Shown here: one piece after another, positions 1 through 64,000 of the stretch
Numbering within the stretch: the stretch's first letter is position 1
How the letters are laid out: the number at the start of each line of letters is the position of its first letter
Origin: Paracoccaceae bacterium
GTDB taxonomy: Bacteria > Pseudomonadota > Alphaproteobacteria > Rhodobacterales > Rhodobacteraceae
Assembly: GCA_964291375.2 (NCBI GenBank)
Contig: OZ219810.1
Span: forward strand, 54,021 to 118,020
Direction: 5' to 3'
Length of the DNA stretch: 64,000 nucleotides
The notes under the pieces: model-generated
The model's database searches: none
The model's input: the letters and a program-made list of their open reading frames with translations, nothing else
What the model was told of the DNA's origin: nothing
Made by a program: the position numbers and the translations under genes

Positions 1-1028
1 AGCGCGTCGTTGTCGTCGCCATCCCGGATCGCATCGTCCGCATCCAGAATCACGACGTTCTGCCCGATCCAGATGCCGTTGTTGTCTTCGTCATCCGCCT
101 GCACGGTGTAGCGGAACACAAGCCTATCCGTGCCCGACCCCGAGGCATAGGCCGCATCGCGGGGCGTGGCCGCCCCGGAATTGCCAAGCGAGAACTCAAA
201 ATGCGGATCGCCCGTCACCGTCACCGGCTCATCAAACCTCACGGTGATCTCGATCACCCCGCCCCCGCCGTAAGTGTCCGCTGCCGCTGTTGGCGTCGAG
301 GTCACCGAAACGCCGGTGATGTCAGGGACATCGGTAATCAGGAAGACCTGGGACAGGGCATAGAACGGTTTGTTTGCGAAAGTGCCAAGACTGAAACCAC
401 TTTTGAATGGCGCATTATCGCTCGAGAATCTGGCATGGCTCGCGCCGAGCTGTTCACCTGCGTCAGTGTTGCCGTTATTCAGGCAACCGGTGTAGACTGC
501 CACAGCAGGAACGACATCATCTGCGTCTTCGGTTTTCCGGTTGAAGCTGTCCCAGCTTCCGTCATAGAGGTCGGCGTATGTGTCGGCTACCTTTTCGCCG
601 TCCAGCCAGTAGACGAAGGCGTCGGTGTCGCCCGAAGTTGTCTCGGTGTTGGTGCGCGCGTTGACAGAGGTGGTGCAGCCGAGCACACGGAAACCGTCAC
701 TGTAGCTGCGAATTATGCTGTCGTCTGCCAGGGTGGCGGCGTTCTGAACGTGGGCGTTGTAATCGTCAATGTCGGTCGACTCTGCGTTGCGTTGTGTCGA
801 GGTGATGAAGAGCAGGCGGAAACGGTCGCCCACGGAAAGGTCAGAGGGGACGAGGCTCCAGTTTGCGGAAACACCCTTCTCATCGATTCCCTGCGCCCAT
901 GCCCCGCCACCGATGCCCGGCAAGGTGGCCAGAAGCGCCGCCGCAAAGAGAACCCGCGCCGCGCTCAGAAAAGCGGACAGCCAAGGCAATACCTTGTTTT
1001 CACACACAACACCAGCGTCACTCGCCAT
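1..1028 (-). CDS. secreted repeat-domain protein, N-terminal 342 codons (3' end lies beyond the left edge)
   Basis: Hand translation of the minus strand is stop-free from ATG 1028-1026 to nt 1. It is absent from the ORF track because no stop lies in the window. MASDAGVVCENKVLPWLSAFLSAARVLFAAALLATLPGIGGGAWA-QG looks like a Sec signal. VSVTSTPTAAADTYGGGGVIEITVRFDEPVTVTGDPHFEFSLG...DRLVFRYTVQADDEDNNGIW is the same Ig-like domain type as ITSSPASGTTTYGTGENIEVTVMFSEPVRVTG in the giant gene. Confidence 0.6.
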   Translation of the reverse strand, partial: MASDAGVVCENKVLPWLSAFLSAARVLFAAALLATLPGIGGGAWAQGIDEKGVSANWSLVPSDLSVGDRFRLLFITSTQRNAESTDIDDYNAHVQNAATLADDSIIRSYSDGFRVLGCTTSVNARTNTETTSGDTDAFVYWLDGEKVADTYADLYDGSWDSFNRKTEDADDVVPAVAVYTGCLNNGNTDAGEQLGASHARFSSDNAPFKSGFSLGTFANKPFYALSQVFLITDVPDITGVSVTSTPTAAADTYGGGGVIEITVRFDEPVTVTGDPHFEFSLGNSGAATPRDAAYASGSGTDRLVFRYTVQADDEDNNGIWIGQNVVILDADDAIRDGDDNDA

Positions 1029-1255
1029 GAAACACCTACCAGGATACCAGTTACCGATGGCCTCAGCCGCACATTTGCCGACAAGCGCCAAAGTCGCCGT
1101 TCAGCGAAACCTCAACATCAGAGCAACCTGCCCCGACTTTCACATTCTGATCCGAATGGCACCGGACGGGGCATTTTTCCAGCCTTCCGTTCCGGTTTCA
1201 GGAATGGAAGGGCAGAGCGCCGGGCACCCCTCAATGAGGTGGGACGGCGCGCGCC

Positions 1256-3190
1256 CTAACCCGTCCCCTCCTGCGCCGCCGTCAGCCCGGCCAGATCCCC
1301 GGCCCGAACCTCCTGATAATGGCCGAATGTTGAAACAAACCAGGCGGTTCCGCGCGTCGCACCGGCCAATGCGCCAAACAAACCATCCTCTGCCGCCATC
1401 GGCAGAAGCGCGTTGAACACATCCCATCCGGCGGCAGATGGGTCGCCCTCGAACCCCAGCACCTGCCCCTTCATCCCGCTGACCAGCGGTGCCAGCCCCC
1501 CCGAATAGACCGACGGCACATGAATCCGCACATTCATTATCGGCTGCAACACGCGGGTTCCCGCCTCGGCCAAAGCCTCGCGCACCGCGTTCTTGCCCGC
1601 CGTGCGAAAGGCATGATCCGAACTGTCCACACTGTGGTGCTTGCCGTCCTTCAGCAGGACGCTGACATCAACCACCGGAAAGCCGCCCGGCCCGGATGAC
1701 AGCGCGTCCCGCGCCCCGGCCTCGACGGCAGGGATATAGTTGCGCGGCACCACACCGCCCTTGATCACCTCGTCAAAGCTGAACCCCGCCCCGCGCGGCT
1801 CCGGCTTTACCTCGATCACCACATCGGCGAACTGCCCCGCACCGCCGGACTGTTTCCGGTGGCGGTGATGCTTTTCGATCTTGCGCGCAATCGTCTCTCG
1901 CAGGGCGGGCGGCACCACCGCCTCATCCACCCCGACCCCGAACCCGTCCGACAGCTTCGCCGCCAGCCGCCGCATGTGCTGCGGCCCCTGGGTGGACAGC
2001 ACCGCATGGCCGGTCTCTTCATGCTGGCCGACGCTCAGCCCCGGCTCAATATCCGCCAGTCGCGCCAAAGCGTTCGACAGCCGGGTTTCATCCCGATCAT
2101 TCCGGGGGGTGACGATGCGCCGATAGGCGGCGGCGCGCGGCACCGTCCAGTCGGGCAGGGCAACAGGGGCATCCCGCCCGCAGGCCATACCGGGGTTCAG
2201 ATGATCGCTCTTGACCGTCAGCCCGATCTCCCCCGGTTCCAGCGCACCGGCCGGGGTCTTGGCGTCAATGTCGGTAATGCTGCCGATGGCGCGCCCGGCA
2301 AGCACCTCGCCATTCCCGACCCCGGCGGTGAACGCCCGCACCAGCACCGTTTTGCCCAGATGTTTGGTCATGTCGGCCAGACACCCCACCGCCATCACAT
2401 CGCCCAGAGACGCCAGCCGCGCCGCTGCCGCCTCCACCCCCGGCGCTTCGTGGCGCAATGACTTCATCAGCCGCATCAGACCGTTGCCGTGCAGGGCCGA
2501 GCCCAGCAACGCCGGAACCAGCGCATGATCCTGCACCACCTTCGTCGCCACATCATAGACCTCTCCGGTCGCCGGGCGCTTGTCCTCGATCAGTTGCTCC
2601 AGCAGCGTGTCGTCGAAATCGGCCAGCGATTCCAGCAGTTCGGTTCGCGCCTCCTGTTCCCGCGCCTCCGCTTCCCCCGGCAGCTCAATCAGCGCCGAGG
2701 GCTTGCCTTCCTGATATTCCCATGCCCGCTCGGAAATCAGATCAACCGCGCCGATGATTCGCTCCCCGTCCCGCAGCGGTATCTGGCGCAGCACGATCCC
2801 CCGGCGGCTATAGGTCTGAAGCTCTGAGACGATCTCGCTGATCCGCCCGGCGGCGGTATCCACCCGGTTGATGAACAGGAAACAGGGAATTTCGGCCTCT
2901 TCGATCATCCGCAGATAGGGCGCGGCCAGCACAGCGGCATCCGTATCGGCAGGCACGCACAGCACCGCGGCATCACTTGCCGCCAGCGCCGGGCCTGCAT
3001 TCACAAGGTTGTCCGGCCCCCCGGCGAAATCCAGCGCCGCCCAGTCCTCTTCCATGAACCGGAACCGCACCACATCCGCCACCCCCGCAAGGCTCATCGT
3101 CCTGCCGGGGGGGGCATCAAGGCCGGCCAGCCCCGAGACCAGCGTGCTCTTGCCCGATTGCGATGGTCCGATGACGGTGAAAACTCTCAT
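1256..3190 (-). CDS. elongation factor G family GTPase (EF-G paralog)
   Basis: ORF 1256..3262. MRVFTVIGPSQSGKST is the P-loop, DFAGGPD is G3 and NRVD is G4, followed by an EF-G-like C-terminal half. ATG at 3190 has GGAGGA 6 nt upstream, so the longer track ORF is trimmed. Confidence 0.85.
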   Translation of the reverse strand: MRVFTVIGPSQSGKSTLVSGLAGLDAPPGRTMSLAGVADVVRFRFMEEDWAALDFAGGPDNLVNAGPALAASDAAVLCVPADTDAAVLAAPYLRMIEEAEIPCFLFINRVDTAAGRISEIVSELQTYSRRGIVLRQIPLRDGERIIGAVDLISERAWEYQEGKPSALIELPGEAEAREQEARTELLESLADFDDTLLEQLIEDKRPATGEVYDVATKVVQDHALVPALLGSALHGNGLMRLMKSLRHEAPGVEAAAARLASLGDVMAVGCLADMTKHLGKTVLVRAFTAGVGNGEVLAGRAIGSITDIDAKTPAGALEPGEIGLTVKSDHLNPGMACGRDAPVALPDWTVPRAAAYRRIVTPRNDRDETRLSNALARLADIEPGLSVGQHEETGHAVLSTQGPQHMRRLAAKLSDGFGVGVDEAVVPPALRETIARKIEKHHRHRKQSGGAGQFADVVIEVKPEPRGAGFSFDEVIKGGVVPRNYIPAVEAGARDALSSGPGGFPVVDVSVLLKDGKHHSVDSSDHAFRTAGKNAVREALAEAGTRVLQPIMNVRIHVPSVYSGGLAPLVSGMKGQVLGFEGDPSAAGWDVFNALLPMAAEDGLFGALAGATRGTAWFVSTFGHYQEVRAGDLAGLTAAQEGTG

Positions 3191-3418
3191 GTCATATCCT
3201 CCCTGTCTTGCCTGCCTTTGCAGGATCAGACGGGAACGCCCCCCGTGCGCGCCACCGCCCATGTATGGGCTGATTGTCCCCGAACAGGTGGCCTTTCGTC
3301 AAGCCGCCTCTGAGCGCGTTGACGCCGGAACCTGAAACCGATTCCGCATTGTCAGCTTATGGTTGTTGGTGCGTAAGCGCCGGAATACCGGCCAGCGCAC
3401 CGCCTATCGCGGTTTGGC

Positions 3419-3979
3419 TCAGCCGCCACACCGCTTTTCCGCGTCTTCCAGCGCCGCCGTAAACCCGAAAAGCGAGAACGTGTCTTTTGTCACCGTCCCC
3501 CGTGCCGAGCGGCCCGTAACCACCGCAGTGGTCCCCCGCTTCATCGCCGCCAGCAGCCGGGCATCATCGGACGGTTCCGGCCATGTGTATTCGTTCTCCG
3601 GCCAGGGCGTCGCGGCATCGTCCTCGGCCAGCGTGAAAAGCTCAAAGCTGTCCTCGCCGATCACCACCGATACGGTTGAGTCGTCGGCATAGGGATACCC
3701 GCCGGTCAGCGAGATCACCGGCCCTGGCCCGCGATCCGGCTGATAATTGGCGAACAGCATAATCTCGCCCCGCTTCACCGAAACCACGCGCCCGTCTTTG
3801 GTGTTCACGGTTTCCTTGGGGGCAGAGACGATCCAGCACTGGGGCGGGTCGGTTTCCACGAAAACGCTCCAGTCGGTATGGGTTTCCACCCGCTTTTCCG
3901 ACATTTCCTGCGCGCCTGCGGAAACCATCGTCAGGGCCAGCGTTCCGGCCATTGCGCCACGGAAAAGAAATCTTGCCAT
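3419..3979 (-). CDS. invasion-associated locus B (IalB) family periplasmic protein
   Basis: 186 aa with signal peptide MARFLFRGAMAGTLALTMVSAGAQE. The HTDWSVFVETDPPQCWIVSAP motif and the size are typical of the IalB family. Assigned from memory. Confidence 0.6.
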   Translation of the reverse strand: MARFLFRGAMAGTLALTMVSAGAQEMSEKRVETHTDWSVFVETDPPQCWIVSAPKETVNTKDGRVVSVKRGEIMLFANYQPDRGPGPVISLTGGYPYADDSTVSVVIGEDSFELFTLAEDDAATPWPENEYTWPEPSDDARLLAAMKRGTTAVVTGRSARGTVTKDTFSLFGFTAALEDAEKRCGG

Positions 3980-4122
3980 TTTTTTCAGGGCCTCCTGTTC
4001 TCCGTTCTTCCGGGGGGCGGTTTTTTGGCCTTTCCCGCGCCCTGGGGTGGAGTTTCAACTCGATACCGGCAGGATAGCGCATTATGGCGGGTATGTGAAC
4101 GCCCCCCGTGCGACAAACCCGC

Positions 4123-5004
4123 TCAGACAGAGGCGGCAAACTCATCCCGCCGATAGCCCTGAATATACAACAGCGCCGTCAGGTCACCGTGGTTGATCCG
4201 CAGGTCGCACTCAGCCGCCACCGCCGGTTTAGCGTGAAACGCCACCCCTGCCCCCGCCAGCCCCAGCATACCGAGATCATTGGCACCGTCCCCCACCGCC
4301 ATCACATCGTCGGTGGTCAGGCCCTTGCGCGCCAGGATTGCCCTTAACACCGCACCCTTGGCGTCCCGCCCCAGGATCGGTTCGGCAACAGTCCCGGTCA
4401 GCCTGCCCGCCCGGATGTTCAGAACATTGGCGTGGTGCTCGTCAAATCCCAGGGCCGCCGCCACATGCCCGGAAAACACGGTAAACCCGCCCGAGACCAG
4501 CGCAGAATAGCCACCGTTCGCTTTCATCGTCGCCACCAGTTGTCGCGCGCCGGGCCGCAGGCTGATGCGGTTGGCGCAAACCCGCGCTATTGCCCCCGCA
4601 TCCAGCCCCGCCAACAGCCCGACACGTTCGCGCAGCGCCGCGCCGAAATCCAGCTCTCCGTTCATTGCTCTGGCGGTGATGGCGGCGACCTTTTCGCCCA
4701 CCCCGGCCTCTGCCGCCAGTTCATCAAGGGATTCCTGCCCGATCATGGTCGAATCCATGTCCGCGATCAGCACCCGGCGGCGGCACCCTGCCGCCCGCTG
4801 AACGATAAGATCAACCCCGCGCGCCTGAAGATCAGCCCACACCTGCCAGCGATCCGGCGGAATCCGGGGCATCGGAAACTCCGCCGCTACACCAGAGGCC
4901 AGCCACCGCACCGGCCCGCCATCCCAGGCAGCGCGCACCGCCTCGACCGGGGCAGAGCCAAAACCGGCGCTTTCCGGCCCGCTCAGCAATGTAGTTACGA
5001 ACAT
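4123..5004 (-). CDS. serB: phosphoserine phosphatase
   Basis: HAD motifs IADMDSTMI (DxDxT) and AVGDGANDLGML, with the overall SerB layout. The conserved N-terminus starts at MFVTTLL (ATG 5004), not at the track start 5070. Confidence 0.85.
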   Translation of the reverse strand: MFVTTLLSGPESAGFGSAPVEAVRAAWDGGPVRWLASGVAAEFPMPRIPPDRWQVWADLQARGVDLIVQRAAGCRRRVLIADMDSTMIGQESLDELAAEAGVGEKVAAITARAMNGELDFGAALRERVGLLAGLDAGAIARVCANRISLRPGARQLVATMKANGGYSALVSGGFTVFSGHVAAALGFDEHHANVLNIRAGRLTGTVAEPILGRDAKGAVLRAILARKGLTTDDVMAVGDGANDLGMLGLAGAGVAFHAKPAVAAECDLRINHGDLTALLYIQGYRRDEFAASV

Positions 5005-5167
5005 GACGGGTTTCCGATGATGAACGCGAAGGCCGCTTTCCTGCCCCCGCACAGGGCAATCACGGGGCAATACCGGTTTTTTGCACCTTGCGCCAGCAGG
5101 GTTTGCCCCCTAATTCCGCAGGTGGGACACCCCTCCCCAACGAGGGGCGCATATCTGGAAGGATACC

Positions 5168-6313
5168 ATGAGCATCATTGCAAAACCGGCGACGCGGCCG
5201 GTAAACCCGCGTTTTTCATCCGGCCCCTGCGCCAAACCCCCCACATGGACCACCGAGGCCCTTGCCGGTGCGCCGCTTGGCCGGTCGCACCGTTCCGGCG
5301 TCGGCAGGGGCAGGCTCGAGGCCGCCATCGACGCCACGCGCGAGGTGTTGGGGGTGCCCGGCGATTACCGCATCGGCATCGTTCCCGCCTCTGACACCGG
5401 CGCGGTCGAGATGGCGCTGTGGTCGCTGCTCGGTGCGCGCCCTGTTGAGATGCTGGCCTGGGAGAGTTTCGGCAAAGGATGGGTGACCGATGTCACCGGC
5501 CAACTGAAGCTCGATGCAACGGTGCATGAGGCCCCCTATGGCCGGTTGCCCGACCTTGCAGCGGTGAATTTCGACAATGATGTGGTGTTCACCTGGAACG
5601 GCACCACCTCGGGTGTGCGGGTTCCGGGGGGTGACTTTATCCCCGATACCCGTGCCGGGCTGACCATCTGCGATGCCACCTCAGCGGCGTTCGCCGTGGA
5701 CCTGCCATGGGACAAGCTGGATGTGACGACCTTCAGTTGGCAGAAGGTTCTGGGCGGAGAGGCCGCGCACGGGGTTCTGATCCTCGGCCCCCGCGCTGCC
5801 CGCAGGCTGGAAACCTATACCCCGCCCTGGCCCCTGCCAAAGATTTTCCGTCTGACCGGCAAGGACGGGCTGATCGAGGACATTTTCAGGGGCGGGACCA
5901 TCAACACGCCGTCGATGCTGGCGGTAGAGGACTACCTGTTTGCGCTCGACTGGGCGCAGTCTGTCGGCGGGTTGCCCGGCCTGATCGCCCGCGCCGACGC
6001 CAATGCGGCGGTGATTGCCGATTTTGTGCGCGGGCGCGACTGGATCGACTTTCTGGCCGAGGTGCCTGATACCCGGTCCAACACCTCGGTCTGTCTGAAG
6101 TTCACCGATCCCCGGATTGCCGGTGATGCCGCCTTTGCCAGAGCAGTGGCCCGGCGGCTGGAGCAGGAAGGCGTGGCCCATGACATCGGCGCGTATCGCG
6201 ATGCGCCTGCGGGCTTGCGCATCTGGTGCGGCGCGACGATTGAGGTCAGCGATCTGGCCGCCCTGACCCCATGGATCGAATGGGCGTTCAGGGCAGAGAT
6301 TGCCGCGCTGTAA
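5168..6313 (+). CDS. serC: phosphoserine aminotransferase
   Basis: 381 aa. [11 protein letters not shown]...GRSHRS...[19 protein letters not shown] is typical of the alphaproteobacterial SerC class. It lies adjacent to serA. Confidence 0.9.
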
Positions 6314-6411
6314 CAAGCCGTCTGACCCGCGGTGAAAACCACCCCGGCGGGCAGACGATGGTGCCCGCTTTTTCCCCACAGAACGCCTCTGGCAGGAAAG
6401 GAATGCCCGAA

Positions 6412-8007
6412 ATGACCCCCAAAGTGCTCGTATCCGATAAGCTCTCTGAAACCGCCGTTCAGATTTTCCGCGACCGGGGCGTAAAGGTCGATTTCGACCC
6501 CGACATCGGCAGGGACAAGGACCGCCTGCGCGCCGCAATCGGCGGCTATGACGGCCTTGCCATCCGCTCTGCCACGCGGGTGAGCGCGAAACTGCTGGCG
6601 GCGGCGAGCAATCTGAAGGTGATCGGTCGCGCCGGGGTCGGTGTCGATAACGTGGACGTTCCGGCGGCATCCAAAAGGGGCGTGATCGTGATGAACACGC
6701 CGTTCGGCAACGCCACCACCACCGCCGAACATGCGATTTCGATGATGATGGCGGTGGCGCGGCGGATACCCGAGGCAAACGCCTCCACCCATGCCGGACG
6801 GTGGGAAAAATCCCGCTTTGTGGGGGTGGAGCTGACCAGCAAGACCCTTGGCCTCATTGGCTGCGGCAATATCGGCTCTGTCGTTGCCGACCGTGCCCTT
6901 GGCCTGCGGATGAAGGTGATCGCCTATGATCCGTTCCTGAGCGAGCAGCGCGCCGCAGAGCTGGGGGTGCGGAAGGTGACGCTGGAAGAGCTTCTGCCCT
7001 CTGCTGACTTCATCAGCCTTCATGCGCCACTGACGGACAAGACGCGCAATATCCTGTCGGCGGACGCGATTGCAGCGATGAAACCGGGGGTGCGGATCGT
7101 CAACTGCGCGCGGGGCGGGCTGGTGGATGAGGCGGCACTGGCCGGGGCGCTGAAATCCGGCCATGTGGCCGGGGCGGCGTTCGATGTGTTCTCGCAGGAA
7201 CCCGCCACAGAAAACCCGCTTTTCAACCTGCCGGGGGTAGTGCTGACCCCGCATCTGGGCGCGGCCACCACAGAGGCGCAGGAAAACGTGGCCGTCCAGA
7301 TTGCCGAGCAAATGTCGGATTATCTGTTGACCGGCGCGGTGCGGAATGCGCTCAATATGCCCTCGGTTACGGCAGAGGAAGCGGCGGTCATGGGGCCGTG
7401 GCTGGCGCTGGCCCGGCATCTGGGGTCGTTCGTCGGGCAGATGACCGAAGAGCCGATCCGGGCGATCAATATCCTGTTTGACGGCAAAGTGGCCGACATG
7501 AACCTTGAGGCGCTGGAATGCAGCGCGATTGCCGGGGCCATGAAGGCCGCCAGCCCGGAAACCAACATGGTCTCGGCCCCCCTTGTTGCGCGTGAGCGGG
7601 GGATTGTGACCTCGCGCACCACCCAGGCCAAGACCGGGGTTTTCGATGCCTATATCAAGCTGTCGGTGGTCACGGCGTCGATGGAGCGGTCCATCGCCGG
7701 GACGGTGTTTTCCGACGGCAAGCCGCGCTTTATCCAGATCAAGGGCATCAATATCGACGCCGAGATCGGCAGGCATATGCTCTATACCACCAACACCGAT
7801 ATTCCGGGGATCATCGGCGCGTTGGGGACGACCCTGGGCGGGAACGGCGTCAACATCGCCAACTTCACCCTGGGGCGGAAAGCGGTGGGAGGCGAGGCGA
7901 TTGCGCTTTTGTATCTTGATCAGCCGGTTGAGCGGGGGGTCTTGCGCGCCTTGTCGGACACCGGGCTGTTCCGGAGCGTCAGGCCGCTTGAGTTTGATGC
8001 GGTGTAA
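6412..8007 (+). CDS. serA: D-3-phosphoglycerate dehydrogenase
   Basis: MTPKVLVSDKLS start, with an alternative ATG at 6403. NAD site GLIGCGNIGS and a C-terminal ACT-like domain. 531 aa from nt 6412. Confidence 0.9.
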   Translation: MTPKVLVSDKLSETAVQIFRDRGVKVDFDPDIGRDKDRLRAAIGGYDGLAIRSATRVSAKLLAAASNLKVIGRAGVGVDNVDVPAASKRGVIVMNTPFGNATTTAEHAISMMMAVARRIPEANASTHAGRWEKSRFVGVELTSKTLGLIGCGNIGSVVADRALGLRMKVIAYDPFLSEQRAAELGVRKVTLEELLPSADFISLHAPLTDKTRNILSADAIAAMKPGVRIVNCARGGLVDEAALAGALKSGHVAGAAFDVFSQEPATENPLFNLPGVVLTPHLGAATTEAQENVAVQIAEQMSDYLLTGAVRNALNMPSVTAEEAAVMGPWLALARHLGSFVGQMTEEPIRAINILFDGKVADMNLEALECSAIAGAMKAASPETNMVSAPLVARERGIVTSRTTQAKTGVFDAYIKLSVVTASMERSIAGTVFSDGKPRFIQIKGINIDAEIGRHMLYTTNTDIPGIIGALGTTLGGNGVNIANFTLGRKAVGGEAIALLYLDQPVERGVLRALSDTGLFRSVRPLEFDAV

Positions 8008-8020
8008 GCGGGTGGGATGT

Positions 8021-8056
8021 GGGGCAGGCTGGTGCGGAAGGGCCGCACCCTGCCCG
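8021..8056. terminator. GC-rich hairpin between convergent serA and the giant gene
   Basis: GGTGCGG (8031-8037) pairs with CCGCACC (8043-8049), extended by GGGCAGG / CCTGCCC. There is no T-tract. Confidence 0.3.
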
Positions 8057-8104
8057 GCTCAGTCAATATGCAGAGGTCTTCGCAGACCATGATCGGTCCC
8101 GGCC

Positions 8105-10519
8105 TTATCCCCGACAACACCTAGAACCTGAAGTTGAGGGAGACCCCGACGGTATAGCTGCGCTGATCCCCGGACAGGCCGATGCCATCGGCGGCCCCGA
8201 AGAACTCGGCGCTGAGGCCACCGTCAAGATCATCTGCCCGCCCGCAAAGCCGAGCGTCACCGTCGCATTCAGCCCCGCCAGATTGCCCCCCGAGGCGGTC
8301 ACGTCATACACACGCGAGGCCGTCACCTGACTGACCGACAGCTGTGCCGTCGTGTTGCTCACCGTGAAATCCGCCGCGTTCACATTCTTCACGTCCTCGC
8401 TGAACGTCACCCGCCAGGTCACGCTGTCCGCATTCGTCGGCGAACTCCCCGGCGTCTGATGCACAATCGACGCAACCCCCGGCGCGGTGTTGTCGATCAC
8501 GTAAGCGCTTTCATCCGTCCCCGTCGGCGCGGTGTTGGAAAGGGCGTTGTCGGCAAGATCGGCGATATTCTGCCCGCCCGCAAAGCCGAGCGTCACCGTC
8601 GCATTCAGCCCCGCCAGATTGCCACCCGAGGCGGTCACGTCATACACCCTTGAGGCCGTCACTTCGCTGAAATTCAGCTGTGCCGTCGTGTTGCTCACCG
8701 TGAAATCCGCCGCGTCCACATTCTTCACGTCCTTGCTGAACGTCACCCGCCAGGTCACGCTGTCCGCATTCGTCGGCGAACTCCCCGGCGTCTGATGCAC
8801 GATCGACGCAACACCCGGCGCGCTGGTGTCATAGACGGACGTGGCCTGCGTGGCCGCAGTGCTCGGGTTGCCCGCCGCATCCGTCGCCGCGCTCGCCGCA
8901 ACGTCTATCGTCACCTCGCCCTCCGCCGAGGGCGTGATCTCCGCCGTCCACACCCGACCGGCGGTGACCGGGGTGAAGGACCCGGCCGCGCCGTTGCCGA
9001 CGCTGATGTCGCCAACCACAAAACCCGTCACCGGCTCCGAAAAGCTGAACCGGGCGGTGAAGGCCGACGAACTCCGCGCCGGAACATCCGAAATCGTCAC
9101 CCCCGGCGCGGTGTTGTCGATCACGTAAGCGCTTTCATCCGTCCCCGTCGGCGCGGTGTCGGAAAGGGCGTTGTCGGCAAGATCGGCGATATTCTGCCCG
9201 CCCGCAAAGCCGAGCGTCACCGTCGCATTCAGCCCCGCCAGATTGCCCCCCGAGGCGGTCACGTCATACACCCTTGAGGCCGTCACTTCGCTGAAATTCA
9301 GCTGTGCCGTTGTGCCGCTCACCGTGAAATCCGCCGCGTCCACATTCTTCACGTCCTTGCTGAACGTCACCCGCCAGGTCACGCTGTCCGCATTCGTCGG
9401 CGAACTCCCCGGCGTCTGATGCACGATCGACGCAACACCCGGCGCGCTGGTGTCATAGACGGACGTGGCCTGCGTGGCCGCAGTGCTCGGGTTGCCCGCC
9501 GCATCCGTCGCCGCCGCCGCCGCAACGTCTATCGTCACCTCGCCCTCCGCCGAGGGCGTGATCTCCGCCGTCCACACCTGATCGGCGGTGACCGGGGTGA
9601 AGGATCCGGCCGCGCCGTTGCCGACGCTGATGTCGCCAACCACAAAACCCGTCACCGGCTCCGAAAAGCTGAACCGGGCGGTGAAGGCCGACGAACTGCG
9701 CGCCGGAACATCCGAAATCGTCACCCCCGGCGCGGTGTTGTCGATCACGTAAGCGCTTTCATCCGTCCCCGTCGGCGCGGTGTTGGAAAGGGCGTTGTCG
9801 GCAAGATCGGCGATATTCTGCCCGCCCGCAAAGCCGAGCGTCACCGTCGCATTCAGCCCCGCCAGATTGCCACCCGAGGCGGTCACGTCATACACAAGCG
9901 AGGCCGTCACTTCACTGAAATTCAGCTGTGCCGTTGTGCCGCTCACCGTGAAATCCGCCGCGTCCACATTCTTCACGTCCTTGCTGAACGTCACCCGCCA
10001 GGTCACGCTGTCCGCATTCGTCGGCGAACTCCCCGGCGTCTGATGCACGATCGACGCAACACCCGGCGCGCTGGTGTCATAGACGGACGTGGCCTGCGTG
10101 GCCGCAGTGCTCGGGTTGCCCGCCGCATCCGTCGCCGCCGCCGCCGCAACGTCTATCGTCACCTCGCCCTCCGCCGAGGGCGTGATCTCCGCCGTCCACA
10201 CCTGATCGGCGGTGACCGGGGTGAAGGACCCGGCCGCGCCGTTGCCGACGCTGATGTCGCCAACCACAAAACCCGTCACCGGCTCCGAAAAGCTGAACCG
10301 GGCGGTGAAGGCCGACGAACTGCGCGCCGGAACATCCGAAATCGTCACCCCCGGCGCGGTGTTGTCGATCACGTAAGCGCTTTCATCCGTCCCCGTCGGC
10401 GCGGTGTTGGAAAGGGCGTTGTCGGCAAGATCGGCGATATTCTGCCCGCCCGCAAAGCCGAGCGTCACCGTCGCATTCAGCCCCGCCAGATTGCCACCCG
10501 AGGCGGTCACGTCATACAC
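8105..10519 (-). CDS. giant gene fragment 8 (array end plus out-of-frame tail)
   Basis: Units A17 to A21'. The last 42 codons (MILTVASAPSSSGPPMASACPG...) are nonsense-like. The OMP-like tail sits in another frame, with its stop at 8121-8123. Confidence 0.75.
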   Translation of the reverse strand: MYDVTASGGNLAGLNATVTLGFAGGQNIADLADNALSNTAPTGTDESAYVIDNTAPGVTISDVPARSSSAFTARFSFSEPVTGFVVGDISVGNGAAGSFTPVTADQVWTAEITPSAEGEVTIDVAAAAATDAAGNPSTAATQATSVYDTSAPGVASIVHQTPGSSPTNADSVTWRVTFSKDVKNVDAADFTVSGTTAQLNFSEVTASLVYDVTASGGNLAGLNATVTLGFAGGQNIADLADNALSNTAPTGTDESAYVIDNTAPGVTISDVPARSSSAFTARFSFSEPVTGFVVGDISVGNGAAGSFTPVTADQVWTAEITPSAEGEVTIDVAAAAATDAAGNPSTAATQATSVYDTSAPGVASIVHQTPGSSPTNADSVTWRVTFSKDVKNVDAADFTVSGTTAQLNFSEVTASRVYDVTASGGNLAGLNATVTLGFAGGQNIADLADNALSDTAPTGTDESAYVIDNTAPGVTISDVPARSSSAFTARFSFSEPVTGFVVGDISVGNGAAGSFTPVTAGRVWTAEITPSAEGEVTIDVAASAATDAAGNPSTAATQATSVYDTSAPGVASIVHQTPGSSPTNADSVTWRVTFSKDVKNVDAADFTVSNTTAQLNFSEVTASRVYDVTASGGNLAGLNATVTLGFAGGQNIADLADNALSNTAPTGTDESAYVIDNTAPGVASIVHQTPGSSPTNADSVTWRVTFSEDVKNVNAADFTVSNTTAQLSVSQVTASRVYDVTASGGNLAGLNATVTLGFAGGQMILTVASAPSSSGPPMASACPGISAAIPSGSPSTSGSRCCRG

Positions 10520-12150
10520 CGCGAGGCCGTCACTTCGCTGAAATTCAGCTGTGCCGTTGTGCCGCTCACCGTGAAATCCGCCGCGTCCACATTCTTCACG
10601 TCCTTGCTGAACGTCACCCGCCAGGTCACGCTGTCCGCATTCGTCGGCGAACTCCCCGGCGTCTGATGCACGATCGACGCAATCCCCGGCGCGGTGTTGT
10701 CGATCACGTAAGCGCTTTCATCCGTCCCCGTCGGCGCGGTGTCGGAAAGGGCGTTGTCGGCAAGATCGGCGATATTCTGCCCGCCCGCAAAGCCGAGCGT
10801 CACCGTCGCATTCAGCCCCGCCAGATTGCCCCCCGAGGCGGTCACGTCATACACCCTTGAGGCCGTCACCTGACTGACCGACAGCTGTGCCGTTGTGCCG
10901 CTCACCGTGAAATCCGCCGCGTTCACATTCTTCACGTCCTCGCTGAACGTCACCCGCCAGGTCACGCTGTCCGCATTCGTCGGCGAACTCCCCGGCGTCT
11001 GATGCACAATCGACGCAACACCCGGCGCGGTGTTGTCGATCACGTAAGCGCTTTCATCCGTCCCCGTCGGCGCGGTGTCGGAAAGGGCGTTGTCGGCAAG
11101 ATCGGCGATATTCTGCCCGCCCGCAAAGCCGAGCGTCACCGTCGCATTCAGCCCCGCCAGATTGCCCCCCGAGGCGGTCACGTCATACACCCTTGAGGCC
11201 GTCACTTCGCTGAAATTCAGCTGTGCCGTTGTGCCGCTCACCGTGAAATCCGCCGCGTTCACATTCTTCACGTCCTCGCTGAACGTCACCCGCCAGGTCA
11301 CGCTGTCCGCATTCGTCGGCGAACTCCCCGGCGTCTGATGCACAATCGACGCAACCCCCGGCGCGGTGTTGTCGATCACGTAAGCGCTTTCATCCGTCCC
11401 CGTCGGCGCGGTGTTGGAAAGGGCGTTGTCGGCAAGATCGGCGATATTCTGCCCGCCCGCAAAGCCGAGCGTCACCGTCGCATTCAGCCCCGCCAGATTG
11501 CCCCCCGAGGCGGTCACGTCATACACCCTTGAGGCCGTCACTTCACTGAAATTCAGCTGTGCCGTTGTGCCGCTCACCGTGAAATCCGCCGCGTCCACAT
11601 TCTTCACGTCCTTGCTGAACGTCACCCGCCAGGTCACGCTGTCCGCATTCGTCGGCGAACTCCCCGGCGTCTGATGCACGATCGACGCAACACCCGGCGC
11701 GCTGGTGTCATAGACGGACGTGGCCTGCGTGGCCGCAGTGCTCGGGTTGCCCGCCGCATCCGTCGCCGCCGCCGCCGCAACGTCTATCGTCACCTCGCCC
11801 TCCGCCGAGGGCGTGATCTCCGCCGTCCACACCTGATCGGCGGTGACCGGGGTGAAGGACCCGGCCGCGCCGTTGCCGACGCTGATGTCGCCAACCACAA
11901 AACCCGTCACCGGCTCCGAAAAGCTGAACCGGGCGGTGAAGGCCGACGAACTGCGCGCCGGAACATCCGAAATCGTCACCCCCGGCGCGGTGTTGTCGAT
12001 CACGTAAGCGCTTTCATCCGTCCCCGTCGGCGCGGTGTTGGAAAGGGCGTTGTCGGCAAGATCGGCGATATTCTGCCCGCCCGCAAAGCCGAGCGTCACC
12101 GTCGCATTCAGCCCCGCCAGATTGCCCCCCGAGGCGGTCACGTCATACAC
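10507..12150 (-). CDS. giant gene fragment 7 (array)
   Basis: Made only of A and B cassettes, units A13 to A17. Confidence 0.8.
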   Translation of the reverse strand: MYDVTASGGNLAGLNATVTLGFAGGQNIADLADNALSNTAPTGTDESAYVIDNTAPGVTISDVPARSSSAFTARFSFSEPVTGFVVGDISVGNGAAGSFTPVTADQVWTAEITPSAEGEVTIDVAAAAATDAAGNPSTAATQATSVYDTSAPGVASIVHQTPGSSPTNADSVTWRVTFSKDVKNVDAADFTVSGTTAQLNFSEVTASRVYDVTASGGNLAGLNATVTLGFAGGQNIADLADNALSNTAPTGTDESAYVIDNTAPGVASIVHQTPGSSPTNADSVTWRVTFSEDVKNVNAADFTVSGTTAQLNFSEVTASRVYDVTASGGNLAGLNATVTLGFAGGQNIADLADNALSDTAPTGTDESAYVIDNTAPGVASIVHQTPGSSPTNADSVTWRVTFSEDVKNVNAADFTVSGTTAQLSVSQVTASRVYDVTASGGNLAGLNATVTLGFAGGQNIADLADNALSDTAPTGTDESAYVIDNTAPGIASIVHQTPGSSPTNADSVTWRVTFSKDVKNVDAADFTVSGTTAQLNFSEVTASRCMT

Positions 12151-14356
12151 CCGAGGCCGTCACTTCGCTGAAATTCAGCTGTGCCGTTGTGCCGCTCACC
12201 GTGAAATCCGCCGCGTTCACATTCTTCACGTCCTCGCTGAACGTCACCCGCCAGGTCACGCTGTCCGCATTCGTCGGCGAACTCCCCGGCGTCTGATGCA
12301 CAATCGACGCAACACCCGGCGCGGTGTTGTCGATCACGTAAGCGCTTTCATCCGTCCCCGTCGGCGCGGTGTCGGAAAGGGCGTTGTCGGCAAGATCGGC
12401 GATATTCTGCCCGCCCGCAAAGCCGAGCGTCACCGTCGCATTCAGCCCCGCCAGATTGCCCCCCGAGGCGGTCACGTCATACACCCTTGAGGCCGTCACT
12501 TCGCTGAAATTCAGCTGTGCCGTTGTGCCGCTCACCGTGAAATCCGCCGCGTCCACATTCTTCACGTCCTTGCTGAACGTCACCCGCCAGGTCACGCTGT
12601 CCGCATTCGTCGGCGAACTCCCCGGCGTCTGATGCACGATCGACGCAACACCCGGCGCGCTGGTGTCATAGACGGACGTGGCCTGCGTGGCCGCAGTGCT
12701 CGGGTTGCCCGCCGCATCCGTCGCCGCCGCCGCCGCAACGTCTATCGTCACCTCGCCCTCCGCCGAGGGCGTGATCTCCGCCGTCCACACCTGATCGGCG
12801 GTGACCGGGGTGAAGGACCCGGCCGCGCCGTTGCCGACGCTGATGTCGCCAACCACAAAACCCGTCACCGGCTCCGAAAAGCTGAACCGGGCGGTGAAGG
12901 CCGACGAACTGCGCGCCGGAACATCCGAAATCGTCACCCCCGGCGCGGTGTTGTCGATCACGTAAGCGCTTTCATCCGTCCCCGTCGGCGCGGTGTTGGA
13001 AAGGGCGTTGTCGGCAAGATCGGCGATATTCTGCCCGCCCGCAAAGCCGAGCGTCACCGTCGCATTCAGCCCCGCCAGATTGCCACCCGAGGCGGTCACG
13101 TCATACACACGCGAGGCCGTCACTTCACTGAAATTCAGCTGTGCCGTTGTGCCGCTCACCGTGAAATCCGCCGCGTCCACATTCTTCACGTCCTTGCTGA
13201 ACGTCACCCGCCAGGTCACGCTGTCCGCATTCGTCGGCGAACTCCCCGGCGTCTGATGCACGATCGACGCAACACCCGGCGCGCTGGTGTCATAGACGGA
13301 CGTGGCCTGCGTGGCCGCAGTGCTCGGGTTGCCCGCCGCATCCGTCGCCGCCGCCGCCGCAACGTCTATCGTCACCTCGCCCTCCGCCGAGGGCGTGATC
13401 TCCGCCGTCCACACCTGATCGGCGGTGACCGGGGTGAAGGACCCGGCCGCGCCGTTGCCGACGCTGATGTCGCCAACCACAAAACCCGTCACCGGCTCCG
13501 AAAAGCTGAACCGGGCGGTGAAGGCCGACGAACTGCGCGCCGGAACATCCGAAATCGTCACCCCCGGCGCGGTGTTGTCGATCACGTAAGCGCTTTCATC
13601 CGTCCCCGTCGGCGCGGTGTTGGAAAGGGCGTTGTCGGCAAGATCGGCGATATTCTGCCCGCCCGCAAAGCCGAGCGTCACCGTCGCATTCAGCCCCGCC
13701 AGATTGCCACCCGAGGCGGTCACGTCATACACAAGCGAGGCCGTCACTTCACTGAAATTCAGCTGTGCCGTTGTGCCGCTCACCGTGAAATCCGCCGCGT
13801 CCACATTCTTCACGTCCTTGCTGAACGTCACCCGCCAGGTCACGCTGTCCGCATTCGTCGGCGAACTCCCCGGCGTCTGATGCACGATCGACGCAACACC
13901 CGGCGCGCTGGTGTCATAGACGGACGTGGCCTGCGTGGCCGCAGTGCTCGGGTTGCCCGCCGCATCCGTCGCCGCCGCCGCCGCAACGTCTATCGTCACC
14001 TCGCCCTCCGCCGAGGGCGTGATCTCCGCCGTCCACACCTGATCGGCGGTGACCGGGGTGAAGGACCCGGCCGCGCCGTTGCCGACGCTGATGTCGCCAA
14101 CCACAAAACCCGTCACCGGTTCCGAAAAGCTGAACCGGGCGGTGAAGGCCGACGAACTGCGCGCCGGAACATCCGAAATCGTCACCCCCGGCGCGGTGTT
14201 GTCGATCACGTAAGCGCTTTCATCCGTCCCCGTCGGCGCGGTGTTGGAAAGGGCGTTGTCGGCAAGATCGGCGATATTCTGCCCGCCCGCAAAGCCGAGC
14301 GTCACCGTCGCATTCAGCCCCGCCAGATTGCCCCCCGAGGCGGTCACGTCATACAC
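12143..14356 (-). CDS. giant gene fragment 6 (array)
   Basis: Made only of A and B cassettes, units A9 to A13. Confidence 0.8.
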   Translation of the reverse strand: MYDVTASGGNLAGLNATVTLGFAGGQNIADLADNALSNTAPTGTDESAYVIDNTAPGVTISDVPARSSSAFTARFSFSEPVTGFVVGDISVGNGAAGSFTPVTADQVWTAEITPSAEGEVTIDVAAAAATDAAGNPSTAATQATSVYDTSAPGVASIVHQTPGSSPTNADSVTWRVTFSKDVKNVDAADFTVSGTTAQLNFSEVTASLVYDVTASGGNLAGLNATVTLGFAGGQNIADLADNALSNTAPTGTDESAYVIDNTAPGVTISDVPARSSSAFTARFSFSEPVTGFVVGDISVGNGAAGSFTPVTADQVWTAEITPSAEGEVTIDVAAAAATDAAGNPSTAATQATSVYDTSAPGVASIVHQTPGSSPTNADSVTWRVTFSKDVKNVDAADFTVSGTTAQLNFSEVTASRVYDVTASGGNLAGLNATVTLGFAGGQNIADLADNALSNTAPTGTDESAYVIDNTAPGVTISDVPARSSSAFTARFSFSEPVTGFVVGDISVGNGAAGSFTPVTADQVWTAEITPSAEGEVTIDVAAAAATDAAGNPSTAATQATSVYDTSAPGVASIVHQTPGSSPTNADSVTWRVTFSKDVKNVDAADFTVSGTTAQLNFSEVTASRVYDVTASGGNLAGLNATVTLGFAGGQNIADLADNALSDTAPTGTDESAYVIDNTAPGVASIVHQTPGSSPTNADSVTWRVTFSEDVKNVNAADFTVSGTTAQLNFSEVTASGV

Positions 14357-16005
14357 ACGCTTGAGGCCGTCACTTCGCTGAAATTCAGCTGTGCCGTTGT
14401 GCCGCTCACCGTGAAATCCGCCGCGTTCACATTCTTCACGTCCTCGCTGAACGTCACCCGCCAGGTCACGCTGTCCGCATTCGTCGGCGAACTCCCCGGC
14501 GTCTGATGCACGATCGACGCAATCCCCGGCGCGGTGTTGTCGATCACGTAAGCGCTTTCATCCGTCCCCGTCGGCGCGGTGTTGGAAAGGGCGTTGTCGG
14601 CGAGGTCGGCGATATTCTGCCCGCCCGCAAAGCCGAGCGTCACCGTCGCATTCAGCCCCGCCAGATTGCCCCCCGAGGCGGTCACGTCATACACACGCGA
14701 GGCCGTCACCTGACTGACCGACAGCTGTGCCGTTGTGCCGCTCACCGTGAAATCCGCCGCGTTCACATTCTTCACGTCCTCGCTGAACGTCACCCGCCAG
14801 GTCACGCTGTCCGCATTCGTCGGCGAACTCCCCGGCGTCTGATGCACGATCGACGCAATCCCCGGCGCGGTGTTGTCGATCACGTAAGCGCTTTCATCCG
14901 TCCCCGTCGGCGCGGTGTTGGAAAGGGCGTTGTCGGCGAGGTCGGCGATATTCTGCCCGCCCGCAAAGCCGAGCGTCACCGTCGCATTCAGCCCCGCAAG
15001 GTTGCCGCCTGAGGCGGTCACGTCATACACACGCGAGGCCGTCACTTCACTGAAATTCAGCTGTGCCGTTGTGCCGCTCACCGTGAAATCCGCCGCGTCC
15101 ACATTCTTCACGTCCTTGCTGAACGTCACCCGCCAGGTCACGCTGTCCGCATTCGTCGGCGAACTCCCCGGCGTCTGATGCACGATCGACGCAACACCCG
15201 GCGCGCTGGTGTCATAGACGGACGTGGCCTGCGTGGCCGCAGTGCTCGGGTTGCCCGCCGCATCCGTCGCCGCCGCCGCCGCAACGTCTATCGTCACCTC
15301 GCCCTCCGCCGAGGGCGTGATCTCCGCCGTCCACACCTGATCGGCGGTGACCGGGGTGAAGGACCCGGCCGCGCCGTTGCCGACGCTGATGTCGCCAACC
15401 ACAAAACCCGTCACCGGCTCCGAAAAGCTGAACCGGGCGGTGAAGGCCGACGAACTGCGCGCCGGAACATCCGAAATCGTCACCCCCGGCGCGGTGTTGT
15501 CGATCACGTAAGCGCTTTCATCCGTCCCCGTCGGCGCGGTGTCGGAAAGGGCGTTGTCGGCAAGATCGGCGATATTCTGCCCGCCCGCAAAGCCGAGCGT
15601 CACCGTCGCATTCAGCCCCGCCAGATTGCCCCCCGAGGCGGTCACGTCATACACCCTTGAGGCCGTCACTTCGCTGAAATTCAGCTGTGCCGTTGTGCCG
15701 CTCACCGTGAAATCCGCCGCGTCCACATTCTTCACGTCCTTGCTGAACGTCACCCGCCAGGTCACGCTGTCCGCATTCGTCGGCGAACTCCCCGGCGTCT
15801 GATATACGATCGACGCAATCCCCGGCGCGGTGTTGTCGATCACGTAAGCGCTTTCATCCGTCCCCGTCGGCGCGGTGTCGGAAAGGGCGTTGTCGGCGAG
15901 GTCGGCGATATTCTGCCCGCCCGCAAAGCCGAGCGTCACCGTCGCATTCAGCCCCGCCAGATTGCCCCCCGAGGCGGTCACGTCATACACCCTTGAGGCC
16001 GTCAC
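14344..16005 (-). CDS. giant gene fragment 5 (array)
   Basis: Made only of A and B cassettes. Begins inside unit A5 and ends inside unit A9. Confidence 0.8.
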   Translation of the reverse strand: MTASRVYDVTASGGNLAGLNATVTLGFAGGQNIADLADNALSDTAPTGTDESAYVIDNTAPGIASIVYQTPGSSPTNADSVTWRVTFSKDVKNVDAADFTVSGTTAQLNFSEVTASRVYDVTASGGNLAGLNATVTLGFAGGQNIADLADNALSDTAPTGTDESAYVIDNTAPGVTISDVPARSSSAFTARFSFSEPVTGFVVGDISVGNGAAGSFTPVTADQVWTAEITPSAEGEVTIDVAAAAATDAAGNPSTAATQATSVYDTSAPGVASIVHQTPGSSPTNADSVTWRVTFSKDVKNVDAADFTVSGTTAQLNFSEVTASRVYDVTASGGNLAGLNATVTLGFAGGQNIADLADNALSNTAPTGTDESAYVIDNTAPGIASIVHQTPGSSPTNADSVTWRVTFSEDVKNVNAADFTVSGTTAQLSVSQVTASRVYDVTASGGNLAGLNATVTLGFAGGQNIADLADNALSNTAPTGTDESAYVIDNTAPGIASIVHQTPGSSPTNADSVTWRVTFSEDVKNVNAADFTVSGTTAQLNFSEVTASSVCMT

Positions 16006-18175
16006 TTCGCCAGCGCGTTGTGCCGCTCACCGTGAAATCCGCCGCGTTCACATTCTTCACGTCCTCGCTGAACGTCACCCGCCAGGTCACGCTGTCCGCA
16101 TTCGTCGGCGAACTCCCCGGCGTCTGATGCACAATCGACGCAACACCCGGCGCGGTGTTGTCGATCACGTAAGCGCTTTCATCCGTCCCCGTCGGCGCGG
16201 TGTCGGAAAGGGCGTTGTCGGCGAGGTCGGCGATATTCTGCCCGCCCGCAAAGCCGAGCGTCACCGTCGCATTCAGCCCCGCCAGATCGCCACCCGAGGC
16301 GGTCACGTCATACACAAGCGAGGCCGTCACCTGACTGACCGACAGCTGTGCCGTCGTGTTGCTCACCGTGAAATCCGCCGCGTCCACATTCTTCACGTCC
16401 TCGCTGAACGTCACCCGCCAGGTCACGCTGTCCGCATTCGTCGGCGAACTCCCCGGCGTCTGATGCACAATCGACGCAACCCCCGGCGCGGTGTTGTCGA
16501 TCACGTAAGCCCTTTCATCCGTCCCCGTCGGCGCGGTGTTGGAAAGGGCGTTGTCGGCAAGATCGGCGATATTCTGCCCGCCCGCAAAGCCGAGCGTCAC
16601 CGTCGCATTCAGCCCCGCCAGATTGCCCCCCGAGGCGGTCACGTCATACACCCTTGAGGCCGTCACTTCGCTGAAATTCAGCTGTGCCGTCGTGTTGCTC
16701 ACCGTGAAATCCGCCGCGTCCACATTCTTCACGTCCTTGCTGAACGTCACCCGCCAGGTCACGCTGTCCGCATTCGTCGGCGAACTCCCCGGCGTCTGAT
16801 GCACGATCGACGCAACACCCGGCGCGCTGGTGTCATAGACGGACGTGGCCTGCGTGGCCGCAGTGCTCGGGTTGCCCGCCGCATCCGTCGCCGCCGCCGC
16901 CGCAACGTCTATCGTCACCTCGCCCTCCGCCGAGGGCGTGATCTCCGCCGTCCACACCTGATCGGCGGTGACCGGGGTGAAGGACCCGGCCGCGCCGTTG
17001 CCGACGCTGATGTCGCCAACCACAAAACCCGTCACCGGCTCCGAAAAGCTGAACCGGGCGGTGAAGGCCGACGAACTGCGCGCCGGAACATCCGAAATCG
17101 TCACCCCCGGCGCGGTGTTGTCGATCACGTAAGCGCTTTCATCCGTCCCCGTCGGCGCGGTGTTGGAAAGGGCGTTGTCGGCAAGATCGGCGATATTCTG
17201 CCCGCCCGCAAAGCCGAGCGTCACCGTCGCATTCAGCCCCGCCAGATTGCCACCCGAGGCGGTCACGTCATACACAAGCGAGGCCGTCACTTCACTGAAA
17301 TTCAGCTGTGCCGTTGTGCCGCTCACCGTGAAATCCGCCGCGTCCACATTCTTCACGTCCTTGCTGAACGTCACCCGCCAGGTCACGCTGTCCGCATTCG
17401 TCGGCGAACTCCCCGGCGTCTGATATACGATCGACGCAATCCCCGGCGCGGTGTTGTCGATCACGTAAGCGCTTTCATCCGTCCCCGTCGGCGCGGTGTT
17501 GGAAAGGGCGTTGTCGGCGAGGTCGGCGATATTCTGCCCGCCCGCAAAGCCGAGCGTCACCGTCGCATTCAGCCCCGCCAGATTGCCCCCCGAGGCGGTC
17601 ACGTCATACACACGCGAGGCCGTCACCTGACTGACCGACAGCTGTGCCGTTGTGCCGCTCACCGTGAAATCCACCGCGTTCACATTCTTCACGTCCTCGC
17701 TGAACGTCACCCGCCAGGTCACGCTGTCCGCATTCGTCGGCGAACTCCCCGGCGTCTGATGCACGATCGACGCAACACCCGGCGCGGTGTTGACCACCAC
17801 CGGGCCGACAGGATCGCTCACAAGCGTCTCGGTGTTGGGGGTGGTGTCACGGTCGTCGAAGCTCACCCGCACCGCTATATGATAGCCCGCATCGTCGGCA
17901 ACCGGCGTGTAGGTCTGGCCGTCCGCGTCTTGAATTGGTACCGCTCCGGGGCTTACAGGCGAACCGTCAACTACTCTCAGGCGCACCCACCGGAAGCTGT
18001 AGCCAATCGGGAACGCCGTCGAGGGCAGACCATCCGCATCTGCCATATCCCCCGCGCGCGCCGTCAGCGTCCACACCGACAAACGCATCCCCCTCGATCT
18101 CCGGCGCGCCGGTCGCAGGGCTGTTGTCATCATCCAAAATTGTGATCGTCGCCGGGCCGATCCCGGTGCTGTCAT
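15983..18175 (-). CDS. giant gene fragment 4 (entry into the tandem array)
   Basis: LTARAGDMADADGLPSTAFPIGYSFRWVRL continues the module interrupted at about 18071. It is followed by cassettes A A B A A A. Confidence 0.8.
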   Translation of the reverse strand: MTAPGSARRRSQFWMMTTALRPARRRSRGMRLSVWTLTARAGDMADADGLPSTAFPIGYSFRWVRLRVVDGSPVSPGAVPIQDADGQTYTPVADDAGYHIAVRVSFDDRDTTPNTETLVSDPVGPVVVNTAPGVASIVHQTPGSSPTNADSVTWRVTFSEDVKNVNAVDFTVSGTTAQLSVSQVTASRVYDVTASGGNLAGLNATVTLGFAGGQNIADLADNALSNTAPTGTDESAYVIDNTAPGIASIVYQTPGSSPTNADSVTWRVTFSKDVKNVDAADFTVSGTTAQLNFSEVTASLVYDVTASGGNLAGLNATVTLGFAGGQNIADLADNALSNTAPTGTDESAYVIDNTAPGVTISDVPARSSSAFTARFSFSEPVTGFVVGDISVGNGAAGSFTPVTADQVWTAEITPSAEGEVTIDVAAAAATDAAGNPSTAATQATSVYDTSAPGVASIVHQTPGSSPTNADSVTWRVTFSKDVKNVDAADFTVSNTTAQLNFSEVTASRVYDVTASGGNLAGLNATVTLGFAGGQNIADLADNALSNTAPTGTDERAYVIDNTAPGVASIVHQTPGSSPTNADSVTWRVTFSEDVKNVDAADFTVSNTTAQLSVSQVTASLVYDVTASGGDLAGLNATVTLGFAGGQNIADLADNALSDTAPTGTDESAYVIDNTAPGVASIVHQTPGSSPTNADSVTWRVTFSEDVKNVNAADFTVSGTTRWRSDGLKGV

Positions 18176-21100
18176 GGGTGGCGGTGATCACAACCGTCTC
18201 GTCCGGCTCCTCGTCAACCGTGTCCTGAACCGCCGTCACCGTGGTTGTCACCAAACTCGTCCCCGCCGTCAGCGTCAGGCTCTCGTCGGCGATTGTGAAA
18301 TCGTCGGTCTTGGTCGCCGTGCTGCCGTCAAACGCCAGCGTGATCGTCTGGTCTGCCGCAAACGTCACCCCGTTGGTGATCTCAACCGTCACCGTTGATG
18401 TGCCCGCGTCCTCGGCAATCTCCACCGGGTCCACCGACAACGCCAACACTGGTTTCGGCGTCGCGTTGGTCACATCCTCGCTAAAGGTCGCCACCGGGTT
18501 GCCGCCTGTGTCCTTCAGCCGCGGGTCCGCCCCCGGATCGGTATAGCTGACCGTCACCTGCCCGCTGCCAAACCTGATCGCCGCAGAAAGCGTCAGGGTG
18601 ACCTTTGTGCCAGCAACGGAAACGTTATCGACCGACGGCCCGGTATCGCCCCCGATCTGCACCGTGAACGCCCCCTTATCCGGGATCGAAGCCGTATCCA
18701 GCGCCTCGTCAAATGTCAGCACCAGTTCCGCCCCGTTGACCTCTGGCGGCGTGTCCGGGGCCAGCATCGGCGGGGTGGCGTCCGCCACCACCGTGCCGCC
18801 CGGCGGATAGGCGACGCTGGCGCGTGTCTCGCCTGTTCCGCGTGTGTCGGTGAAGCTCACCTTCACCCTGACCTGCTTGCCAACGTCGTCGTCGGTCAGG
18901 GTATAAGTCGCGCCGGTCGCGCCGGAGATGTCGGCCTCGGTCGCGCCATCGACCCGCACCCATTGTAAATTGTAATCCGTCGGGAAGGTCGCATCGGGCA
19001 GCCCGTCCAAATCCGCAATATCCCCCGCATCCGCCGTCAGCACAGCGCCCAACTCTGCCGTGCCGGAAATCCCGGGCGTGCCCGTCGCCGGGCTGTTGGG
19101 GGCCGACAGACTGACCGAAACCTTTTGGCCCACAGTCCAACTGACCGTGAAACGCTCGATGTTCCAGGCAACTCTGCTGCGATCATTACCCGCGTCATCT
19201 CTACTATCCGAGAAGTTCAGGGAAGTATTGCCGACTTTCAGAACAAACCGGTTCTTTTGATCATTCGTCAGATCGTTTTTGAAATCAATGGTGAAGCTGG
19301 TGGCATTACCAACAACCGTTCTGAACACAGCCCGGACTTCGTTATCGCCATCCGGGAAGGTGAAATCATCACCACTCAGGCTGCCGTAAGTTGTGCTGAT
19401 CGTATCGTAACCTGTGTTAGCTCCTGTTATCCCCACCCCCAGGCAGGCGGTCCAGAAAGTGCCGTCAGGCTGGCCGGTGGTGGCGGGACATTCGGGCGAG
19501 CTGTTGGTCACCGCCTGGGCGGCGGTGAAGGTTGCGACAGGATTGCCAGCGGTGTCTTTCAGCCGCGGGTCCGCCCCCGGATCAGTATAGAGCACCGTCA
19601 CCGTCTCGCCCCCGATCACCGCCTCGGCGAGCGTCAGCGTCACCACCGTGTCAGCGACGGAAACACCCGAAACCGTTGTCGTGCGATCCGTATTGTCGAT
19701 GCCGGTCACCGTCACCGTAAACGCACTGCCCGCCGGTTCCTGATCCTCATCCAGCGCCTTATCAAAGGTCAGCGTCAGCGCCTTTGAGGTTACCGCCGCG
19801 CTCCCGCTCACGAACAGGGGCGCGGTGGTGTCGGGAACATCGGTGATATTGACCACGGCAACGGCGACAGTCCCCGCCGAAATCCCCGACGGCAGGGTTC
19901 CGAAACCCAGCGTGATAAACTCGCCGCTGTCGTTGAACGAATCCTCTGCCGCCGTGATCGTAAAGCTCTTCTCTGTCTCTGCCGCGCCAAAGCTCAGGCT
20001 GGCCGGAACCCCGGAATAATCATCCGCGCCCGCGCCGCCGCCGCCCGCTTCGCTCAGCGGTATCTCCACCACCCGGCCCGGCTCGGCGCTCAGCGTCACC
20101 GTGACCGTGACATCTTCGCCCTCATTCACGGTATAGGACGCCTGCCCGTAGCTGACCGACGCCTGCCCGGTGGTGTTCGTAGCATCTTCATCTGTCAGCG
20201 CCGCCGCCGGGTTTCCGGCCAAATCCTGCAACGGCGTCGCGTCTGCCCCCGAAGGCTGTCGATACGAAACCGTCACACTGTCCGATCGCGTCACCTCTGT
20301 GGCCAGCGTCAGCGTCACAACCCGGCCTGCGACCGCGACCGCGCTCGGGGTCTGGTCGGTGCCGTCCACGGTCACCGTAAACGCAGAACCGGGCGGCGTT
20401 GAGTCGGCATCCAGCGTCTCATCATAGGTCAGCGTCAGCGTGCCGCCGGTCGCCACCGCCATCTCGAACTCCGGCGCAGCCGTATCCACCCGGTGGTAGG
20501 GCCATGGCCCGTATGCGTCGTGCTCCAGGTCCGCCGTATTGTCGTGCTCATCCTTTATCTCTTCTGCGGCCAGCTTGTTGGCGGCAACACGTATCCCGTC
20601 GTCGGCCTGATCGCTGTCGGTAACCTCATAGGTGAAGACGAGCTTGGTATCGCCTGCGGCGGTGCTCCGGTCAGCGTCATAGGTGGCGGTGCGCTCTGTC
20701 CCGCCGACATCAATTTTGAGCGTCGGCGGGGGTGTGTCATCCAGGACGATGGCTTCGTGGAACGTCACCTCCAATGCGATTGTCTCGCCCTCTGCATATA
20801 CCCCGTCATGGTCTTCCGGGGGGATCGGCGCAATACTGACAACTTCGGGGCTAAGGGTATCAACCTCAACATCAAGGCTGGCATAAGGGTTGTCATTCCC
20901 GCTTTCGCTGGTGATCCGCCCCTGCGGCAAAAACACCGTCAGCGTTCCCTCGAAATTCTGCTTCGGACGAACATAGAAATCGAAGACCCGCTTCGCCGTA
21001 ACGGTCGCCCAATCCCTGTGAAAAGCACCCGCTCTCGGCGGGGAGCCGTTGGTGACACGTAAATCCTCGGACCTGTCAAAATGTCTGTCCCTCGGAAATC

Positions 21101-23192
21101 GTGTATCTTCGGGAGACTGTTCGTTTATAAGGTCCGGCACAGGCTGGTTGAATGTGATCCTGGCACGAAAGCGCCCTGTCACCGGCTCTGTCGCCTCGGT
21201 GGTTATGTCCGTTTCCATTGGCGGGGCATTGATCGGATAAGGGCCATAGGTTGTCTCTGCGTTGCCCTGATCCACCGCGTCTTCGCGCAGCGTCACCTTG
21301 ATCTCGTCGCCATGCGCACCGGTGGCAGCAACGAATACCCCATACGACCTGTTGCTTCGCAATTGGGTCATAAAATCAATATTTTGCAATACACGCCTCA
21401 CTTCGCCGTTCTGTACCGTGAAATCATCCACGTCCAGCCCGGTAACATCCTGACTGAAATTGAGCGCCACTATGAATTCCCACCGGGTGATAAGATGGTT
21501 TGTATTTACATCGAACTCCCAATCTTGCGGAAAGCGACCCGTTCTCACGGTTGGCCGCGGGGTGTCGTTGGTCACCGCCTGATTGGTCAGCGCCGCCACA
21601 GTGTTGCCGTCCTCATCCCGGATCGGGCTGGCCCCCACCGTGTAATCAAGCCGCACCTGCTGGGGCGCGAACGCCGGGCTGGCAAGGGTCAGGATCACCG
21701 TCTGGCCAGAGACGGCGACGGGACTGGTGCTGTCAAGCGCCCGCACCACGTTATTGATCCGCACCTCGAAATCATCCGCCGCCGGAACCGACGCCGTATC
21801 CAGCACCTCGTCATAGGTCAGCGTCAGCGTGTCGCCGCTCACCACCGCCGTCTCAAGCACCGCCGCACGGGTGCTGGTGACCGTTCCGTCGGACGGATAG
21901 GCGGCGCTGGTGAGCGTTTCCGTGTCCCCGCGCTTGTCGGTAAAGCTGATCCGCGCCTTGATCTGCTTGTCCTCATCGGCGTCCTGAAGCGTGTAGGTGT
22001 TGCCCGCCGCGCCGGTGAGCAGGCTCTCGTCATTGCCATCAACCCGCAGCCACTGCCAGGTATGTCCGTCAGGCAAACCGTCGCTGTCCGTGTCAAAACC
22101 GTCCGCATCCGTGATGCCGCTTGCTGTTGCCGTCAGCACCTGGCCCACCTGCGCGGTGCCCGTCACCGTCACCGTGCCCGTCGCCGGGCTGTTGTCGTCT
22201 TCGGTGATGGTGATCTCTGCCCCGGAGCCGGTGATCGAATAGGTCTGGCTGTCGGTGATATGGGTGTAGTCGGCGATGGCGATGCTGATCGTCCTGTCGC
22301 CTGTGTTGGCTGTGTTGTCTACCGCCTCAATCGTTGTCTCGACCGCGCTTTCGCCCGCAGCAAGCATCAGGGCCGTGCTGCCGATGGTATAGTCGGTTCC
22401 CTCGGTCGCCGTGCCGGTCAGCATCAGGGCGAAGGTCTTATCATCGGGGAACGTGTATCCGTTTGTCGAGCGCACCGTCAGCGTTGAGGCACCGCCATTC
22501 TCAGAAAAATCGTGTCCGCCGAGACATGACAGCTCCAGCTCCGGCGGGGCGTCATCATCGGTCACCGTGGTGGTCGCGGCAGAGCCGGCCCCGATCAGTG
22601 CATTGAAATTTGCATGGGGTGCCACCGTGATGCTCTGGGTTTCATCCGGTTCGTCCCGGCTGTCATCGGTGACCTGCGCCTCTACGGTGATGGTCTGCGC
22701 CGCCCCGTTCTCATTGTTGCCGGTTTCGAATCTGATCAGCTCATTGCTCAGAAGCTCAAGGTTGCCATTCCACCTGCCGCCGGACGTGGTGTCCTGCGCG
22801 TTCAGATACACCCGAACGTGCCGATCCCCCGACGGCATCGGCGCAGGCACCGGCGACAGCGTGACATTGTAAGAGACTGTCCCGGCATCCTCATTCACCG
22901 CCTGCGACGCAGGTGTGATCGTCAGCGTCGCCTTGCCGACCGGCCCGACGCCCGTGCTGGTCAGCGTCTCGGGGTTGCCGGCGTCATCATTGAACGACAC
23001 TTCCACCGCGATGTATTTGCCAATATCGTCGGCAGAGAGTGGCCGATATGTCGCCCCGGTTATGCCCGTGATCACCTCTGCGTTCGTCCCGGTCGCGTCA
23101 TCCTGGCGGAACCACTTGTAGCTATAGCTGACGCGGTTCAGCCCTTCCGTATCCGCAATGCCGGAGACATTCGCCGTCAGTGTCTCGCCCAC
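17967..23192 (-). CDS. giant gene fragment 3 (1741 codons)
   Basis: Same domain vocabulary: Calx-beta, SwmB-type repeats, one Cys-FW-Cys module and W-x-W sandwich modules. This frame is already open upstream to about 23325, where it continues fragment 2. Confidence 0.85.
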   Translation of the reverse strand: MGETLTANVSGIADTEGLNRVSYSYKWFRQDDATGTNAEVITGITGATYRPLSADDIGKYIAVEVSFNDDAGNPETLTSTGVGPVGKATLTITPASQAVNEDAGTVSYNVTLSPVPAPMPSGDRHVRVYLNAQDTTSGGRWNGNLELLSNELIRFETGNNENGAAQTITVEAQVTDDSRDEPDETQSITVAPHANFNALIGAGSAATTTVTDDDAPPELELSCLGGHDFSENGGASTLTVRSTNGYTFPDDKTFALMLTGTATEGTDYTIGSTALMLAAGESAVETTIEAVDNTANTGDRTISIAIADYTHITDSQTYSITGSGAEITITEDDNSPATGTVTVTGTAQVGQVLTATASGITDADGFDTDSDGLPDGHTWQWLRVDGNDESLLTGAAGNTYTLQDADEDKQIKARISFTDKRGDTETLTSAAYPSDGTVTSTRAAVLETAVVSGDTLTLTYDEVLDTASVPAADDFEVRINNVVRALDSTSPVAVSGQTVILTLASPAFAPQQVRLDYTVGASPIRDEDGNTVAALTNQAVTNDTPRPTVRTGRFPQDWEFDVNTNHLITRWEFIVALNFSQDVTGLDVDDFTVQNGEVRRVLQNIDFMTQLRSNRSYGVFVAATGAHGDEIKVTLREDAVDQGNAETTYGPYPINAPPMETDITTEATEPVTGRFRARITFNQPVPDLINEQSPEDTRFPRDRHFDRSEDLRVTNGSPPRAGAFHRDWATVTAKRVFDFYVRPKQNFEGTLTVFLPQGRITSESGNDNPYASLDVEVDTLSPEVVSIAPIPPEDHDGVYAEGETIALEVTFHEAIVLDDTPPPTLKIDVGGTERTATYDADRSTAAGDTKLVFTYEVTDSDQADDGIRVAANKLAAEEIKDEHDNTADLEHDAYGPWPYHRVDTAAPEFEMAVATGGTLTLTYDETLDADSTPPGSAFTVTVDGTDQTPSAVAVAGRVVTLTLATEVTRSDSVTVSYRQPSGADATPLQDLAGNPAAALTDEDATNTTGQASVSYGQASYTVNEGEDVTVTVTLSAEPGRVVEIPLSEAGGGGAGADDYSGVPASLSFGAAETEKSFTITAAEDSFNDSGEFITLGFGTLPSGISAGTVAVAVVNITDVPDTTAPLFVSGSAAVTSKALTLTFDKALDEDQEPAGSAFTVTVTGIDNTDRTTTVSGVSVADTVVTLTLAEAVIGGETVTVLYTDPGADPRLKDTAGNPVATFTAAQAVTNSSPECPATTGQPDGTFWTACLGVGITGANTGYDTISTTYGSLSGDDFTFPDGDNEVRAVFRTVVGNATSFTIDFKNDLTNDQKNRFVLKVGNTSLNFSDSRDDAGNDRSRVAWNIERFTVSWTVGQKVSVSLSAPNSPATGTPGISGTAELGAVLTADAGDIADLDGLPDATFPTDYNLQWVRVDGATEADISGATGATYTLTDDDVGKQVRVKVSFTDTRGTGETRASVAYPPGGTVVADATPPMLAPDTPPEVNGAELVLTFDEALDTASIPDKGAFTVQIGGDTGPSVDNVSVAGTKVTLTLSAAIRFGSGQVTVSYTDPGADPRLKDTGGNPVATFSEDVTNATPKPVLALSVDPVEIAEDAGTSTVTVEITNGVTFAADQTITLAFDGSTATKTDDFTIADESLTLTAGTSLVTTTVTAVQDTVDEEPDETVVITATHDSTGIGPATITILDDDNSPATGAPEIEGDAFVGVDADGARGGYGRCGWSALDGVPDWLQLPVGAPESS
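19105..19490 (-). other. Cys-FW-Cys module 8
   Basis: ECPATTGQPDGTFWTACLGVG ... FVLKVGNTSLNF ... VAWNIERFTVSWTVGQKVSVSL. Confidence 0.5.
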
Positions 23193-23211
23193 CTGTATCG
23201 TGCCTGCGGGA

Positions 23212-26200
23212 TCAACATTGTCGTTGATCGTCGGCGAGCCTGTCGGCGCGGTATTTACAACCTCGTTGACGATGGTGATCGTCTTCGGGGTGATACTGCC
23301 CGCAACCAGCGTCGTATCGCCATGGAGTGGCGGTGATGATGATTTTCTCGCCGTTGTCGTCGATGCTGTCGGCCACTGCCGTCACCGTCGTCTCAGCCGC
23401 GACCGAAGTTTCGTCCGCCGGAGGTTCGCCCGCCCGGAGCGTCAGGGTCTTGGTGCCGATGGTATAGTCCGCGCCCTCGGTCGCCGTGCTGCCGGCAAGC
23501 GACAGCGTGACCTGCTGATTTCGGCGGAACGTCACCCCGTTGGTGACCCCCACCCTGACCGTCGAAACGCCGCCAGCCTCGACAATAATGCCCGGCAACA
23601 CCCCCAGCTCCAGTTCTGCGACATCATTGTCGAGAATGGTGATCAGGGTTTCATCATTCTGAAGGGCATCGGAAAAAGTGAAAAAACTGTTTATGCCCGG
23701 ATTCCGTCCCACAAGCACTCTGAAGCTATGAGGCCCTTCCACCACATTATCATCTGCCGCCAACACTTGTATCGGTGCCTGTGCGCCCGCCGTAACCCCG
23801 CCCGAATAGGTTTTTGAGTAACGGATTTTATTGTTAGCCGGAAATGACGCATAGGTTGATATAAATTGATCACTTCCCAACTGAAAGCCTGTCGGTTGGG
23901 AAAAGCTGAGGTTCAGATCGAAATCAAATTCGATCGCTTTCGAGAAGTTGGGCACAAGATCAAGCGTATCCCCTTCCGTTACCTCGTAAGAGGTTTCGGC
24001 CAGGCTCACCGTGGCCGTGTCATCACTGGTAACTCTGCCAAGCGGTTGTGTCTCGGGCGTCAGCGTTTCCAGTGAAACGTCATAATCACCGAATACCGGG
24101 GCCGGGCCTTCCCACGCCATGGTGAACCCGAAATACTCAAATCTCTCAACCGTATCATCATCGAGGACCGGAACATCGAATGTGGCGCTGGTGGCCCCCT
24201 GGCTGATCGTCACCGTGGTATCAACCGCCGTGTAGTCCTGCCCCGCCGTCGCAGGGTGGTTGAGGCCTAAAATGTAATTGCCCGCATAGTCTGACGTGCC
24301 CATCCGCAGCGTCACGTCCCCGCTCAGCGCCACCCGGTCGCCATCTGCGTCCACAATCGCCAGAGTCACCGTCACAGGGTCGCCACTCGACTCGATCGCA
24401 CGGTATTCCCTGCGAGTTCTGAAAACATTGTCGAACTCAACGAATTTGATTGTGAGCGGGATTTTCTGCGTGTCGTTGCGCACGGACTGGCCGCTCAGGT
24501 TGGCGGCGTCATTCCCGGCCACGTCCTCAATCGGGTTTGTCCCGCCGGTATAGGTCAGCACCACCGCCTGATGGCTGAGCAGAAGCGATGTGGCCAGGGT
24601 CAGCCGCACCTCTGCGCCCGAGACCTCTGCCCCCGACACCGTTACCCCGGTGCCATCCGCTGTCACCGTGAAATCGCCCGCGCCCGGAACCGACGCCTCA
24701 TTCAGCGCCTCATCATAGGTCAGTGTCAGCGTTTTGCCGTTCCCCACCGCCGATTGCAGCACCGGCACACTGCGGTCCAGAACCGCCTGAGCAGTCAGGT
24801 TCGCGGCGTCACTCCCGGTCAAATCCTCAATCGGGTTGGTCCCTGCGGTATAGGTCAGCACCACAGGCACGCCATTGGTGACCACCGTCCCCGACGTCAG
24901 GGCCAGCACCACCGTCATGCCGGACACCGACACACCCGAAACCGTCACCCCGGTGCCATCCGCCGTCACCGTGAAATCGCCCGTGACAGGCACCGACCTC
25001 TCGTTCAGCGCCTCATCATAGGTCAGCGTCAGCGTATCGCCGTTCAGCGCCGCCGATTGCAGCACCGGCGTGTCGCCGTCCGTCACCGCCTGACCGCTCA
25101 GGTCATCGGCATCATTCCCGGCCAAATCCTCAATCGGGTTGTCGCCCCGCGTATAGGCCAGCCTCACCCGCAGGCCATTGGCAGGCGGCGGGGTCAGGGT
25201 CAGCACCACCGTCATGCCCGAAACCGACACGCCCGAAACCGTTGCCCCGGCATCGCCCGCCGTCACCGCAAAATCTCCCGGCACCGGCACCGACGCCCCA
25301 TTCAGCGCCTCATTATAGGTCAGCGTCAGGGTGCCGCCGATGATTTTCGCCGATTGCAGCACCGGCAGAACGTTGTCGAAATCGGTAATCGTGCCGGTTG
25401 CTGTCGTCGCTGTAGGGCTGGGATCAAGGGTCGCGTTGACCGGGCTTTTCAGCGTCACGGTGAAGGTCTCTTCCCCCTCTGTCACCGCGTCCTGAACCGT
25501 GGCTATGCTGATCGCCCCCTCGGTCGCCAGCGGCTCAAGGGTCACGGTGCTGTCCGCCGCCGTGTAATCGTCGGGCGCGACCGCCGTGCCGTCCGACGTG
25601 CTATAACCAAGTGTCACACGCTTTGCGCTCGCAGCCGAGAGCGTCACCGTGAACTCCACCGGCAACTCTTCCGAGGCCGTCCCGCCCGTGATCGACGCCA
25701 CCGGCGGCGGCACGGGGTTGGGCACGGTCGTGGTCGTCACATCCGCCACCGGATTCATGGCCGCGTCCCGGATCGGGTCTGTCCCCGGCGCGGTATAGCC
25801 TACCGTGACCTCCTGTGCATGAATGACCACCGGATCAAGGGTCAGCACCACCGTCATGCCACTGACCGCGACACCGGCAACCGACGCCCCGCCCGCCGTC
25901 ACCGTAAAGTCCCCCGCAGCCGGAACCGACCCCTCATCCAGTGCCTCATCATAGGTCAGGGTCAGCACCGCCCCGTCCTCACTCAGCACAATCGCATCCA
26001 GCAACGGCGGGGCGGTATCCGTCAGGGGCGTGGCATTGGCCACTTCCTGTTTTGTCAGCCCCGCCGCATTGTTCATCCACACGTCCCGGATCATGTCATC
26101 CTCGGGCGGCCCCGTCTGCGGCGTATAGACCAGCCGCACCCTCTGCCCGCGCAAAACCGCCGGGAACAGGGTCATATCCACCGTCGAGCCGCTGATGGTC

Positions 26201-29200
26201 ACATCCGACACCCTGACCGTATTGCCGTCCACCGTCACCGTGAAGGCATCGGCAGGCGGCACCGAATCCATATCCAGCGGCTCGCTATAGGTCAGCGTCA
26301 ACCGCTCACGATTGACCGAGGCCGAGGCCAGCACCGGCACGGTTTCGTCATCCACCGTCAGGATAAAGCTTGTCTCGACACTGCGGCCATCCTCTCCGTC
26401 CGTGCGGCCCGGCCCGTCATCGGCCTTCACCGTGACGGTGATCTCGCCCGCGGCAGATTGCGGCGGTATGCCGGAAAATGTCGTCCCGTCAAAGGCAAGC
26501 CATATGCCGGTGGCCGGATCGGTCAGCGCGGTGCCGTCCACGCTCGCCGTATAGGTCAGGGGATCATTCAGCGGGTCACTGAATGTCCCTGTCGGCAGGT
26601 CAAAGCTGAACGTGTTGCCTGCCACCACCGATTGCGCGGGGATGTCCGCCGCGACCACTGGCGGGGGGTTCTTGTAAAGCAACGCAACCGGCACCCTGTC
26701 ACGGGCATTGTCGCGGCCCCAGTCGAGGCGTCCGCCATCTGACCAGACGCGGAATGAGGGGATAGTGTTGAAACCGTCAGTACTGTCCTCAAAATCATAG
26801 GTCTCTCCGCCAACTTCCAGCGCCCAGCCATTCCTGATGGCTGCGCCGGGGTCTGAGTTGAACCTGAGATAAAGATTGGCAGTGTTAGAATTCGTTAAAA
26901 TGTCAGTAGATAAGTTTATAATTTCGTATGTGTCACTTCCCACGCTGAACGTGGCAACAGGGAGCAACTTCCCAAACATAGGAGTATTTCGAGATTCAAA
27001 CCCAAAGGCAAGACCGCTACCCCCAATCGTCAGGCAGGCGTCCCAGAAGACCTTCGCGGACGGCGCGGCGGGGCAGGACGGCGAGGTGTTGATAACCGTC
27101 TCATCCGTAAACCCATCAGCCGCATTGTTGCTGGTGTCGCGCAACTTGTTGGTGGAGTCATCGTCGTCATAGGACACCGTGACACGCTCACCGCTGATCG
27201 TGTTCCCGAGAATCGTCAGCGTCACCTCTGTGCCCGAGATCGAAACATCGGACACCGACGATACCGAATCGTCATCGTCGCCGATCTCGGTGCCGTTGAT
27301 CTTGACGGTGAACGCGGTAACGTCCGGTTTCGAGTTCGCATTCAGTGCTTCGTTATAGACAAGTGTCAGGGTCTTGTTGTTGACCGCCGCTGATTGCAGC
27401 ACCGGGCCGGTCACGTCGTTATCATTGTCCTCAATCGTGCCAGTGGCAGTTGCCGGGCCATGCCCCAAAATCGCGTTCACCGGGTTGCTGAGCGTAACGG
27501 TTAAGGTCTCGTCCGGCTCATGGTCGGTGTCATCTGTGGTTGAGATGGTGATCGTCTTGAAGTCATCCTCGTCCGACGCCTTAAAGACGAGTGTGCCGCC
27601 GCCTGCCGTGAAATCATCGCCCGCGGTCGCGGTGTCGCCGGTGACGGTGTAATCGACCGTTATATCAGCCGTATCTTCGTCGGCCCTTCCCGTCAGATCC
27701 ACCCTGAAGTTCAGAGCATTGCCTTCCTCGACCGATGCGACGCCCGAATCAAATGACACCGCCGGCAGCGTCGGCGTTATCTGCACTGTTTCCGTCTCCC
27801 GGCCATTGCCCACGGCGTTCACGGCCCGAAGCTGAAATTCATAGGTCGCACCGGCGGTCAGGCCCGTTACCTCGTGAAGGTTCACTAGCTGCGGGGCAGA
27901 GACGGTTGATGTCCATTCTGTCCATGTTCCCGTTTCCGGCGGTGTGCGGTGCCGCACCTCATAGCGGGTGATCGCCGAATTGCCGTTAAAGCCCGGTGGG
28001 TTCCAGCTCAGGAGCGCCCCCCTGACATCCGGGTCATTGAGGAGTATGATCGGCGGCTCGGGCGGGAACAGATTTGCAACCGTTACCTCATTTGAGGTGG
28101 CAGAGAGTGTGCGCCCAGCATCATAATAGACGGTCATGCTGAATGTGCTGCCTGCCCCCGGCGGGTCGGAAAATTCGATATAACCCGCTGTCGCGTCTGC
28201 AAGCGCCGTGCCACTGTCTATCGTGATGGCGGCGGGTGCGCCCCCCGACTCCGAGTCGGCCACAACATAAGATACAATGTCGCTGGTGTGCGAGGGCTGC
28301 TCCCAGGTGAAGTCGTATCTGAAGATGTGCGTGCCATCGTCCTGGTAAGAGTCACTGAGGGTTGGAGTGGCCAGTTTCGGCGGTTTGAAATCCACCGGCC
28401 CCACCGGATTGCTGACAAGCGTTTCCACATTGCTCGCAAGATCGGTGAAGCTGATCTGAACCTTTATGGTTGTGCCATAATCAGCGTCCTGAAGGGTGTA
28501 GGTTGTTGCCGTCGCGCCCTCAATCGGGGTCTCGTCCCCGCTGTCGCCATCAACCCGTATCCACTGCCAGGTGAGGTCATCAGGAAAACCGTCGTTGTCC
28601 GTGTCAGTAAAACCGTCCGCATCCATGATAGTGCCTGAGCTTGCCGTCAGCGTCTGGCCAACCTGCGCGTCGCCCGTAATCGTCACCGTTCCCGTCGCCG
28701 GGTTGGCCGGGCCGATCACAAGGGTGAAGGTATGGCTGGCACTGCCGCCCCTACCGTCATTCGCCGTCAGCTTTATCATCCACTCGCCTTCCGCCTCCGC
28801 TGGCGGGTTCGGGCTGACGAGGCCGCCCACGCCCGGGTCGTTCGGTGCGTATATGAGCCAAGAAGAGGGCAATTCGCTGTCGTCCGCCAGCGTTACGGTA
28901 TAGGTCAGACTATCCCCGTCCGGGTCGGTAAACATGTCCGCCGGGAAATTGTGGAAGAAACCGACACCAACAGACGCTTTCGGCAGTTCCACCACGTTCG
29001 TCACCACCGGCGGCCGGTTGACCGTCAGCGTGAACACATCGGCCACCATCCCGCCCTCGCCGTCAGCCGCCGTCACCTTCACCTGAAGCTCAAGCGCCCC
29101 GTCATAATCCGCAGCGGGCGCACCGGTGAACGTGGTTCCGTCAAAACTCAGCCAGGCGGGCAGCGCGCTGTCATCCTCCAGCGCCGCCGTATAGGTCAGA

Positions 29201-32200
29201 CTATCCCCGTCGTCCGGGTCGTTAAACGCACCTTCCGGCACCGCATAGTCGAGCGCATCGACCCCCACCGTCACCACCTGATCGGGAAGCTCACTCACCA
29301 CCACCGGGGCGCGATTCCCCTGCCGCAGGCTGACCACCACCCAATCGCCCACATCATCACTGCCCCAGGTAAAGCCGGGGCTGCTCCACCGGTAATGATT
29401 GCCCGCGCGCCAGGTGCTGTTGTCAAGCTCCAGGCTCTGCCCGGCAACCTCCAGGAACCAGCCATTGACCACCGGGCGCGGATCGCTCGTGAACGACAAC
29501 CGCAGCCCGAAACCACTGATCACAGACAACTCATCAACGCTGTTGCTCACCCCGCCATATTCAAAACCCGCCCCCAGAATCGCGCCTTTCGTGCCCCTGG
29601 CCCCATAGCTGATGCCACTCGCAATCTCTCCCACCAGCACGCATGACTGCCAGAACACCCCTTCCGGCAGCGCCGCATCAGAGGCCGGGCAGACATCGGG
29701 CAACACAAACGTATTCGCCACATTCTGCGGCGCAGTAAAACCCGCCGCCGCATTCCCGGCCACATCCTGAAGCCGCGCATCAGTCGCCAGCGCTGGCGTG
29801 GCATAGGTCACCGTCACCGCCTGACCCTCAAGCACCAGCCCCTCCAGCACCAGGGTCACCACCGCCTCACTCACCGCAACACTTGCCACCGTCCGGGTCA
29901 CATCATTCACCTGCACCGTGAACGCCCCCACCGCCGGAACCGCCGTCGCATCCAGCGGCTCGCTCCACGTCATCACCACCTCTCTCAGACCGCGCACCAC
30001 CGGCGGCGGATCGGTCACCAGCACCGGCAGAGTGGTATCGGCAACCGTGATCGCAAAGATGTCCTCAGCCGTATCGCCCGCGCGCCCGGTCGCCGTCACC
30101 TTCACCGACACCACCCCAATATCCGCGAACCCCGGCGTCCCCGAAAACACCCGCGTCGCCGGATCAAACGCCAACCACCCCGGCAACGCCCCGCCAGCCT
30201 CCAGCGTCGCCGCATAGGTCGGCGCGGCACTGTCCGGGTTGCTGAACGTCCCGTCCGGGACCGTAAAGCTGAACGCCTCCAGCGCCTCGGCACTCTGATC
30301 GGGAATCTCCTCCAACAGGATCGGTTTCCGCCGCAGGCTCAGCTTCTGCACATTGCCCACATCCGACGCGCCCCATATGCTGCCCGTATTTGTCCATTCA
30401 AACTGCACGCCGTCCCCCGCCTGCGCAGGGCCGCGGCGCGTCGCATTGTCAAAACTCAGGTCCGTCCCGCCCAGCCGCAACATCCAGCCCGCCACCTGCG
30501 CCGCAGTCAACTCCGGCTTGATCCCGATACGCACTATATACCCATCGTCACCACCATTATCGAAATTCAAGATTCTACTGAACGAGTATTCGGCCCCGCC
30601 AAAGGTAAAGCTCCGGGGCACAAGAAACCCGATATTTTCAACACTTGACCGGTAAAACCCGAACACACCACCAGGATCGCTCCCCACCTCTGCACAGGCC
30701 CGCCAGAACGCATTCGCGGGATGCCCGCTGGTGCTGCATTGGGGCGTGTTATTGGCCACACTCAACGGTGAAAACGCCAGAACCGGCAGGCCTTGCAGGT
30801 CCAGCAGCCTTGCGTGGATACCCCGGTCCGGCACCACATAGGACACCGCGACGGTCTGTCCATACGGCACCGGTTTCGCCAGACGCAGGGTCACCACCGC
30901 GCCATGCGAATGCGCCTCGGCCACATCAACCGACTCACTGCCGACAACCACCGGGAACATCTCCGTCGCCAACCCCTCAAAGACGCTTAAAGACTCCAAC
31001 GCCTCGCTGAAGGTCAGCGTTATCTCATCATAGCGCACAACGGGCGGGCTGGTCGTGCTGAGCACCGGCACGGTGGTGTCGGTGATGGTCAGCATAAAGG
31101 TCGAACTGGCCGAGTCACCACTGGCATTCGCGGCCTTCACCGTGATCTCGATTTCGTCAATATCGTCCCTCTCCGGCCTGCCGGAAAAGCTGCGCGCCGC
31201 CGGGTCAAAGCTCAACCATGCGGGCAGTGCGCTGTCATCCGACTGAAGCGCGGTAAAGGTCAGCGGGTCGCCGCTCGACTCGATGATGCTGTCTGCCGGG
31301 ATCGTGTAGGTGAACCCCTGCTCCACTTCCGCGTTCAGGTCGGGGATTGCCGTGACCAGCTCGACCGGCGGGGGCCGCAGGGTGAAAGCACGGGATAGTA
31401 CCTGCGACCGCCCCCACGCTAAGCCATCGCCGTTCCGAAAATAGAATACGTGGTCAGAAGCAGGAAATGCACTTGGACAGGCGATAGTTTTGAGGGCGGC
31501 ACCAAGTCTTACGCTAGTGTATTCAATACCCTCATTAAATTCCATGATCCAATCGAGGGCGGCTTCGCCCGGATCATCTGCGAAGCGAATGCTTATACAG
31601 TTGCCATCACCTCCTATCGCAGTGATTTTATGGGTCTTGCCGTGGCGGGTGAAGGTGCTGGCGTCATTGCCATTGGCATCGACCAAAGCGCCGACATCAT
31701 TGTCCCCCGGGTTGTCAATATATCCACCCCACGCAAAAGTAGGTTGAGAAATTGGTTCAAAATCCTCGCAATCCGGATTGTTAAGACAGCTTACTATCTT
31801 CATGCAGCCGCTCCAGAATGTGCCCGGATGTCTTTGCGACGGGCAGAGAAAGGAGGGCGTATTATTTGTCACGCTCTGATTGGTAAAACTGGCGACCTCT
31901 CCGCCCGTGACGCTCCGCAACGGCATCGCCCCGGCACCGGTTGGCCTGGTATAGGACACCCGGATTCCATCTCTGCGCTCAATCGGTATATCGAGCGTCA
32001 GGGTCACCACCATGCCGCTGATTGACACCGCCGACACACGGATGTGTCTTTTCGACATCGTGAACGCGGACTTGTCGGGCACCGATGTGCTGTCCAAATC
32101 CCTGTCATAGGTCAGGGTCAGGGTGGAGTGGTTGACCGCCGCCGATTGCAGTTCCGGCGGGGTCAGGTCCGGCTGCACCGCGATACCATAGGTCCGGGAT

Positions 32201-35200
32201 GATTTGCCGGCGGGCAGGCTGCTGTCCGCCACGGCCTCGCTGTTGCCGCTGTTGTTGTCATCCACGGTGACGGTCACATCATACCGGTTGTCCCCGTCCG
32301 CATCAGTCGGGTTCGAGTGGTCCGGCGCGGTTTTGAAAAACAGGCCGCGCACCTTTTCGTCCTCGTCACAGTCGTCGGTATCGGGGCAGATGCGGCCAAA
32401 TTCAAACAGGCCGGCGTCCGGGCCGGTCAGGGTCCAGGTCCAGTCGTCTTCGTCTTCATGGCCAGTGGTGGTGGGGGTGACGGCGCGGTTGCCCTCGGTG
32501 ATAATCGGGGCTCCCTGGCAGCGTAAGGGTGCCTGCGGCCCGCTGCACAGGGATACGGGCCGGGGCACCCAGAGGCGGACATCCGCGGAGTCGATGATGA
32601 CGGCATCTGCTCCGTCGGGTTTGTAATACCCTCTGACGCTGACCTTGTAGTATGCGCCGTTGAAATCGTCATAGTCGTCTGCAAGGGATACATCTACATT
32701 GCTGTTGCCACTGCCACCGTCGGACGTGAAGGCGATCTGCGTCTGCCCGCCCGGGTCAGGAAAGTCCGTGTTGTATGTGTGGAAGGTGGTGCGGTCATCG
32801 CTTCTGAAAACGACTTGATAGTCGGTGATGTTGGCGGGCTTGTTTGTCCACTCGAATGCGGTGGTGACACTCCATTCCGGGGTCAGTTTGGTGTCGTCAA
32901 AGACCCAGGAGAAATCGGCATCGGTGACGGTCAGGACGACGCCGGTGCCGTCCACATTGTGGCCGGTGAATGGCCCGAACCGGGCGTGGGTCAGGGCGGC
33001 GGCGTTGTTGTTTTCGTCCCGCACGGTGCCGGTCAGGCTGTTGGCGGGCACGGCTATGCCGTTGATGTCTTTGTCGGTGTCGGCGACGGTGTAGGTGAAG
33101 ACCAGTGTGCTGCCGGTGCTGGCAGTGGCGTCATGGGCGAGGGTTTTGGTGCTGCTGCCAAGGGTGAAGGCCAGCATCGGCGGGCTGGTGGCGTCGGCGG
33201 TGACCGGTTGGTCAAAGGTGACCCTGAAGGTGATTTCGTCACCCAGTTCATAGATGTCGTCCGGGCCGGGGTCGGATGTGACCTCGATGCCGGTGATTTC
33301 GGGCGGGTTGGTGTCGGCGGTCAGGGTGAGCGGGAGCGTTGCCGGGTTGCCCGCGCCATGCTCGGTGAAGACCGCGTTGGCCGGGAGTTGGAGCGTTATC
33401 GTGCCTTCAAAGTCGCTGTCCGGCAGGATGCTGAACGTATAGGTCTGCGGGTCGCCGGGGGCGGGCCGGGCGAGGCTTTGCGCGGTGCCGTTGGTGACGG
33501 CGAGGTCGTCGGCGGTCAGGTGGCTGCCCGGCGGGAAGTCGCCCTGCGCGTCGAGCACATCGGCGCTGAAGGTTATGGTGGCGTCGAACGCGCCGGTGAT
33601 CGGTTGGGTGGCGGTGGTGGTGAGCGGCGTGACGGTCAGGGCATCGGACGGGGTGGTCGTGGCCCGGAATTGGGCGCGGTCATTGCCGTGGTCGAGGGCA
33701 TCGGCGGGGAGCGTCACCCGGACGGTTTCGCCGCCTGATCTGGTGGCGCGGGCGATCACGCAGAAGGTGGTGGGAGCGTCGGGGATACAGTCCGCCCCCG
33801 GCGGGATGACCCGCTCGACCACGCTGTTGACGGCAGAGAAGTCAGAGATGTCCAGCCCGGTGACCACCCAGTCGAATTCGAGGCTGAGGCGGAAGGGCCA
33901 GCGGGTGACGGTGGCGGCGTCGGTCTCCCACGGTTGGAGCAGGCGGGTGAGGGTGACGGCGGTGCGGGCAACGTCAAGGGACGCGATGGTGAAGGCCGCC
34001 GCCGGATTGCCTGCCGCATCGCGGACCGGTTTTGCGCCGGGGGTGTAGACGAGCGCGGCGGTATCCCCGGCGACAAGCACCACGGGCAGGGTCAGCAGCA
34101 CCGTCTGCCCGGTGACAGCGACGCTTTGGACCGGTTGTGCGGTGCCGCTGTTGACCGTCACCATGAACGCGCCCGGTGCCGGGATGATGGCTTCGTTAAG
34201 CGCTTCGTTGTAGGTGATGGTCAGCAGGTTGCCCCGCGCGGTGACGCTTTGGCGGACCGGCGCGGTGGTGTCCGTTGATGTCGGCGTCGCCTGCGCTGGT
34301 GCCGATCCCGGGCCGGGGCCGACGGCGTTCACCGCCCGGACCTCAAATTCATAAGCGGTGCCGTTGGTGAGGTTGGTCACCGTGTGGGTGGTGGTGTCCG
34401 AACCGGTCGGTGCCCAGTCCTGCCATGTGCCCGTGGAGGGCGGCGTGCGGTGCCGGACCTCATAGCCGGTGATGTCGGAATAGCCGACATCCTGCGGCGC
34501 GGTCCATGACAGGGTTGCCTGACCGGCCCCCGCCACCGCTGACAGGCCGGTCGGGGCCGCCGGAATGAACAGGCTTTCGACCTGTAGCGCATTCGATGGT
34601 GGCACAGTGAGCCCGAGGCCGCTGTATGACGCACTAAGTTGGATAGTGTATTGGCCTTGGCGCAGATCACTAGCCTCAACATCGAAATAGCCCTCAGTTG
34701 CCTCTGCCGCGCTGACGCCGGGATTGAGGCTAAGCGTTCGTGCTGGCACCAGCGAAGAAATGAGCGTATAAAACTGAATATCCGCGGCGTTCGAGGGCTG
34801 GTTCCAGGTGAGGGTGAATCTCACCTTGCGAACCCCATTGTCGCTGAAGGTGCTTGATGGCGTCACCGTCAGCAGTTCCGGGGGCCTCAGCGTTACCTGG
34901 CGCGCCGCGTCGCTGGTCCGTGCCTCTTCACTGCCCCCGACATCGGTGAAGATCACCCGCACCTTGATCCGTTTGCCAAGATCGTCGTCCTGAAGCGTGT
35001 AAGCCGGGCCGGTCGCGCCCTCAATGTCGGTCTCGTCCCCGCTATCAACCCGTATCCACTGCCAACGGAAAGCCGCGTCATCGGTCGGCAGCCCGTCAGC
35101 GTCGGCAATATCGCCCCTGCCCGCCGTCAGCTCCTCGCCCACAACCAGCTTGCCGTCCAAAAGCGGCACCGCTGGCAGAGAGATCACCGGCTTACCCGTC

Positions 35201-38200
35201 GCCAATGTGTTCGCGCCGACAGTGAATGTGAACTCATCCGTGGCCGTGCCGCCCTTGAGGTCATCCGCCGTCAGCCTCAGCGCAAGCGTGCCCTCGTCCC
35301 CCGCCTGCGGGGTGCCGGTGAAGCTGCGCGATGCCCCGTCAAAGCTGAGCCAGGCGGGCAATGCGCCGTCGCCCGACAGCGTGACCGTATAGGTCAGGCT
35401 GTCCCCGTCCGGGTCGATGAACGTGTTGGCCGGTATCTGATAGCTGAGCGCGTTGCCCACTATCACCGCCCGGTCCGGGACTTCGTTCTCCAGCACCGGG
35501 ACGCGGTTCGACTGAAGCAGAGCAACCGTCACCTTGTCGCCGACATTGGCAGAGGTCCAGTCGATGATAGTTGGTGACCAGGCGAATATGTTCTGTCTCA
35601 GGGTCGCATCGGCGAGGCTGTATGTGGTGTCCCCGATCTGCAAAACCCAGGTGCTGGCAAATGACACATCTGTGTTCGGGGTCAGTGACAGCCAGAACTG
35701 GTTAAGCGTCTCTGAATCCAAGAGCTGGCTGACCCGGAAATCGTTTCCGTCATGTCTGAAAGCGTCGGAAGAAAGTGTGCCGTATCCGCCCGACAGTGAG
35801 CGTCCTATCGTGGTCCCGTCCGCCCCGATCGTCAGGCAGGCATTCCAGACGGCATCTGCGGCGAGCGCCGGGTTCGGGCAGGCAGGCGAGACGTTCATCA
35901 CGACCTGACCGCTCAGCGCCGCCGCATTGTTTGTGGACAGATCCCGGATCGGCGCAGGGGTCGCCCCTGTTGTCGGCACGGTATAGGTCAGCGTCACCGC
36001 CTGCCCGCCGCTCACCGCCTCCGCCAGAAGGAGTCCGACCTGCGACGTGTCCCCGCCGATGCTCACATTACTTACCGACGGCCCCGTGCTCCCGCCGACC
36101 GTCACCGTGAATGCGTCCGTGCCCGGCACAGACCCCGTATCGAGCGGCTCGTCATAGGTCAGCATCACAACCTTGCCGTTCACCCGCGCCGATTGCAGAA
36201 CCGGCCCGGTGGTATCCGACGCCTGAACCGTCAGCGTGAAGTCATCGCTGGCAGTGCCGCCATTGCCGTCATCCGCCGTCACCTGCACCGAAAGCGCGCC
36301 CGCATTGGCCGCCAAGGGAGTGCCGGAAAAGACGCGCGTCGCCCCGTCAAAGGTCAGCCATGCAGGCAACGCGCTGCCGTCCTCCAGCGCCGCCGTATAG
36401 GTCAGGGTATGCCCGTCCGCATCGCTGAACGTGTTCGCCGGTATCCGGTAGCTGAGCGCGGTGCCCACAGTCACCGTCCGATCCGGGATTGCGTTTGCCA
36501 CCACCGGGGCGCGGTTCTTCTGCAACAGGGCAACCGTCACCTTGTCGCCGACATCGCCGGATGACCAGCCAAAGCCGACGGGCGACGACCACACATAGGA
36601 CACTCCGTCGGCACCTGCCTGCGCGGTGCTCAGGTCAAAGCTGCTTGCGCCAAGCTGCAATGTCCAGCCTTCCGCCACCGTGCCCGGCGCAGCGGCGAAC
36701 CGAAGCGATAAACCGCCCGTGCTTTCATAGGTGATGGCGCTGATGGTGTGGGCGTTTCCGTCGTGGCTGAACGAAGGGGTGGACAGAACGCCGTAATTGT
36801 CCGCCGCATTGTATCCGAACGACCCGCTCTGTTCGGCCACTGTCAGACAGACGCGCCAGAACGGATTGCCCGGCAGGCTCGGGTCCGGGCAGGCGCGCGT
36901 TGAGTTGCGAACCTCTGTCCCGTCAAGCGCCACCGCCGGGTTTCCGTTCAAATCCCGGATCGGCGCAGGGGTCGCCCCTGTCGGCACGGTATAGCTCAGT
37001 GCCACCGCCTGCCCGGCGCTCACCGGCGAGATCAGGGTCAGGATGACCGCCTCGCCATCGACCTGCACAGCCGATACCGCACGGTTCGCAGCCGCAGCCC
37101 CCACTGCCACCGTGAACGCCCCCGCATCCGGGACCGAAGTCGTGTCCAGCGCTTCGTCATAGATCACCGTCAGCGTATTGCCATCCGCCACCGCCTCGAC
37201 CAGCACCGGGGCCACACCATCGCTAATCGTCAGGGTGAAGTCATCGCTGGCAGTGCCGTCACCCCGGCCATCATCCGCCGTCACCGTTATTATCAACGCG
37301 CCTGCATCGCCGTTCCCCGGCGTGCCGGTGAAGGTCGAGGTCGCCTCATCGAAGGTAAGCCATGCGGGCAGATCATCGCCGTTTGACAGCGCCGCGGTGT
37401 AGGTCAGGGGGTTGTTGTCCGGATCATCGAACGCATCTTCGGGGATGAGAAAGCTGAACAAGCTGCCCACCGCCGCCGTCTGGTCCGGAATCCCGTTACC
37501 CACCACCGGGGCGCGGTTCACGTTCCGCAGGCTGACCGGAAAGATTTCGCCAAGATTGTCACTGTCCCAGGAAAGGCCGGACCATGAATAAGTTACATCG
37601 CCATCCCCGCTCTTCATCGCTTCTTTGAGAGGGAAGGACCGCTCGCCGACCTGCAATGTCCAGCCGTCTGCGACCGCACCCGGGGCTGGGTCGAATGTAA
37701 TATCAAATTCAGATTGATAGGACAGGCCATCGACTTCGTATGTGACGCTATTGAAGTCGAAATCCTTGTCGGAGAGGTCGCCGAAATCTGCTGCAGACAA
37801 TCCGAAGCCAAAGTAGCCGAACCGGTCCGAAGCCTGAGTTGATTCCCCCACCGTCAGGCAGGCGTTCCAGAAGGCTTCCGCAGGCTGGCCGTCAGAGCAA
37901 CCGGGGGTGGTGTTGGTCACGCTCCGGGCGGGAAACGCACTTGCATCGGTGCCGGTCGTGTCCTGAATCGGGTTCGTGCCGGGCACCGTATAGGCGACCG
38001 TGACGGCCTCGCCTGATGCCACCGGCTCCCCCAGCATCAGGACAACATCCGTGCCACTGATCTGCACCTCAAAATCCGTGGTGTCCGTGCCGCCCACCAT
38101 CACCGTGAACGCGGTCTTGTCCGGCACAGACCCGGTATCCAGCGCCTCATTATAGCTCAGCACCAGCCTTGTGCCGTTGACCGTCGCCTCAACCGGCGTC

Positions 38201-39612
38201 GTCGCACCGGCCACCGTTATGATCGCGATATTCCCTCCTGCTTTGATCTCATAGGACAGATTACTCGCAACCACCACCCGGATGGTGGCGGCCGGTTCGA
38301 GCACACCATCGTCAACCGTCGGAATATCCAACTGCTTTTCGGTTTCACCGTCGGCAAAGCTGACGGTGAGCGAAAATGAAGGGCCGCCGCTGACCACATC
38401 CGCGCCTGACACAGTGACAATAACCGCCACAACCAAAGGCCCGAGGTCATCGGTGCGGGTGATGGTGAAAGAGGCGGTCTCGCCCTCCACAATCTCGCTG
38501 TCCGGCGCGGATACAGACACCTCTGACTTCACATTCATCGTCAGCGTGTCGTCGCCCGTAACCGTATAATCCGACGACGGCGCAAGTGAATAGACACCCC
38601 CGTGGTCTCTGGCATTCACCGCGGCGATTGACAGGCCACCCGTTTCGCTGTCCGGCGCAACGGTGCCGGTCGCAACCACCACCGCCTGCGTTTCCCCCAC
38701 GGGCACACGCCGAAGCTCGAAATCCACATCATATTCACGGGGCGAGAAACGCGCGAGCACCTCCGCAGGCCGCCCGTTGACCACCTCAAGCGTCGGCGCA
38801 TCAACCAACCGGGCTGTCAGCGGGTCATTGTCGCTGACCACCACCGAGGCCGCATCACCCGGCGCGGGGGGAACATGAATGGCATCGTTGGCATCGGAAT
38901 CGACCAGCCGCAGCGTGATGGTTTCGTCGCGTTCGCTGATACTGTCATCCTCGGTCGCCAGATCCAGCGTCGCCGTGTAGGAATTGGCGTCGAAAGTGAC
39001 GCTGCTCGGCGCGGTGCCGCTCAGCACCGTCGCATCCGGCACTGTGACCGAAACCGGCATCACAAGCTGGGTCTGATCCGAAGAGCGGGTGAGCCGGAAC
39101 CGGGCGGGCGCGCCTTCGGCTATATCGCCCAGGGCCTCGACAAAAACCAGCGTCACCCCCGTGCTCACCTTGTGGCCGTTGTCATCGCCGAGGCCGGTAA
39201 AGGTCAGCACGGCGTCGTTCCGGCTTTCGTCCTGAATGCTGCCGCCCGCCAGCGCCAGACCGTTATTCGGGACACTGATCCCGTTGGAGTCGTTGTCTCC
39301 GGCCACGGTCACATAGCGGAAGGTCAGTGCGTCGCCGTCACCGTTGCTGCTGACATAGGTTGCCTGCCGCGTCAGAGGGCCGATCAGCAGGTCAAGCGTC
39401 GGCGCGCCTGTCACCCTCACCGGCTCGCTGAACATCACCGTGACTTCGATGTTCTCTCCGGTTCCGTAGGTGGTGGTGCCGCTGGCAGGGCTGGACGTGA
39501 TCGATGCACCGCTCACCGTCGGGGCCGTCACGTCATCGTTTTCTGTCACCGTCACCGTCGCGAGGGTATCGTTCGCGGTGAGACCGGAATAGGCAGGCGC
39601 AGATGCCACCAC
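23212..39612 (-). CDS. giant gene fragment 2 (5466 codons)
   Basis: Contains Calx-beta (e.g. DITVDYTVTGDTATAGDDFT...DDTDHEPDETLTVTL) and SwmB-type repeats (LTLTYDEALD..SVP....FTVT...VTLTL...V.V.YT). It also has He_PIG/CADG domains (NRAPVV..IPDQT...LTYTA.L..G.ALPAWLSFD....F.GTP), 2 FN3 domains, a cadherin-like domain and 7 Cys-FW-Cys modules. The listed M is an internal GTG. Confidence 0.85.
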   Translation of the reverse strand: MVASAPAYSGLTANDTLATVTVTENDDVTAPTVSGASITSSPASGTTTYGTGENIEVTVMFSEPVRVTGAPTLDLLIGPLTRQATYVSSNGDGDALTFRYVTVAGDNDSNGISVPNNGLALAGGSIQDESRNDAVLTFTGLGDDNGHKVSTGVTLVFVEALGDIAEGAPARFRLTRSSDQTQLVMPVSVTVPDATVLSGTAPSSVTFDANSYTATLDLATEDDSISERDETITLRLVDSDANDAIHVPPAPGDAASVVVSDNDPLTARLVDAPTLEVVNGRPAEVLARFSPREYDVDFELRRVPVGETQAVVVATGTVAPDSETGGLSIAAVNARDHGGVYSLAPSSDYTVTGDDTLTMNVKSEVSVSAPDSEIVEGETASFTITRTDDLGPLVVAVIVTVSGADVVSGGPSFSLTVSFADGETEKQLDIPTVDDGVLEPAATIRVVVASNLSYEIKAGGNIAIITVAGATTPVEATVNGTRLVLSYNEALDTGSVPDKTAFTVMVGGTDTTDFEVQISGTDVVLMLGEPVASGEAVTVAYTVPGTNPIQDTTGTDASAFPARSVTNTTPGCSDGQPAEAFWNACLTVGESTQASDRFGYFGFGLSAADFGDLSDKDFDFNSVTYEVDGLSYQSEFDITFDPAPGAVADGWTLQVGERSFPLKEAMKSGDGDVTYSWSGLSWDSDNLGEIFPVSLRNVNRAPVVGNGIPDQTAAVGSLFSFLIPEDAFDDPDNNPLTYTAALSNGDDLPAWLTFDEATSTFTGTPGNGDAGALIITVTADDGRGDGTASDDFTLTISDGVAPVLVEAVADGNTLTVIYDEALDTTSVPDAGAFTVAVGAAAANRAVSAVQVDGEAVILTLISPVSAGQAVALSYTVPTGATPAPIRDLNGNPAVALDGTEVRNSTRACPDPSLPGNPFWRVCLTVAEQSGSFGYNAADNYGVLSTPSFSHDGNAHTISAITYESTGGLSLRFAAAPGTVAEGWTLQLGASSFDLSTAQAGADGVSYVWSSPVGFGWSSGDVGDKVTVALLQKNRAPVVANAIPDRTVTVGTALSYRIPANTFSDADGHTLTYTAALEDGSALPAWLTFDGATRVFSGTPLAANAGALSVQVTADDGNGGTASDDFTLTVQASDTTGPVLQSARVNGKVVMLTYDEPLDTGSVPGTDAFTVTVGGSTGPSVSNVSIGGDTSQVGLLLAEAVSGGQAVTLTYTVPTTGATPAPIRDLSTNNAAALSGQVVMNVSPACPNPALAADAVWNACLTIGADGTTIGRSLSGGYGTLSSDAFRHDGNDFRVSQLLDSETLNQFWLSLTPNTDVSFASTWVLQIGDTTYSLADATLRQNIFAWSPTIIDWTSANVGDKVTVALLQSNRVPVLENEVPDRAVIVGNALSYQIPANTFIDPDGDSLTYTVTLSGDGALPAWLSFDGASRSFTGTPQAGDEGTLALRLTADDLKGGTATDEFTFTVGANTLATGKPVISLPAVPLLDGKLVVGEELTAGRGDIADADGLPTDDAAFRWQWIRVDSGDETDIEGATGPAYTLQDDDLGKRIKVRVIFTDVGGSEEARTSDAARQVTLRPPELLTVTPSSTFSDNGVRKVRFTLTWNQPSNAADIQFYTLISSLVPARTLSLNPGVSAAEATEGYFDVEASDLRQGQYTIQLSASYSGLGLTVPPSNALQVESLFIPAAPTGLSAVAGAGQATLSWTAPQDVGYSDITGYEVRHRTPPSTGTWQDWAPTGSDTTTHTVTNLTNGTAYEFEVRAVNAVGPGPGSAPAQATPTSTDTTAPVRQSVTARGNLLTITYNEALNEAIIPAPGAFMVTVNSGTAQPVQSVAVTGQTVLLTLPVVLVAGDTAALVYTPGAKPVRDAAGNPAAAFTIASLDVARTAVTLTRLLQPWETDAATVTRWPFRLSLEFDWVVTGLDISDFSAVNSVVERVIPPGADCIPDAPTTFCVIARATRSGGETVRVTLPADALDHGNDRAQFRATTTPSDALTVTPLTTTATQPITGAFDATITFSADVLDAQGDFPPGSHLTADDLAVTNGTAQSLARPAPGDPQTYTFSILPDSDFEGTITLQLPANAVFTEHGAGNPATLPLTLTADTNPPEITGIEVTSDPGPDDIYELGDEITFRVTFDQPVTADATSPPMLAFTLGSSTKTLAHDATASTGSTLVFTYTVADTDKDINGIAVPANSLTGTVRDENNNAAALTHARFGPFTGHNVDGTGVVLTVTDADFSWVFDDTKLTPEWSVTTAFEWTNKPANITDYQVVFRSDDRTTFHTYNTDFPDPGGQTQIAFTSDGGSGNSNVDVSLADDYDDFNGAYYKVSVRGYYKPDGADAVIIDSADVRLWVPRPVSLCSGPQAPLRCQGAPIITEGNRAVTPTTTGHEDEDDWTWTLTGPDAGLFEFGRICPDTDDCDEDEKVRGLFFKTAPDHSNPTDADGDNRYDVTVTVDDNNSGNSEAVADSSLPAGKSSRTYGIAVQPDLTPPELQSAAVNHSTLTLTYDRDLDSTSVPDKSAFTMSKRHIRVSAVSISGMVVTLTLDIPIERRDGIRVSYTRPTGAGAMPLRSVTGGEVASFTNQSVTNNTPSFLCPSQRHPGTFWSGCMKIVSCLNNPDCEDFEPISQPTFAWGGYIDNPGDNDVGALVDANGNDASTFTRHGKTHKITAIGGDGNCISIRFADDPGEAALDWIMEFNEGIEYTSVRLGAALKTIACPSAFPASDHVFYFRNGDGLAWGRSQVLSRAFTLRPPPVELVTAIPDLNAEVEQGFTYTIPADSIIESSGDPLTFTALQSDDSALPAWLSFDPAARSFSGRPERDDIDEIEITVKAANASGDSASSTFMLTITDTTVPVLSTTSPPVVRYDEITLTFSEALESLSVFEGLATEMFPVVVGSESVDVAEAHSHGAVVTLRLAKPVPYGQTVAVSYVVPDRGIHARLLDLQGLPVLAFSPLSVANNTPQCSTSGHPANAFWRACAEVGSDPGGVFGFYRSSVENIGFLVPRSFTFGGAEYSFSRILNFDNGGDDGYIVRIGIKPELTAAQVAGWMLRLGGTDLSFDNATRRGPAQAGDGVQFEWTNTGSIWGASDVGNVQKLSLRRKPILLEEIPDQSAEALEAFSFTVPDGTFSNPDSAAPTYAATLEAGGALPGWLAFDPATRVFSGTPGFADIGVVSVKVTATGRAGDTAEDIFAITVADTTLPVLVTDPPPVVRGLREVVMTWSEPLDATAVPAVGAFTVQVNDVTRTVASVAVSEAVVTLVLEGLVLEGQAVTVTYATPALATDARLQDVAGNAAAGFTAPQNVANTFVLPDVCPASDAALPEGVFWQSCVLVGEIASGISYGARGTKGAILGAGFEYGGVSNSVDELSVISGFGLRLSFTSDPRPVVNGWFLEVAGQSLELDNSTWRAGNHYRWSSPGFTWGSDDVGDWVVVSLRQGNRAPVVVSELPDQVVTVGVDALDYAVPEGAFNDPDDGDSLTYTAALEDDSALPAWLSFDGTTFTGAPAADYDGALELQVKVTAADGEGGMVADVFTLTVNRPPVVTNVVELPKASVGVGFFHNFPADMFTDPDGDSLTYTVTLADDSELPSSWLIYAPNDPGVGGLVSPNPPAEAEGEWMIKLTANDGRGGSASHTFTLVIGPANPATGTVTITGDAQVGQTLTASSGTIMDADGFTDTDNDGFPDDLTWQWIRVDGDSGDETPIEGATATTYTLQDADYGTTIKVQISFTDLASNVETLVSNPVGPVDFKPPKLATPTLSDSYQDDGTHIFRYDFTWEQPSHTSDIVSYVVADSESGGAPAAITIDSGTALADATAGYIEFSDPPGAGSTFSMTVYYDAGRTLSATSNEVTVANLFPPEPPIILLNDPDVRGALLSWNPPGFNGNSAITRYEVRHRTPPETGTWTEWTSTVSAPQLVNLHEVTGLTAGATYEFQLRAVNAVGNGRETETVQITPTLPAVSFDSGVASVEEGNALNFRVDLTGRADEDTADITVDYTVTGDTATAGDDFTAGGGTLVFKASDEDDFKTITISTTDDTDHEPDETLTVTLSNPVNAILGHGPATATGTIEDNDNDVTGPVLQSAAVNNKTLTLVYNEALNANSKPDVTAFTVKINGTEIGDDDDSVSSVSDVSISGTEVTLTILGNTISGERVTVSYDDDDSTNKLRDTSNNAADGFTDETVINTSPSCPAAPSAKVFWDACLTIGGSGLAFGFESRNTPMFGKLLPVATFSVGSDTYEIINLSTDILTNSNTANLYLRFNSDPGAAIRNGWALEVGGETYDFEDSTDGFNTIPSFRVWSDGGRLDWGRDNARDRVPVALLYKNPPPVVAADIPAQSVVAGNTFSFDLPTGTFSDPLNDPLTYTASVDGTALTDPATGIWLAFDGTTFSGIPPQSAAGEITVTVKADDGPGRTDGEDGRSVETSFILTVDDETVPVLASASVNRERLTLTYSEPLDMDSVPPADAFTVTVDGNTVRVSDVTISGSTVDMTLFPAVLRGQRVRLVYTPQTGPPEDDMIRDVWMNNAAGLTKQEVANATPLTDTAPPLLDAIVLSEDGAVLTLTYDEALDEGSVPAAGDFTVTAGGASVAGVAVSGMTVVLTLDPVVIHAQEVTVGYTAPGTDPIRDAAMNPVADVTTTTVPNPVPPPVASITGGTASEELPVEFTVTLSAASAKRVTLGYSTSDGTAVAPDDYTAADSTVTLEPLATEGAISIATVQDAVTEGEETFTVTLKSPVNATLDPSPTATTATGTITDFDNVLPVLQSAKIIGGTLTLTYNEALNGASVPVPGDFAVTAGDAGATVSGVSVSGMTVVLTLTPPPANGLRVRLAYTRGDNPIEDLAGNDADDLSGQAVTDGDTPVLQSAALNGDTLTLTYDEALNERSVPVTGDFTVTADGTGVTVSGVSVSGMTVVLALTSGTVVTNGVPVVLTYTAGTNPIEDLTGSDAANLTAQAVLDRSVPVLQSAVGNGKTLTLTYDEALNEASVPGAGDFTVTADGTGVTVSGAEVSGAEVRLTLATSLLLSHQAVVLTYTGGTNPIEDVAGNDAANLSGQSVRNDTQKIPLTIKFVEFDNVFRTRREYRAIESSGDPVTVTLAIVDADGDRVALSGDVTLRMGTSDYAGNYILGLNHPATAGQDYTAVDTTVTISQGATSATFDVPVLDDDTVERFEYFGFTMAWEGPAPVFGDYDVSLETLTPETQPLGRVTSDDTATVSLAETSYEVTEGDTLDLVPNFSKAIEFDFDLNLSFSQPTGFQLGSDQFISTYASFPANNKIRYSKTYSGGVTAGAQAPIQVLAADDNVVEGPHSFRVLVGRNPGINSFFTFSDALQNDETLITILDNDVAELELGVLPGIIVEAGGVSTVRVGVTNGVTFRRNQQVTLSLAGSTATEGADYTIGTKTLTLRAGEPPADETSVAAETTVTAVADSIDDNGEKIIITATPWRYDAGCGQYHPEDDHHRQRGCKYRADRLADDQRQC
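26675..27075 (-). other. Cys-FW-Cys module 7
   Basis: SCPAAPSAKVFWDACLTIGG ... WALEVGGETYDF ... RVWSDGGRLDWGRDNARDRVPVALL. Confidence 0.5.
29321..29691 (-). other. Cys-FW-Cys module 6
   Basis: VCPASDAALPEGVFWQSCVLVG ... WFLEVAGQSLEL ... YRWSSPGFTWGSDDVGDWVVVSL. Confidence 0.5.
30330..30738 (-). other. Cys-FW-Cys module 5
   Basis: QCSTSGHPANAFWRACAEVG ... WMLRLGGTDLSF ... FEWTNTGSIWGASDVGNVQKLSL. Confidence 0.5.
31375..31845 (-). other. Cys-FW-Cys module 4 (long, cysteine-rich variant)
   Basis: LCPSQRHPGTFWSGCMKIVSCLNNPDCEDFE ... GNCISIRF ... TIACPSAF ... AFTLRPP. Confidence 0.5.
35512..35890 (-). other. Cys-FW-Cys module 3
   Basis: ACPNPALAADAVWNACLTIG ... WVLQIGDTTYSL ... FAWSPTIIDWTSANVGDKVTVALL. 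Confidence 0.5.
36520..36891 (-). other. Cys-FW-Cys module 2
   Basis: ACPDPSLPGNPFWRVCLTVA ... WTLQLGASSFDL ... YVWSSPVGFGWSSGDVGDKVTVALL. Confidence 0.5.
37525..37899 (-). other. Cys-FW-Cys module 1 (unassigned domain of about 125 aa)
   Basis: PGCSDGQPAEAFWNACLTVG ... WTLQVGERSFPL ... YSWSGLSWDSDNLGEIFPVSL. Boundaries approximate. Confidence 0.5.
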
Positions 39613-40121
39613 CAGATCAACCGTCCGTTTCCCCGGTCAGCATCATCATCGGCAACCGTGAGGTCAAAGCTGAGCACGGACGGAGTTTCGGTGGTGCAGG
39701 TGGCTGCCGAATCGCCAGTCAGCTCGAAATAGAGGGTGTCTTCGTCGCTGTTCACCGCCGTGCCGCGTCTGATTCTCGGGCGCGTCGCCGGTTGTTCACC
39801 GATGTCGAGGTCAATCCCGTCGCCAAGATCATCGAAACGCACCGCGATTGTCGTGTCCTGATTGGCACGGGCAGAGACTATGAACTCCCCTGTTTCGCCT
39901 TCGGCGACTTCGGTCGGGGGATCAAAAAGGCTGAAAGTGGCGCAGGCGGCATTCTGCGCCCATGCGGTGCCACCACCCGGCAGAGCAGCCAGAACAACCG
40001 CGGCCAGACCCGCCCGCCACAATGTGCGCAGGGGATGTGCGGTGCGGCCCATGTCAGCAGCCGCACGCCATGTCAGCAGCCGCATGTTTCGGAAAAACCG
40101 AACAAGGCCTGATGGGCGCAC
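39552..40121 (-). CDS. giant gene fragment 1: signal peptide plus first Calx-beta-like segment
   Basis: Candidate starts are GTG 40121 (GGGAG 6 nt upstream), ATG 40085 and ATG 40052. MGRTAHPLRTLWRAGLAAVVLAALPGGGTAWA-QN is signal-peptide-like. The frame is lost near 39631. Confidence 0.75.
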   Translation of the reverse strand: MRPSGLVRFFRNMRLLTWRAAADMGRTAHPLRTLWRAGLAAVVLAALPGGGTAWAQNAACATFSLFDPPTEVAEGETGEFIVSARANQDTTIAVRFDDLGDGIDLDIGEQPATRPRIRRGTAVNSDEDTLYFELTGDSAATCTTETPSVLSFDLTVADDDADRGNGRLIWWWHLRLPIPVSPRTIPSRR

Positions 40122-40125
40122 CGGA

Positions 40126-40171
40126 GGCTCCCGGCTCCCGGCTCCCGGCTCCCGGCTCCCGGCTCCCGGCT
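40126..40171 (-). repeat. heptanucleotide SSR, GGCTCCC x 6.6 (coding strand GGGAGCC)
   Basis: Direct read: ggctccc repeated at 40126, 40133, 40140, 40147, 40154 and 40161, plus a partial ggct at 40168-40171. Confidence 0.95.
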
Positions 40172-40172
40172 G

Positions 40173-40181
40173 ATTATAGCA
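40173..40181 (-). promoter_or_regulatory. candidate extended -10 promoter element TGCTATAAT for the giant gene
   Basis: The reverse complement of 40173-40181 (attatagca) is TGCTATAAT, a perfect TGnTATAAT. The only TTGACA lies 26 nt upstream, too far for a canonical -35. Confidence 0.4.
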
Positions 40182-40204
40182 CCCAAACCTGGATCAAACG
40201 ATGT

Positions 40205-40221
40205 TGTCAATGCCATTGACA
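40205..40221. promoter_or_regulatory. perfect 8-1-8 palindrome TGTCAATG-C-CATTGACA (candidate operator)
   Basis: Direct read. Lies 27-43 nt upstream of the candidate -10 and carries TTGACA on both strands. Confidence 0.3.
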
Positions 40222-40490
40222 TCTTTTCTGCCGCCGGATGCAACCATAACGTGGAGTTGTAGCTTATTTTTGGCTAAAGCAGCCAAACTAACCCGCCACA
40301 ATGTGCGAATCAGATTCTGGTCAAAAAGTCCTATACCGGAAATTTTTTCCGGCAATTCAACGACACTCCTCATCAGCTCAACCCTTTCGCGCCTGACCCT
40401 ACCCTGAACCGCTGGCTTGCTTGGTTTTAATATAGATGTAAAAACTTTGAACAAGCAAGAAATTTTAAGGCCTGTTTGAACTTTTTGTGA

Positions 40491-40504
40491 TGCAACCGGT
40501 TGCA
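40491..40504. promoter_or_regulatory. perfect 14-bp palindrome TGCAACCGGTTGCA
   Basis: Direct read. GATGCAACC recurs at 40237-40245 and 40489-40497, and further TTGCAA copies follow at 40500-40525. Confidence 0.25.
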
Positions 40505-40618
40505 AATGGCGGACCATTGCAAACGGGCAAACATCCCGCATCGACATGGGCGGCAGGTGCTGGTCCGGGTGATCCGCGCCCGCCCGTCCCGGCGCAGGCG
40601 GCGCGCCCCCCGTTCCCG

Positions 40619-43396
40619 CTATTCGGCGGCGATGTTGTCCGCGACCGGCTCCACCCGCACGGCGGCAAACTTGAACTCCGGTATCTTGCCATAGGGGTCA
40701 AGCGCCGGGTTGGTCAGGATATTGGCGGCGGCCTCGACATAGGCGAACGGCACAAAGACCATGTTTTCCGCAATCGCCCGATCCGCGCGGGCCATGATTT
40801 CGATCCGCCCCCGCCGGGTGATCAGGCGCACCGTGTCGCCGGGAGAAACCCCCAACCGGCGCAGGGTCTTGGGGTTGAGCGAACAGTTGGCCTCCGGCTC
40901 CACCGCGTCAAGCACCGCCGAGCGGCGGGTCATCGACCCGGTATGCCAGTGTTCAAGCTGGCGGCCGGTGGTCATCACCATCGGATAGTCGGCGTCCGGG
41001 GTTTCATCCGGGGCGATGATGGCGGCGGGGGTGAACCTCGCCCGCCCTTCCGGGCGCGGAAAGCCGTCGCCAAAGACAACCGCCTGCCCCGGATCATCGG
41101 GGCTGAGCGACGGATAGGTCACGGCCTGTTGCTCCAGCCGTTCCCAGGTGATGTTGTCGAGGCTCTGCATGGTCAGCTTCATCTCGGCAAAGACATCACG
41201 GGGGTGGGTATAGCGCCAGCCAAGCCCCAGCCGGTTGGCAATGTCGATGGTGATCGCCCAGTCCTCGCGCGCCTCGCCCGGCGGGGGGACCGCCGGACGC
41301 ACCATCTGCACCTGCCGGTTGGTGTTGGAAACGGTTCCGGTCTTTTCATAAAGGGCCGAGGCAGGCAGGATAACATCGGCATAATTCGCGGTCTCGGTCA
41401 GGAAAATGTCCTGCACCACCATCAGGTCGAGCCGGGCAAGGGCCTCTCGCGCATGGTCCGCGTCCGGGTCAGACATGGCCGGGTTCTCGCCCAGAATATA
41501 CATGCCCCGGATCGTGCCCGCATGGATGTGGTCGATGATCTCGGTCACGGTCAGGCCCTTTTCGTCCGACCAGTCGCCGGACCCCCAGACGCCGCTGAAA
41601 TGCCTGCGCACCGCATCGTCGCCAACCGGCTGATAATCCGGCAGAAACATCGGGATCAGGCCCGCATCGGACGCGCCCTGCACGTTGTTCTGGCCGCGCA
41701 GAGGGTGCAGGCCGGTGCCGGGACGCCCGACATGGCCGCACATCAGCGCCAGGCTGATCAGACAGCGGGAGTTGTCGGTGCCGTGGATATGCTGTGACAC
41801 GCCCATGCCCCAGAAGATCATGCCCGCCCTGGCCTTGGCGAAGGTGCGGGCCACATCGCGGATCACCTCGGGCGCGATCCCTGAAATCCCGGCCATCGCC
41901 TCGGGGCTGAAATCTTTCAGATGGGCGCGCTCGGCCTGCCAGTTCTCGGTATAGGCGTCGATATATTGCTGATCATAAAGGCCTTCTTCGGCAATGACGT
42001 GCATGATAGAGTTCAGCATCGCCACATCGGTGCCGGGGCGGAATTGCAGCATCTGATAGGCAAAGCGCCGCAGGCCGACACCGCGCGGGTCCATCACGAT
42101 CAGCTTGCCGCCGCGTTTGGTGAATTGCTTGAAAAAGGTGGCGGCCACCGGGTGGTTCTCGACCGGATTCGCACCGATGATAATGGCGACATCGGCGTTT
42201 TCGATCTCGTTGAAGGTCGCCGTCACCGCGCCGGAACCGATGTTTTCGATCAGCGCCGCCACCGAGGACGCATGGCACAGCCGTGTGCAGTGATCGACAT
42301 TGTTGTGGCCAAAGCCCTGCCGGATCAGCTTTTGGAACAGATATGCCTCTTCGTTGGTGCATTTGGCCGAGCCGAACCCGGCCACGGCGCGCCCGCCATG
42401 GGCCTTTGCCAGTTTCGAGAAGCCCCCCGCCACCGCATCAAGCGCCTCTTCCCAGCTTGCTTCGCGAAAATGGGTGGCCAGATTGCCGGGATCAACGTTC
42501 AAGCCCTTGGGGGGCGCGTCGGCGCGCCGGATCAGGGGCCGGGTCAGACGATGGGGGTGGTGGATGTAATCAAAGCCGAAACGCCCCTTGACGCACAGGC
42601 GGCCCTCGTTGGCGGGGCCGTCCACGCCCTCCACATACCTGATGCTGCCCCCCTTGATCTTCAGGCTGACCTGACAGCCGACGCCACAGAACGGGCAGAC
42701 GCTTTTGACCTCGCTGTCATAATCGGCACTGTCGCCTGTCTGCGCCTCGTCCAGCACAGTTGCAGGCATCAGCGCCCCGGTCGGGCACGCCTGCACGCAT
42801 TCGCCGCAGGCAACGCAGGTGGATGCCCCCATCGGGTCATCAAAATCAAACACCGGATAGGCGTCATGGCCGCGCCCGCCCATGCCGATCACATCATTGA
42901 CCTGAACCTCGCGGCAGGCGCGCACGCACAGGCCGCACTGGATACAGGCGTCAAGATTGACCCGCATCGCCACATGGCTGTCGTCGAGCAGCGGCACCCG
43001 CGCTGCCTCCAGCCCAGGAAAACGGCTCTCGGAAACCCCATTCGCCGCCGCCATGTCCCACATATGGGACGACTTGTCATGGGCCGCGTCGCGGGCGGGC
43101 TGATCGGCAACCAGCATCTCCACCACCATGCGGCGGGCAGAGACCGCGCGGGCGCTGTCGGTTCTGACCACCATGCCCTCGGCAGGTGTGCGGATGCAGG
43201 AAGCCGCAAGCGTGCGTTCGCCCTCAATCTCGACCATACAGGCGCGGCAGTTGCCGTCGGGCCGATACCCCGGCGCGGGCTTGTGGCACAGATGCGGGAT
43301 GACCAGCCCCCGGCCATGGGCGACCTCCCAGATGGTTTCGCCGTCGCGGGCGGTGACCTGTTGGCCATCAAGGGTGAAGGTGATTGTCTCCGCCAT
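40619..43396 (-). CDS. fdsA: NAD-linked formate dehydrogenase alpha subunit (molybdopterin, NuoG-like N-terminus)
   Basis: 925 aa. It has an N-terminal 2Fe-2S region (HLCHKPAPGYRPDGNCRACMVEI), ferredoxin motifs CIQCGLCVRAC and CVACGECVQAC, and a molybdopterin oxidoreductase body. There is no in-frame TGA, so it is the Cys type. Confidence 0.9.
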   Translation of the reverse strand: MAETITFTLDGQQVTARDGETIWEVAHGRGLVIPHLCHKPAPGYRPDGNCRACMVEIEGERTLAASCIRTPAEGMVVRTDSARAVSARRMVVEMLVADQPARDAAHDKSSHMWDMAAANGVSESRFPGLEAARVPLLDDSHVAMRVNLDACIQCGLCVRACREVQVNDVIGMGGRGHDAYPVFDFDDPMGASTCVACGECVQACPTGALMPATVLDEAQTGDSADYDSEVKSVCPFCGVGCQVSLKIKGGSIRYVEGVDGPANEGRLCVKGRFGFDYIHHPHRLTRPLIRRADAPPKGLNVDPGNLATHFREASWEEALDAVAGGFSKLAKAHGGRAVAGFGSAKCTNEEAYLFQKLIRQGFGHNNVDHCTRLCHASSVAALIENIGSGAVTATFNEIENADVAIIIGANPVENHPVAATFFKQFTKRGGKLIVMDPRGVGLRRFAYQMLQFRPGTDVAMLNSIMHVIAEEGLYDQQYIDAYTENWQAERAHLKDFSPEAMAGISGIAPEVIRDVARTFAKARAGMIFWGMGVSQHIHGTDNSRCLISLALMCGHVGRPGTGLHPLRGQNNVQGASDAGLIPMFLPDYQPVGDDAVRRHFSGVWGSGDWSDEKGLTVTEIIDHIHAGTIRGMYILGENPAMSDPDADHAREALARLDLMVVQDIFLTETANYADVILPASALYEKTGTVSNTNRQVQMVRPAVPPPGEAREDWAITIDIANRLGLGWRYTHPRDVFAEMKLTMQSLDNITWERLEQQAVTYPSLSPDDPGQAVVFGDGFPRPEGRARFTPAAIIAPDETPDADYPMVMTTGRQLEHWHTGSMTRRSAVLDAVEPEANCSLNPKTLRRLGVSPGDTVRLITRRGRIEIMARADRAIAENMVFVPFAYVEAAANILTNPALDPYGKIPEFKFAAVRVEPVADNIAAE

Positions 43397-43400
43397 TGCC

Positions 43401-45095
43401 CTACACCTCTTGCGCGAAATGTTTCATGGTCAGCCGGATCGGGTTCGGGGCCGCCTGCCCCAGCCCGCAGATCGAGGCATCAGCCATCGCCTCGCACAAC
43501 TCTTCCAGCAGCCCCCGGTCCCAGCGGTCAGCCTGCATCAGCTTCACCGCCTTCTCGCACCCGACCCGACACGGCGTGCATTGGCCACAGCTTTCATCCT
43601 CGAAAAACCGCAGCATGTTGAGCGCCGCCGCCCGCGCGCTGTCCTTGTCACTCAGCACCACGACAGCGGCGGAACCGATAAAACTGCCATGAGGCTGAAG
43701 CGTATCGAAATCAAGCGGAATGTCATCCAAAGCGGCGGGCAACAGCCCGGAAGACGGCCCGCCCGGCTGATACGCCTTGAACACATGGCCATCAAGCATT
43801 CCGCCCGCCGCGGCGATAATGTCGGTGATGGTTGATCCCGCAGGCAGAAGGTGAACGCCGGGGGTCTTCACCCGGCCCGAGACAGAATAGGACCGCAGCC
43901 CCCGGCGGCCATTCCTTTCGGCTGAGGACAGGATTTCCGGCCCTTCCCGACAGACTTTCGCCACCCAGTAGAGGGTTTCGACATTGTTGACCAGCGTCGG
44001 GCGGCCAAAAACTCCGACCTGCGCGACAAATGGCGGGCGATGGCGGGGCAGGCCGCGCTTGCCCTCGATCGATTCGATCATCGCCGATTCCTCGCCGCAG
44101 ATATAGGCCCCGGCCCCCCGGCGCAGATCAATATACCCTTTTTCGACAATCCCGGCTGCTTCGAGCGCGGCGATCTCCCGGCGCAGAATCTCCAGCACCG
44201 AGGGGTATTCGTCGCGCATATAGACAAAGCAGGTCTCTGCCTCGACCGCCCAGGCGGCGATCAGCATCCCCTCAAGGAAAACATGAGGTTCCCGTTCAAG
44301 ATAGAACCGGTCCTTGAAGGTGCCGGGTTCGCCCTCATCGCCATTGACGGCCAGATAGCGCGGCCCGGCCTCGGCGCGCACGAACCCCCATTTGCGCCCG
44401 GTGGGAAAGCCCGCCCCGCCAAGCCCGCGCAGGCCGGAGGCAAGAATTTTTTCCTGCACCGCCCCGAAATCGCCGTTTGCGCGAATGTCTTTCAGGGTTT
44501 CATAGCCGCCTTGGGCACAATAGGCCGCGTAAGTCTGATAATCGGGCATTTCGGGGTGAAAATCACCGGCAGAGACCGCTTGGGCAACTTTTTCCGGCGT
44601 GGCGTGGTCGATATGGCGGTGACCGATCTCCAGCACCGGGGCGGTGTCGCAGCGGCCCATGCAGGGCGCGCGCAGCACACGGATTTTCGCCGGGTCGGTG
44701 CCGGAGCGGAGCGCGGACAGCAGGGCGTCCGAACCGGCCAGCTCGCAGGACAGCGAATCGCAGACCCGGATGGTCAGGTCGGGCGGCGGCGTGGTGTCTT
44801 CGCGCACCGGGTCGAAATGGGCATAGAACGTCGCCACTTCCCACACCTCAGCCATACCGATGCGCAGTTCCTCGGCCAGCGCGCGCAGATGCGGGGCCGA
44901 CAGGTGGCCGTATCTGTCCTGAATCAGGTGCAGAAATTCGATCAGCAGGTCGCGCCGCCGGGGTCTGTCGGCCAACAGCGCCCGGACCTCTGCCCAGGCG
45001 GTATCGTCCAGTTGCCGCCCCTTGGGGGTGCGCCGCCCGCGCCCCTTGCCGGATTTCCACACCCCGGATTGCCGGGATTGATCGTCCAATGCCAT
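43401..45095 (-). CDS. fdsB: formate dehydrogenase diaphorase subunit, NuoE-like and NuoF-like domains fused (FdsG-FdsB)
   Basis: MALDDQSR start at 45095. The NuoE-like part is IRVCDSLSCELAG...RAPCMGRCDTAP. The NuoF-like part has GLRGLGGAGFPTGRKW and ESCGQCTPCR. Confidence 0.85.
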   Translation of the reverse strand: MALDDQSRQSGVWKSGKGRGRRTPKGRQLDDTAWAEVRALLADRPRRRDLLIEFLHLIQDRYGHLSAPHLRALAEELRIGMAEVWEVATFYAHFDPVREDTTPPPDLTIRVCDSLSCELAGSDALLSALRSGTDPAKIRVLRAPCMGRCDTAPVLEIGHRHIDHATPEKVAQAVSAGDFHPEMPDYQTYAAYCAQGGYETLKDIRANGDFGAVQEKILASGLRGLGGAGFPTGRKWGFVRAEAGPRYLAVNGDEGEPGTFKDRFYLEREPHVFLEGMLIAAWAVEAETCFVYMRDEYPSVLEILRREIAALEAAGIVEKGYIDLRRGAGAYICGEESAMIESIEGKRGLPRHRPPFVAQVGVFGRPTLVNNVETLYWVAKVCREGPEILSSAERNGRRGLRSYSVSGRVKTPGVHLLPAGSTITDIIAAAGGMLDGHVFKAYQPGGPSSGLLPAALDDIPLDFDTLQPHGSFIGSAAVVVLSDKDSARAAALNMLRFFEDESCGQCTPCRVGCEKAVKLMQADRWDRGLLEELCEAMADASICGLGQAAPNPIRLTMKHFAQEV

Positions 45096-45303
45096 ATTCG
45101 CCGTGCCTTGCCTTCGCCGGAGGATCCGGCGGAGAGAACACATATCCCCGCGCCGGGAGTTGCCCCCTGATGCAGGATGGAGCAATCTTATGTCAACATT
45201 GATTATCTGCCATGGGGCAGGGAATTTCCGCAAGGCCCGCCGAAAGCCGCCGGTGATCCCCCCGCCGCTGGACAGGGGACATGCGGCGGTTTACCTGTCG
45301 GCC

Positions 45304-45543
45304 ATGGAACGGACGGAATGGGATGAAGAGGCTGACGCCACCGGGCTGCTTTGCCCGTTGCCGGTGCTGAGGGCGCGGAAGCGGCTGAAGGGGATGGCGG
45401 CGGGGGGTGTGTTGCGGCTGGTCACCACCGATCCGGCGGCGCGGGTCGATGTGGCGCATTTCTGTGCCGAGGCAGGGCATGAGCTGTTGGGGGAGGAGGA
45501 GATGGGGGCCGCCACCGCGTGGCTCATCCGCAAACGGGTCTGA
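45304..45543 (+). CDS. TusA/SirA-family sulfurtransferase-like protein
   Basis: 79 aa from MERTEWDE. CPxP motif LLCPLPVL and typical size. The upstream part of track ORF 45103.. is discarded. Confidence 0.65.
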   Translation: MERTEWDEEADATGLLCPLPVLRARKRLKGMAAGGVLRLVTTDPAARVDVAHFCAEAGHELLGEEEMGAATAWLIRKRV

Positions 45544-45655
45544 GCCGGGGGGACGGGAACGCACCGCCGGTCCTTCCCACCCGCCTGTTGCCGGGAACGC
45601 TCGACAAACACGCCCCTGCCCGGTTAAATCGTCAAAACCTTCGGAGGACCAGGGC

Positions 45656-46099
45656 ATGACATCCTTTCTGCTGCTGAACGGCCCGAACCTGAATTTGCTT
45701 GGCACGCGCGAGCCGGGGATATACGGCACGGCAACGCTTGAGGATATTGTCGGCGAGGCAAAGGCATATGCCGCCGCGCGGGGTGCGGAGCTTGCGGATT
45801 TTCAGTCGAATGCCGAGGGCGACCTGATCAACGCGCTCCATGCGGCCCGGGGGCGGCACGAATGCGTCATCCTGAACCCCGGGGCCTACACCCATACGTC
45901 GGTCGCCCTTATGGACGCGATTGCGGCGACCGGTTTGCCGGTGGTCGAGGTGCATTTGTCCAACATCCACGCGCGAGAGAGCTTTCGGCGCGACTCGCTG
46001 ATCTCTCCGGTCGCTGTCGGCGTGATTGCCGGTTTCGGGGCGTTCGGGTATCTGATGGCGATAGACGCCGGGCTGAACCATCTCAAGGCGGCGAAATGA
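45656..46099 (+). CDS. aroQ: type II 3-dehydroquinate dehydratase
   Basis: MTSFLLLNGPNLNLLGTREPGIYG...VEVHLSNIHARE. 147 aa, with GGAGGA upstream. Confidence 0.9.
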   Translation: MTSFLLLNGPNLNLLGTREPGIYGTATLEDIVGEAKAYAAARGAELADFQSNAEGDLINALHAARGRHECVILNPGAYTHTSVALMDAIAATGLPVVEVHLSNIHARESFRRDSLISPVAVGVIAGFGAFGYLMAIDAGLNHLKAAK

Positions 46100-46189
46100 T
46101 CCCGGCGGGGTGACGGGGCGGACGGTTTGGCCAGCGATATGGCCAAAATATGATAATCCGATCACAGCCCTGCCGCCGCTTTTCCGCTG

Positions 46190-46351
46190 AAAAGACCTCT
46201 GCATGATGTCCGGGTCCGGCAGAGATATGGGCGACGGGTTTCACAAGAATGGTGAGGGCAGCGCCCGCCGTGGGGCGGGGCGGGCGCTGCCCGGCGCAAG
46301 CGCCGGGCGGGATGGGTTGGGTGCCGACGCACCAATATGTCAGAGGTCTTT
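46190..46351. repeat. MITE/REP-like element, full copy
   Basis: Terminal inverted repeats AAAAGACCTCTGCATGAT and ATATGTCAGAGGTCTTT. The interior is about 85-90% identical by eye to the inverted copy at 55924-56103. Confidence 0.7.
46256..46292. terminator. 14-bp GC stem inside the repeat element, between convergent aroQ and hutU
   Basis: GGGCAGCGCCCGCC (46256-46269) pairs with GGCGGGCGCTGCCC (46279-46292), with a 9-nt loop. Confidence 0.35.
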
Positions 46352-46369
46352 GGATTCAAAATCCGGGCG

Positions 46370-48037
46370 TCACACTATACCCGGCAGGCTCAGCTTATGC
46401 CGTCGCGCGCAGTCACGGGCAGCCTCATAGCCCGCATCCGCATGGCGCATCACCCCGGTTGCCGGATCATTCCACAACACCCGCCCGATCCGCCGGGCCG
46501 CCTCTGCACTCCCGTCACAGCATATCACCACGCCCGCGTGCTGGCTGAACCCCATGCCGACCCCGCCGCCATGGTGCAGCGACACCCAGGTCGCCCCCGA
46601 CGCGGTGTTCAGAAGCGCATTCAGCAGCGGCCAGTCCGACACCGCATCCGAACCGTCGCGCATCCGTTCGGTCTCGCGGTTGGGGGAAGCGACGGAACCG
46701 CTGTCCAGATGGTCGCGCCCGATCACCACCGGCGCGCTGAGTTCACCCGTCCGCACCATCTCATTGAAGGCCAGCCCCAACCGGTGACGGTCTCCCAGCC
46801 CCACCCAGCAGATACGGGCGGGAAGGCCCTGAAACGCGATGCGCCGGGCCGCCATGTCCAGCCAGGTGTGCAGATGCGCATTGTCGGGCAACAGTTCCTT
46901 CACCTTCGCGTCGGTCCTGCGAATGTCTTCGGGATCACCTGACAGCGCCACCCAGCGGAACGGGCCGATCCCCCGGCAGAACAGGGGCCGCACATAGGCA
47001 GGCACGAAACCGGGAAAGGCAAAGGCATCGGCCAGCCCCTCATCGGCGGCCACCTGCCGGATGTTGTTGCCGTAATCGACGACCGGAACCCCCGCCTTGT
47101 GAAAATCGACCATCGCCGCCACCTGATTGCGCATCGAGGCCCGCGCTGCCTCTTCAACCGATTTCGGATCCTGGGTCCGGGTGCGTTTCCAGCGCTCTAT
47201 CGTCCAGCCCTGCGGCAAATAGCCGTTCACCGGATCATGGGCGCTGGTCTGGTCGGTGACAATATCCGGGCGCACACCCCGGTCGAAAAGCGCCCGGAAT
47301 ATATCGGCGGCATTGCCCAGCAGGCCAACCGATTTTGCCTCACCCGCCCCGGTCCAGCGCCCGATCATCTCAAGCGCTTCATCAAGGCTTTCGGTGGTTT
47401 CGTCCAGATAGCCGGTGCGCAGGCGGAACGCTATGCTGTCGGGGTTGCACTCCACCGCCAGACAACAGGCCCCGGCCATCACCGCCGCCAGCGGCTGCGC
47501 GCCCCCCATGCCGCCAAGACCGCCGGTCAGTATCCAGCGCCCCTTCAGGTCGCCGCCGTAGTGCTGACGGCCCGCCTCGGCAAAGGTCTCATAGGTGCCC
47601 TGAACAATCCCCTGACTGCCGATATAAATCCACGATCCGGCGGTCATCTGGCCATACATCATCAGCCCCTTGCGGTCGAGATCACTAAAATGATCCCAAG
47701 TCGCCCAGTGGGGCACGAGGTTGGAATTGGCGATCAGCACACGGGGGGCGTCCGGGTGGGTGCGGAACACCCCCACCGGTTTGCCCGACTGCACCAGCAG
47801 GGTTTCGTCGGCCTCCAGTTCCCGCAGGCAGGCGACAATCCGGTCAAAGCACGGCCAGTCCCGCGCCGCGCGCCCGATCCCGCCATAAACCACCAGTTCC
47901 TGAGGGTTTTCGGCCACATCCGGGTGCAGGTTGTTCATCAGCATCCGTAAGGGCGCTTCGGTCAGCCAGCTTTTGGCGGTGATCTGTGGTCCGGTGGGCG
48001 GCGTGATTGTCCGGTTCCGGTAGCGATGGGTGGTCAT
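46370..48037 (-). CDS. hutU: urocanate hydratase
   Basis: 555 aa. [43 protein letters not shown] is typical of HutU. Confidence 0.95.
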
Positions 48038-48837
48038 CGGGTGCCTCTGAGGGTCGGGGCCAGCGCGGCCAGGTCATTCAGGATCGTCGCCAGAAGGTCG
48101 CGCAGGCGCGCGGCCCTGTCGGCCTGCCACGTCCAGGGGGGCCTTTCGGTCATATAGGCGGACTGGGCGATTTCCATCTGGAGTGCGTGTCGGCCCCGTT
48201 CCGGGCGACCATAATGGCGGGTGGTCCAGCCGCCCCGGAACCGCCCGTTCAGCACCGTGCTGTAACCGGGATGGTCCGCACACCGGGCATGGACGAGGGC
48301 CTCAACCCCGGCTGCACAGGTCCGCCCGTTATTGGTGCCGATGTTGAGGTCCGGCAGCCGCCCGGCGAACAGGAACGGCACCTGCCCCCGGATCGAGTGG
48401 CAATCATAGAGGATCACCACCCCGTGGCGGGCCTCAACCCGCGCTATCTCTGCTTCAAGTGCCGCATGATACGGGCCGTGGAAGGCGCGCAATCGCGCCG
48501 CAATGTCCTCTGCGCCGGGCTCAAAGCCGTCCTGCCAGATCGGGCGGCCATCGAAATCGGTCAGCGGCACCAGCCCGGTGGTGTTCTGCCCCGGATAGAG
48601 GCTCTGTTGCGATGGCGGGCGGTTTGCGTCGATGACATAGCGGTTGAAGGTCGCCCGCACCGTCGTCGCGCCCTCAAGCAGCCCGGCATAGAGGTCATCC
48701 ACATGCCAGTCGGTATCGGTGAGCAGACGGCCATTGGCGTTAAGCCGCGCCCGGATGTCCTGTGGCACATGTGTGCCGGTATGCGGCAGGCCCAGAATGA
48801 CCGGCCCGTCGCCCTGAACAACCTCGACCGGGGTCAT
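48034..48837 (-). CDS. hutG: N-formylglutamate amidohydrolase
   Basis: 267 aa, FGase-family N-terminus [19 protein letters not shown] start/stop overlaps with both hutH and hutU. Confidence 0.85.
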
Positions 48838-50369
48838 GGCGCAAACCCCGGCAGGACGGTCTGATCAACGGCGGCAGCCAGGTCACCGCCAAGCACAAGC
48901 CCCCCCGCACGGGCCAGTTCCGGCGCAAGAAAGCGGTCATCGGCAAGGGCCGGAATATCCGCGCGTATTCTGGCAAGCACGGCCTGTAAGGGTGCCGAGC
49001 TTTTCAGAGGCCCGCGCAATTCAACCCCCTGCGCGGCGACAATCGCCTCAATCCCGATAATCCCGGCCAGATTCCCGGTCATGGTCAGAAGCCGCCTCGC
49101 ACCGTGACAAGCCATCGACACATGGTCCTCCTGATTGGCCGAAGTCGGCGTCGAATCAATACTGGCCGGGTGCGCCAACTGCTTGTTTTCGCTCATCAGG
49201 GCGGCAGAGGTCACCTCGGCAATCATCAGGCCGGAATTAAGGCCCGGCCTTGGGGTCAGGAACGGCGGCAGGCCAAAGCTCAGCGCCGGATCAACCAAAA
49301 GCGCAATCCGCCGCTGGCTGATCGCGCCGATCTCGGCGATGGCCAGCGCAATCTGATCGGCGGCAAAGGCAACGGGTTCCGCATGAAAATTGCCGCCCGA
49401 AACGATTGCACCATCGGCCAGAACCAGCGGGTTGTCAGTGACGGCGTTTGCCTCTGCCGCCAGAGTTGCGGCGGCGAACCGCAACAGGTCAAGACACGCC
49501 CCCATCACCTGCGGCTGACAGCGGATGCAATAGGGATCCTGCACGCGCTCGTCGCCCTCTCGGTGACTGTCACGGATTTCCGAACCATGGAGCAGGTGGC
49601 GCAGGGCGCGGGCGGTGTCGATCTGCCCTTGATGGCCGCGCAACAGGTGGATGTCATCGCGAAACGGGGCAGAGCTGCCCATGGCGGCATCGGTGGACAA
49701 GGCCCCGGTGACCAGCCCCGCGCGCAGCAGCCCCATGGCCCGGAACAACCCGGCCAGTGCCAGCGCGCAAGAGGTCTGGGTGCCGTTGATCAGCGCCAGC
49801 CCTTCCTTGGCGGTCAGCTCCAGCGGCGCAAGCCCCGCCTTCGCCAGCGCTGCGGTGGCAGGCATCGGGCGGGCGTGCAGGAACGCCTCTCCCTCTCCGA
49901 TCATCACCGCCGCCATATGGGCCAGAGGTGCCAGATCGCCCGACGCCCCGACAGACCCCTGTGACGGCACCACCGGAATCACCCCCCGCGCCAGCATCTG
50001 TTCGATCATCCCGACAAGGACCGGCCTGACCCCGGATGCGCCGCGTCCCAGAGAGATCAGCTTCAGCGACATCATCAGCCGCACGATGTCCTGCGACAGC
50101 GGTTCACCCACCCCGCAGCTATGGCTCAGGATCAGGTTGCGCTGCAACGTCGCCACATCATCGGGGGCGATACGGATGGTGGCGAGCTTGCCGAACCCGG
50201 TGTTGACACCGTAAACGGGGGCGTCCCCGGCGGCGATTGCGGCGATACGCTCTGCCGCCCTGTCAAGGGCGGGGGCAGAGGCCGGATCAAGCGCCGCCAC
50301 TGTCCCGTTCCGGTAAATGTCCTCGAGTGCCTCCAGCGGGACACTGCCCGGCGTCAAAATCAGTGTCAT
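48834..50369 (-). CDS. hutH: histidine ammonia-lyase
   Basis: MIO motif [14 protein letters not shown]. The conserved N-terminus starts at MTLILTPG (ATG 50369), overlapping the hutI stop as ATGA. Confidence 0.95.
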
Positions 50370-51568
50370 GTCACCGCCCGCCCCCTGAAATACCGCCGCC
50401 ACAACGGGTTGAAGCCAAGGCGGTTGATCAGCCCGGCGGGGCTGGTGGCCTGCCAGACGACCACATCCGCCGACCGGCCTGCCTCTAGCGTCCCGGTCTC
50501 GCCCTCCAGCCCAAGCGCCTGCGCCGCGGCAAAGGTGGTGGCGGCAAGGCATTCCGGCACAGTCAGGCCGAAAAGCGTCGCCCCCATATTCATCGCCAAC
50601 AGAAGGGATGTCATCGGCGAACTGCCCGGATTGCAATCGGTTGCCAGGGCGATGGTCGCGCCCGCCCGCCGCAATGCCTCAACCGGGGGGGCCTGGGTTT
50701 CGCGCAGGGTATAGAACGCCCCCGGCAGCAATACGGCAACGGTCCCGGCGCGGGCCATAATTTCGGCGTCCGCCGCGCTCAGATATTCCAGATGATCCGC
50801 AGACAGGGCATTATAGCGCGCCGCCAGCGCCGCCCCGCCAAGGTCTGAAAACTGTTCGGCATGGAGCTTGACCGGCAGCCCGAGGGCAACGGCCCGGTCG
50901 AAAACCTGCGCGATTTCCGGCGGTGAAAAGGCGATGCCCTCGCAAAATCCGTCCACCGCGTCGGCCAGACCCTCCGCATGAGCCTGCTCCAGCCCCGGCA
51001 GAACCACCTCATCCAGATACCCCTGCCGGTTCTGCCGATAGCGGGGGGGCACGGCATGGGCGGCCAGATAGCTTGTCCTGATGCGCACCGGGCGCACCCG
51101 TTCCAGCGCGCGGGCGGCGCGCAGCATATTCAGCTCGCCCTCGATAGTCAGCCCGTAGCCGGATTTGACCTCGACCGTCCCGACCCCTTCGGCCAGCAGG
51201 TGATCAAGCCGGGGCAGCGCCGTCTCGACCAGCTCATCGACAGACAGGGCGTTGGTGGCCGAAACGGTCGCGGCAATGCCGCCGCCTGCGCGCGCAATCT
51301 GTTCATAGCTTTGCCCTTCCAGACGCCGCCGGAACTCGTCCGAGCGCTCGCCGCCATAAACGATATGGGTGTGACAGTCGATCAGGGCCGGGGACAGCAG
51401 ACGCCCGGCGCAATCGACGACCTCGTGATCCGGGGAAAGCTCATCCACCGCGACCGCGCCCACATGGGCGATCCTGCCGTCATGCAGCAATACACCGGCC
51501 CGTGGCGGCAGGTTGGCAGCCCCCGCCCCGGCAAGCGTTGCATTGATCAGAGCCGTCGGCCTGTGCAT
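50366..51568 (-). CDS. hutI: imidazolonepropionase
   Basis: Metal site [10 protein letters not shown]. 400 aa from [10 protein letters not shown] (ATG 51568). Confidence 0.9.
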
Positions 51569-51783
51569 GGCAAAGTGCCCCCCGTGTGTATGGGCGTGTG
51601 CATGGGGTGGTTCGGATGCACCCGGTTTGTTGTATGGGTGAATGAATGCAGGCACAAGCATTCGGATGCGCCGCAGACCATGCGCCCCCTGCCCCCGCCC
51701 CCGCTTATAGCGTGGCAAGGCCGCGTCCGGCCCGCACGGGTGGGCGCGAACGCGCCGCCCCGTGGGGGGTGAGGCCCGTCTCG

Positions 51784-51806
51784 GAAACGGTCCGGTGGAC
51801 CGTTTC
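51784..51806. terminator. perfect 10-bp hairpin in the hutF-hutI spacer
   Basis: GAAACGGTCC-GGT-GGACCGTTTC. The loop is only 3 nt. Confidence 0.25.
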
Positions 51807-51903
51807 AGGGCCGAACGGGCGGAGCCCAATGACGGCGCGGCTTGGGCAGTTCCGCCGGGCAGGGTCAGGACCAGGGCTTGGACTCAAAATCCGGGCGTCA
51901 GGC

Positions 51904-53289
51904 TCACACCGCCGCCAGAAGGCACCCCAGCGCCCTGCGGTATGCAGAGGCAATCCGTGCCCGCCTCCGGTGCCGCCCGTCGCTGACCACATGACGGCCC
52001 GCCGCCCAGGTATCCGTCACCATGCGCCCGCCCCCGGCAAAGATCAGGCTGTCAAGCAACCGGTCCCCGCGCCGGTGCGCAAGATGAACAGACCCGGCGT
52101 CAAGGGCAATCAGGTCCGCCCATTTGCCGACACTTATCGCCCCGCTGTCCCGCCCGGCGGCCTGCGCGCCCCCTTGCAACGCGGCCTCATAGAGCACTCT
52201 TCCGGCGGACCTGTCTGCATCCGCATACATCGCCCGCCCGGTATGTTTCAGGCGTTGCGAGTATTCGAGTGTGCGCAATTCCCCGGCCAGGGAAATACGG
52301 ATGTTGCTGTCGGACCCGACGCCGAAAACACCGCCATGCCGGGCAAAGCGCATCCCGTCGAAAATCCCGTCGCCCAGATTGCTTTCGGTGATCGGGCACA
52401 GCCCGGCGACGGCCCCTGAACCGGCCAGCGCCCGCGTTTCCCCCGGCGACATATGGGTGCAGTGGATCAGGCACCAGCGTCCTGTGACATCGGCATTCGA
52501 CAGCAACCATTCGACCGGGCGCGCACCGGTGGCGGCGCGAACTTCCTCGACCTCGGCGGGCTGTTCGGCGATGTGCATGTGGATGGGGCGGTCGGGGCGC
52601 AACCGGGCGACCTCGGCCAGCATATCGGCATCAACCGCCCGCAGGCTGTGCGGCGCAACCCCGGTCAGACAATCCGCAGGCAATGTCCTGGCCGCCTGCT
52701 CTGCCCCTTCCAGCACCCGCCCGAAACCTTCCGGGTCATTGCCGAACCGGAGCTGCCCCGCCCCCAGAGGGCGCTTGTCAAGGCCACCATAGCAATAGAG
52801 AACCGGCAACAACGTCAGCCCCGCGCCGGTCTCTGCCGCTGCCGCCACGATCCGGGCCGACAATTCCGCCGGGGTGTCATAGGGTTTCCCCCCCGGCTGA
52901 TGGTGCAGATAGTGAAACTCCGCCGAGGCCGCATATCCGGCCTCCAGCATTTCCATCTGCGCAAACGCGGTAATCGCCCCGACATGCTCCGGTGTCATCC
53001 GGTCGAGAAACCGATACATGGTTTCGCGCCAGGTCCAGAAACTGTCGGCAGGCCCGGCACCCCGGCGTTCAGTCAGGCCGGCCATCGCGCGCTGAAAGCC
53101 ATGGCTGTGAAGATTGGTGAGGGCGGGCAGAATGATTGCCCGCGTTTCGGTATCGGCCGGGGGCGGGGTGTTGGCGCGCACCTCTTTGATGCGCCCGTCC
53201 GCACCGATGCGGATCAGAACGTCATCCGCCCAGCCTGACGGCAGTAGGGCGGTTCCGGCGTGAAGGGTGGTTGTCTTCTGTCCGGTCAT
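51904..53289 (-). CDS. hutF: formimidoylglutamate deiminase
   Basis: 461 aa amidohydrolase with NLHSHGFQR, in a hut context. Confidence 0.85.
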   Translation of the reverse strand: MTGQKTTTLHAGTALLPSGWADDVLIRIGADGRIKEVRANTPPPADTETRAIILPALTNLHSHGFQRAMAGLTERRGAGPADSFWTWRETMYRFLDRMTPEHVGAITAFAQMEMLEAGYAASAEFHYLHHQPGGKPYDTPAELSARIVAAAAETGAGLTLLPVLYCYGGLDKRPLGAGQLRFGNDPEGFGRVLEGAEQAARTLPADCLTGVAPHSLRAVDADMLAEVARLRPDRPIHMHIAEQPAEVEEVRAATGARPVEWLLSNADVTGRWCLIHCTHMSPGETRALAGSGAVAGLCPITESNLGDGIFDGMRFARHGGVFGVGSDSNIRISLAGELRTLEYSQRLKHTGRAMYADADRSAGRVLYEAALQGGAQAAGRDSGAISVGKWADLIALDAGSVHLAHRRGDRLLDSLIFAGGGRMVTDTWAAGRHVVSDGRHRRRARIASAYRRALGCLLAAV

Positions 53290-53538
53290 CGTATCGGTAT
53301 CGTATCCCGGATGACGTGCCCGGCTTCAACCGGTTTTCGCGCCCCGGGGCGGGGAAAGTCACGGCCCGGCCATGCCCTGTGGCTCTGTCCGCATTACACC
53401 ATGATTGAAAATCCCCCTTCTTGTTTCCTTTTTGTTAACGATAACCTCAATTTCTGCCATAATATCCGGGATTGGGCCCATTTTTGCCCGAATTTGTTGC
53501 AATATGATGAACCAGCGAAAGCAGGAGCGAATCAGGTC

Positions 53539-54444
53539 ATGGACCGACTGACGGAAATGGAAGCCTTTGCCACGGTCGTGGACCAGGGGGGCTTTACGGA
53601 CGCCGCCAGAAAGATGGGTATCTCCAAGTCTGCGGTCTCGAAACATGTCTCGTCGCTCGAGGCCCGGCTTGGCGCGCGGCTGCTCAACCGCACCACCCGG
53701 CGCGTCAGCCCGACCGAGATCGGCCTGGCCTATTACGACCGCGCCCGCCGGGTTCTGAATGACGCGGGCGAGGCCGACACGCTGGTCAGCGCGATGCAGT
53801 CCGCACCGTCGGGGCTGTTGCGCATCTCGGTTGCCACCGATTTCGGCGTCAATCACCTGTCGCCGATTCTGGGCGATTTCCTGCGGGAGTTCCCGGACAT
53901 CACGGTGAACATGGTGCTGAATAATCGCTATGTGGAGCTGATCTCGGAAGGGTTTGATCTGGCGATCAGGATCGGCGAGCTTGAGGACAGCACCCTGCGC
54001 GCCCGCAAGCTGACCGAAACCACCAAGCGGATGATTGCCGCGCCGTCCTATTTCGCGGAGTTCGGACGCCCGGACAGAATCGACGACCTGAACGAGCACA
54101 AACTGCTGCATTATTCCAGTCTGGCCAACAATGCCGTCTGGAAACTGACCGCGCCCTCTGGCGAAAAAAGGCAGGTGCGCACTTCGGGGTGGCTGAGCGT
54201 CAATGACGGGCAGTCGCTGCTGAATGCCGCCATTTCGGGCCTCGGTATTGCCTATCTGCCGGGGTTTCTGTGTGCGGAAGCCCTGCGCAGCGGGCAGGTC
54301 GAAGAGGCGATCCCGGACCTGCCGAAGGAAACGTCCGGTATTTATGCGGTCTATCCGCCGGGCCGCTTCACCCAGCCCAAGGTTCGGGCGTTCATCGACT
54401 TTCTGGTCAAGCAGTTTGCCGATAAGGGGCCGGATGTGTGGTAG
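53539..54444 (+). CDS. LysR-family transcriptional regulator
   Basis: MDRLTEMEAFATVVDQGGFTDAARKMGISKSAVSKHVSSLEARLGARLLNRTTRR is the wHTH, followed by a LysR substrate-binding domain. Divergent from hutF. Confidence 0.9.
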   Translation: MDRLTEMEAFATVVDQGGFTDAARKMGISKSAVSKHVSSLEARLGARLLNRTTRRVSPTEIGLAYYDRARRVLNDAGEADTLVSAMQSAPSGLLRISVATDFGVNHLSPILGDFLREFPDITVNMVLNNRYVELISEGFDLAIRIGELEDSTLRARKLTETTKRMIAAPSYFAEFGRPDRIDDLNEHKLLHYSSLANNAVWKLTAPSGEKRQVRTSGWLSVNDGQSLLNAAISGLGIAYLPGFLCAEALRSGQVEEAIPDLPKETSGIYAVYPPGRFTQPKVRAFIDFLVKQFADKGPDVW

Positions 54445-54611
54445 GGGCGGCGGCCCGCACATCTGAAAGACCTCTGAATATTGGCCCGGTCGGGCAGACG
54501 ATTTGGCCAAGGATCAGCATACTGGCCGGTTGCAGTCCGCCCCGCTTGCGCTCATCCTGTCCGGGTGAGTCGACCACGGGCACATCCCTCCCCTCTGAAA
54601 AAGGCCACGCC

Positions 54612-55757
54612 ATGACCCTTGCCGGAAACTGGTCCTACCCGACCGCCATCAGGTTCGGCGCAGGCCGGATCACCGAACTGCCCGCCGCCTGTGCAGAGGC
54701 CGGGATCGAGAGGCCGCTTCTGGTCACCGACAAGGGCCTTGCCGGGCTGCCGATCACCCGGCAGACCCTCGACATCACAGAGGCCGCCGGGCTGGGCCGC
54801 GCGCTGTTCGCAGAGGTTGATCCGAACCCGAACGAACAAAACCTCTCGGCGGGCGTCGCCACCTACAGGGCGGGCGGCCATGACGGGGTGATCGCCTTTG
54901 GCGGCGGGTCCGGCCTTGACCTTGGCAAGATGGTCGCCTTTATGGCCGGTCAGACCCGCCCGATATGGGATTTCGAGGACATCGGCGACTGGTGGACCCG
55001 CGCCGACGCCGACGCCATCGCGCCCATCGTTGCCGTCCCCACCACCGCAGGCACCGGATCAGAGGTGGGCCGGGCGAGCGTGATCACCAATTCCGCAACC
55101 CATGTGAAGAAGATCATATTCCACCCCAAAGTCCTGCCCCGCGTGGTCCTCTGTGACCCGGAACTGACCACCGGCGTGCCCGCCGCCATCACCGCAGGCA
55201 CCGGGCTGGATGCCTTCGCCCATTGTGTCGAGGCGTTTTCCTCGCCCCATTATCACCCGATGAGCCAGGGTATCGCGCTGGAGGGGATGCGGCTGGTTAA
55301 GGAGTATCTGCCGCGCGCCTTCAGGGATGGCGGCGATATTGAGGCCCGCGCGCAGATGATGGCCGCCGCCGCCATGGGCGCGACCGCCTTTCAGAAGGGC
55401 CTGGGGGCGATCCACGCCATGAGCCACCCTGTGGGCGCGCATTTCAACACCCACCACGGAACCACCAATGCGGTCTGTATGCCTGCGGTGCTTGCGTTCA
55501 ACGCGCCTGCCATCGCCGGGCGGTTCGCAACAGTGGCGGCTTATCTGGGCATCGGGGGCGGTTTTGACGGGTTTTGCGCTTTCGTGCAGGCGCTGAATGA
55601 TGGTCTGGGTATTCCGCGCAGGCTGTCCGATCTGGGCGTGACCGAGGCATCGATTCCTGATCTGGTCAGGGGGGCGATTGCCGATCCGTCCTGTGGCGGC
55701 AACCCGGTGGAGCTGACAGAGGACGCTCTTGACGGCCTGTTCAGGGCGGCCCTGTAG
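54612..55757 (+). CDS. iron-containing alcohol dehydrogenase family protein
   Basis: 381 aa from MTLAGNWSYP. AFGGGSGLDLGK and the His cluster HAMSHPVGAHFNTHHG. Confidence 0.85.
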   Translation: MTLAGNWSYPTAIRFGAGRITELPAACAEAGIERPLLVTDKGLAGLPITRQTLDITEAAGLGRALFAEVDPNPNEQNLSAGVATYRAGGHDGVIAFGGGSGLDLGKMVAFMAGQTRPIWDFEDIGDWWTRADADAIAPIVAVPTTAGTGSEVGRASVITNSATHVKKIIFHPKVLPRVVLCDPELTTGVPAAITAGTGLDAFAHCVEAFSSPHYHPMSQGIALEGMRLVKEYLPRAFRDGGDIEARAQMMAAAAMGATAFQKGLGAIHAMSHPVGAHFNTHHGTTNAVCMPAVLAFNAPAIAGRFATVAAYLGIGGGFDGFCAFVQALNDGLGIPRRLSDLGVTEASIPDLVRGAIADPSCGGNPVELTEDALDGLFRAAL

Positions 55758-55799
55758 GCCCCCGGACAGGTTCGCAGGTGGTGTTGGGTGTGCCGCTGC

Positions 55800-56105
55800 T
55801 GATTCAGTCAGGTCGCACCGGGTCCGCAGGGGGGGGCGCGCCGCTCACCCCATTGAGGGGTGAGGCGACGCGGCCCGGTCTTGCGACCGGGCGTGCTGTT
55901 TGGCTGTCTATGCGCCATTATGCAAGACCTCTGCATAAGGCTGTATCACCCCCCGAATGCCCCGCCCGGCGGAACGCCGGGCAGCGCCCGCCCCGCCCCA
56001 TGGCGGACGCTTCGCTTCCGCCGGGTCGGGCGCTGCCCTCACCGGTCTTGTGAAACCCATCACCCATGTCTCTGCCGGACCCGGACATCATGCGAGAGGT
56101 CTCTG
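55800..56105. repeat. composite intergenic repeat: GC-rich unit (about 55815-55900) plus an inverted MITE-like copy (55924-56103)
   Basis: 55924-56103 is the reverse complement of the 46190-46351 element with one indel of about 20 nt. 55815-55900 recurs inverted at 58175-58262. Confidence 0.65.
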
Positions 56106-56203
56106 TCATAAATTTCACACTGTCACGCCCTGTCCCTCTCGCGCTACAATACCGGCACCCCGCCAATACCGGCACCAGACCCGTTCCCCGTCGGGAGGCC
56201 CCA

Positions 56204-57247
56204 GTGAACACGCACCACCTGTCATCCGTCATGGACGCGCTCCCCGCCGCGATGCTGCTGATCGGGGATGATGAGCGCATTGAGGCCGTCAACAGGCGCG
56301 CGACCGCCCTGCTCGGGGGGGATTTCACCGGACGCCACCATGTCACGGCCCTGCGCCAGCCTGCCCTGCTCGATGCCATCGACGCCGTGCTGAGCGGCGG
56401 GGCCGCGCGGGACGCCCCCTTTCAGGGAAACGACGCCGGGCAGGAGACATCCTATCGCGCCCATTGCGCGCCGGTGCTGCGCGAGGGCGCGGGCACCGCC
56501 GTGATGGTCAGTTTCAGCGACACCACTGACCTGCAAACCGCCGACCGGATGCGCCGGGATTTCGTCGCCAATGTCAGCCACGAATTGCGCACCCCGCTGA
56601 CCGCTCTGCTCGGGTTCATCGAAACGCTCAGAGGCCCGGCGCGGGACGACAAAGCGGCGCAGGACAGGTTTCTCGCCATTATGGAAGACGAGGCGGGCCG
56701 GATGAACCGGCTGGTCCGCGATCTGCTTTCCCTGTCAAGGGTCGAGGAGCTTGAGCGCCGCCGCCCCGCCGGAACGGTCAATATCAGCACCATCGTTCAG
56801 AGCGCGGTGACGGCCCTGCGCCCGCTGGCAGAGCAAGAGGGCGTCCGGCTGCATGTCGCCATGCCCGCGCAGATCACGCCGGTTGTCGGCGATGCCGATC
56901 AGCTTCAGCAGGTGATCACCAATCTGGTCGAGAATGCCGTCAAATACGGGCGGAAGGGCGGGGCGGTCTCGGTGCAGGTGACAGAGGCGCAGGACGCGGC
57001 GGGCCTGCGCGGGCCGGGGGTGCGCATCGACGTGACCGATACCGGCGAGGGGATTGCCGAGAGGCACCTGGCGCGTCTGACCGAGCGTTTCTATCGCGTG
57101 GACCCGCACCGGTCGAGAGAGATGGGCGGCACCGGCCTGGGGCTGGCAATCGTCAAGCACATCGTCAACCGCCACCGTGGCCGCCTGCGCATCCGCAGCG
57201 AACCCGGAAAGGGCAGTTGTTTCTCGGTGGTGTTGCCGGTGGACTGA
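56204..57247 (+). CDS. phoR: PAS sensor histidine kinase, PhoR-like (no TM segment, no adjacent response regulator)
   Basis: H box DFVANVSHELRTPLT. N, G1 and G2 boxes NLVENAVKYG, DTGEGI and GGTGLGLAIV. GTG 56204 has GGGAGG upstream; the alternative start is ATG 56231. Confidence 0.65.
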   Translation: MNTHHLSSVMDALPAAMLLIGDDERIEAVNRRATALLGGDFTGRHHVTALRQPALLDAIDAVLSGGAARDAPFQGNDAGQETSYRAHCAPVLREGAGTAVMVSFSDTTDLQTADRMRRDFVANVSHELRTPLTALLGFIETLRGPARDDKAAQDRFLAIMEDEAGRMNRLVRDLLSLSRVEELERRRPAGTVNISTIVQSAVTALRPLAEQEGVRLHVAMPAQITPVVGDADQLQQVITNLVENAVKYGRKGGAVSVQVTEAQDAAGLRGPGVRIDVTDTGEGIAERHLARLTERFYRVDPHRSREMGGTGLGLAIVKHIVNRHRGRLRIRSEPGKGSCFSVVLPVD

Positions 57248-57319
57248 AAAGACCTCTGTATAATAGCCAAGCCGGGCGGGACAAGTTGGCCGCTGATATG
57301 CCATTATGCAGAGGTCTTT
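57247..57319. repeat. short (73 bp) MITE-like element
   Basis: AAAAGACCTCTGTATAAT ... ATTATGCAGAGGTCTTT. The IS abuts its right end. Confidence 0.6.
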
Positions 57320-57381
57320 AGAGCGTAGACTTATAAACTGATATGTGATTCAAAGTTTTCCATGATGAAACGAGGGAGGGT

Positions 57382-57759
57382 TTGATGTCCGGTAATTTCT
57401 GGCTGTCCGAGGAACAGTTCAACAAGATCAAACCGTTGCTGCCGAACAAGCCCCGCGGTGTGCCGCGCGTGGATGACCGGCGGGTGATCTCCGGCATCAT
57501 CTTCTGCCTCAAACGCGGCTATCGCTGGTCGGACGTTCCCGCCGAATATGGCCCGGCCAAGACGCTTTATAACCGCTACAAACGCTGGTCTGAGGCAGGC
57601 GTGTTCGGACAGATATTCGAGGCTCTGGCGGCGGAGCGGGCCGACCTTTCGACGCTGATGATCGACGCCAGCCACATCAAGGCCCACCGCATCGCCGCGG
57701 GTGGGGTCAAAAAAACACCGGCGCCGGGCGGGCGATCGGGCGGACAAAAGGCGGGCTGA
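57382..57759 (+). CDS. IS5-family transposase OrfA (N-terminal DNA-binding part)
   Basis: LSEEQFNKIKPLLPNKPRGVPRVDDRRVISGIIFCLKRGYRWSDVP is the typical IS5/IS427 N-terminus. Confidence 0.85.
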   Translation: MMSGNFWLSEEQFNKIKPLLPNKPRGVPRVDDRRVISGIIFCLKRGYRWSDVPAEYGPAKTLYNRYKRWSEAGVFGQIFEALAAERADLSTLMIDASHIKAHRIAAGGVKKTPAPGGRSGGQKAG

Positions 57760-58148
57760 ACACGAAGCTGCACCTGGTCTGCGACGGGGCGGGCAGGCCG
57801 GTGCATCTGCACATCACCGCGGGCAACCGCGCCGACATTACCCAAGCACGTCAATGCCTTGAGGGCCATGTCCGTAAGGGTGACACCGTCATCGCAGATC
57901 GCGGGTATGACGCGAACCACCTGCGCCAATGGCTGACCGGCATCGGCGCGACACCCTGCATCCCGCCGCGCAAAAACCGCAAGGTTCGGCTCAAATACGA
58001 CGCCGCGCTTTACAAGTCCCGCAACATCATCGAGCGCATGTTCAACCGCCTCAAAGACTGGCGGCAACTGAGCCTGCGCACCTTTCGATGCGCCGAAACA
58101 TTCCTCGCCGCAGCACAGATCGCCGCTATCGTCATATGGTATTTGTGA
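57709..58148 (+). CDS. IS5-family transposase OrfB (DDE part), reached by a -1 frameshift at A7 (57709-57715)
   Basis: The -1 frame after AAAAAAA reads NTGAGRAIGRTKGGLNTKLHLVCDGAGRPVHLHITAGNRAD...DRGYDANHLR...NIIERMFNRLKDWR. The track ORF 57801..58148 is its 3' part. Confidence 0.8.
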
Positions 58149-58160
58149 GTCTACACCCTA

Positions 58161-58355
58161 ATAGCGCATTGGCAACCAGCCCGTCCCGCCCGGTCGTAAG
58201 ACCGGGCCGCGCCGTCTCACCCCTCAATGGGGTGGGGCGGCGCGCGCGCCCCTTGCGGGGGCCGGACGCGACCCTTGTCAAGACCTCTGCATAAGGGTGT
58301 ATCGCCCCCCAATACCCCGCCCGGCTCAAGCCAATATGCAAAAATCTCTTGCAGC
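58161..58355. repeat. composite intergenic repeat (inverted GC-rich unit plus a partial MITE-like copy)
   Basis: 58175-58262 is the reverse complement of 55815-55900. CAAGACCTCTGCATAAGG at 58279-58296, followed by sequence like 55941-55975. Confidence 0.6.
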
Positions 58356-58368
58356 GGGCGGCGGCAAT

Positions 58369-58890
58369 TCACACGTCCCGCAACCCCGCGCGATAGCGTT
58401 TCATGTTCGCCCGGTATCCCGCCGCTGACCGGCATATCCCGCGCATGGTGTCTTCATCCAGCGCCCGCACCACCTTTCCCGGCATTCCCATCACCAGACT
58501 GCCATCGGGGATGTCCTTGCCCTCGGTGATCAGCGTCCCGGCCCCGATCAGACAGTTACGCCCCACCCGTGCGCCGTTCAGGATGATCGCCCCCATGCCG
58601 ATCAGGGACTGCGCGCCAATCACACAGCCATGCAGCATGACCTTATGCCCGATGGTGCAATCCGCGCCGATCACCAGCGGAAAACCCATATCGGTGTGCA
58701 GGACGCAATTTTCCTGAACATTGCTGCCCTGCCCGACCGTGATGCGCTCATTGTCACCGCGCAGGGTCGCGCCGAACCAGACCGAGGCCCCGGCCTCCAC
58801 CGTCACCCTGCCGATCAGATTGGCATCCGGCGCGACCCAGGCATCCCCGGCGATTTCGGGCACAATTCCGTCAAGCGCATAGACGGTCAT
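58369..58890 (-). CDS. gamma-carbonic-anhydrase-like hexapeptide-repeat protein
   Basis: 173 aa. [31 protein letters not shown]...[12 protein letters not shown] is a left-handed beta-helix pattern. Confidence 0.8.
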
Positions 58891-59528
58891 GTCATTTCCC
58901 CGAACTCCGAATGCAACCGGCGCACATGGCCCTGAAGCCCCGGCTGCTGTTCCCGCCGCAACCGCTCTGCCGAGACAATCGTCTTCAGCCGCTCTTCGGT
59001 CGCATCAAGATCGTCATTGATCAGCACATAGTCATACGCCCCCCAATGGCTGATCTCGTCCCAGCTTTTGGCCATCCGCCCGAGGATGACATCGCCACTG
59101 TCCTGCCCGCGGGCAATCAGCCGCCGCCGCAGTTCGGGGATTGATGGCGGCAGGATGAAGATAGACAGCGCGTGGCGGCCCAGATCGGAATTTCTGATCT
59201 GCTGCTCTCCCTGCCAGTCCACATCAAACAGCACGTCCCGGCCCGCCCTGATCGCCGCTTTGACCGGGGCGGCGGGGCTGCCGTAGAAATGCCCGAACAC
59301 ATGGGCATGTTCGAGCATTTCGCCCTTTGACACCATGTCGCGAAACCGGGCTTCGTCGTAAAAGTGATAATCCTTGCCGTCCGTCTCGCCCGCGCGCCGC
59401 TTGCGGGTGGTGGCCGAGACCGAAAACTCTATCGTTTCATCCCATGCGCGCAGCCGTCGCGCCAGGGTCGATTTTCCCGCCCCCGAGGGCGAGGACAGAA
59501 TGATAAGAAGGCCGCGCCGGTCCGCCAT
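58887..59528 (-). CDS. gmk: guanylate kinase
   Basis: 213 aa with P-loop [11 protein letters not shown] and a Gmk-like body. Confidence 0.9.
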
Positions 59529-59761
59529 GACTGCTCCACGCTGTGAAGAACCTGCCCCCGCATCTGCGTCATGGCGGCTTTCAGGTCAAGCCTGATCACG
59601 GGGGGCCGGGCGGACGGTTTGGCCGTTGACGCGCCGTTATGCAAAGGTCTTTTCCCTGTAGTCTGACCCGGAAACTGCTCTATAGTCCCCGCCGTTGATG
59701 CGCGCATCGCACAGGCGGGCACGGGCGCACGCTTGAGGCACGGCAACGAAGGAACACGAGG

Positions 59762-61993
59762 ATGGCCAGACAGACCCGCGGCGGAAAGGCCCGGAGAGGC
59801 TCGCAACGCCCGCCTGACAGCGCGGGGGCGCGGCAGCCCGGCGGACGGGACGCGGCGGCAATGACCCGTCGCCCGACGGCAACGGCAGAGACAATCCTTC
59901 GCCATGCCGTCTATGTCGCTATCGGGCTTGTGCTGCTGACGCCTCTGGTGATCACCCCGGACACCATCTATCCTTTCGTGGTCGGCAAGGCGGTGTGGTC
60001 GCGCTCGATCATCGGGGTGGCGTTTGCGCTGTGGGTGATCCTTGCTCTGCTGTGGCCGGGATACGGCCCGCCGCGTTCCCGGCTGCTCATGTTGCTCGGG
60101 GCCGGTCTTGCCGTTGCGCTTATTGCCGCGCTCACCGGGGAAAGTCTTCAGCGCAGCCTGTGGTCGGACTACCAGCGGATGCAGGGCGTCATCGACGATG
60201 CCCACTGGGTGGCCTTTGCCGTGGTGGTGGCATCGATGCTTCGCAGCCCTGCGGCCTGGCGGGTGGTGCTCGGCACCTGCTGCGCGGTCGGGGCGGCGGT
60301 GGCCGGTATCGTGCTCGCCCGCCGCTACGGGCTTGATCTGCCGTTCTATGGCGCGTTGCCCGAACTCCATCTGCCGCGCATGAGCGGACCCCTTGGCAAC
60401 CCGACCTATCTTGGCGTCTACATGCTGACGAACCTGTTTGTGGCACTGGGTCTGGCCGCCCGCATCTGGCGCGCGGCTGCATCTGCACACCGGACCAATC
60501 GGTTGCGCGCCCTGCCATGGCTGGCGGCGGGCGGTCTCCATTTCCTGGCGCTCGTGTTCGCCGGATCAGTCGGGAGCTTCGCGGGCCTCGCCGCCGCTGT
60601 GGGTTTTCTTGCACTGTTCGGCGCTGTCATCGCGCGCGGGGGCGTGCGCCTGTTGGCGGTGATGACACTGGTGGCGATGGTGCTGGCCGCCGCCTTCGCA
60701 GGGGCGCGCTTTACCGCCGAGGACCGCGCCGCGCAATGGCTGCCCGAGGGGCCGTTTGCGCGTGTGCTGGCCACCCATATCGACCGCCCGTCCGTCCAAA
60801 GCCGCCTTGCCGCCTGGAAAGCGGGGCTCGAAGGGTTTGCCGACCGCCCGGTGCTTGGCTGGGGGCCGGAAAACTTCATCACCGTCTTTGGCCGCTATGC
60901 TTCGGGCTACGGGGCCTTCTCTGCCTCAAGCGATGAGGCGCACAACAAGTTTGTCGAGGTCGCCGCCACCACCGGCGCGGCGGGTGTTGCCGCTTGGCTG
61001 GCGCTGTGGGGGCTGGCCTTTGCGACGGTGTGGCGCGCCGCCGCCCGCACCACGGGGGGCGAGCAGGCGGTTGCGCTTGGCGCGGGCGCGGCGCTCACCG
61101 GGCTTTTTGTCTCGGGCCTGTATCTGTTTGACACGGCCTCCGGATCGCTGCTGACCGTGGTGCTGCTTGCCTTCGCCGCCAGCCTTGAGCGCACCGCCTT
61201 TCCCGGCTGGCGCGGCCCCCGTCCGCCGGGACGACTGGCCGCACTACTCGCCCCGGGGCAGGTGCGCCGTGCCCTTGCAGCGGCGACGATGACGGTTGCC
61301 CTTGCCGCAGCCACCACCGGCCTTGTCACCCACCAGCGCATCCTTGGCGCGGCCAGCGACAAAGCCCTGGGAGAGGTGGACCATGAGGTCATCGCCGAGG
61401 CCATTGACGCTTTCGGGCCGCTCGCCAACACCTGGCGGCAGGTGCTGTTCGACGCCATCACTGAGGGCTGGCCGCGCATTCTGGCCGAGGACAGCGCAGA
61501 GGCCATCGTCGTCCTTGAATGGGCGGCGGACGAGGGCGAGGCGGCGCTCCGCGCAACCCCCGGTGACTGGCGCATCCATCGCAGCCTCGCACATATGTTC
61601 CGCGCCGTGGCCGAAACTGACCCGGCCTATGCGGATGAGGCAGAGCGCTTTCTTACCAGCACCCGCGCGCTGACCCCGGCGCGCGCGGTGTTTCCGGTCG
61701 ATCCTGAACCGCCGTCGGCGCTCTCGCTCCACCGGCGCGCGGACGGACGCGCCGAACTTCGCTGGCGCTGGCCACAGGAGAGCGTGGGATATATCGTCAT
61801 CACCGAGACACGGGGCCCTGACGGCCCCCTGCGCTATATCCTGCACGCCTATGATCCGGCGCAAACCTCGCTTGTCCTGCCGGAGGGACGCGCGCCCGGA
61901 CCATGGCACTATCACATCAAGGCATGTCGTAATCAGGCGCAATGCAGCCCGGTGGCGGAATGGCCGGACGATACCAATGACGGGGGTGAGTGA
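59762..61993 (+). CDS. O-antigen ligase/polymerase-like (Wzy_C) membrane protein with a long soluble C-terminal extension
   Basis: Multi-TM N-terminal half. GWGPENFITVFGRYASGYGAFSASSDEAHNKFVEVAATTGAAG is a Wzy_C-like loop. About 300 further residues end in an FN3-like segment (PPSALSLHRRADGRAELRWRWP...). Confidence 0.7.
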   Translation: MARQTRGGKARRGSQRPPDSAGARQPGGRDAAAMTRRPTATAETILRHAVYVAIGLVLLTPLVITPDTIYPFVVGKAVWSRSIIGVAFALWVILALLWPGYGPPRSRLLMLLGAGLAVALIAALTGESLQRSLWSDYQRMQGVIDDAHWVAFAVVVASMLRSPAAWRVVLGTCCAVGAAVAGIVLARRYGLDLPFYGALPELHLPRMSGPLGNPTYLGVYMLTNLFVALGLAARIWRAAASAHRTNRLRALPWLAAGGLHFLALVFAGSVGSFAGLAAAVGFLALFGAVIARGGVRLLAVMTLVAMVLAAAFAGARFTAEDRAAQWLPEGPFARVLATHIDRPSVQSRLAAWKAGLEGFADRPVLGWGPENFITVFGRYASGYGAFSASSDEAHNKFVEVAATTGAAGVAAWLALWGLAFATVWRAAARTTGGEQAVALGAGAALTGLFVSGLYLFDTASGSLLTVVLLAFAASLERTAFPGWRGPRPPGRLAALLAPGQVRRALAAATMTVALAAATTGLVTHQRILGAASDKALGEVDHEVIAEAIDAFGPLANTWRQVLFDAITEGWPRILAEDSAEAIVVLEWAADEGEAALRATPGDWRIHRSLAHMFRAVAETDPAYADEAERFLTSTRALTPARAVFPVDPEPPSALSLHRRADGRAELRWRWPQESVGYIVITETRGPDGPLRYILHAYDPAQTSLVLPEGRAPGPWHYHIKACRNQAQCSPVAEWPDDTNDGGE

Positions 61994-62053
61994 TCTGACG
62001 GGCACGGGCCGACACCAACAGGCGACGCGGGCAGGCATCGGGGCGGGCGCGCC

Positions 62054-63118
62054 ATGATCGCTCTGGCGGGACTGAGCGCATTCGTGGTCGCCGCGACATG
62101 CACGGGCTGGATCCTGTGGCGGGTCGGCGACCGGTGGCTGGTCGATCATCCCAACGAGCGGTCCCTGCACCGGGCACCTGTGTCGCGCGGCGGCGGCATC
62201 GCGATTGCCGCCGGGGTGACGGGGGGCTGTGCGGTCGGCACTTATATGGCGGCGGCGGGGCCGGAACTGCTCTGGCTGGCCATGGGTGCGGTGCTTGTCG
62301 GCGCGGTCTCATTCGCCGATGACCTGCGCGGGGTCTCGCCCGGCCTGCGCATCCTGGTCCATGTTATCGCGGCGCTCTGCGTCGTGCAGGGCGGGTTTCA
62401 GTGCGAGCGGATCATCCTGCCGGGGTTGACGCTCGATCTCGGATACCCCGGCGGCGTGGTGTTCACGGTGCTGGTTGTCGTGTGGACGGTGAACCTGTTC
62501 AACTTCATGGACGGGATTGACGGATATGCGGCGGGCATGGCGACCATCGGTTTCACCACTCTGGCGGCGCTCTGTGCCCTGAGCGATGAGGCACTCCTGG
62601 CGGCGGCAACGCTGGCAACCGGCGCGTCCGCGTTCGGGTTCCTGCTGTTCAACTTCCCGCCGGCGCGGATATTCATGGGTGATCTCGGCTCCACCGTTCT
62701 GGGCTATCTGTGCGCGGCGGCAATGCTGGCGGCTGAGCACGCGGACGCGGCCCCGCTTTGGGTTTCGGTGCTGATCTTTTCCCCGGTTGTCGTGGATGCG
62801 ACCGTGACCCTTGCGGCGCGCATACTCGCCGGAAACCGGCCCTGGCGCGCCCATAAAAACCACTTTTCCCAGCGTCTGGTGCGGCTCGGGTGGGGGCACC
62901 GCAAGACCGTGCTCCGGGGCTATGCGCTGATGCTGGGCTGTGCGGGGTCGGCGGTTGCCGCGCATCTGAGCGGGCCAATGGTGCAGTTTGTGCTGATCTG
63001 CGGCTGGGTGGTGTTTTATGCCGCCCTGATGCTGGGGGTTGCCCGGCTGGAGCGCATATCGGCGACGGCATCGACGCCCGGACAGGGCGAAAACACCCCA
63101 CCGGGGCCGCGCCGGTGA
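62054..63118 (+). CDS. polyprenyl-phosphate N-acetylhexosamine-1-phosphate transferase (MraY/WecA/WbpL family, GT4)
   Basis: 354 aa, multi-TM, NLFNFMDGIDGYAAG motif. Confidence 0.85.
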   Translation: MIALAGLSAFVVAATCTGWILWRVGDRWLVDHPNERSLHRAPVSRGGGIAIAAGVTGGCAVGTYMAAAGPELLWLAMGAVLVGAVSFADDLRGVSPGLRILVHVIAALCVVQGGFQCERIILPGLTLDLGYPGGVVFTVLVVVWTVNLFNFMDGIDGYAAGMATIGFTTLAALCALSDEALLAAATLATGASAFGFLLFNFPPARIFMGDLGSTVLGYLCAAAMLAAEHADAAPLWVSVLIFSPVVVDATVTLAARILAGNRPWRAHKNHFSQRLVRLGWGHRKTVLRGYALMLGCAGSAVAAHLSGPMVQFVLICGWVVFYAALMLGVARLERISATASTPGQGENTPPGPRR

Positions 63119-64000
63119 CACCCGACAGCATCCCCCTTCCCCCGGTATCGGTCATCATGCCCGCGCGCGACGACCATGGCGCGATCGGGGCGGCGCTCGA
63201 TTCGGTGATCGCGCAGGAGTATGACAGCGCGGTCGAGATCATCGTCGCCGACGCATCCGAGACGACGGCAACCGAGACCCTTATCCGCCGGAACTACCCG
63301 CAGGTGCAGCTTGTCCGCAATCCGGAGCGCCTGACCCCTGCCGGGCTGAACCGGGCGCTGGCGGTGGCGCGTCATCCGGTGGTGGCGCGGTGCGATGCCC
63401 GCAGTGTGCTGCCGCCGGGTTATCTGTCCCGCGCGGTCGGGACACTGCTGCAAACCGGGGCGGTGAATGTCGGCGGGCGGCAGAACGCCGTGGGAACGAC
63501 GTATTTCGGGCGCAGTGCGGCGCTGGCGATGAGCTGCTGGCTGGGGACCGGGGGTGCGGTGCATCGGGTGGGCGGCCCCGCAGGCCCCGCGGATACGGTC
63601 TATCTGGGGGTGTTCCGGCGGGATGCGTTGGAGGCGGCGGGTGGTTTCGCCTCGGGCCTTGCCCGCAGCCAGGACAGCGAACTCAACTGGCGACTATGCG
63701 CAGAGGGCGGAACGGTGTGGTTCGACCCGGAGCTGGTGGTGACATACCGGCCACGCCCGAGCCTGCCCGCACTCGCGCGCCAGTATTTCGCATCCGGGCG
63801 GTGGAAGCGCGCCGTCATCCGCCGTCACCCCCGTTCACTGCGCGCACGGCAGGCGTTGCCGCCGCTGATGGTGGTGGGTCTGGCGGCGGCGGTGCTGGTT
63901 GCGGCGGGTGCCGCGCCATTTGTTGCGGGCTGCTGCGGCGGGGCGGGCCTGCGGGACGGGGCGCTCGCCGTGTTCGGGGCCGCGCTGGTGCCGCCGCTGC
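63115..64000 (+). CDS. family 2 glycosyltransferase, 5' part (runs off the right edge)
   Basis: Hand translation from GTG 63115 (a GTGA overlap with the previous stop) is stop-free to the window end. VSVIMPARDDHGAIGAALDSVIAQEYDSAVEIIVADAS is a GT2 N-terminus. Confidence 0.75.
   Translation, partial: MTPDSIPLPPVSVIMPARDDHGAIGAALDSVIAQEYDSAVEIIVADASETTATETLIRRNYPQVQLVRNPERLTPAGLNRALAVARHPVVARCDARSVLPPGYLSRAVGTLLQTGAVNVGGRQNAVGTTYFGRSAALAMSCWLGTGGAVHRVGGPAGPADTVYLGVFRRDALEAAGGFASGLARSQDSELNWRLCAEGGTVWFDPELVVTYRPRPSLPALARQYFASGRWKRAVIRRHPRSLRARQALPPLMVVGLAAAVLVAAGAAPFVAGCCGGAGLRDGALAVFGAALVPPL

Follow-up and report, generated by a model that had tools for sequence, protein, structure and literature searches.

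A type Va autotransporter is a single polypeptide that starts with a Sec signal peptide, continues through a passenger and a linker, and closes with a C-terminal PF03797 barrel whose aromatic beta-signal reads ..NFRF; it depends on no separate secretion partner. The largest described member, BigE, comprises 10,429 aa (Celik et al. 2012, PMC3419190). In the inverse autotransporters (type Ve, i.e., intimin and invasin), a bacterial Ig-like array is likewise displayed via an outer-membrane barrel of the same polypeptide, although this barrel is N-terminal and belongs to another family, with the passenger being C-terminal. The RTX adhesins LapA, SiiE and MpIBP, which depend on type I secretion systems (T1SS), are giant repetitive calcium-binding attachment fibres composed of Ig-like and Calx-beta domains; they lack a Sec signal peptide, possess C-terminal RTX repeats together with a T1SS signal, and are encoded adjacent to ABC transporter, MFP and TolC genes. 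SwmB of marine Synechococcus, the source of the Pfam family SWM_repeat, exceeds 10,000 aa and is a cyanobacterial cell-surface motility protein for which, to our knowledge, no autotransporter barrel has been described.

The locus analyzed here lies in a 64,000-nt stretch of DNA (hereafter the window) from a sponge-associated marine member of the Rhodobacteraceae, in which eight minus-strand ORFs are the pieces of one ~32-kb gene, predicted to specify a giant self-exporting surface adhesin. The reading that we consider probable is that this gene is the remnant of a giant type Va autotransporter adhesin which suffered a 3' deletion, and that its small indels represent a mixture of decay and assembly artefact. 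As in type Va autotransporters, and BigE in particular, the intact form would run from a Sec signal peptide at the N-terminus through a huge repetitive passenger and a linker to a PF03797 barrel at the C-terminus, and at ~11,000 aa it would fall in the same size class as BigE. In contrast to these proteins, the passenger is made up of ~95 beta-sandwich modules (SWM_repeat, He_PIG, Calx-beta, fn3, Big_12 and A9-like Ig domains) and resembles neither a beta-helix nor BrkA-like repeats, while the window copy retains just 36 barrel residues. The C-terminal position of the barrel and its PF03797 membership separate the gene from type Ve systems. With SwmB it shares the SWM_repeat domain and a length above 10,000 aa. 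What is unusual is the combination of an all-beta-sandwich passenger with a barrel that is common to a family of modular paralogues; its size has precedent in BigE.

The preliminary description of this DNA had taken LapA, SiiE and MpIBP as a comparison class, and had regarded the export route as unexplained given that no T1SS, TPS or Bam-type partner gene was seen. The comparison class proved inappropriate, as the gene combines a Sec signal peptide with a PF03797 barrel remnant at its 3' end. The observation that T1SS and TPS partners are absent from the window was correct; however, the autotransporter barrel accounts for the export route, and a secretion partner gene is not expected for a gene of this type. 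In agreement with this, no HemolysinCabind/RTX Pfam match was obtained for any fragment, no T1SS genes occur in the flanks (which comprise fdhA, fdhB, the hut operon, serA and serC), the N-terminus has no TPS/Haemagg_act match, and no TpsB-like gene is present in the window.

Continuity, domain content and 5' end of the gene

All eight ORFs were recovered in a mechanical ORF list at the coordinates previously reported for them (Table 1), with overlaps of 61, 209, 23, 13, 8 and 13 nt and a single gap of 19 nt, and their summed length is 10,767 aa. When the frames are joined at the junctions, 10,656 codons are obtained with zero internal stops, close to the ~10,600 codons estimated earlier. Third-codon-position GC shifts phase with every frame switch in all fragments, and each fragment is therefore coding in its own frame. 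The apparent internal starts are domain-internal GTG codons lacking an SD, and neighbouring ORFs likewise abut or overlap within domains. The open corrected frame, the GC3 phase and the homologues that read through the junctions together uphold the proposal of one giant surface-protein gene rather than eight genes. In the public annotation the gene now appears as eight or more anonymous 'proteins', so that its recognition as one autotransporter gene amends the public record, and the locus illustrates how giant repeat genes are shredded in long-read metagenome assemblies.

Table 1. Features of the giant gene, with positions numbered from the first nucleotide of the window
Feature	Position	Strand	Description
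Extended -10-like box TGCTATAAT	40173..40181	(-)	Read from the sequence; in the AT-rich intergenic DNA preceding the gene
Perfect heptanucleotide repeat (CCGGGAG)n	40126..40171	(-)	Separates the start codon from the -10-like box
Gene start and Sec-type signal peptide	39957..40085	(-)	ATG at 40085, alternative ATG at 40052; peptide ends AWA, followed by QNA
ORFs	39552-40121, 23212-39612, 17967-23192, 15983-18175, 14344-16005, 12143-14356, 10507-12150, 8105-10519	(-)	
Non-array passenger	17951..39956	(-)	~7,300 codons; from Pfam and the corrected translation
J1	39631..39634	(-)	G4 run versus G5 in relative; base lost, frame shifts at codon 154
J2	23325	(-)	Extra C (ACT-C-CAT) within a Calx-beta domain (IIITAT before, HGDTT...ITIVNE after)
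J3	18071	(-)	Extra G (GTG-G-ACG) within an A9-like Ig domain (GDAFVGV before, TLTARAGDMADADGL after)
Tandem array	8234..17950	(-)	~29 units, each a 336-nt Ig-like or 288-nt Big_12 repeat; ~10 kb
J4	16009..16015	(-)	Net -11 nt; CGCTGGC in place of GCACAGCTGAATTTCAGC, variable patch 1 of the unit
J5	14357..14361	(-)	+2 nt, variable patch 2; chimera of allele X prefix TCAAG and allele Y suffix CGTGTG
J6	12151..12154	(-)	-2 nt, variable patch 2; reciprocal chimera of allele Y prefix TCG and allele X suffix GGTG
J7	10520..10521	(-)	-1 nt, variable patch 2; GCGT allele without its T
J8	8233..8234	(-)	Array unit (..GGGCAG) fused out of frame to the barrel's ..(T)ATGATCTTGAC
Barrel remnant	8121..8231	(-)	Last 36 codons and stop (DLDGGLSAEFFGAADGIGLSGDQRSYTVGVSLNFRF, then stop); frame not entered from the array
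Array-frame read-through into remnant	8105..8233	(-)	MILTVASAPSSSGPP...CCRG and stop; end of the last ORF as called

Across all fragments the Pfam content consists of SWM_repeat (17 matched stretches), He_PIG, fn3, Calx-beta, Big_9, Big_5 and Big_12. The non-array passenger contains the SWM_repeat, He_PIG, fn3, Calx-beta and Big_9/Big_5 domains, in addition to A9-like Ig domains and unmodelled modules, and the whole passenger amounts to ~95 Ig-like, Calx-beta, SWM, He_PIG and fn3 domains. The tandem array that follows is composed of units that are 95 to 100% identical within each type, the repeat being polymorphic in two patches only.

At the 5' end, a Sec-type signal peptide, MGRTAHPLRTLWRAGLAAVVLAALPGGGTAWA followed by QNA, was read by eye, its hydrophobic core of 11 residues lying between a basic n-region and an AXA site; as previously noted, such a peptide is found at this end only. 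The deposited form of the first ORF begins at 40085. The paralogues P0292 and P0293 open with MGRVAHP where the present gene has MGRTAHP, and the N-termini of both, as well as those of P0295 and P0289, are comparable to the signal peptide of the gene. The suggestion of a promoter-like upstream region holds to a limited degree: the TGCTATAAT box lies in 300 nt of AT-rich upstream sequence, but a consensus scan returned nothing above shuffled sequences, the box not being flagged because no -35 hexamer is present, which leaves the claim weak.

The 3' end and the barrel remnant

The seven frame breaks counted in the preliminary description were all found again in the sequence, although an eighth, J8, had been missed; it represents the junction of a ~1.9-kb deletion. 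The sequence is disrupted relative to intact orthologous segments, which the close relative L001 supplies at J1 and P0301 supplies at the 3' end and in the array. Compared to the intact orthologue P0301, 626 codons (~1.9 kb) are absent at J8: from this point P0301 continues through three passenger domains, a linker and a full barrel (PF03797, E 1.3e-20), and then ends in 36 residues that are identical (100%) to those of the remnant. DNA homology to the intact barrel starts exactly at 8233, the microhomology is at most 1 nt, and the join is out of frame. J8 was at first taken for an in-frame fusion that later lost one A; a direct out-of-frame join sharing 1 nt of microhomology is simpler, though the two are indistinguishable. 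An independent JGI sponge-metagenome contig (L083) supports the DNA up to 8217 and ends 16 nt before J8.

The identity of the remnant was further examined using the 37-aa alternative-frame tail, whose matches in an exhaustive HMMER search were confined to the final 36 residues, at the extreme C-terminus, of eight proteins, with identities of 83 to 92%; seven of these eight contain PF03797 at E values of 1e-18 to 1e-21. P0301 and the eight family members all conserve the beta-signal of the remnant, ..YTVGVSLNFRF directly preceding the stop codon, which the array frame of the window misses. A Pfam scan with the 45-aa tail alone returned zero matches, and pairwise BLAST of the tail against three barrels was not significant. 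P0287, the best-scoring match of the tail search, was discarded as a low-complexity artefact. Among the hallmarks of type Va, the window copy thus retains the Sec signal peptide and the beta-signal, whereas the full 12-stranded PF03797 barrel and the alpha-helical linker ahead of it are missing, and the 36 out-of-frame codons are the only barrel sequence in the window. As its barrel is reduced in this manner, the copy is best viewed as a remnant, rather than a functional member, of the type Va class.

The 1.9-kb deletion does not look like a consensus error. Since it removed the translocator and joined its two sides out of frame, anchoring and export of this copy have probably been lost, and the window copy is probably a recently dead gene. 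In its intact state, the protein would exceed 11,000 residues and would be delivered to the periplasm by Sec via its N-terminal signal peptide, after which BAM would insert the C-terminal 12-stranded barrel (beta-signal ..SLNFRF) into the outer membrane. The passenger would then be threaded outward and displayed as a fibre of ~95 tandem beta-sandwich domains, perhaps several hundred nm long and presumably serving in host or matrix attachment. In the sequence of the window, the deletion has taken the last passenger domains, the linker and all of the barrel bar its last 36 codons, fusing the remaining sides out of frame, and seven small indels interrupt the frame in addition.

Origin of the small frame breaks

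The earlier claim that every junction falls inside a recognizable domain applies to J2, which is located in the last strand of a Calx-beta domain, and to J4 to J7, located in the Ig-like array unit, but not to J1 and J3, which lie in domains without a Pfam model, though homologues read through both. L001 reads through the J1 site, its first product being 2,441 aa, while P0288 is continuous at the site equivalent to J2 (ETIIISATHDGAALGSVTITIIDDD) and P0295 at that equivalent to J3 (GTPMVGETLTAGLGDIADADGL). J1 is a homopolymer length difference, whereas J2 and J3 are single-base insertions located neither in homopolymers nor in repeats; J1 to J3 probably represent either early real decay or residual errors. 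All four array breaks fall within the two polymorphic patches of the repeat, and three of them are chimeras of two alleles. Furthermore, three array indels share one patch of 4 to 6 nt, corresponding to ~1.2% of the array, for which the chance probability is ~7e-6. The three chimeric breaks resemble half-applied allele conversion, a classic polishing or over-correction artefact, and at least part of the 'decay' may consequently not exist. On the basis of these patterns, it appears more likely that J4 to J7 are consensus artefacts generated by mixing reads of two repeat alleles. The choice originally posed, i.e., between a functional gene with consensus errors and a fresh pseudogene, was the right one, yet it is too coarse: the 3' deletion points to real inactivation, while the four array breaks bear the signature of artefact.

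It is unlikely, but of the alternatives the best surviving, that the gene is intact and functional and that all eight breaks, including the 1.9-kb deletion, are artefacts of long-read metagenome assembly, produced by homopolymers, mixed alleles or strains and a chimeric array-bridging read. The nature of J1 and the position and chimeric make-up of the array indels are in keeping with such an explanation, as is the finding that in three close-relative assemblies the gene is broken at differing, private positions in each. Housekeeping genes are also hit by private frameshifts in related assemblies, aroQ in that of L001 and an EF-G-like gene in that of L082, which shows that such data do produce such errors. 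Moreover, the corrected 10,656 codons include zero nonsense codons, and a dN/dS of 0.45 between the window gene and L001 points to recent constraint on the gene. Between-strain polymorphism of 2% in the gene versus 0.6% in the flanks would similarly favour mixed pile-ups.

The window's own flanks, however, argue against poor data as the general cause. As had been noted before, they exhibit no frame breaks, in our comparison over ~20 kb base by base against relatives and over positions 53 to 62 kb by Pfam profile coverage; with no broken gene in ~32 kb of flanking DNA, the base-level quality of the window is considered good. Candidate homopolymer frameshifts in these flanks, as a sign of poor assembly, were dismissed, as aroQ is intact and a G6/G7 difference lies upstream of the hutI start; the frameshifts in the flanks are those of L001 and L082. 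In addition, overlap-based assembly does not create a non-homologous junction with a microhomology of at most 1 nt such as J8, and the sequence contexts of J2 and J3 are not those of homopolymer or repeat errors.

Still less probable is a fully real pseudogene, in which the deletion and all seven indels are genomic and those of the array result from mis-repaired heteroduplex during gene conversion between repeat alleles. The restriction of lesions to this gene, the loss of the translocator and the presence in this lineage of many IS elements and of a second truncated autotransporter would fit such a history, and repair of a two-loop heteroduplex could in principle yield the reciprocal +2/-2 chimeras. 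Against it, the coincidence of three independent indels in one 4 to 6-nt patch is what mixed-allele consensus calling yields, P0301, from a close relative, crosses 13 array boundaries of this kind in one frame, and zero nonsense codons would be unexpected had eight real indels accumulated neutrally.

That the breaks are bypassed by programmed ribosomal frameshifting or transcriptional slippage, or that the fragments are separately expressed genes, is extremely improbable: although J1 formally presents an in-phase X_XXY_YYZ heptamer (G_GGA_AAC) at which a -1 shift would be required, programmed frameshifting there was rejected given the absence of a stimulatory structure downstream (z +0.45), the relative has one G more at this site, J2 and J3 would require +1 shifts at non-slippery sites and J4 to J7 shifts of -11, +2, -2 and -1, while the domain-internal GTG codons and ORF ends do not suit separate genes.

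Paralogues and strain variation

The remnant of a type Va autotransporter favoured here belongs to a wider family, in that its barrel (80 to 92% identical) is common to paralogues with very different passengers, including SRCR and cadherin-like domains. A broader proposal, which we regard as possible but tentative, is that sponge-associated Rhodobacteraceae possess a modular type Va family in which a conserved barrel-linker cassette is combined with swappable beta-sandwich, partly eukaryote-like passengers (SWM, Calx-beta, cadherin-like, fn3 and SRCR). This locus would be the largest member, at >11,000 aa when intact, and would constitute a strain-variable contingency locus that may be present, absent or decaying among co-existing strains, that shows cassette-like variation in mid-passenger, and in which a promoter-proximal heptanucleotide repeat, differing in copy number between strains, might switch or tune expression. 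If this were true, a length of >11,000 aa would equal or surpass that of the largest autotransporter described and place the protein at the size limit of type V secretion, and a passenger composed entirely of Ig-like and Calx-beta domains would be a counter-example to the notion of an essentially beta-helical type Va passenger. A common barrel with exchanged eukaryote-like passengers, together with presence, absence and decay among strains in one sponge, would also point to rapidly turning-over host-interaction genes.

The N-terminal 655 aa yielded no close orthologues among proteins shorter than ~1.7x the query length, a range that places giant orthologues out of reach, and JGI metagenomes, scanned once with the J2/J3 segments and a second time with the profile of the barrel, gave no match. 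The central 1,751 aa likewise found no match among GTDB species-representative genomes, and of the 80 Rhodobacteraceae fdhA loci not one is followed downstream by serA or by a relative of the gene; on these grounds the gene is regarded as lineage-specific at this site. The intact orthologue in a relative (P0301) would be the copy worth studying.

One strain lacks the gene altogether at this position. In L001, which is 99.3% identical to the window in the flanks, the heptanucleotide repeat ahead of the start codon is 42 nt longer than in the window, with 12 full (CCGGGAG)n copies versus 6 by regex counts. The repeat in the window, scored by TRF as 6.6 copies at 100% match, is confined to this locus according to a regex search.

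Export route of the giant gene

The eight minus-strand ORFs listed in the preliminary description were all found at exactly the same coordinates, with overlaps of 61, 209, 23, 13, 8 and 13 nt and one 19-nt gap, and GC at the third codon position shifts with every frame switch across these fragments, indicating that each is coding in its own frame. When the obvious switch point is used at each junction, the corrected translation comprises 10,656 residues without an internal stop. Pfam assigns SWM_repeat (17 matched stretches), He_PIG (8), Calx-beta, fn3, Big_9 and Big_5 domains to the 5' two thirds of the gene, and Big_12 to its 3' third. The gene is flanked upstream by fdhA, on the same strand, and on its other side by the convergent serA. 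A Cys-containing module of ~150 aa (C..G.P...FW.ACL.VG...), for which no Pfam match was obtained, recurs in the gene and is also carried by the N-termini of the proteins P0290 and P0294.

Seven frame breaks (J1 to J7, numbered 5' to 3') had been counted previously, a count that overlooked an eighth, designated J8. The last unit of the 3' tandem array ends in ..TVTLGFAGGQ, after which the array frame yields a nonsense stretch rich in Cys, Pro and Ser that runs to the 8105 stop, and an alternative frame encodes DDLDGGLSAEFFGAADGIGLSGDQRSYTVGVSLNFRF*, a tail with alternating hydrophobic residues and a terminal Phe, as in the outer-membrane beta-signal. An exhaustive HMMER search with this 37-residue tail returned eight proteins of 416 to 2,754 aa, the matches being confined to their last 36 residues (83 to 92% identity); a ninth match was dismissed as a low-complexity artefact. 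In seven of the eight, a PF03797 autotransporter beta-domain directly precedes the tail (E 1e-18 to 1e-21). The barrels of this family share 80 to 92% identity. The passengers are assembled from the giant-gene repertoire (SWM_repeat, Calx-beta, fn3, Big_9 and cadherin-like domains) with the addition of SRCR.

A cluster look-up using the window's last fragment identified P0301, a 3,016-aa protein encoded on a 2.5-Mb contig of a close relative. In P0301, 13 consecutive array boundaries are read in one frame; three further passenger domains follow, then a linker and a PF03797 barrel in its entirety (E 1.3e-20), the final 36 residues being identical to the window's tail. Relative to P0301, 626 codons (~1.9 kb) are missing from the window, and DNA homology to an intact barrel in the sequence L085 starts exactly at window 8233; the join is out of frame, with at most 1 nt of microhomology with the array side. 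These alignments show that the window copy, as assembled, has lost its translocator.

Pfam detected neither RTX repeats nor a TPS domain in the giant gene, and no T1SS or TpsB neighbour was found, in agreement with the earlier remark that the window holds no such partner. Because of these absences, the Sec-type signal peptide predicted at the N-terminus, and the barrel remnant with its counterpart at the P0301 3' end, we identify the gene on sequence grounds as a type Va autotransporter, which would thus need no partner gene; this provides an answer to an export route previously described as unexplained. There is a described precedent for such a size: BigE, which belongs to type Va, is 10,429 aa long and possesses a passenger of beta-strand repeats (PMC3419190). 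The giant gene, which if intact would exceed 11,000 aa, falls into that size class. In its passenger, however, discrete beta-sandwich domains are lined up in an array, an architecture that otherwise characterises inverse (type Ve) autotransporters and T1SS adhesins. Paralogues with swapped passengers share the barrel of the giant gene.

Frame breaks: probable decay and assembly noise

The tandem array, at 8.2 to 18.0 kb, makes up the 3' third of the gene and consists of ~29 units, either 336 or 288 nt long; units of one length type share 95 to 100% identity. Only four unit lengths (325, 338, 334 and 335 nt) are not divisible by three, and these represent J4 to J7. In the 20 long units the first ~208 columns are nearly invariant except for two short patches, in or beside which all four indels are located. 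Patch 2 has the intact alleles X (TCAAGGGTG) and Y (TCGCGTGTG or TCGCTTGTG) and represents ~1.2% of the array, such that the chance of three of four random indels hitting it is ~7e-6.

Coordinates and composition of the frame breaks and other features
Feature	Position	Description
J1	39631-39634	G4 run
J2	23325	one extra C, within Calx-beta domain
J3	18071	one extra G, within A9-like Ig domain
J4	patch 1	messy; -11
J5	patch 2	allele X prefix + allele Y suffix; +2
J6	patch 2	reciprocal of J5, allele Y prefix + allele X suffix; -2
J7	patch 2	allele Y without one T; -1
J8	8233/8234	deletion junction
Cys-containing module copies	window ~37,100-37,600 and ~18,900-19,350	corrected residues ~700-850 and ~6,880-7,010
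Heptanucleotide repeat	window 40126-40171; L001 13229-13312	unit CCGGGAG, gene strand
15-mer GCACATTGTGGCGGG	window 40013-40027 and 40292-40306	gene strand
Synteny end	window 8028; L082 12861	
ENA-assembly frameshifts	L001 7641 and 20650; L082 5443	window intact at 3/3 sites
IS5-family element	window 57375-58160	DUF4096 ORF + DDE ORF
Short intergenic repeats	window 51717-51904, 55921-56043, 46260-46352	

Real decay of the gene is argued for most strongly by the 1.9-kb deletion with next to no junction homology, which consensus calling and overlap assembly do not yield. J2 and J3 are insertions outside homopolymers, in unique sequence; ~32 kb of the window's own flanks is free of broken genes, as had been noted for the flanking genes; and the lineage is IS-rich, with another truncated member of the autotransporter family. 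The deletion at J8 is, in our estimation, quite probably real in the genome.

Other features of the breaks argue for assembly or consensus artefacts: J1 amounts to a difference in homopolymer length, the array indels fall within the allele-variable patches and three of them are allele chimeras, and not one nonsense codon occurs in 10,656 codons. Furthermore, three assemblies carry different private breaks, namely an extra T in the metagenome contig L001 at the equivalent of window 32786 (where the window is intact), and breaks in P0165 after VTWRVTFSE and in P0300 after ARSSSA, while aroQ and an EF-G-like gene, both intact in the window, are frameshifted in L001 and the related contig L082. 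The single-base frameshifts of these ENA assemblies, in aroQ, the giant gene and the EF-G-like gene, are likely to be assembly errors in those records because none of the three positions is disrupted in the window. If the deletion is real, our reading is that the window copy would be non-functional and the array indels mostly artefacts, whereas J1 to J3 may be either real or artefactual. The fragmentation would be an ordinary one, consisting of a probable pseudogene plus assembly noise. Programmed frameshifting finds no support: J1 has the formal pattern of an in-phase G_GGA_AAC, but lacks a downstream structure (z +0.45), and the remaining junctions would need mixed shifts at non-slippery sequences.

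Strain variation and the 5' region

An exact FdhA match led to L001, and an exact SerC match to three further contigs. In 13 kb of flanking DNA, L001 and the window are 99.3% identical; within the giant gene, identity is 98% across the initial 8 kb (dN/dS 0.45 across 2,272 shared codons). At J1, L001 carries G5, with the frame reading through. Its alignment to the window is lost below ~window 32,500. GC skew reaches +0.19 and AT skew -0.17 at window 32000-34000, inside an uninterrupted 5,466-aa ORF; this flip coincides with the point where the L001 alignment ends, which suggests that the middle of the passenger may hold a strain-variable cassette.

L082 is 99.5% identical to the window until 21 nt beyond the serA stop, and thereafter possesses unrelated genes (thiE-like, IalB and PBP1), with neither the giant gene nor the fdh/hut region in that place. 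This strain therefore lacks the giant gene at this position, and the end of synteny there places the gene at the breakpoint of a rearrangement or indel that distinguishes strains. Another of these contigs, L083, from a Theonella swinhoei sponge metagenome (IMG 3300003175; PMC7848895), matches serA and the tail gap-free to window 8217 and ends 16 nt short of J8. It does not continue into array or barrel, and its end would fit a branch point, with deleted and intact variants mixed in the sponge sample. Among GTDB species representatives, the best FdhA identity is at most 83%, all matches being Rhodobacteraceae, and the giant gene is absent from all 80 Rhodobacteraceae fdhA loci.

The start codon is preceded by a perfect heptanucleotide repeat that has a TGCTATAAT box on its upstream side and contains an SD-like GGGAG in each unit. 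The window has six full copies versus twelve in the 99%-identical L001, and the repeat is absent elsewhere in the window and relatives compared; it may represent a contingency or expression-tuning repeat. The 15-mer GCACATTGTGGCGGG occurs both in the signal-peptide coding region and 280 nt upstream, in intergenic DNA. Two matches were obtained in none of 100 shuffles, and the pair may be what is left of a duplication at the 5' end.

The IS5-family element of the window is 95% identical to an L085 copy adjoining the truncated autotransporter P0288. Short intergenic repeats of 53 to 120 nt (80 to 100% identity), common to the window and L085, resemble REP- or MITE-like elements belonging to the lineage.

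Follow-up and report, generated by a model that had tools for sequence, protein, structure and literature searches.

The window, a stretch of 64,000 nucleotides from one contig of the assembly (C2), carries on its minus strand a chain of open reading frames (ORFs) that runs from 40085 down to 8121. Based on this chain, its domains, and the single product called on a sister contig, we assign it to one giant autotransporter-type adhesin gene (8121..40085, minus strand), which is split into eight or more frames as assembled. The gene product is a giant surface protein with Pfam matches to SWM_repeat, Calx-beta, He_PIG, and Big_12 domains, and its N-terminus at 40085 (...LAAVVLAALPGGGTAWAQ) is signal-peptide-like, as judged by eye without a predictor. 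No close orthologue was found in 40 related genomes, where the best identity was 41%. The remaining ~32 kb of the window hold about 20 genes with full-length Pfam matches.

In its architecture, the gene resembles type Va autotransporter adhesins with a long tandem Ig-like passenger. The signal-peptide-like N-terminus is accompanied by tens of Ig-like or Calx-beta/SWM repeats, and the copy on another contig of the assembly (C1) has a C-terminal PF03797 beta-domain (74.9 bits), ending in ...SLNFRF. In contrast to such adhesins, the protein is of extreme size (11,920 aa on a sister contig), and the window copy is not a single ORF. This copy retains the signal-peptide-like N-terminus and the repeat-rich passenger but has no in-frame C-terminal PF03797 beta-barrel: relative to the C1 copy, about 1.9 kb that includes the autotransporter beta-domain is absent at 8233/8234.

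Within the gene lies a tandem array (8234..17785, minus strand) of 21 A units of 336 bp, nine of which are followed by a B unit of 288 bp (Big_12). The array units are 96–99% identical to one another, and the longest exact repeat within the array is 728 bp. The anchor GTCACGTCATACAC occurs in 21 copies between 8298 and 17598, regularly spaced at 336 bp where A stands alone and at 624 bp where the 288-bp B follows it. Four odd spacings of 335, 334, 338, and 325 bp follow anchors 5, 9, 13, and 17. In intact units, the plus-strand text after ACAC reads CCTTG, ACGCG, or AAGCG, and the gene-strand alleles of the two codons before VYDV are TCAAGG, TCGCGT, and TCGCTT. Exact-pattern scans of genome contigs and metagenome contigs for the array unit gave no match.

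Frame changes in the window copy

The original prediction placed four breaks in A units 5, 9, 13, and 17, with length changes of -1, -2, +2, and -11, and the anchor spacings agree with it. In unit 5 (10516..10526, minus strand), the plus strand reads CGCG and the gene strand TCGCG where a 6-nt allele is expected. Unit 9 (12147..12156, minus strand) has CC and then GAGG on the plus strand, corresponding to TCGG on the gene strand, while unit 13 (14353..14366, minus strand) reads ACGCTTG on the plus strand and TCAAGCGT on the gene strand. The fourth lesion, in unit 17 (16005..16020, minus strand), lies in the NFSE/SVSQ patch that adjoins the VTAS patch and consists of three close deletions: at 16011–16016, CAGCGC replaces TGAAATTCAGCTGTGCC, which on the gene strand amounts to the separate loss of G, ACA, and AATTTCA. 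The flanking GTGTGT is unaltered at the lesion sites, and none of the four sites contains a homopolymer or short tandem tract.

The expected toggling between two frames was also recovered, the minus-strand ORF starts being 1,0,1,0,1 modulo 3, as was the unequal spacing in base pairs, with lesion-to-lesion distances of 1631, 2206, and 1634 bp. The regularity in unit count had been put at 8 of 4845 placements (0.17%). This figure is too low, as it counts a spacing of four units only; when any equal spacing is allowed, 57 of 4845 or 63 of 5985 placements qualify, a chance of about 1% for four equally spaced hits among 20–21 units.

The three lesions in the VTAS patch can be described by a single gapped alignment of two alleles, TC AA G G - - (TCAAGG) against TC - - G C G T (TCGCGT), under which each lesion carries one or the other allele in every column. 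Unit 13 is then TC AA G C G T, unit 9 is TC - - G G - -, and unit 5 is TC - - G C G -. Since homologous exchange between 6-nt alleles preserves length, these wrong-length lesions fit a mixture generated by pile-up, partial-order consensus, or read correction.

We identified four further frame changes outside the array, which were absent from the original prediction. Two of them lie in unique sequence. At 39631..39634 (minus strand), the window has G4 on the gene strand, compared with G5 and an open frame in two sister assemblies. Near 23323 (23320..23328, minus strand), one extra base in ACTCCATGG disrupts an ...ITATH... motif, which a further copy of the module retains. A third change, near 18071 (18061..18077, minus strand) and just upstream of the array, is one extra base in GGTGTGGACG. 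The fourth is the 8233/8234 junction itself (8225..8239, minus strand), where the last A unit is out of frame with the final 38 codons of the gene.

Two versions of the locus and frame errors in the assembly

The end of C1 (2519144) and the end of C2 (181297) join through a 5-bp overlap, ACTGC, and the joined ends rebuild one methylmalonyl-CoA-mutase-like ORF (...LALYIAVAEEQGAE...). We therefore rejected the idea that C2 is a plasmid and regard it as part of the chromosome; a search of a plasmid collection gave no match. At its other end, C2:1-62253, which includes window positions 1–8233, is collinear with C1:76940-11742 at 95–99% identity. The substitutions between the two are concentrated at third codon positions, so the copies are genuinely different DNA, and the 62-kb flank of C2 is not a sloppy re-assembly of C1. 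They could stem from two different strains or haplotypes or from an old duplication event. The second 62-kb copy has the look of a two-haplotype bubble, or of a circular contig, drawn from a mixed population, whose ends overlap; an old duplication in tandem is also possible. An 882-bp segment with an Abi_C-domain gene is present in C1 and in the metagenome contigs L031 and L032 and is missing at window position 3389.

C2 is the poorer-quality contig of the two. Its first 5217 bp show zero substitutions against C1, and its first 4 kb contain 11 one- or two-base deletions, which break ORFs of 446 and 728 aa. At the other isolated 1–2 bp indels between the contigs, the longer ORF was on C1 in six of six cases, as in one example of 2234 aa on C1 against 1345 plus 1018 aa on C2. 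The resulting frame-error rate on C2 is about 1 per 10 kb, which agrees with the three breaks that the adhesin has in its 22 kb of unique sequence. Immediately upstream of the window, C2:43661-50346 holds another giant repeat-protein gene, a single ORF of 2234 aa on C1, which a difference of one base within a C run splits into 1345 and 1018 aa on C2; a ~3.3-kb module of this gene recurs at five further places on C1 with 95–98% identity.

To assess frame errors elsewhere in the assembly, the ORFs in 400 kb of a genome from the same genus were compared with it by tblastn, giving 133 orthologue-like genes. Four of these were split between frames: valS (C1 ~2102438), der (~1493290), glnD (~2117285), and soxA (~2222340). 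In glnD and der, the frame is lost at runs of C5 and C9. Neither valS nor der has a second copy in the assembly, and a living cell cannot dispense with either gene, so that their splits are proven frame errors of the assembly. Two pairs of adjacent large ORFs on C1 (345100-351734 and 2461885-2467960) were considered as broken genes and proved to be separate genes.

Intact versions of the array and gene are present on other contigs. C1 starts within a second A/B array with 18 anchors, mostly at 624-bp spacing, and C1:2780-11851 contains an uninterrupted frame of 3,024 aa that crosses 14 units and reaches the C-terminal part, with all patches intact. Only the first 2.8 kb, at the contig tip, are messy, with a 383-bp deletion and a +1 change; the deletion strikes the same NFSE/VTAS patch as the window lesions. 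The C1 array follows an S-LLLLL higher-order pattern with a period of 3456 bp and runs into a full autotransporter C-terminus (C1:1-11851).

The adhesin locus was also found on three ENA metagenome contigs (L029, L030, and L032). On L029 (ENA ERZ24894577 ctg520657l, about 81–117 kb), the adhesin is called as a single 11,920-aa protein. The frame continues across 39631–39634 in L030, and both L029 and L030 have G5 there, compared with G4 in the window. L032 holds 9.9 kb of array and the C-terminus in one frame, within a call of 4,606 aa; it has a C1-type array without a damaged patch. For the four array lesions, the comparison covers these other array versions (C1 and L032), which are intact but not unit-for-unit equivalent to that of the window. 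On a further contig, L031 (ENA ERZ24894577 ctg521451l), serA is followed by thiE with no giant gene adjoining, so the position of the adhesin relative to serA varies between strains.

Origin of the array lesions

Taken together, the sequence comparisons suggest that the four lesions are probably consensus or read-correction errors of a long-read assembly, made from mixed templates, rather than mutations of the organism. The original prediction had favored wrong-length allele chimeras from consensus, and this core fits the proven frame errors, the poor contig, the intact versions, and the column mixtures. It did less well on the source of the reads, which it sought in other units of the window array; these are probably not the source, and a second, co-assembled version at the start of C1 is likelier. 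At least two versions of the locus were present in the sequenced DNA, that of C2 (the window) and that at the start of C1, whose arrays have units and alleles in common but in a different order. Where a unit has a near-identical context of 1–2 kb in the other array, yet another multi-nucleotide allele, both kinds of reads would be piled together. An aligner would set TCAAGG against TCGCGT with gaps, and a column-by-column consensus could then emit strings of the wrong length. We infer both the presence of mixed reads at the lesion sites and a software step that produced the mixture.

This mechanism would also explain much of the regular spacing. The NFSE codon variant AGC accompanies TCAAGG in all six of the other window units that carry it, whereas its partner in the C1 and L032 arrays is always TCGCGT. 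The broken units 5, 9, and 13 all carry AGC; no B unit precedes any of them, and A+B follows each. The C1 array has three AGC units (anchors 762, 4460, and 7916), which are arranged in the same way. We compared contexts of 320 nt upstream and 800 nt downstream of the patch, with the lesion units in corrected register. In this ranking, which is post hoc and presupposes which allele is the true one, units 13, 5, and 9 differ from the C1 units with AGC and TCGCGT by 6, 7, and 12 positions in 1.1 kb and are the closest 3 of 21, while the next closest window units have 23 differences and most have more than 100. The likeness to the C1 units extends for ~1.4 kb or more in units 5 and 13 and for ~1.1 kb in unit 9. 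The lesions thus appear to fall where the two array versions resemble each other yet carry different patch alleles.

Positions 5, 9, and 13 are therefore the seats of one unit family, which accounts for three of the four regularly spaced hits. The spacing had originally been left unexplained; the unit family explains most of it, and its regularity was overstated. The case of unit 17 differs: the units closest to it in short context (6, 21, and 14) carry SVSQ, while it retains a remnant of NFSE, and its extension of the series is a coincidence of about 1 in 9. Two other causes of the spacing were rejected: higher-order exact duplication, because no exact repeat exceeds 728 bp and block pairs show no excess similarity over random unit pairs, and polishing windows of fixed size, because the spacing is equal in units and unequal in base pairs.

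Gene-fragmenting indel errors of long-read assemblies have been treated before (Kastor, PMC12007338; Homopolish, PMC8011154). The breaks in the present assembly resemble them in that they also affect essential single-copy genes, lie in many cases at short homopolymers, are biased towards deletions, and become more severe at the ends of contigs and on the contig of lower quality. The array lesions differ in being wrong-length mixtures of two multi-nucleotide alleles, which points to mixed templates rather than base-calling bias. Several observations count against an artefact. The array lesions are non-homopolymer, unlike most of the proven errors of the assembly. The interior of the C1 array is clean, so repeats alone do not force such errors, and units 3, 4, 11, and 12 are intact, although they too have contexts nearly identical to ones that carry other alleles. 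Only chance accounts for the position of unit 17 in the series. Finally, the beta-barrel is missing from the window copy, which makes real decay plausible.

Such decay would mean that the C2-type haplotype carries a dead, deteriorating copy of the gene with its translocator deleted, in which exchange between array versions or between units makes the patch an indel hot spot. We consider this unlikely, although it is the strongest of the alternatives. About 1.9 kb including PF03797 is gone from the window copy and its tail follows in another frame, the haplotype is genuinely a separate one (third-codon divergence and absence of the 882-bp Abi_C segment at window 3389), and all eight frame changes lie within one gene. 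Yet random decay would be very unlikely to place three independent indels within a single 6-nt stretch of a 336–624-bp unit, and the contig carries sequencing-type deletions that break neighboring genes. Moreover, the sole frame change that is comparable with the sister contigs is a difference in homopolymer length. Equal-length allele exchange, for its part, leaves length unchanged. A more specific proposal, which we regard as improbable, is that the lesions are real products of exchange between co-existing array versions, with tract ends in the clustered polymorphism leaving wrong-length chimeras. If the lesions were real, they would represent a recombination-linked indel hot spot in a coding tandem array, chopping a giant autotransporter gene at a recurring unit type.

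If, as we favor, the lesions are consensus or read-correction artefacts, they serve as a warning, as the record breaks an adhesin gene of ~11,000 aa into at least eight pieces. The same record splits a single chromosome between two contigs and attaches a 62-kb alternative haplotype, and its frame errors in essential genes make pseudogene counts and protein sets derived from it unreliable. Wrong-length mixtures of equal-length alleles, in units whose context matches a second array version, may offer a read-free flag for consensus errors.

A functional role of the breaks, as programmed frameshifting, slipped-strand phase variation, or five coupled ORFs, is highly improbable: each downstream ORF opens with the GTG of VYDV and overlaps the end of the upstream ORF by a few bases, but a GTG and a TGA occur in every unit, so that such stop–start overlap is trivial after any shift. 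The GTG lies at the unit start and TGA is found in both wrong frames within 13 nt of each lesion; the original frame is regained after each lesion pair, and the spacing is regular in unit count. Against this, the four lesions have four different sequences and shifts (-1, -2, +2, and -11), with no common slippery heptamer or simple-sequence tract. No Shine-Dalgarno-like motif precedes the GTGs, the downstream pieces have no signal peptide, and intact single-frame versions exist in C1, L032, and L029.

The locus does share with phase-variable surface-protein genes a surface adhesin with frame changes and a variable heptamer tract upstream. It differs from genes switched by simple sequence repeats in that no lesion lies in a simple-sequence tract and the heptamer is upstream of the start codon. 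This tract, (AGCCGGG)6 on the gene strand (window 40130-40171), directly follows TATAAT and lies 45 nt before the start codon of the adhesin. Its copy number is 6 in the window, 7 in L029, and 12 in L030, and we regard it as a candidate expression switch of the adhesin gene.

Follow-up and report, generated by a model that had tools for sequence, protein, structure and literature searches.

Hypermutable repeats that tune surface proteins are textbook features of host-restricted pathogens; to our knowledge, such repeats are hardly documented in free-living marine bacteria, and we found no published paper on simple sequence repeat (SSR) contingency loci in the marine Roseobacter group. Well-known examples include the promoter-spacer switches of Bordetella fim (poly-C), Neisseria nadA (TAAA), and Helicobacter sabA (poly-T), in which an intergenic SSR preceding a surface-protein gene changes length by slipped-strand mispairing and thereby alters the distance between -35 and -10 or the phasing of sites for regulators.

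The closest described counterpart of the locus presented here is found in Haemophilus influenzae, where a 7-nt unit lies upstream of the very large adhesin coding sequences hmw1A and hmw2A (PMC12721329; PMC8262952). The (ATCTTTC)n tract is part of the transcribed 5'-UTR, and higher n goes with lower expression (PMC12721329). An SSR is also located within the untranslated leader of a surface-protein mRNA in Moraxella catarrhalis, where, in the account that PMC4679880 gives of Attia and Hansen (2006), the (AGAT)n tract of uspA2 has a strain-dependent copy number of 6-23 on which expression depends. Two further heptamers, GGGAATC in Xanthomonas and GGGGA(C/T)T in Nostoc, follow a G3-4N3-4 pattern that satisfies the G-quadruplex (G4) rule; they are intergenic, transcribed, and widely variable in unit number among close relatives, but are abundant throughout the genome with a preference for four units, and mostly lie in antisense orientation, at most 50 bp upstream of ORFs or just past stop codons (PMC4692102). 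Finally, TAACTGA arrays precede start codons in marine Beggiatoaceae, with hundreds of arrays per genome, 2-6 copies each, a motif without Shine-Dalgarno (SD) character, and no described link to one particular giant gene (PMC4679880).

We describe a (GGGAGCC)n tract from an uncultured marine Rhodobacterales bacterium, located in a 64-kb stretch of DNA, the whole of which is referred to as the window. The tract and its surroundings comprise the following features:

40619-43396, minus strand: fdhA (NAD-dependent formate dehydrogenase alpha), the same-strand gene upstream, used to find related strains.
40197-40618, minus strand: AT-rich (45% GC) non-coding spacer from fdhA to the promoter and tract, with a 14-bp palindrome and a promoter-like site (40491-40462).
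40173-40181, minus strand: extended -10 promoter element TGCTATAAT, by direct reading, identical in the related contigs L001 and L002.
40126-40171, minus strand: heptanucleotide SSR consisting of a partial unit AGCC and (GGGAGCC)x6, by TRF and direct reading.
40119-40125, minus strand: TCCG spacer and GTG, the start candidate lying furthest upstream; 6 nt separate the GTG from the end of the SD-like GGAG in the last unit.
40083-40085, minus strand: in-frame ATG chosen by the gene callers (P0001, 177 aa, the window's own product).
40049-40084, minus strand: 19-nt tandem duplication with 17-nt copies TGCGGCTGCTGACATGG, from a repeat search, present in all three strains.
39957-40052, minus strand: ATG 40052 and a 32-residue Sec-type signal peptide, MGRTAHPLRTLWRAGLAAVVLAALPGGGTAWA followed by Q, from the translation, with n, h, and AXA regions assigned by inspection and QNAAC expected at the N-terminus of the mature protein.
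8105-40121, minus strand: giant Ig-like-repeat surface-protein gene, from ORF lists, Pfam, and gene calls, represented by at least eight ORFs in the window.

A direct reading of the minus strand gives, in succession, TGCTATAAT (40181-40173), CA (40172-40171), GCC (40170-40168), six GGGAGCC units (40167-40126), TCCG (40125-40122), and GTG (40121-40119), and the positions that a preliminary description had assigned to the tract, the -10, the spacer, the GTG, and the ATGs are all exact. The tract is a perfect, non-random repeat: TRF reports a period of 7, 6.6 copies, 100% matches, and a score of 92 for 40126-40171, and a pattern of three GGGAGCC units has no second occurrence in the 64 kb, with 0.00 expected from shuffled sequences. 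It is also the sole SSR with a unit of 5-11 nt and at least three copies within the window. The matches listed from 80 related Rhodobacterales genomes, 673 kb in all, contain no SSR with a unit of 5-11 nt, and the tract is absent from all 80 loci (one array of this heptamer in 64 kb, none in the 673 kb). Since no other such SSR is found in the window or in these relatives, the tract does not appear to belong to a genome-wide background in this clade.

The tract lies 3' of the window's extended -10 and 5' of all three candidate start codons, and its G-rich strand has the sense orientation of the giant gene that follows. The extended -10 stands 5 nt upstream in the correct orientation, and TGNTATAAT is found once on both strands of the 64 kb (shuffle mean 0.20, at least one match in 18 of 100 shuffles). 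Its transcription start site (TSS) is predicted 6-9 nt downstream, within the first repeat unit. No well-placed -35 was found for TGCTATAAT, as the spacer would be 13 nt long for TTGATC and 26 nt for TTGACA, and a two-hexamer sigma-70 scan therefore did not list it; extended -10 promoters can work without a -35. The region 39000-41500 contains no Rfam family at E values up to 1, and the three matches to CtrA boxes (TTAA-N7-TTAA, at most one mismatch), two of them in the AT-rich spacer, are not significant against 1.6 expected. A 117-aa ORF in this spacer (40194-40547) was considered as a gene or N-terminal extension and rejected, as it has a GC3 of 0.46, no Pfam match, and no gene call in the relatives.

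Together with the window, the near-identical metagenome contigs L001 and L002 represent three independent assemblies. The tract comprises 6 units in the window, 12 in L001, and 7 in L002, all perfect and with identical flanks, and thus combines the short (1-9 nt), slippable repeat unit of an SSR contingency locus with a unit number that varies between close strains while its surroundings remain constant. An invariant unit number, which would have spoken against the earlier proposal, was not observed, and the accompanying inference that unit changes leave the promoter-proximal and start-proximal sequences unmoved holds in all three strains. Window and L001 differ by just 69 substitutions across 10.7 kb, over which the 42-nt difference in the tract is the largest indel, the remaining ones being three indels of 1 nt and one of 6 nt. 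Divergence is not mirrored in unit number, with a difference of 6 units to the closer strain and 1 unit to the more distant one. The tract is a mutational hotspot. Searches for further alleles using the promoter and first-unit pattern had 0 matches in JGI metagenome contigs, N-terminal queries of 300 aa and 120 aa retrieved the window's own product and distant Ig-domain matches and nothing else, and an exact look-up of TusA returned L001's contig again and a 1.4-kb Logan contig ending short of the tract. As these searches brought up no further contig of the species, the known alleles number three; among the matches listed from GTDB species representatives, the best FdhA identity is 83% (Sedimentitalea and other Roseobacter-group genera).

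How much of the mRNA leader the tract occupies depends on the translation start. GTG 40121 is the first start codon past the in-frame TGA (40196-40194) that closes the frame, and the SD spacing previously given for it is correct by direct reading. It is the least supported of the three candidates. Gene callers took ATG 40085 in the window and its equivalents in L001 (7355) and L002 (7229); no SD was found upstream of ATG 40085. The 19-nt duplication puts both ATG 40085 and GTG 40121 in frame and creates a 5-codon uORF (MACGC and a stop codon) that ends 1 nt before ATG 40052, such that only ATG 40052 is in frame with or without the duplication. This ATG is the most canonical of the candidates, and the duplication, together with the low GC3 upstream (0.55 from the GTG to ATG 40052, compared to a gene mean of 0.75), favours it as the start. 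The proposal that the tract forms essentially the whole leader requires the GTG and is not sustained by the gene calls, the duplication, or the GC3; with the downstream ATGs as start, the tract accounts for about 36-50% of the leader, and its distance to ATG 40052 is 73 nt. The signal-peptide stretch is strongly divergent in L002, and the DNA flanking the tract is rearranged on both sides, with a 92-bp indel, the 19-nt duplication, and a mosaic signal-peptide region.

The downstream gene had been described as giant, which is borne out by L002, where it is intact as one ORF of 11,920 aa, but it is not a single ORF in the window. There, the ORF opened by the GTG stops at 39552 after 189 aa, and the remainder is distributed over at least seven further ORFs. 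The first break, at about 39634, coincides with a run of 4 G that has 5 G in both relatives; in two G runs, the window alone lacks a single G, and these deletions resemble homopolymer errors. In L001, the downstream ORF is open for at least 2441 aa. Pfam matches in the giant protein include SWM_repeat, He_PIG, Calx-beta, and Big_12, and these Ig-like repeats and the Sec-type signal peptide recognised by inspection indicate a surface-exposed or secreted product, as is usual for SSR contingency loci. The downstream ORF is kept in every allele (n = 6, 7, and 12; n mod 3 = 0, 1, and 0), and the tract does not lie inside a reading frame, as the TGA precedes it, no start codon occurs before the GTG, and GC3 upstream is 0.46. 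The ORF is independent of unit number, and the tract is no frameshift on/off switch.

Among the described systems, the comparison with hmw1A and hmw2A made in the preliminary description is apt, given that the hmw repeat is now known to be transcribed (PMC12721329). Both loci have a 7-nt unit ahead of a very large coding sequence and a copy number that varies between isolates with the ORF untouched; for the GGGAGCC tract, a position in the 5'-UTR and an RNA hairpin that includes the repeats are predicted, and graded rather than on/off output would be expected by analogy. In contrast to the AT-rich hmw unit, GGGAGCC is GC-rich and carries an SD-like GGAG, and its 6-12 units compare with at least 11 in natural hmw tracts. 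In the hmw hairpin, about 10 repeats are paired to a distinct G-rich arm further downstream, and RNase III cuts this structure, a cleavage on which expression and SSR change depend in elements of the hmw type, whereas the GGGAGCC array is self-complementary via CCGG and no complementary C-rich arm was found downstream of it; with 3x3 internal loops every 4 bp, the modelled hairpin would likely be a poor RNase III substrate. Furthermore, hmw encodes a two-partner-secretion adhesin of a host-restricted pathogen, as opposed to an Ig-repeat giant with a Sec signal in a free-living or marine member of the Rhodobacterales. With uspA2, the tract shares the predicted leader position and a copy number that differs between strains; according to the account in PMC4679880, the uspA2 tract is a tetranucleotide repeat of a pathogen whose effect was shown by experiment, while an effect of the GGGAGCC locus, in this comparison as in that with hmw, is a proposal.

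The resemblance to the Xanthomonas and Nostoc heptamers lies in a tract of at least three G per unit, which satisfies the G4 rule from four units onwards, as well as in the intergenic location, the variable unit number, and predicted transcription. Unlike these, the GGGAGCC tract is single in 64 kb, has 6, 7, or 12 rather than four units, and is in sense orientation, and its C-containing loops are predicted to favour a hairpin over a G4. The Beggiatoaceae arrays differ in abundance, in their SD-free motif, and in not being tied to a giant gene. Promoter-spacer switches share the intergenic SSR before a surface-protein gene, but as the GGGAGCC tract lies downstream of the -10, promoter geometry is unchanged by unit number. 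The proposed switch is of a known, hmw-like type, in a new host.

Our preferred reading, to which we assign a probability of roughly 45%, is that of a hypermutable SSR in the leader that modulates expression in a graded manner, as in hmw1A and hmw2A. The repeat, its position, its polymorphism, and its independence of the reading frame are established in the sequence; the tract probably tunes expression of the giant gene. Whole GGGAGCC units would be gained and lost through slipped-strand mispairing. The tract most likely forms the very 5' end of the transcribed leader, between a putatively strong extended -10 and the translation start of what would be a surface protein with Ig repeats, secreted via Sec and about 11-12 thousand residues long. 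Because the promoter-side and start-side sequences are constant, unit number alters only the leader length, the GGAG count, and the length of the self-paired hairpin. We would expect a graded, heritable, and reversible change in expression, i.e. a rheostat rather than an on/off switch. Points against this reading are the absence of a good -35 at the promoter, the small number of alleles, the competing start-codon candidates, and the frameshifted state of the target gene in the window itself.

In the predicted RNA fold, the array pairs with itself: CCGG helices of 4 bp alternate with GAG/GAG internal loops, each unit contributes about -4.4 kcal/mol, and this hairpin lengthens linearly with n. 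In contrast, the accessibility of the GUG and of both AUGs (AUG1 and AUG2), calculated from the partition function, is flat for n of at least 4, so folding lends no support to an RBS-occlusion or decoy mechanism such as the decoy-SD effect suggested previously. Rather than by occluding the RBS, the modulation would work via the stability of the mRNA, its processing, or the passage of RNA polymerase across the tract.

The main rival to this modulator is a neutral, slippage-prone SSR in a tolerant non-coding spacer, whose unit number drifts without meaningful effect and in which the SD-like GGAG and the G4 pattern are coincidental. We regard this as a real possibility, if a somewhat less probable one. 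Exact (GGGAGCC)x4 or longer arrays occur in at least 120 unrelated metagenome contigs, often adjoining other heptamer arrays, and a second locus with shared flanks has 5 vs 6 units (L116 and L192). A crude ORF test supported by GC3 placed 36 arrays in sense and 46 in antisense orientation to the flanking ORFs; a general sense-orientation rule was accordingly rejected, and with arrays this common and no orientation bias, the motif may simply be prone to slippage. Passages in PMC4692102 and PMC4679880 report heptamers as the most abundant long SSRs in many bacteria and propose polymerase slippage as the cause, and the flat start-site accessibility is also what a neutral repeat would give. Against neutrality, this is the only such SSR in the window and in the matches listed from relatives, its position falls exactly between the single extended -10 of the window and the largest gene there, and leader SSRs of like geometry alter expression in hmw and uspA2.

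A role as a G4 switch appears improbable. In this reading, at least four GGG tracts would fold into a G4, either in the leader of the mRNA or in the non-template DNA strand, and the number of possible G4s would set the repression of translation or transcription, or promote R-loops or recombination at the 5' end of the gene. The preliminary description was correct that the canonical rule is satisfied: G3N4G3N4G3N4G3 is literally present, with GGG-N4 repeated six times. A fold of the single-stranded tract with DNA parameters and G4s allowed predicts them at n = 4, 6, 7, and 12, the related heptamers GGGAATC and GGGGAYT form G4s in vitro (PMC4692102), and the rearranged DNA on both sides of the tract would be compatible with recombination. 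However, the G4Hunter score of 0.86 is below the usual threshold of 1.2 and the 1.14 of GGGAATC, and the RNA hairpin is predicted to be more stable than the G4 at both n = 6 (-17.8 vs -8.4 kcal/mol) and n = 12 (-45.7 vs about -25 kcal/mol), as the C-containing loops permit CCGG pairing. The minimum free energy structure of the full leader RNA contained no G4 when G4 folding was allowed, although the G4 energy model is crude and K+-dependent.

We likewise give little credence to a promoter located elsewhere, either downstream of the tract with ATG 40052 as start, upstream at about 40460-40490, or by read-through from fdhAB, which would make the tract a variable spacer or upstream element and TGCTATAAT incidental. 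In favour of such a promoter, the two-hexamer sigma-70 scan accepted a single site, 40491-40462, a terminator behind fdhA was not predicted, TGCTATAAT has no -35 at a suitable distance, and with ATG 40052 as start, the tract is followed by 73 nt before that codon. Yet the promoter scan found no promoter-like site between the tract and the ATGs, and the extended -10 is perfect, unique in the window, and conserved in three strains, with a -35 being dispensable for such elements. Moreover, an upstream TSS still leaves the tract in the leader, and this alternative then merges with the graded modulator.

Mistakes in assembling the metagenomes from long reads are a very improbable source of the different unit numbers: although L001 has a coverage of 6x according to its record name and the window's two single-G deletions look like homopolymer errors, there are three perfect arrays that differ by exact multiples of 7 between identical flanks, the other indels between window and L001 are small, and homopolymer errors cannot add 42 nt of perfect repeat. 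Classical translational phase variation, in which 7-nt steps would shift the frame from a start upstream of the tract and switch the protein on and off, is effectively refuted by the three alleles. The 7-unit allele of L002 does have an open frame that extends 86 codons 5' of the called ATG and includes ATGs at 7025 and 7091, and the tract would then be translated as GSREPGA repeats. However, the 6- and 12-unit alleles have no start codon between the in-frame stop and the GTG and still have an intact ORF with its own signal peptide, the upstream region has 45% GC, a GC3 of 0.46, no Pfam match, and no gene call, and an upstream start would place the signal peptide about 100 residues inside the protein.

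Returning to the hypermutable leader modulator, the layout may extend beyond this species. Of 117 metagenomic arrays, 17 have a TANNNT hexamer at most 10 nt upstream, whereas in the reverse orientation the number is 4 (p about 0.005), and three loci (L103, L155, and L144) are clean look-alikes of the -10-proximal arrangement. In its most far-reaching form, the interpretation would be that a mutational rheostat generates heritable, reversible cell-to-cell differences in a 12,000-residue adhesin, a form of bet-hedging between attached and planktonic life, and that -10-proximal (GGGAGCC)n is a recurrent leader architecture in high-GC environmental bacteria; we consider this extension unlikely at present.

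The tract precedes what is probably the most expensive gene of the genome and has three alleles in three strains, making it a ready marker of strain-level and within-population variation in long-read metagenomes. If the proposed modulation is true, a GC-rich, self-pairing, and SD-containing variant joins the small set of leader-SSR mechanisms represented by hmw and uspA2. If unit number sets expression, heterogeneity of surface attachment within the Roseobacter group would have a simple genetic source.

On the minus strand of the window, a perfect heptanucleotide array lies between an extended -10 promoter element and the candidate start codons of a giant surface-protein gene. Our reading of this strand reproduces exactly the order of promoter element, tract, GTG, and ATGs laid out in the preliminary description:

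40181-40173, minus strand: TGCTATAAT, extended -10 element, followed directly 3' by CA and then GCC
40167-40126, minus strand: six GGGAGCC units, all perfect, followed by TCCG
40121-40119, minus strand: GTG, with in-frame ATGs further on at 40085 and 40052
near 39634, 23200, 18000, 16000, 14350, 12150, and 10510, minus strand: breaks in the giant gene, from the ORF lists of the window

Tandem Repeats Finder delimits a period-7 repeat at 40126-40171 with 6.6 copies and 100% matches. A three-unit GGGAGCC pattern occurs at this single place in the window (0.00 expected from dinucleotide shuffles), and TGNTATAAT is found once in 64 kb with both strands searched (0.2 expected). The tract is also the sole simple sequence repeat (SSR) in the window with a unit of 5-11 nt and at least three copies, and SSRs of this kind were absent from 673 kb of 80 related Rhodobacterales genomes. 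The -10 element precedes the tract, so promoter geometry stays the same whatever the number of units (n).

FdhA and its 90% cluster served as queries in an exact-protein look-up, which led to two other long contigs from metagenomes, both of this species, L001 (ENA ERZ25072196, 144.9 kb) and L002 (ENA ERZ24894577, 150.9 kb). Promoter and 3' flank are common to all three strains, and the changes in unit number on which the preliminary description had built its switch do occur among them, with perfect arrays of 6 units in the window, 12 in L001, and 7 in L002. Over 10.7 kb, 69 substitutions separate the window from L001, and the 42-nt difference in the SSR stands out because their other indels comprise three of 1 nt and one of 6 nt. 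Unit number does not scale with divergence, as expected of a hotspot, since the more divergent L002 (423 substitutions) is only one unit away from the window, yet the closer L001 is 42 nt off. Protein and promoter-plus-repeat searches, including metagenome contigs, yielded no alleles beyond these three. Around the tract, the window and L001 share 92 bp ahead of the promoter (40234-40325, minus strand) that L002 lacks. This segment carries, at 40279-40307, a copy of the gene's own signal-peptide DNA at 40000-40028 (CGCACATTGTGGCGGG...; 16-nt exact, 24/29). In L002, the signal-peptide region is swapped for divergent sequence, and the intervening promoter, tract, and leader are identical; the 5' end of the giant gene thus looks like a site of patchy recombination.

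Which start codon is used determines how much of the leader the tract occupies. GTG 40121 is the sole candidate with a good Shine-Dalgarno (SD) sequence, its GGAG ending 6 nt upstream; its frame is closed on the upstream side by a TGA at 40196-40194, with zero start codons between. The GTG start proposed in the preliminary description is nevertheless weak, as this SD is itself the last repeat unit, gene callers pick ATG 40085 in all three assemblies, and GC3 from GTG to ATG 40052 is low (0.55, with a gene-wide value of 0.75 ± 0.11; 12% of stretches of the same length fall as low). A weak or missing SD is often seen among real genes of the window. Just before the signal peptide, all three strains have a 19-nt tandem duplication (TGCGGCTGCTGACATGG twice; 40049-40084, minus strand), which also creates a five-codon uORF (MACGC*, 40071-40054) ending 1 nt before ATG 40052. 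The duplication puts ATG 40085 and GTG 40121 in frame; because its length is not a multiple of three, ATG 40052 alone is in the signal-peptide frame with or without it. ATG 40052 also yields the most canonical signal peptide. On a rough weighting, translation has about even odds of starting there, and ATG 40085 and GTG 40121 are each given about half that weight. With either ATG, the tract makes up ~36-50% of the predicted leader and not essentially the whole of it, as had been claimed.

From the tract, the minus-strand giant gene extends to ~8105; it encodes Ig-like repeats (Pfam SWM_repeat, He_PIG, Calx-beta, and Big_12) behind a putative signal peptide of Sec type, MGRTAHPLRTLWRAGLAAVVLAALPGGGTAWA|Q, recognised by inspection. 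Within the gene, 336-bp (112-aa) tandem repeats, 93-96% identical and encoding Big_12-type Ig domains, occur in several blocks (10350-17792, minus strand) and form a second, far larger repeat system, in which copy number is liable to change and assemblies to collapse. In the window, the ORF opened by GTG 40121 stops after 189 aa, and the rest of the gene is spread over at least seven more overlapping or abutting ORFs (at least eight in total); the L002 homologue is one intact ORF of 11,920 aa. At the first break (~39634), the window has a G4 run where both relatives have G5, and one more G is missing from the window alone in a G run of the spacer at 40404, which suggests homopolymer errors of assembly or very recent decay. 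From ~2.8 kb into the ORF, L002 (~7600-10778) is highly divergent from the window (~37300-36540) and L001, with many indels, while the preceding 7 kb are nearly identical to both; between strains, the adhesin gene appears mosaic.

The DNA comes from an uncultured bacterium of the Roseobacter group (Rhodobacterales), whose FdhA shares at most 83% identity with species representatives among the matches listed. Upstream of the tract, same-strand genes encode the beta and alpha subunits of an NAD-dependent formate dehydrogenase, and the spacer preceding the promoter comprises 420 bp with 45% GC (63% in the genome). A 117-aa mechanical ORF in this spacer (GC3 0.46) has neither a Pfam match nor a gene call, and an Rfam search at the locus gave zero matches. 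The AT-rich spacer holds a perfect 14-bp palindrome, TGCAACCGGTTGCA (40491-40504), ~320 nt upstream of the -10 element, preceded by two TTTGCAA direct repeats (40504-40525); all three strains conserve this candidate site for regulator binding. Two of the three CtrA-box-like matches (TTAA-N7-TTAA, one mismatch) in the 64 kb also fall here (40427-40441 and 40465-40479), a total not above chance (1.6 expected).

ViennaRNA folding predicts self-pairing of the tract RNA: palindromic CCGG sequences, one at every unit junction, make up 4-bp helices, with GAG/GAG 3x3 internal loops between them. The predicted energy of the array alone is -17.8 kcal/mol for six units and -45.7 for 12, and with the leader included the ensemble energy falls by ~4.4 kcal/mol per added unit. 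We assign a probability of roughly 0.45 to the reading that the tract is a rheostat in the leader of the giant gene. Transcription probably starts from the extended -10 element, which would place the tract at the leader's 5' end; slipped-strand mispairing would alter the unit count, 7-nt loops generally being held to evade mismatch repair. A longer hairpin, or mere length, may then modulate mRNA stability or processing, or transcription across the tract. Since n alters leader length, GGAG count, and RNA or DNA structure, a graded effect is predicted, and output of a very costly surface protein would differ in a graded, heritable, and reversible way. The closest working analogue is hmw1A/hmw2A of Haemophilus influenzae, likewise with a 7-nt unit, in which (ATCTTTC)n is transcribed within the 5'-UTR and higher n lowers expression (PMC12721329). 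The hmw hairpin joins the repeats to a separate G-rich arm and is cut by RNase III (PMC12721329), whereas the predicted hairpin here forms within the array, with a break after every 4 bp, and thus does not match this specific mechanism. The uspA2 (AGAT)n repeat is another leader SSR, as summarised in PMC4679880, and Beggiatoaceae carry TAACTGA arrays ahead of start codons (PMC4679880). Our literature search found no paper connecting phase variation, SSRs, and Roseobacter.

A neutral, slippage-prone SSR is a credible if less favoured explanation. Long SSRs of many bacteria most commonly have heptamer units, according to reports summarised in PMC4692102 and PMC4679880, and exact (GGGAGCC)x4 occurs with unrelated flanks and 4-15 units on at least 120 JGI metagenome contigs (loci L083-L202; for example, L144, 5477-5560), mostly from soil and sediment. 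Consistent with neutrality, these arrays have no orientation bias to neighbouring gene starts (36 sense vs. 46 antisense, GC3-supported ORFs). A -10-like TANNNT hexamer lies within 10 nt upstream of 17/117 arrays in GGGAGCC orientation vs. 4/117 in reverse (p = 0.005), and two loci come close to the window layout, L103 (1996-2023; TATAAT, four units, ATG at +64) and L155 (101-170; TACAAT, 10 units, ATG at +25). L116 and L192 share flanks and have 5 and 6 units, respectively. Other heptamer arrays (GGGAACC, GGAAGCC, GGGAGTC, GTCAGCC) often adjoin the GGGAGCC arrays. In L100, L152, and L201, arrays of ~7 units adjoin the palindrome GTTTCACGTGAAAC, which may represent a single conserved locus or a binding site tied to such arrays in another lineage.

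The remaining probability is shared by a G4-centred mechanism, a different promoter, an assembly artefact, and an in-frame switch. An RNA G-quadruplex (G4) is poorly supported: the minimum-energy structure is the same with G4s allowed (one G4 contributing -8.4 kcal/mol in that model), and the G4Hunter score of 0.86 is under the usual threshold of 1.2 and the 1.14 of the Xanthomonas GGGAATC repeat. Like this tract, Xanthomonas and Nostoc G-rich heptamers follow a G3N4 design and vary in length, but unlike it they are abundant genome-wide, favour four units, and are mostly antisense to the downstream ORF (PMC4692102). As DNA parameters predict that the single-stranded G-rich non-template strand favours G4s, a G4 or R-loop may have an effect at the DNA level. 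Folding lends no support to the suggested decoy SD sites or occlusion of the ribosome-binding site, because predicted start-site accessibility shows no trend with n at n >= 4 (mean unpaired probability 0.33-0.38 for GUG, 0.48-0.51 for the AUG at 40085, and 0.21-0.33 for that at 40052). A classical in-frame on/off switch is ruled out because all three alleles (n mod 3 = 0, 1, 0) keep the downstream ORF and signal peptide; the upstream frame is open in the 7-unit allele only, which would translate the tract into GSREPGA repeats, but a start there would bury the signal peptide, and the upstream DNA is clearly non-coding.

Thus, the original observation is confirmed and its case strengthened by the polymorphism, and the SSR switch with its hmw analogy is retained as the leading hypothesis; the GTG start, RNA G4, and decoy SD sites are its weak details, so that the original interpretation is supported in part. 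The leader rheostat would belong to a known kind, the intergenic SSR rheostat before an adhesin gene; what is unusual is its host and its GC-rich, self-pairing, SD-bearing unit.
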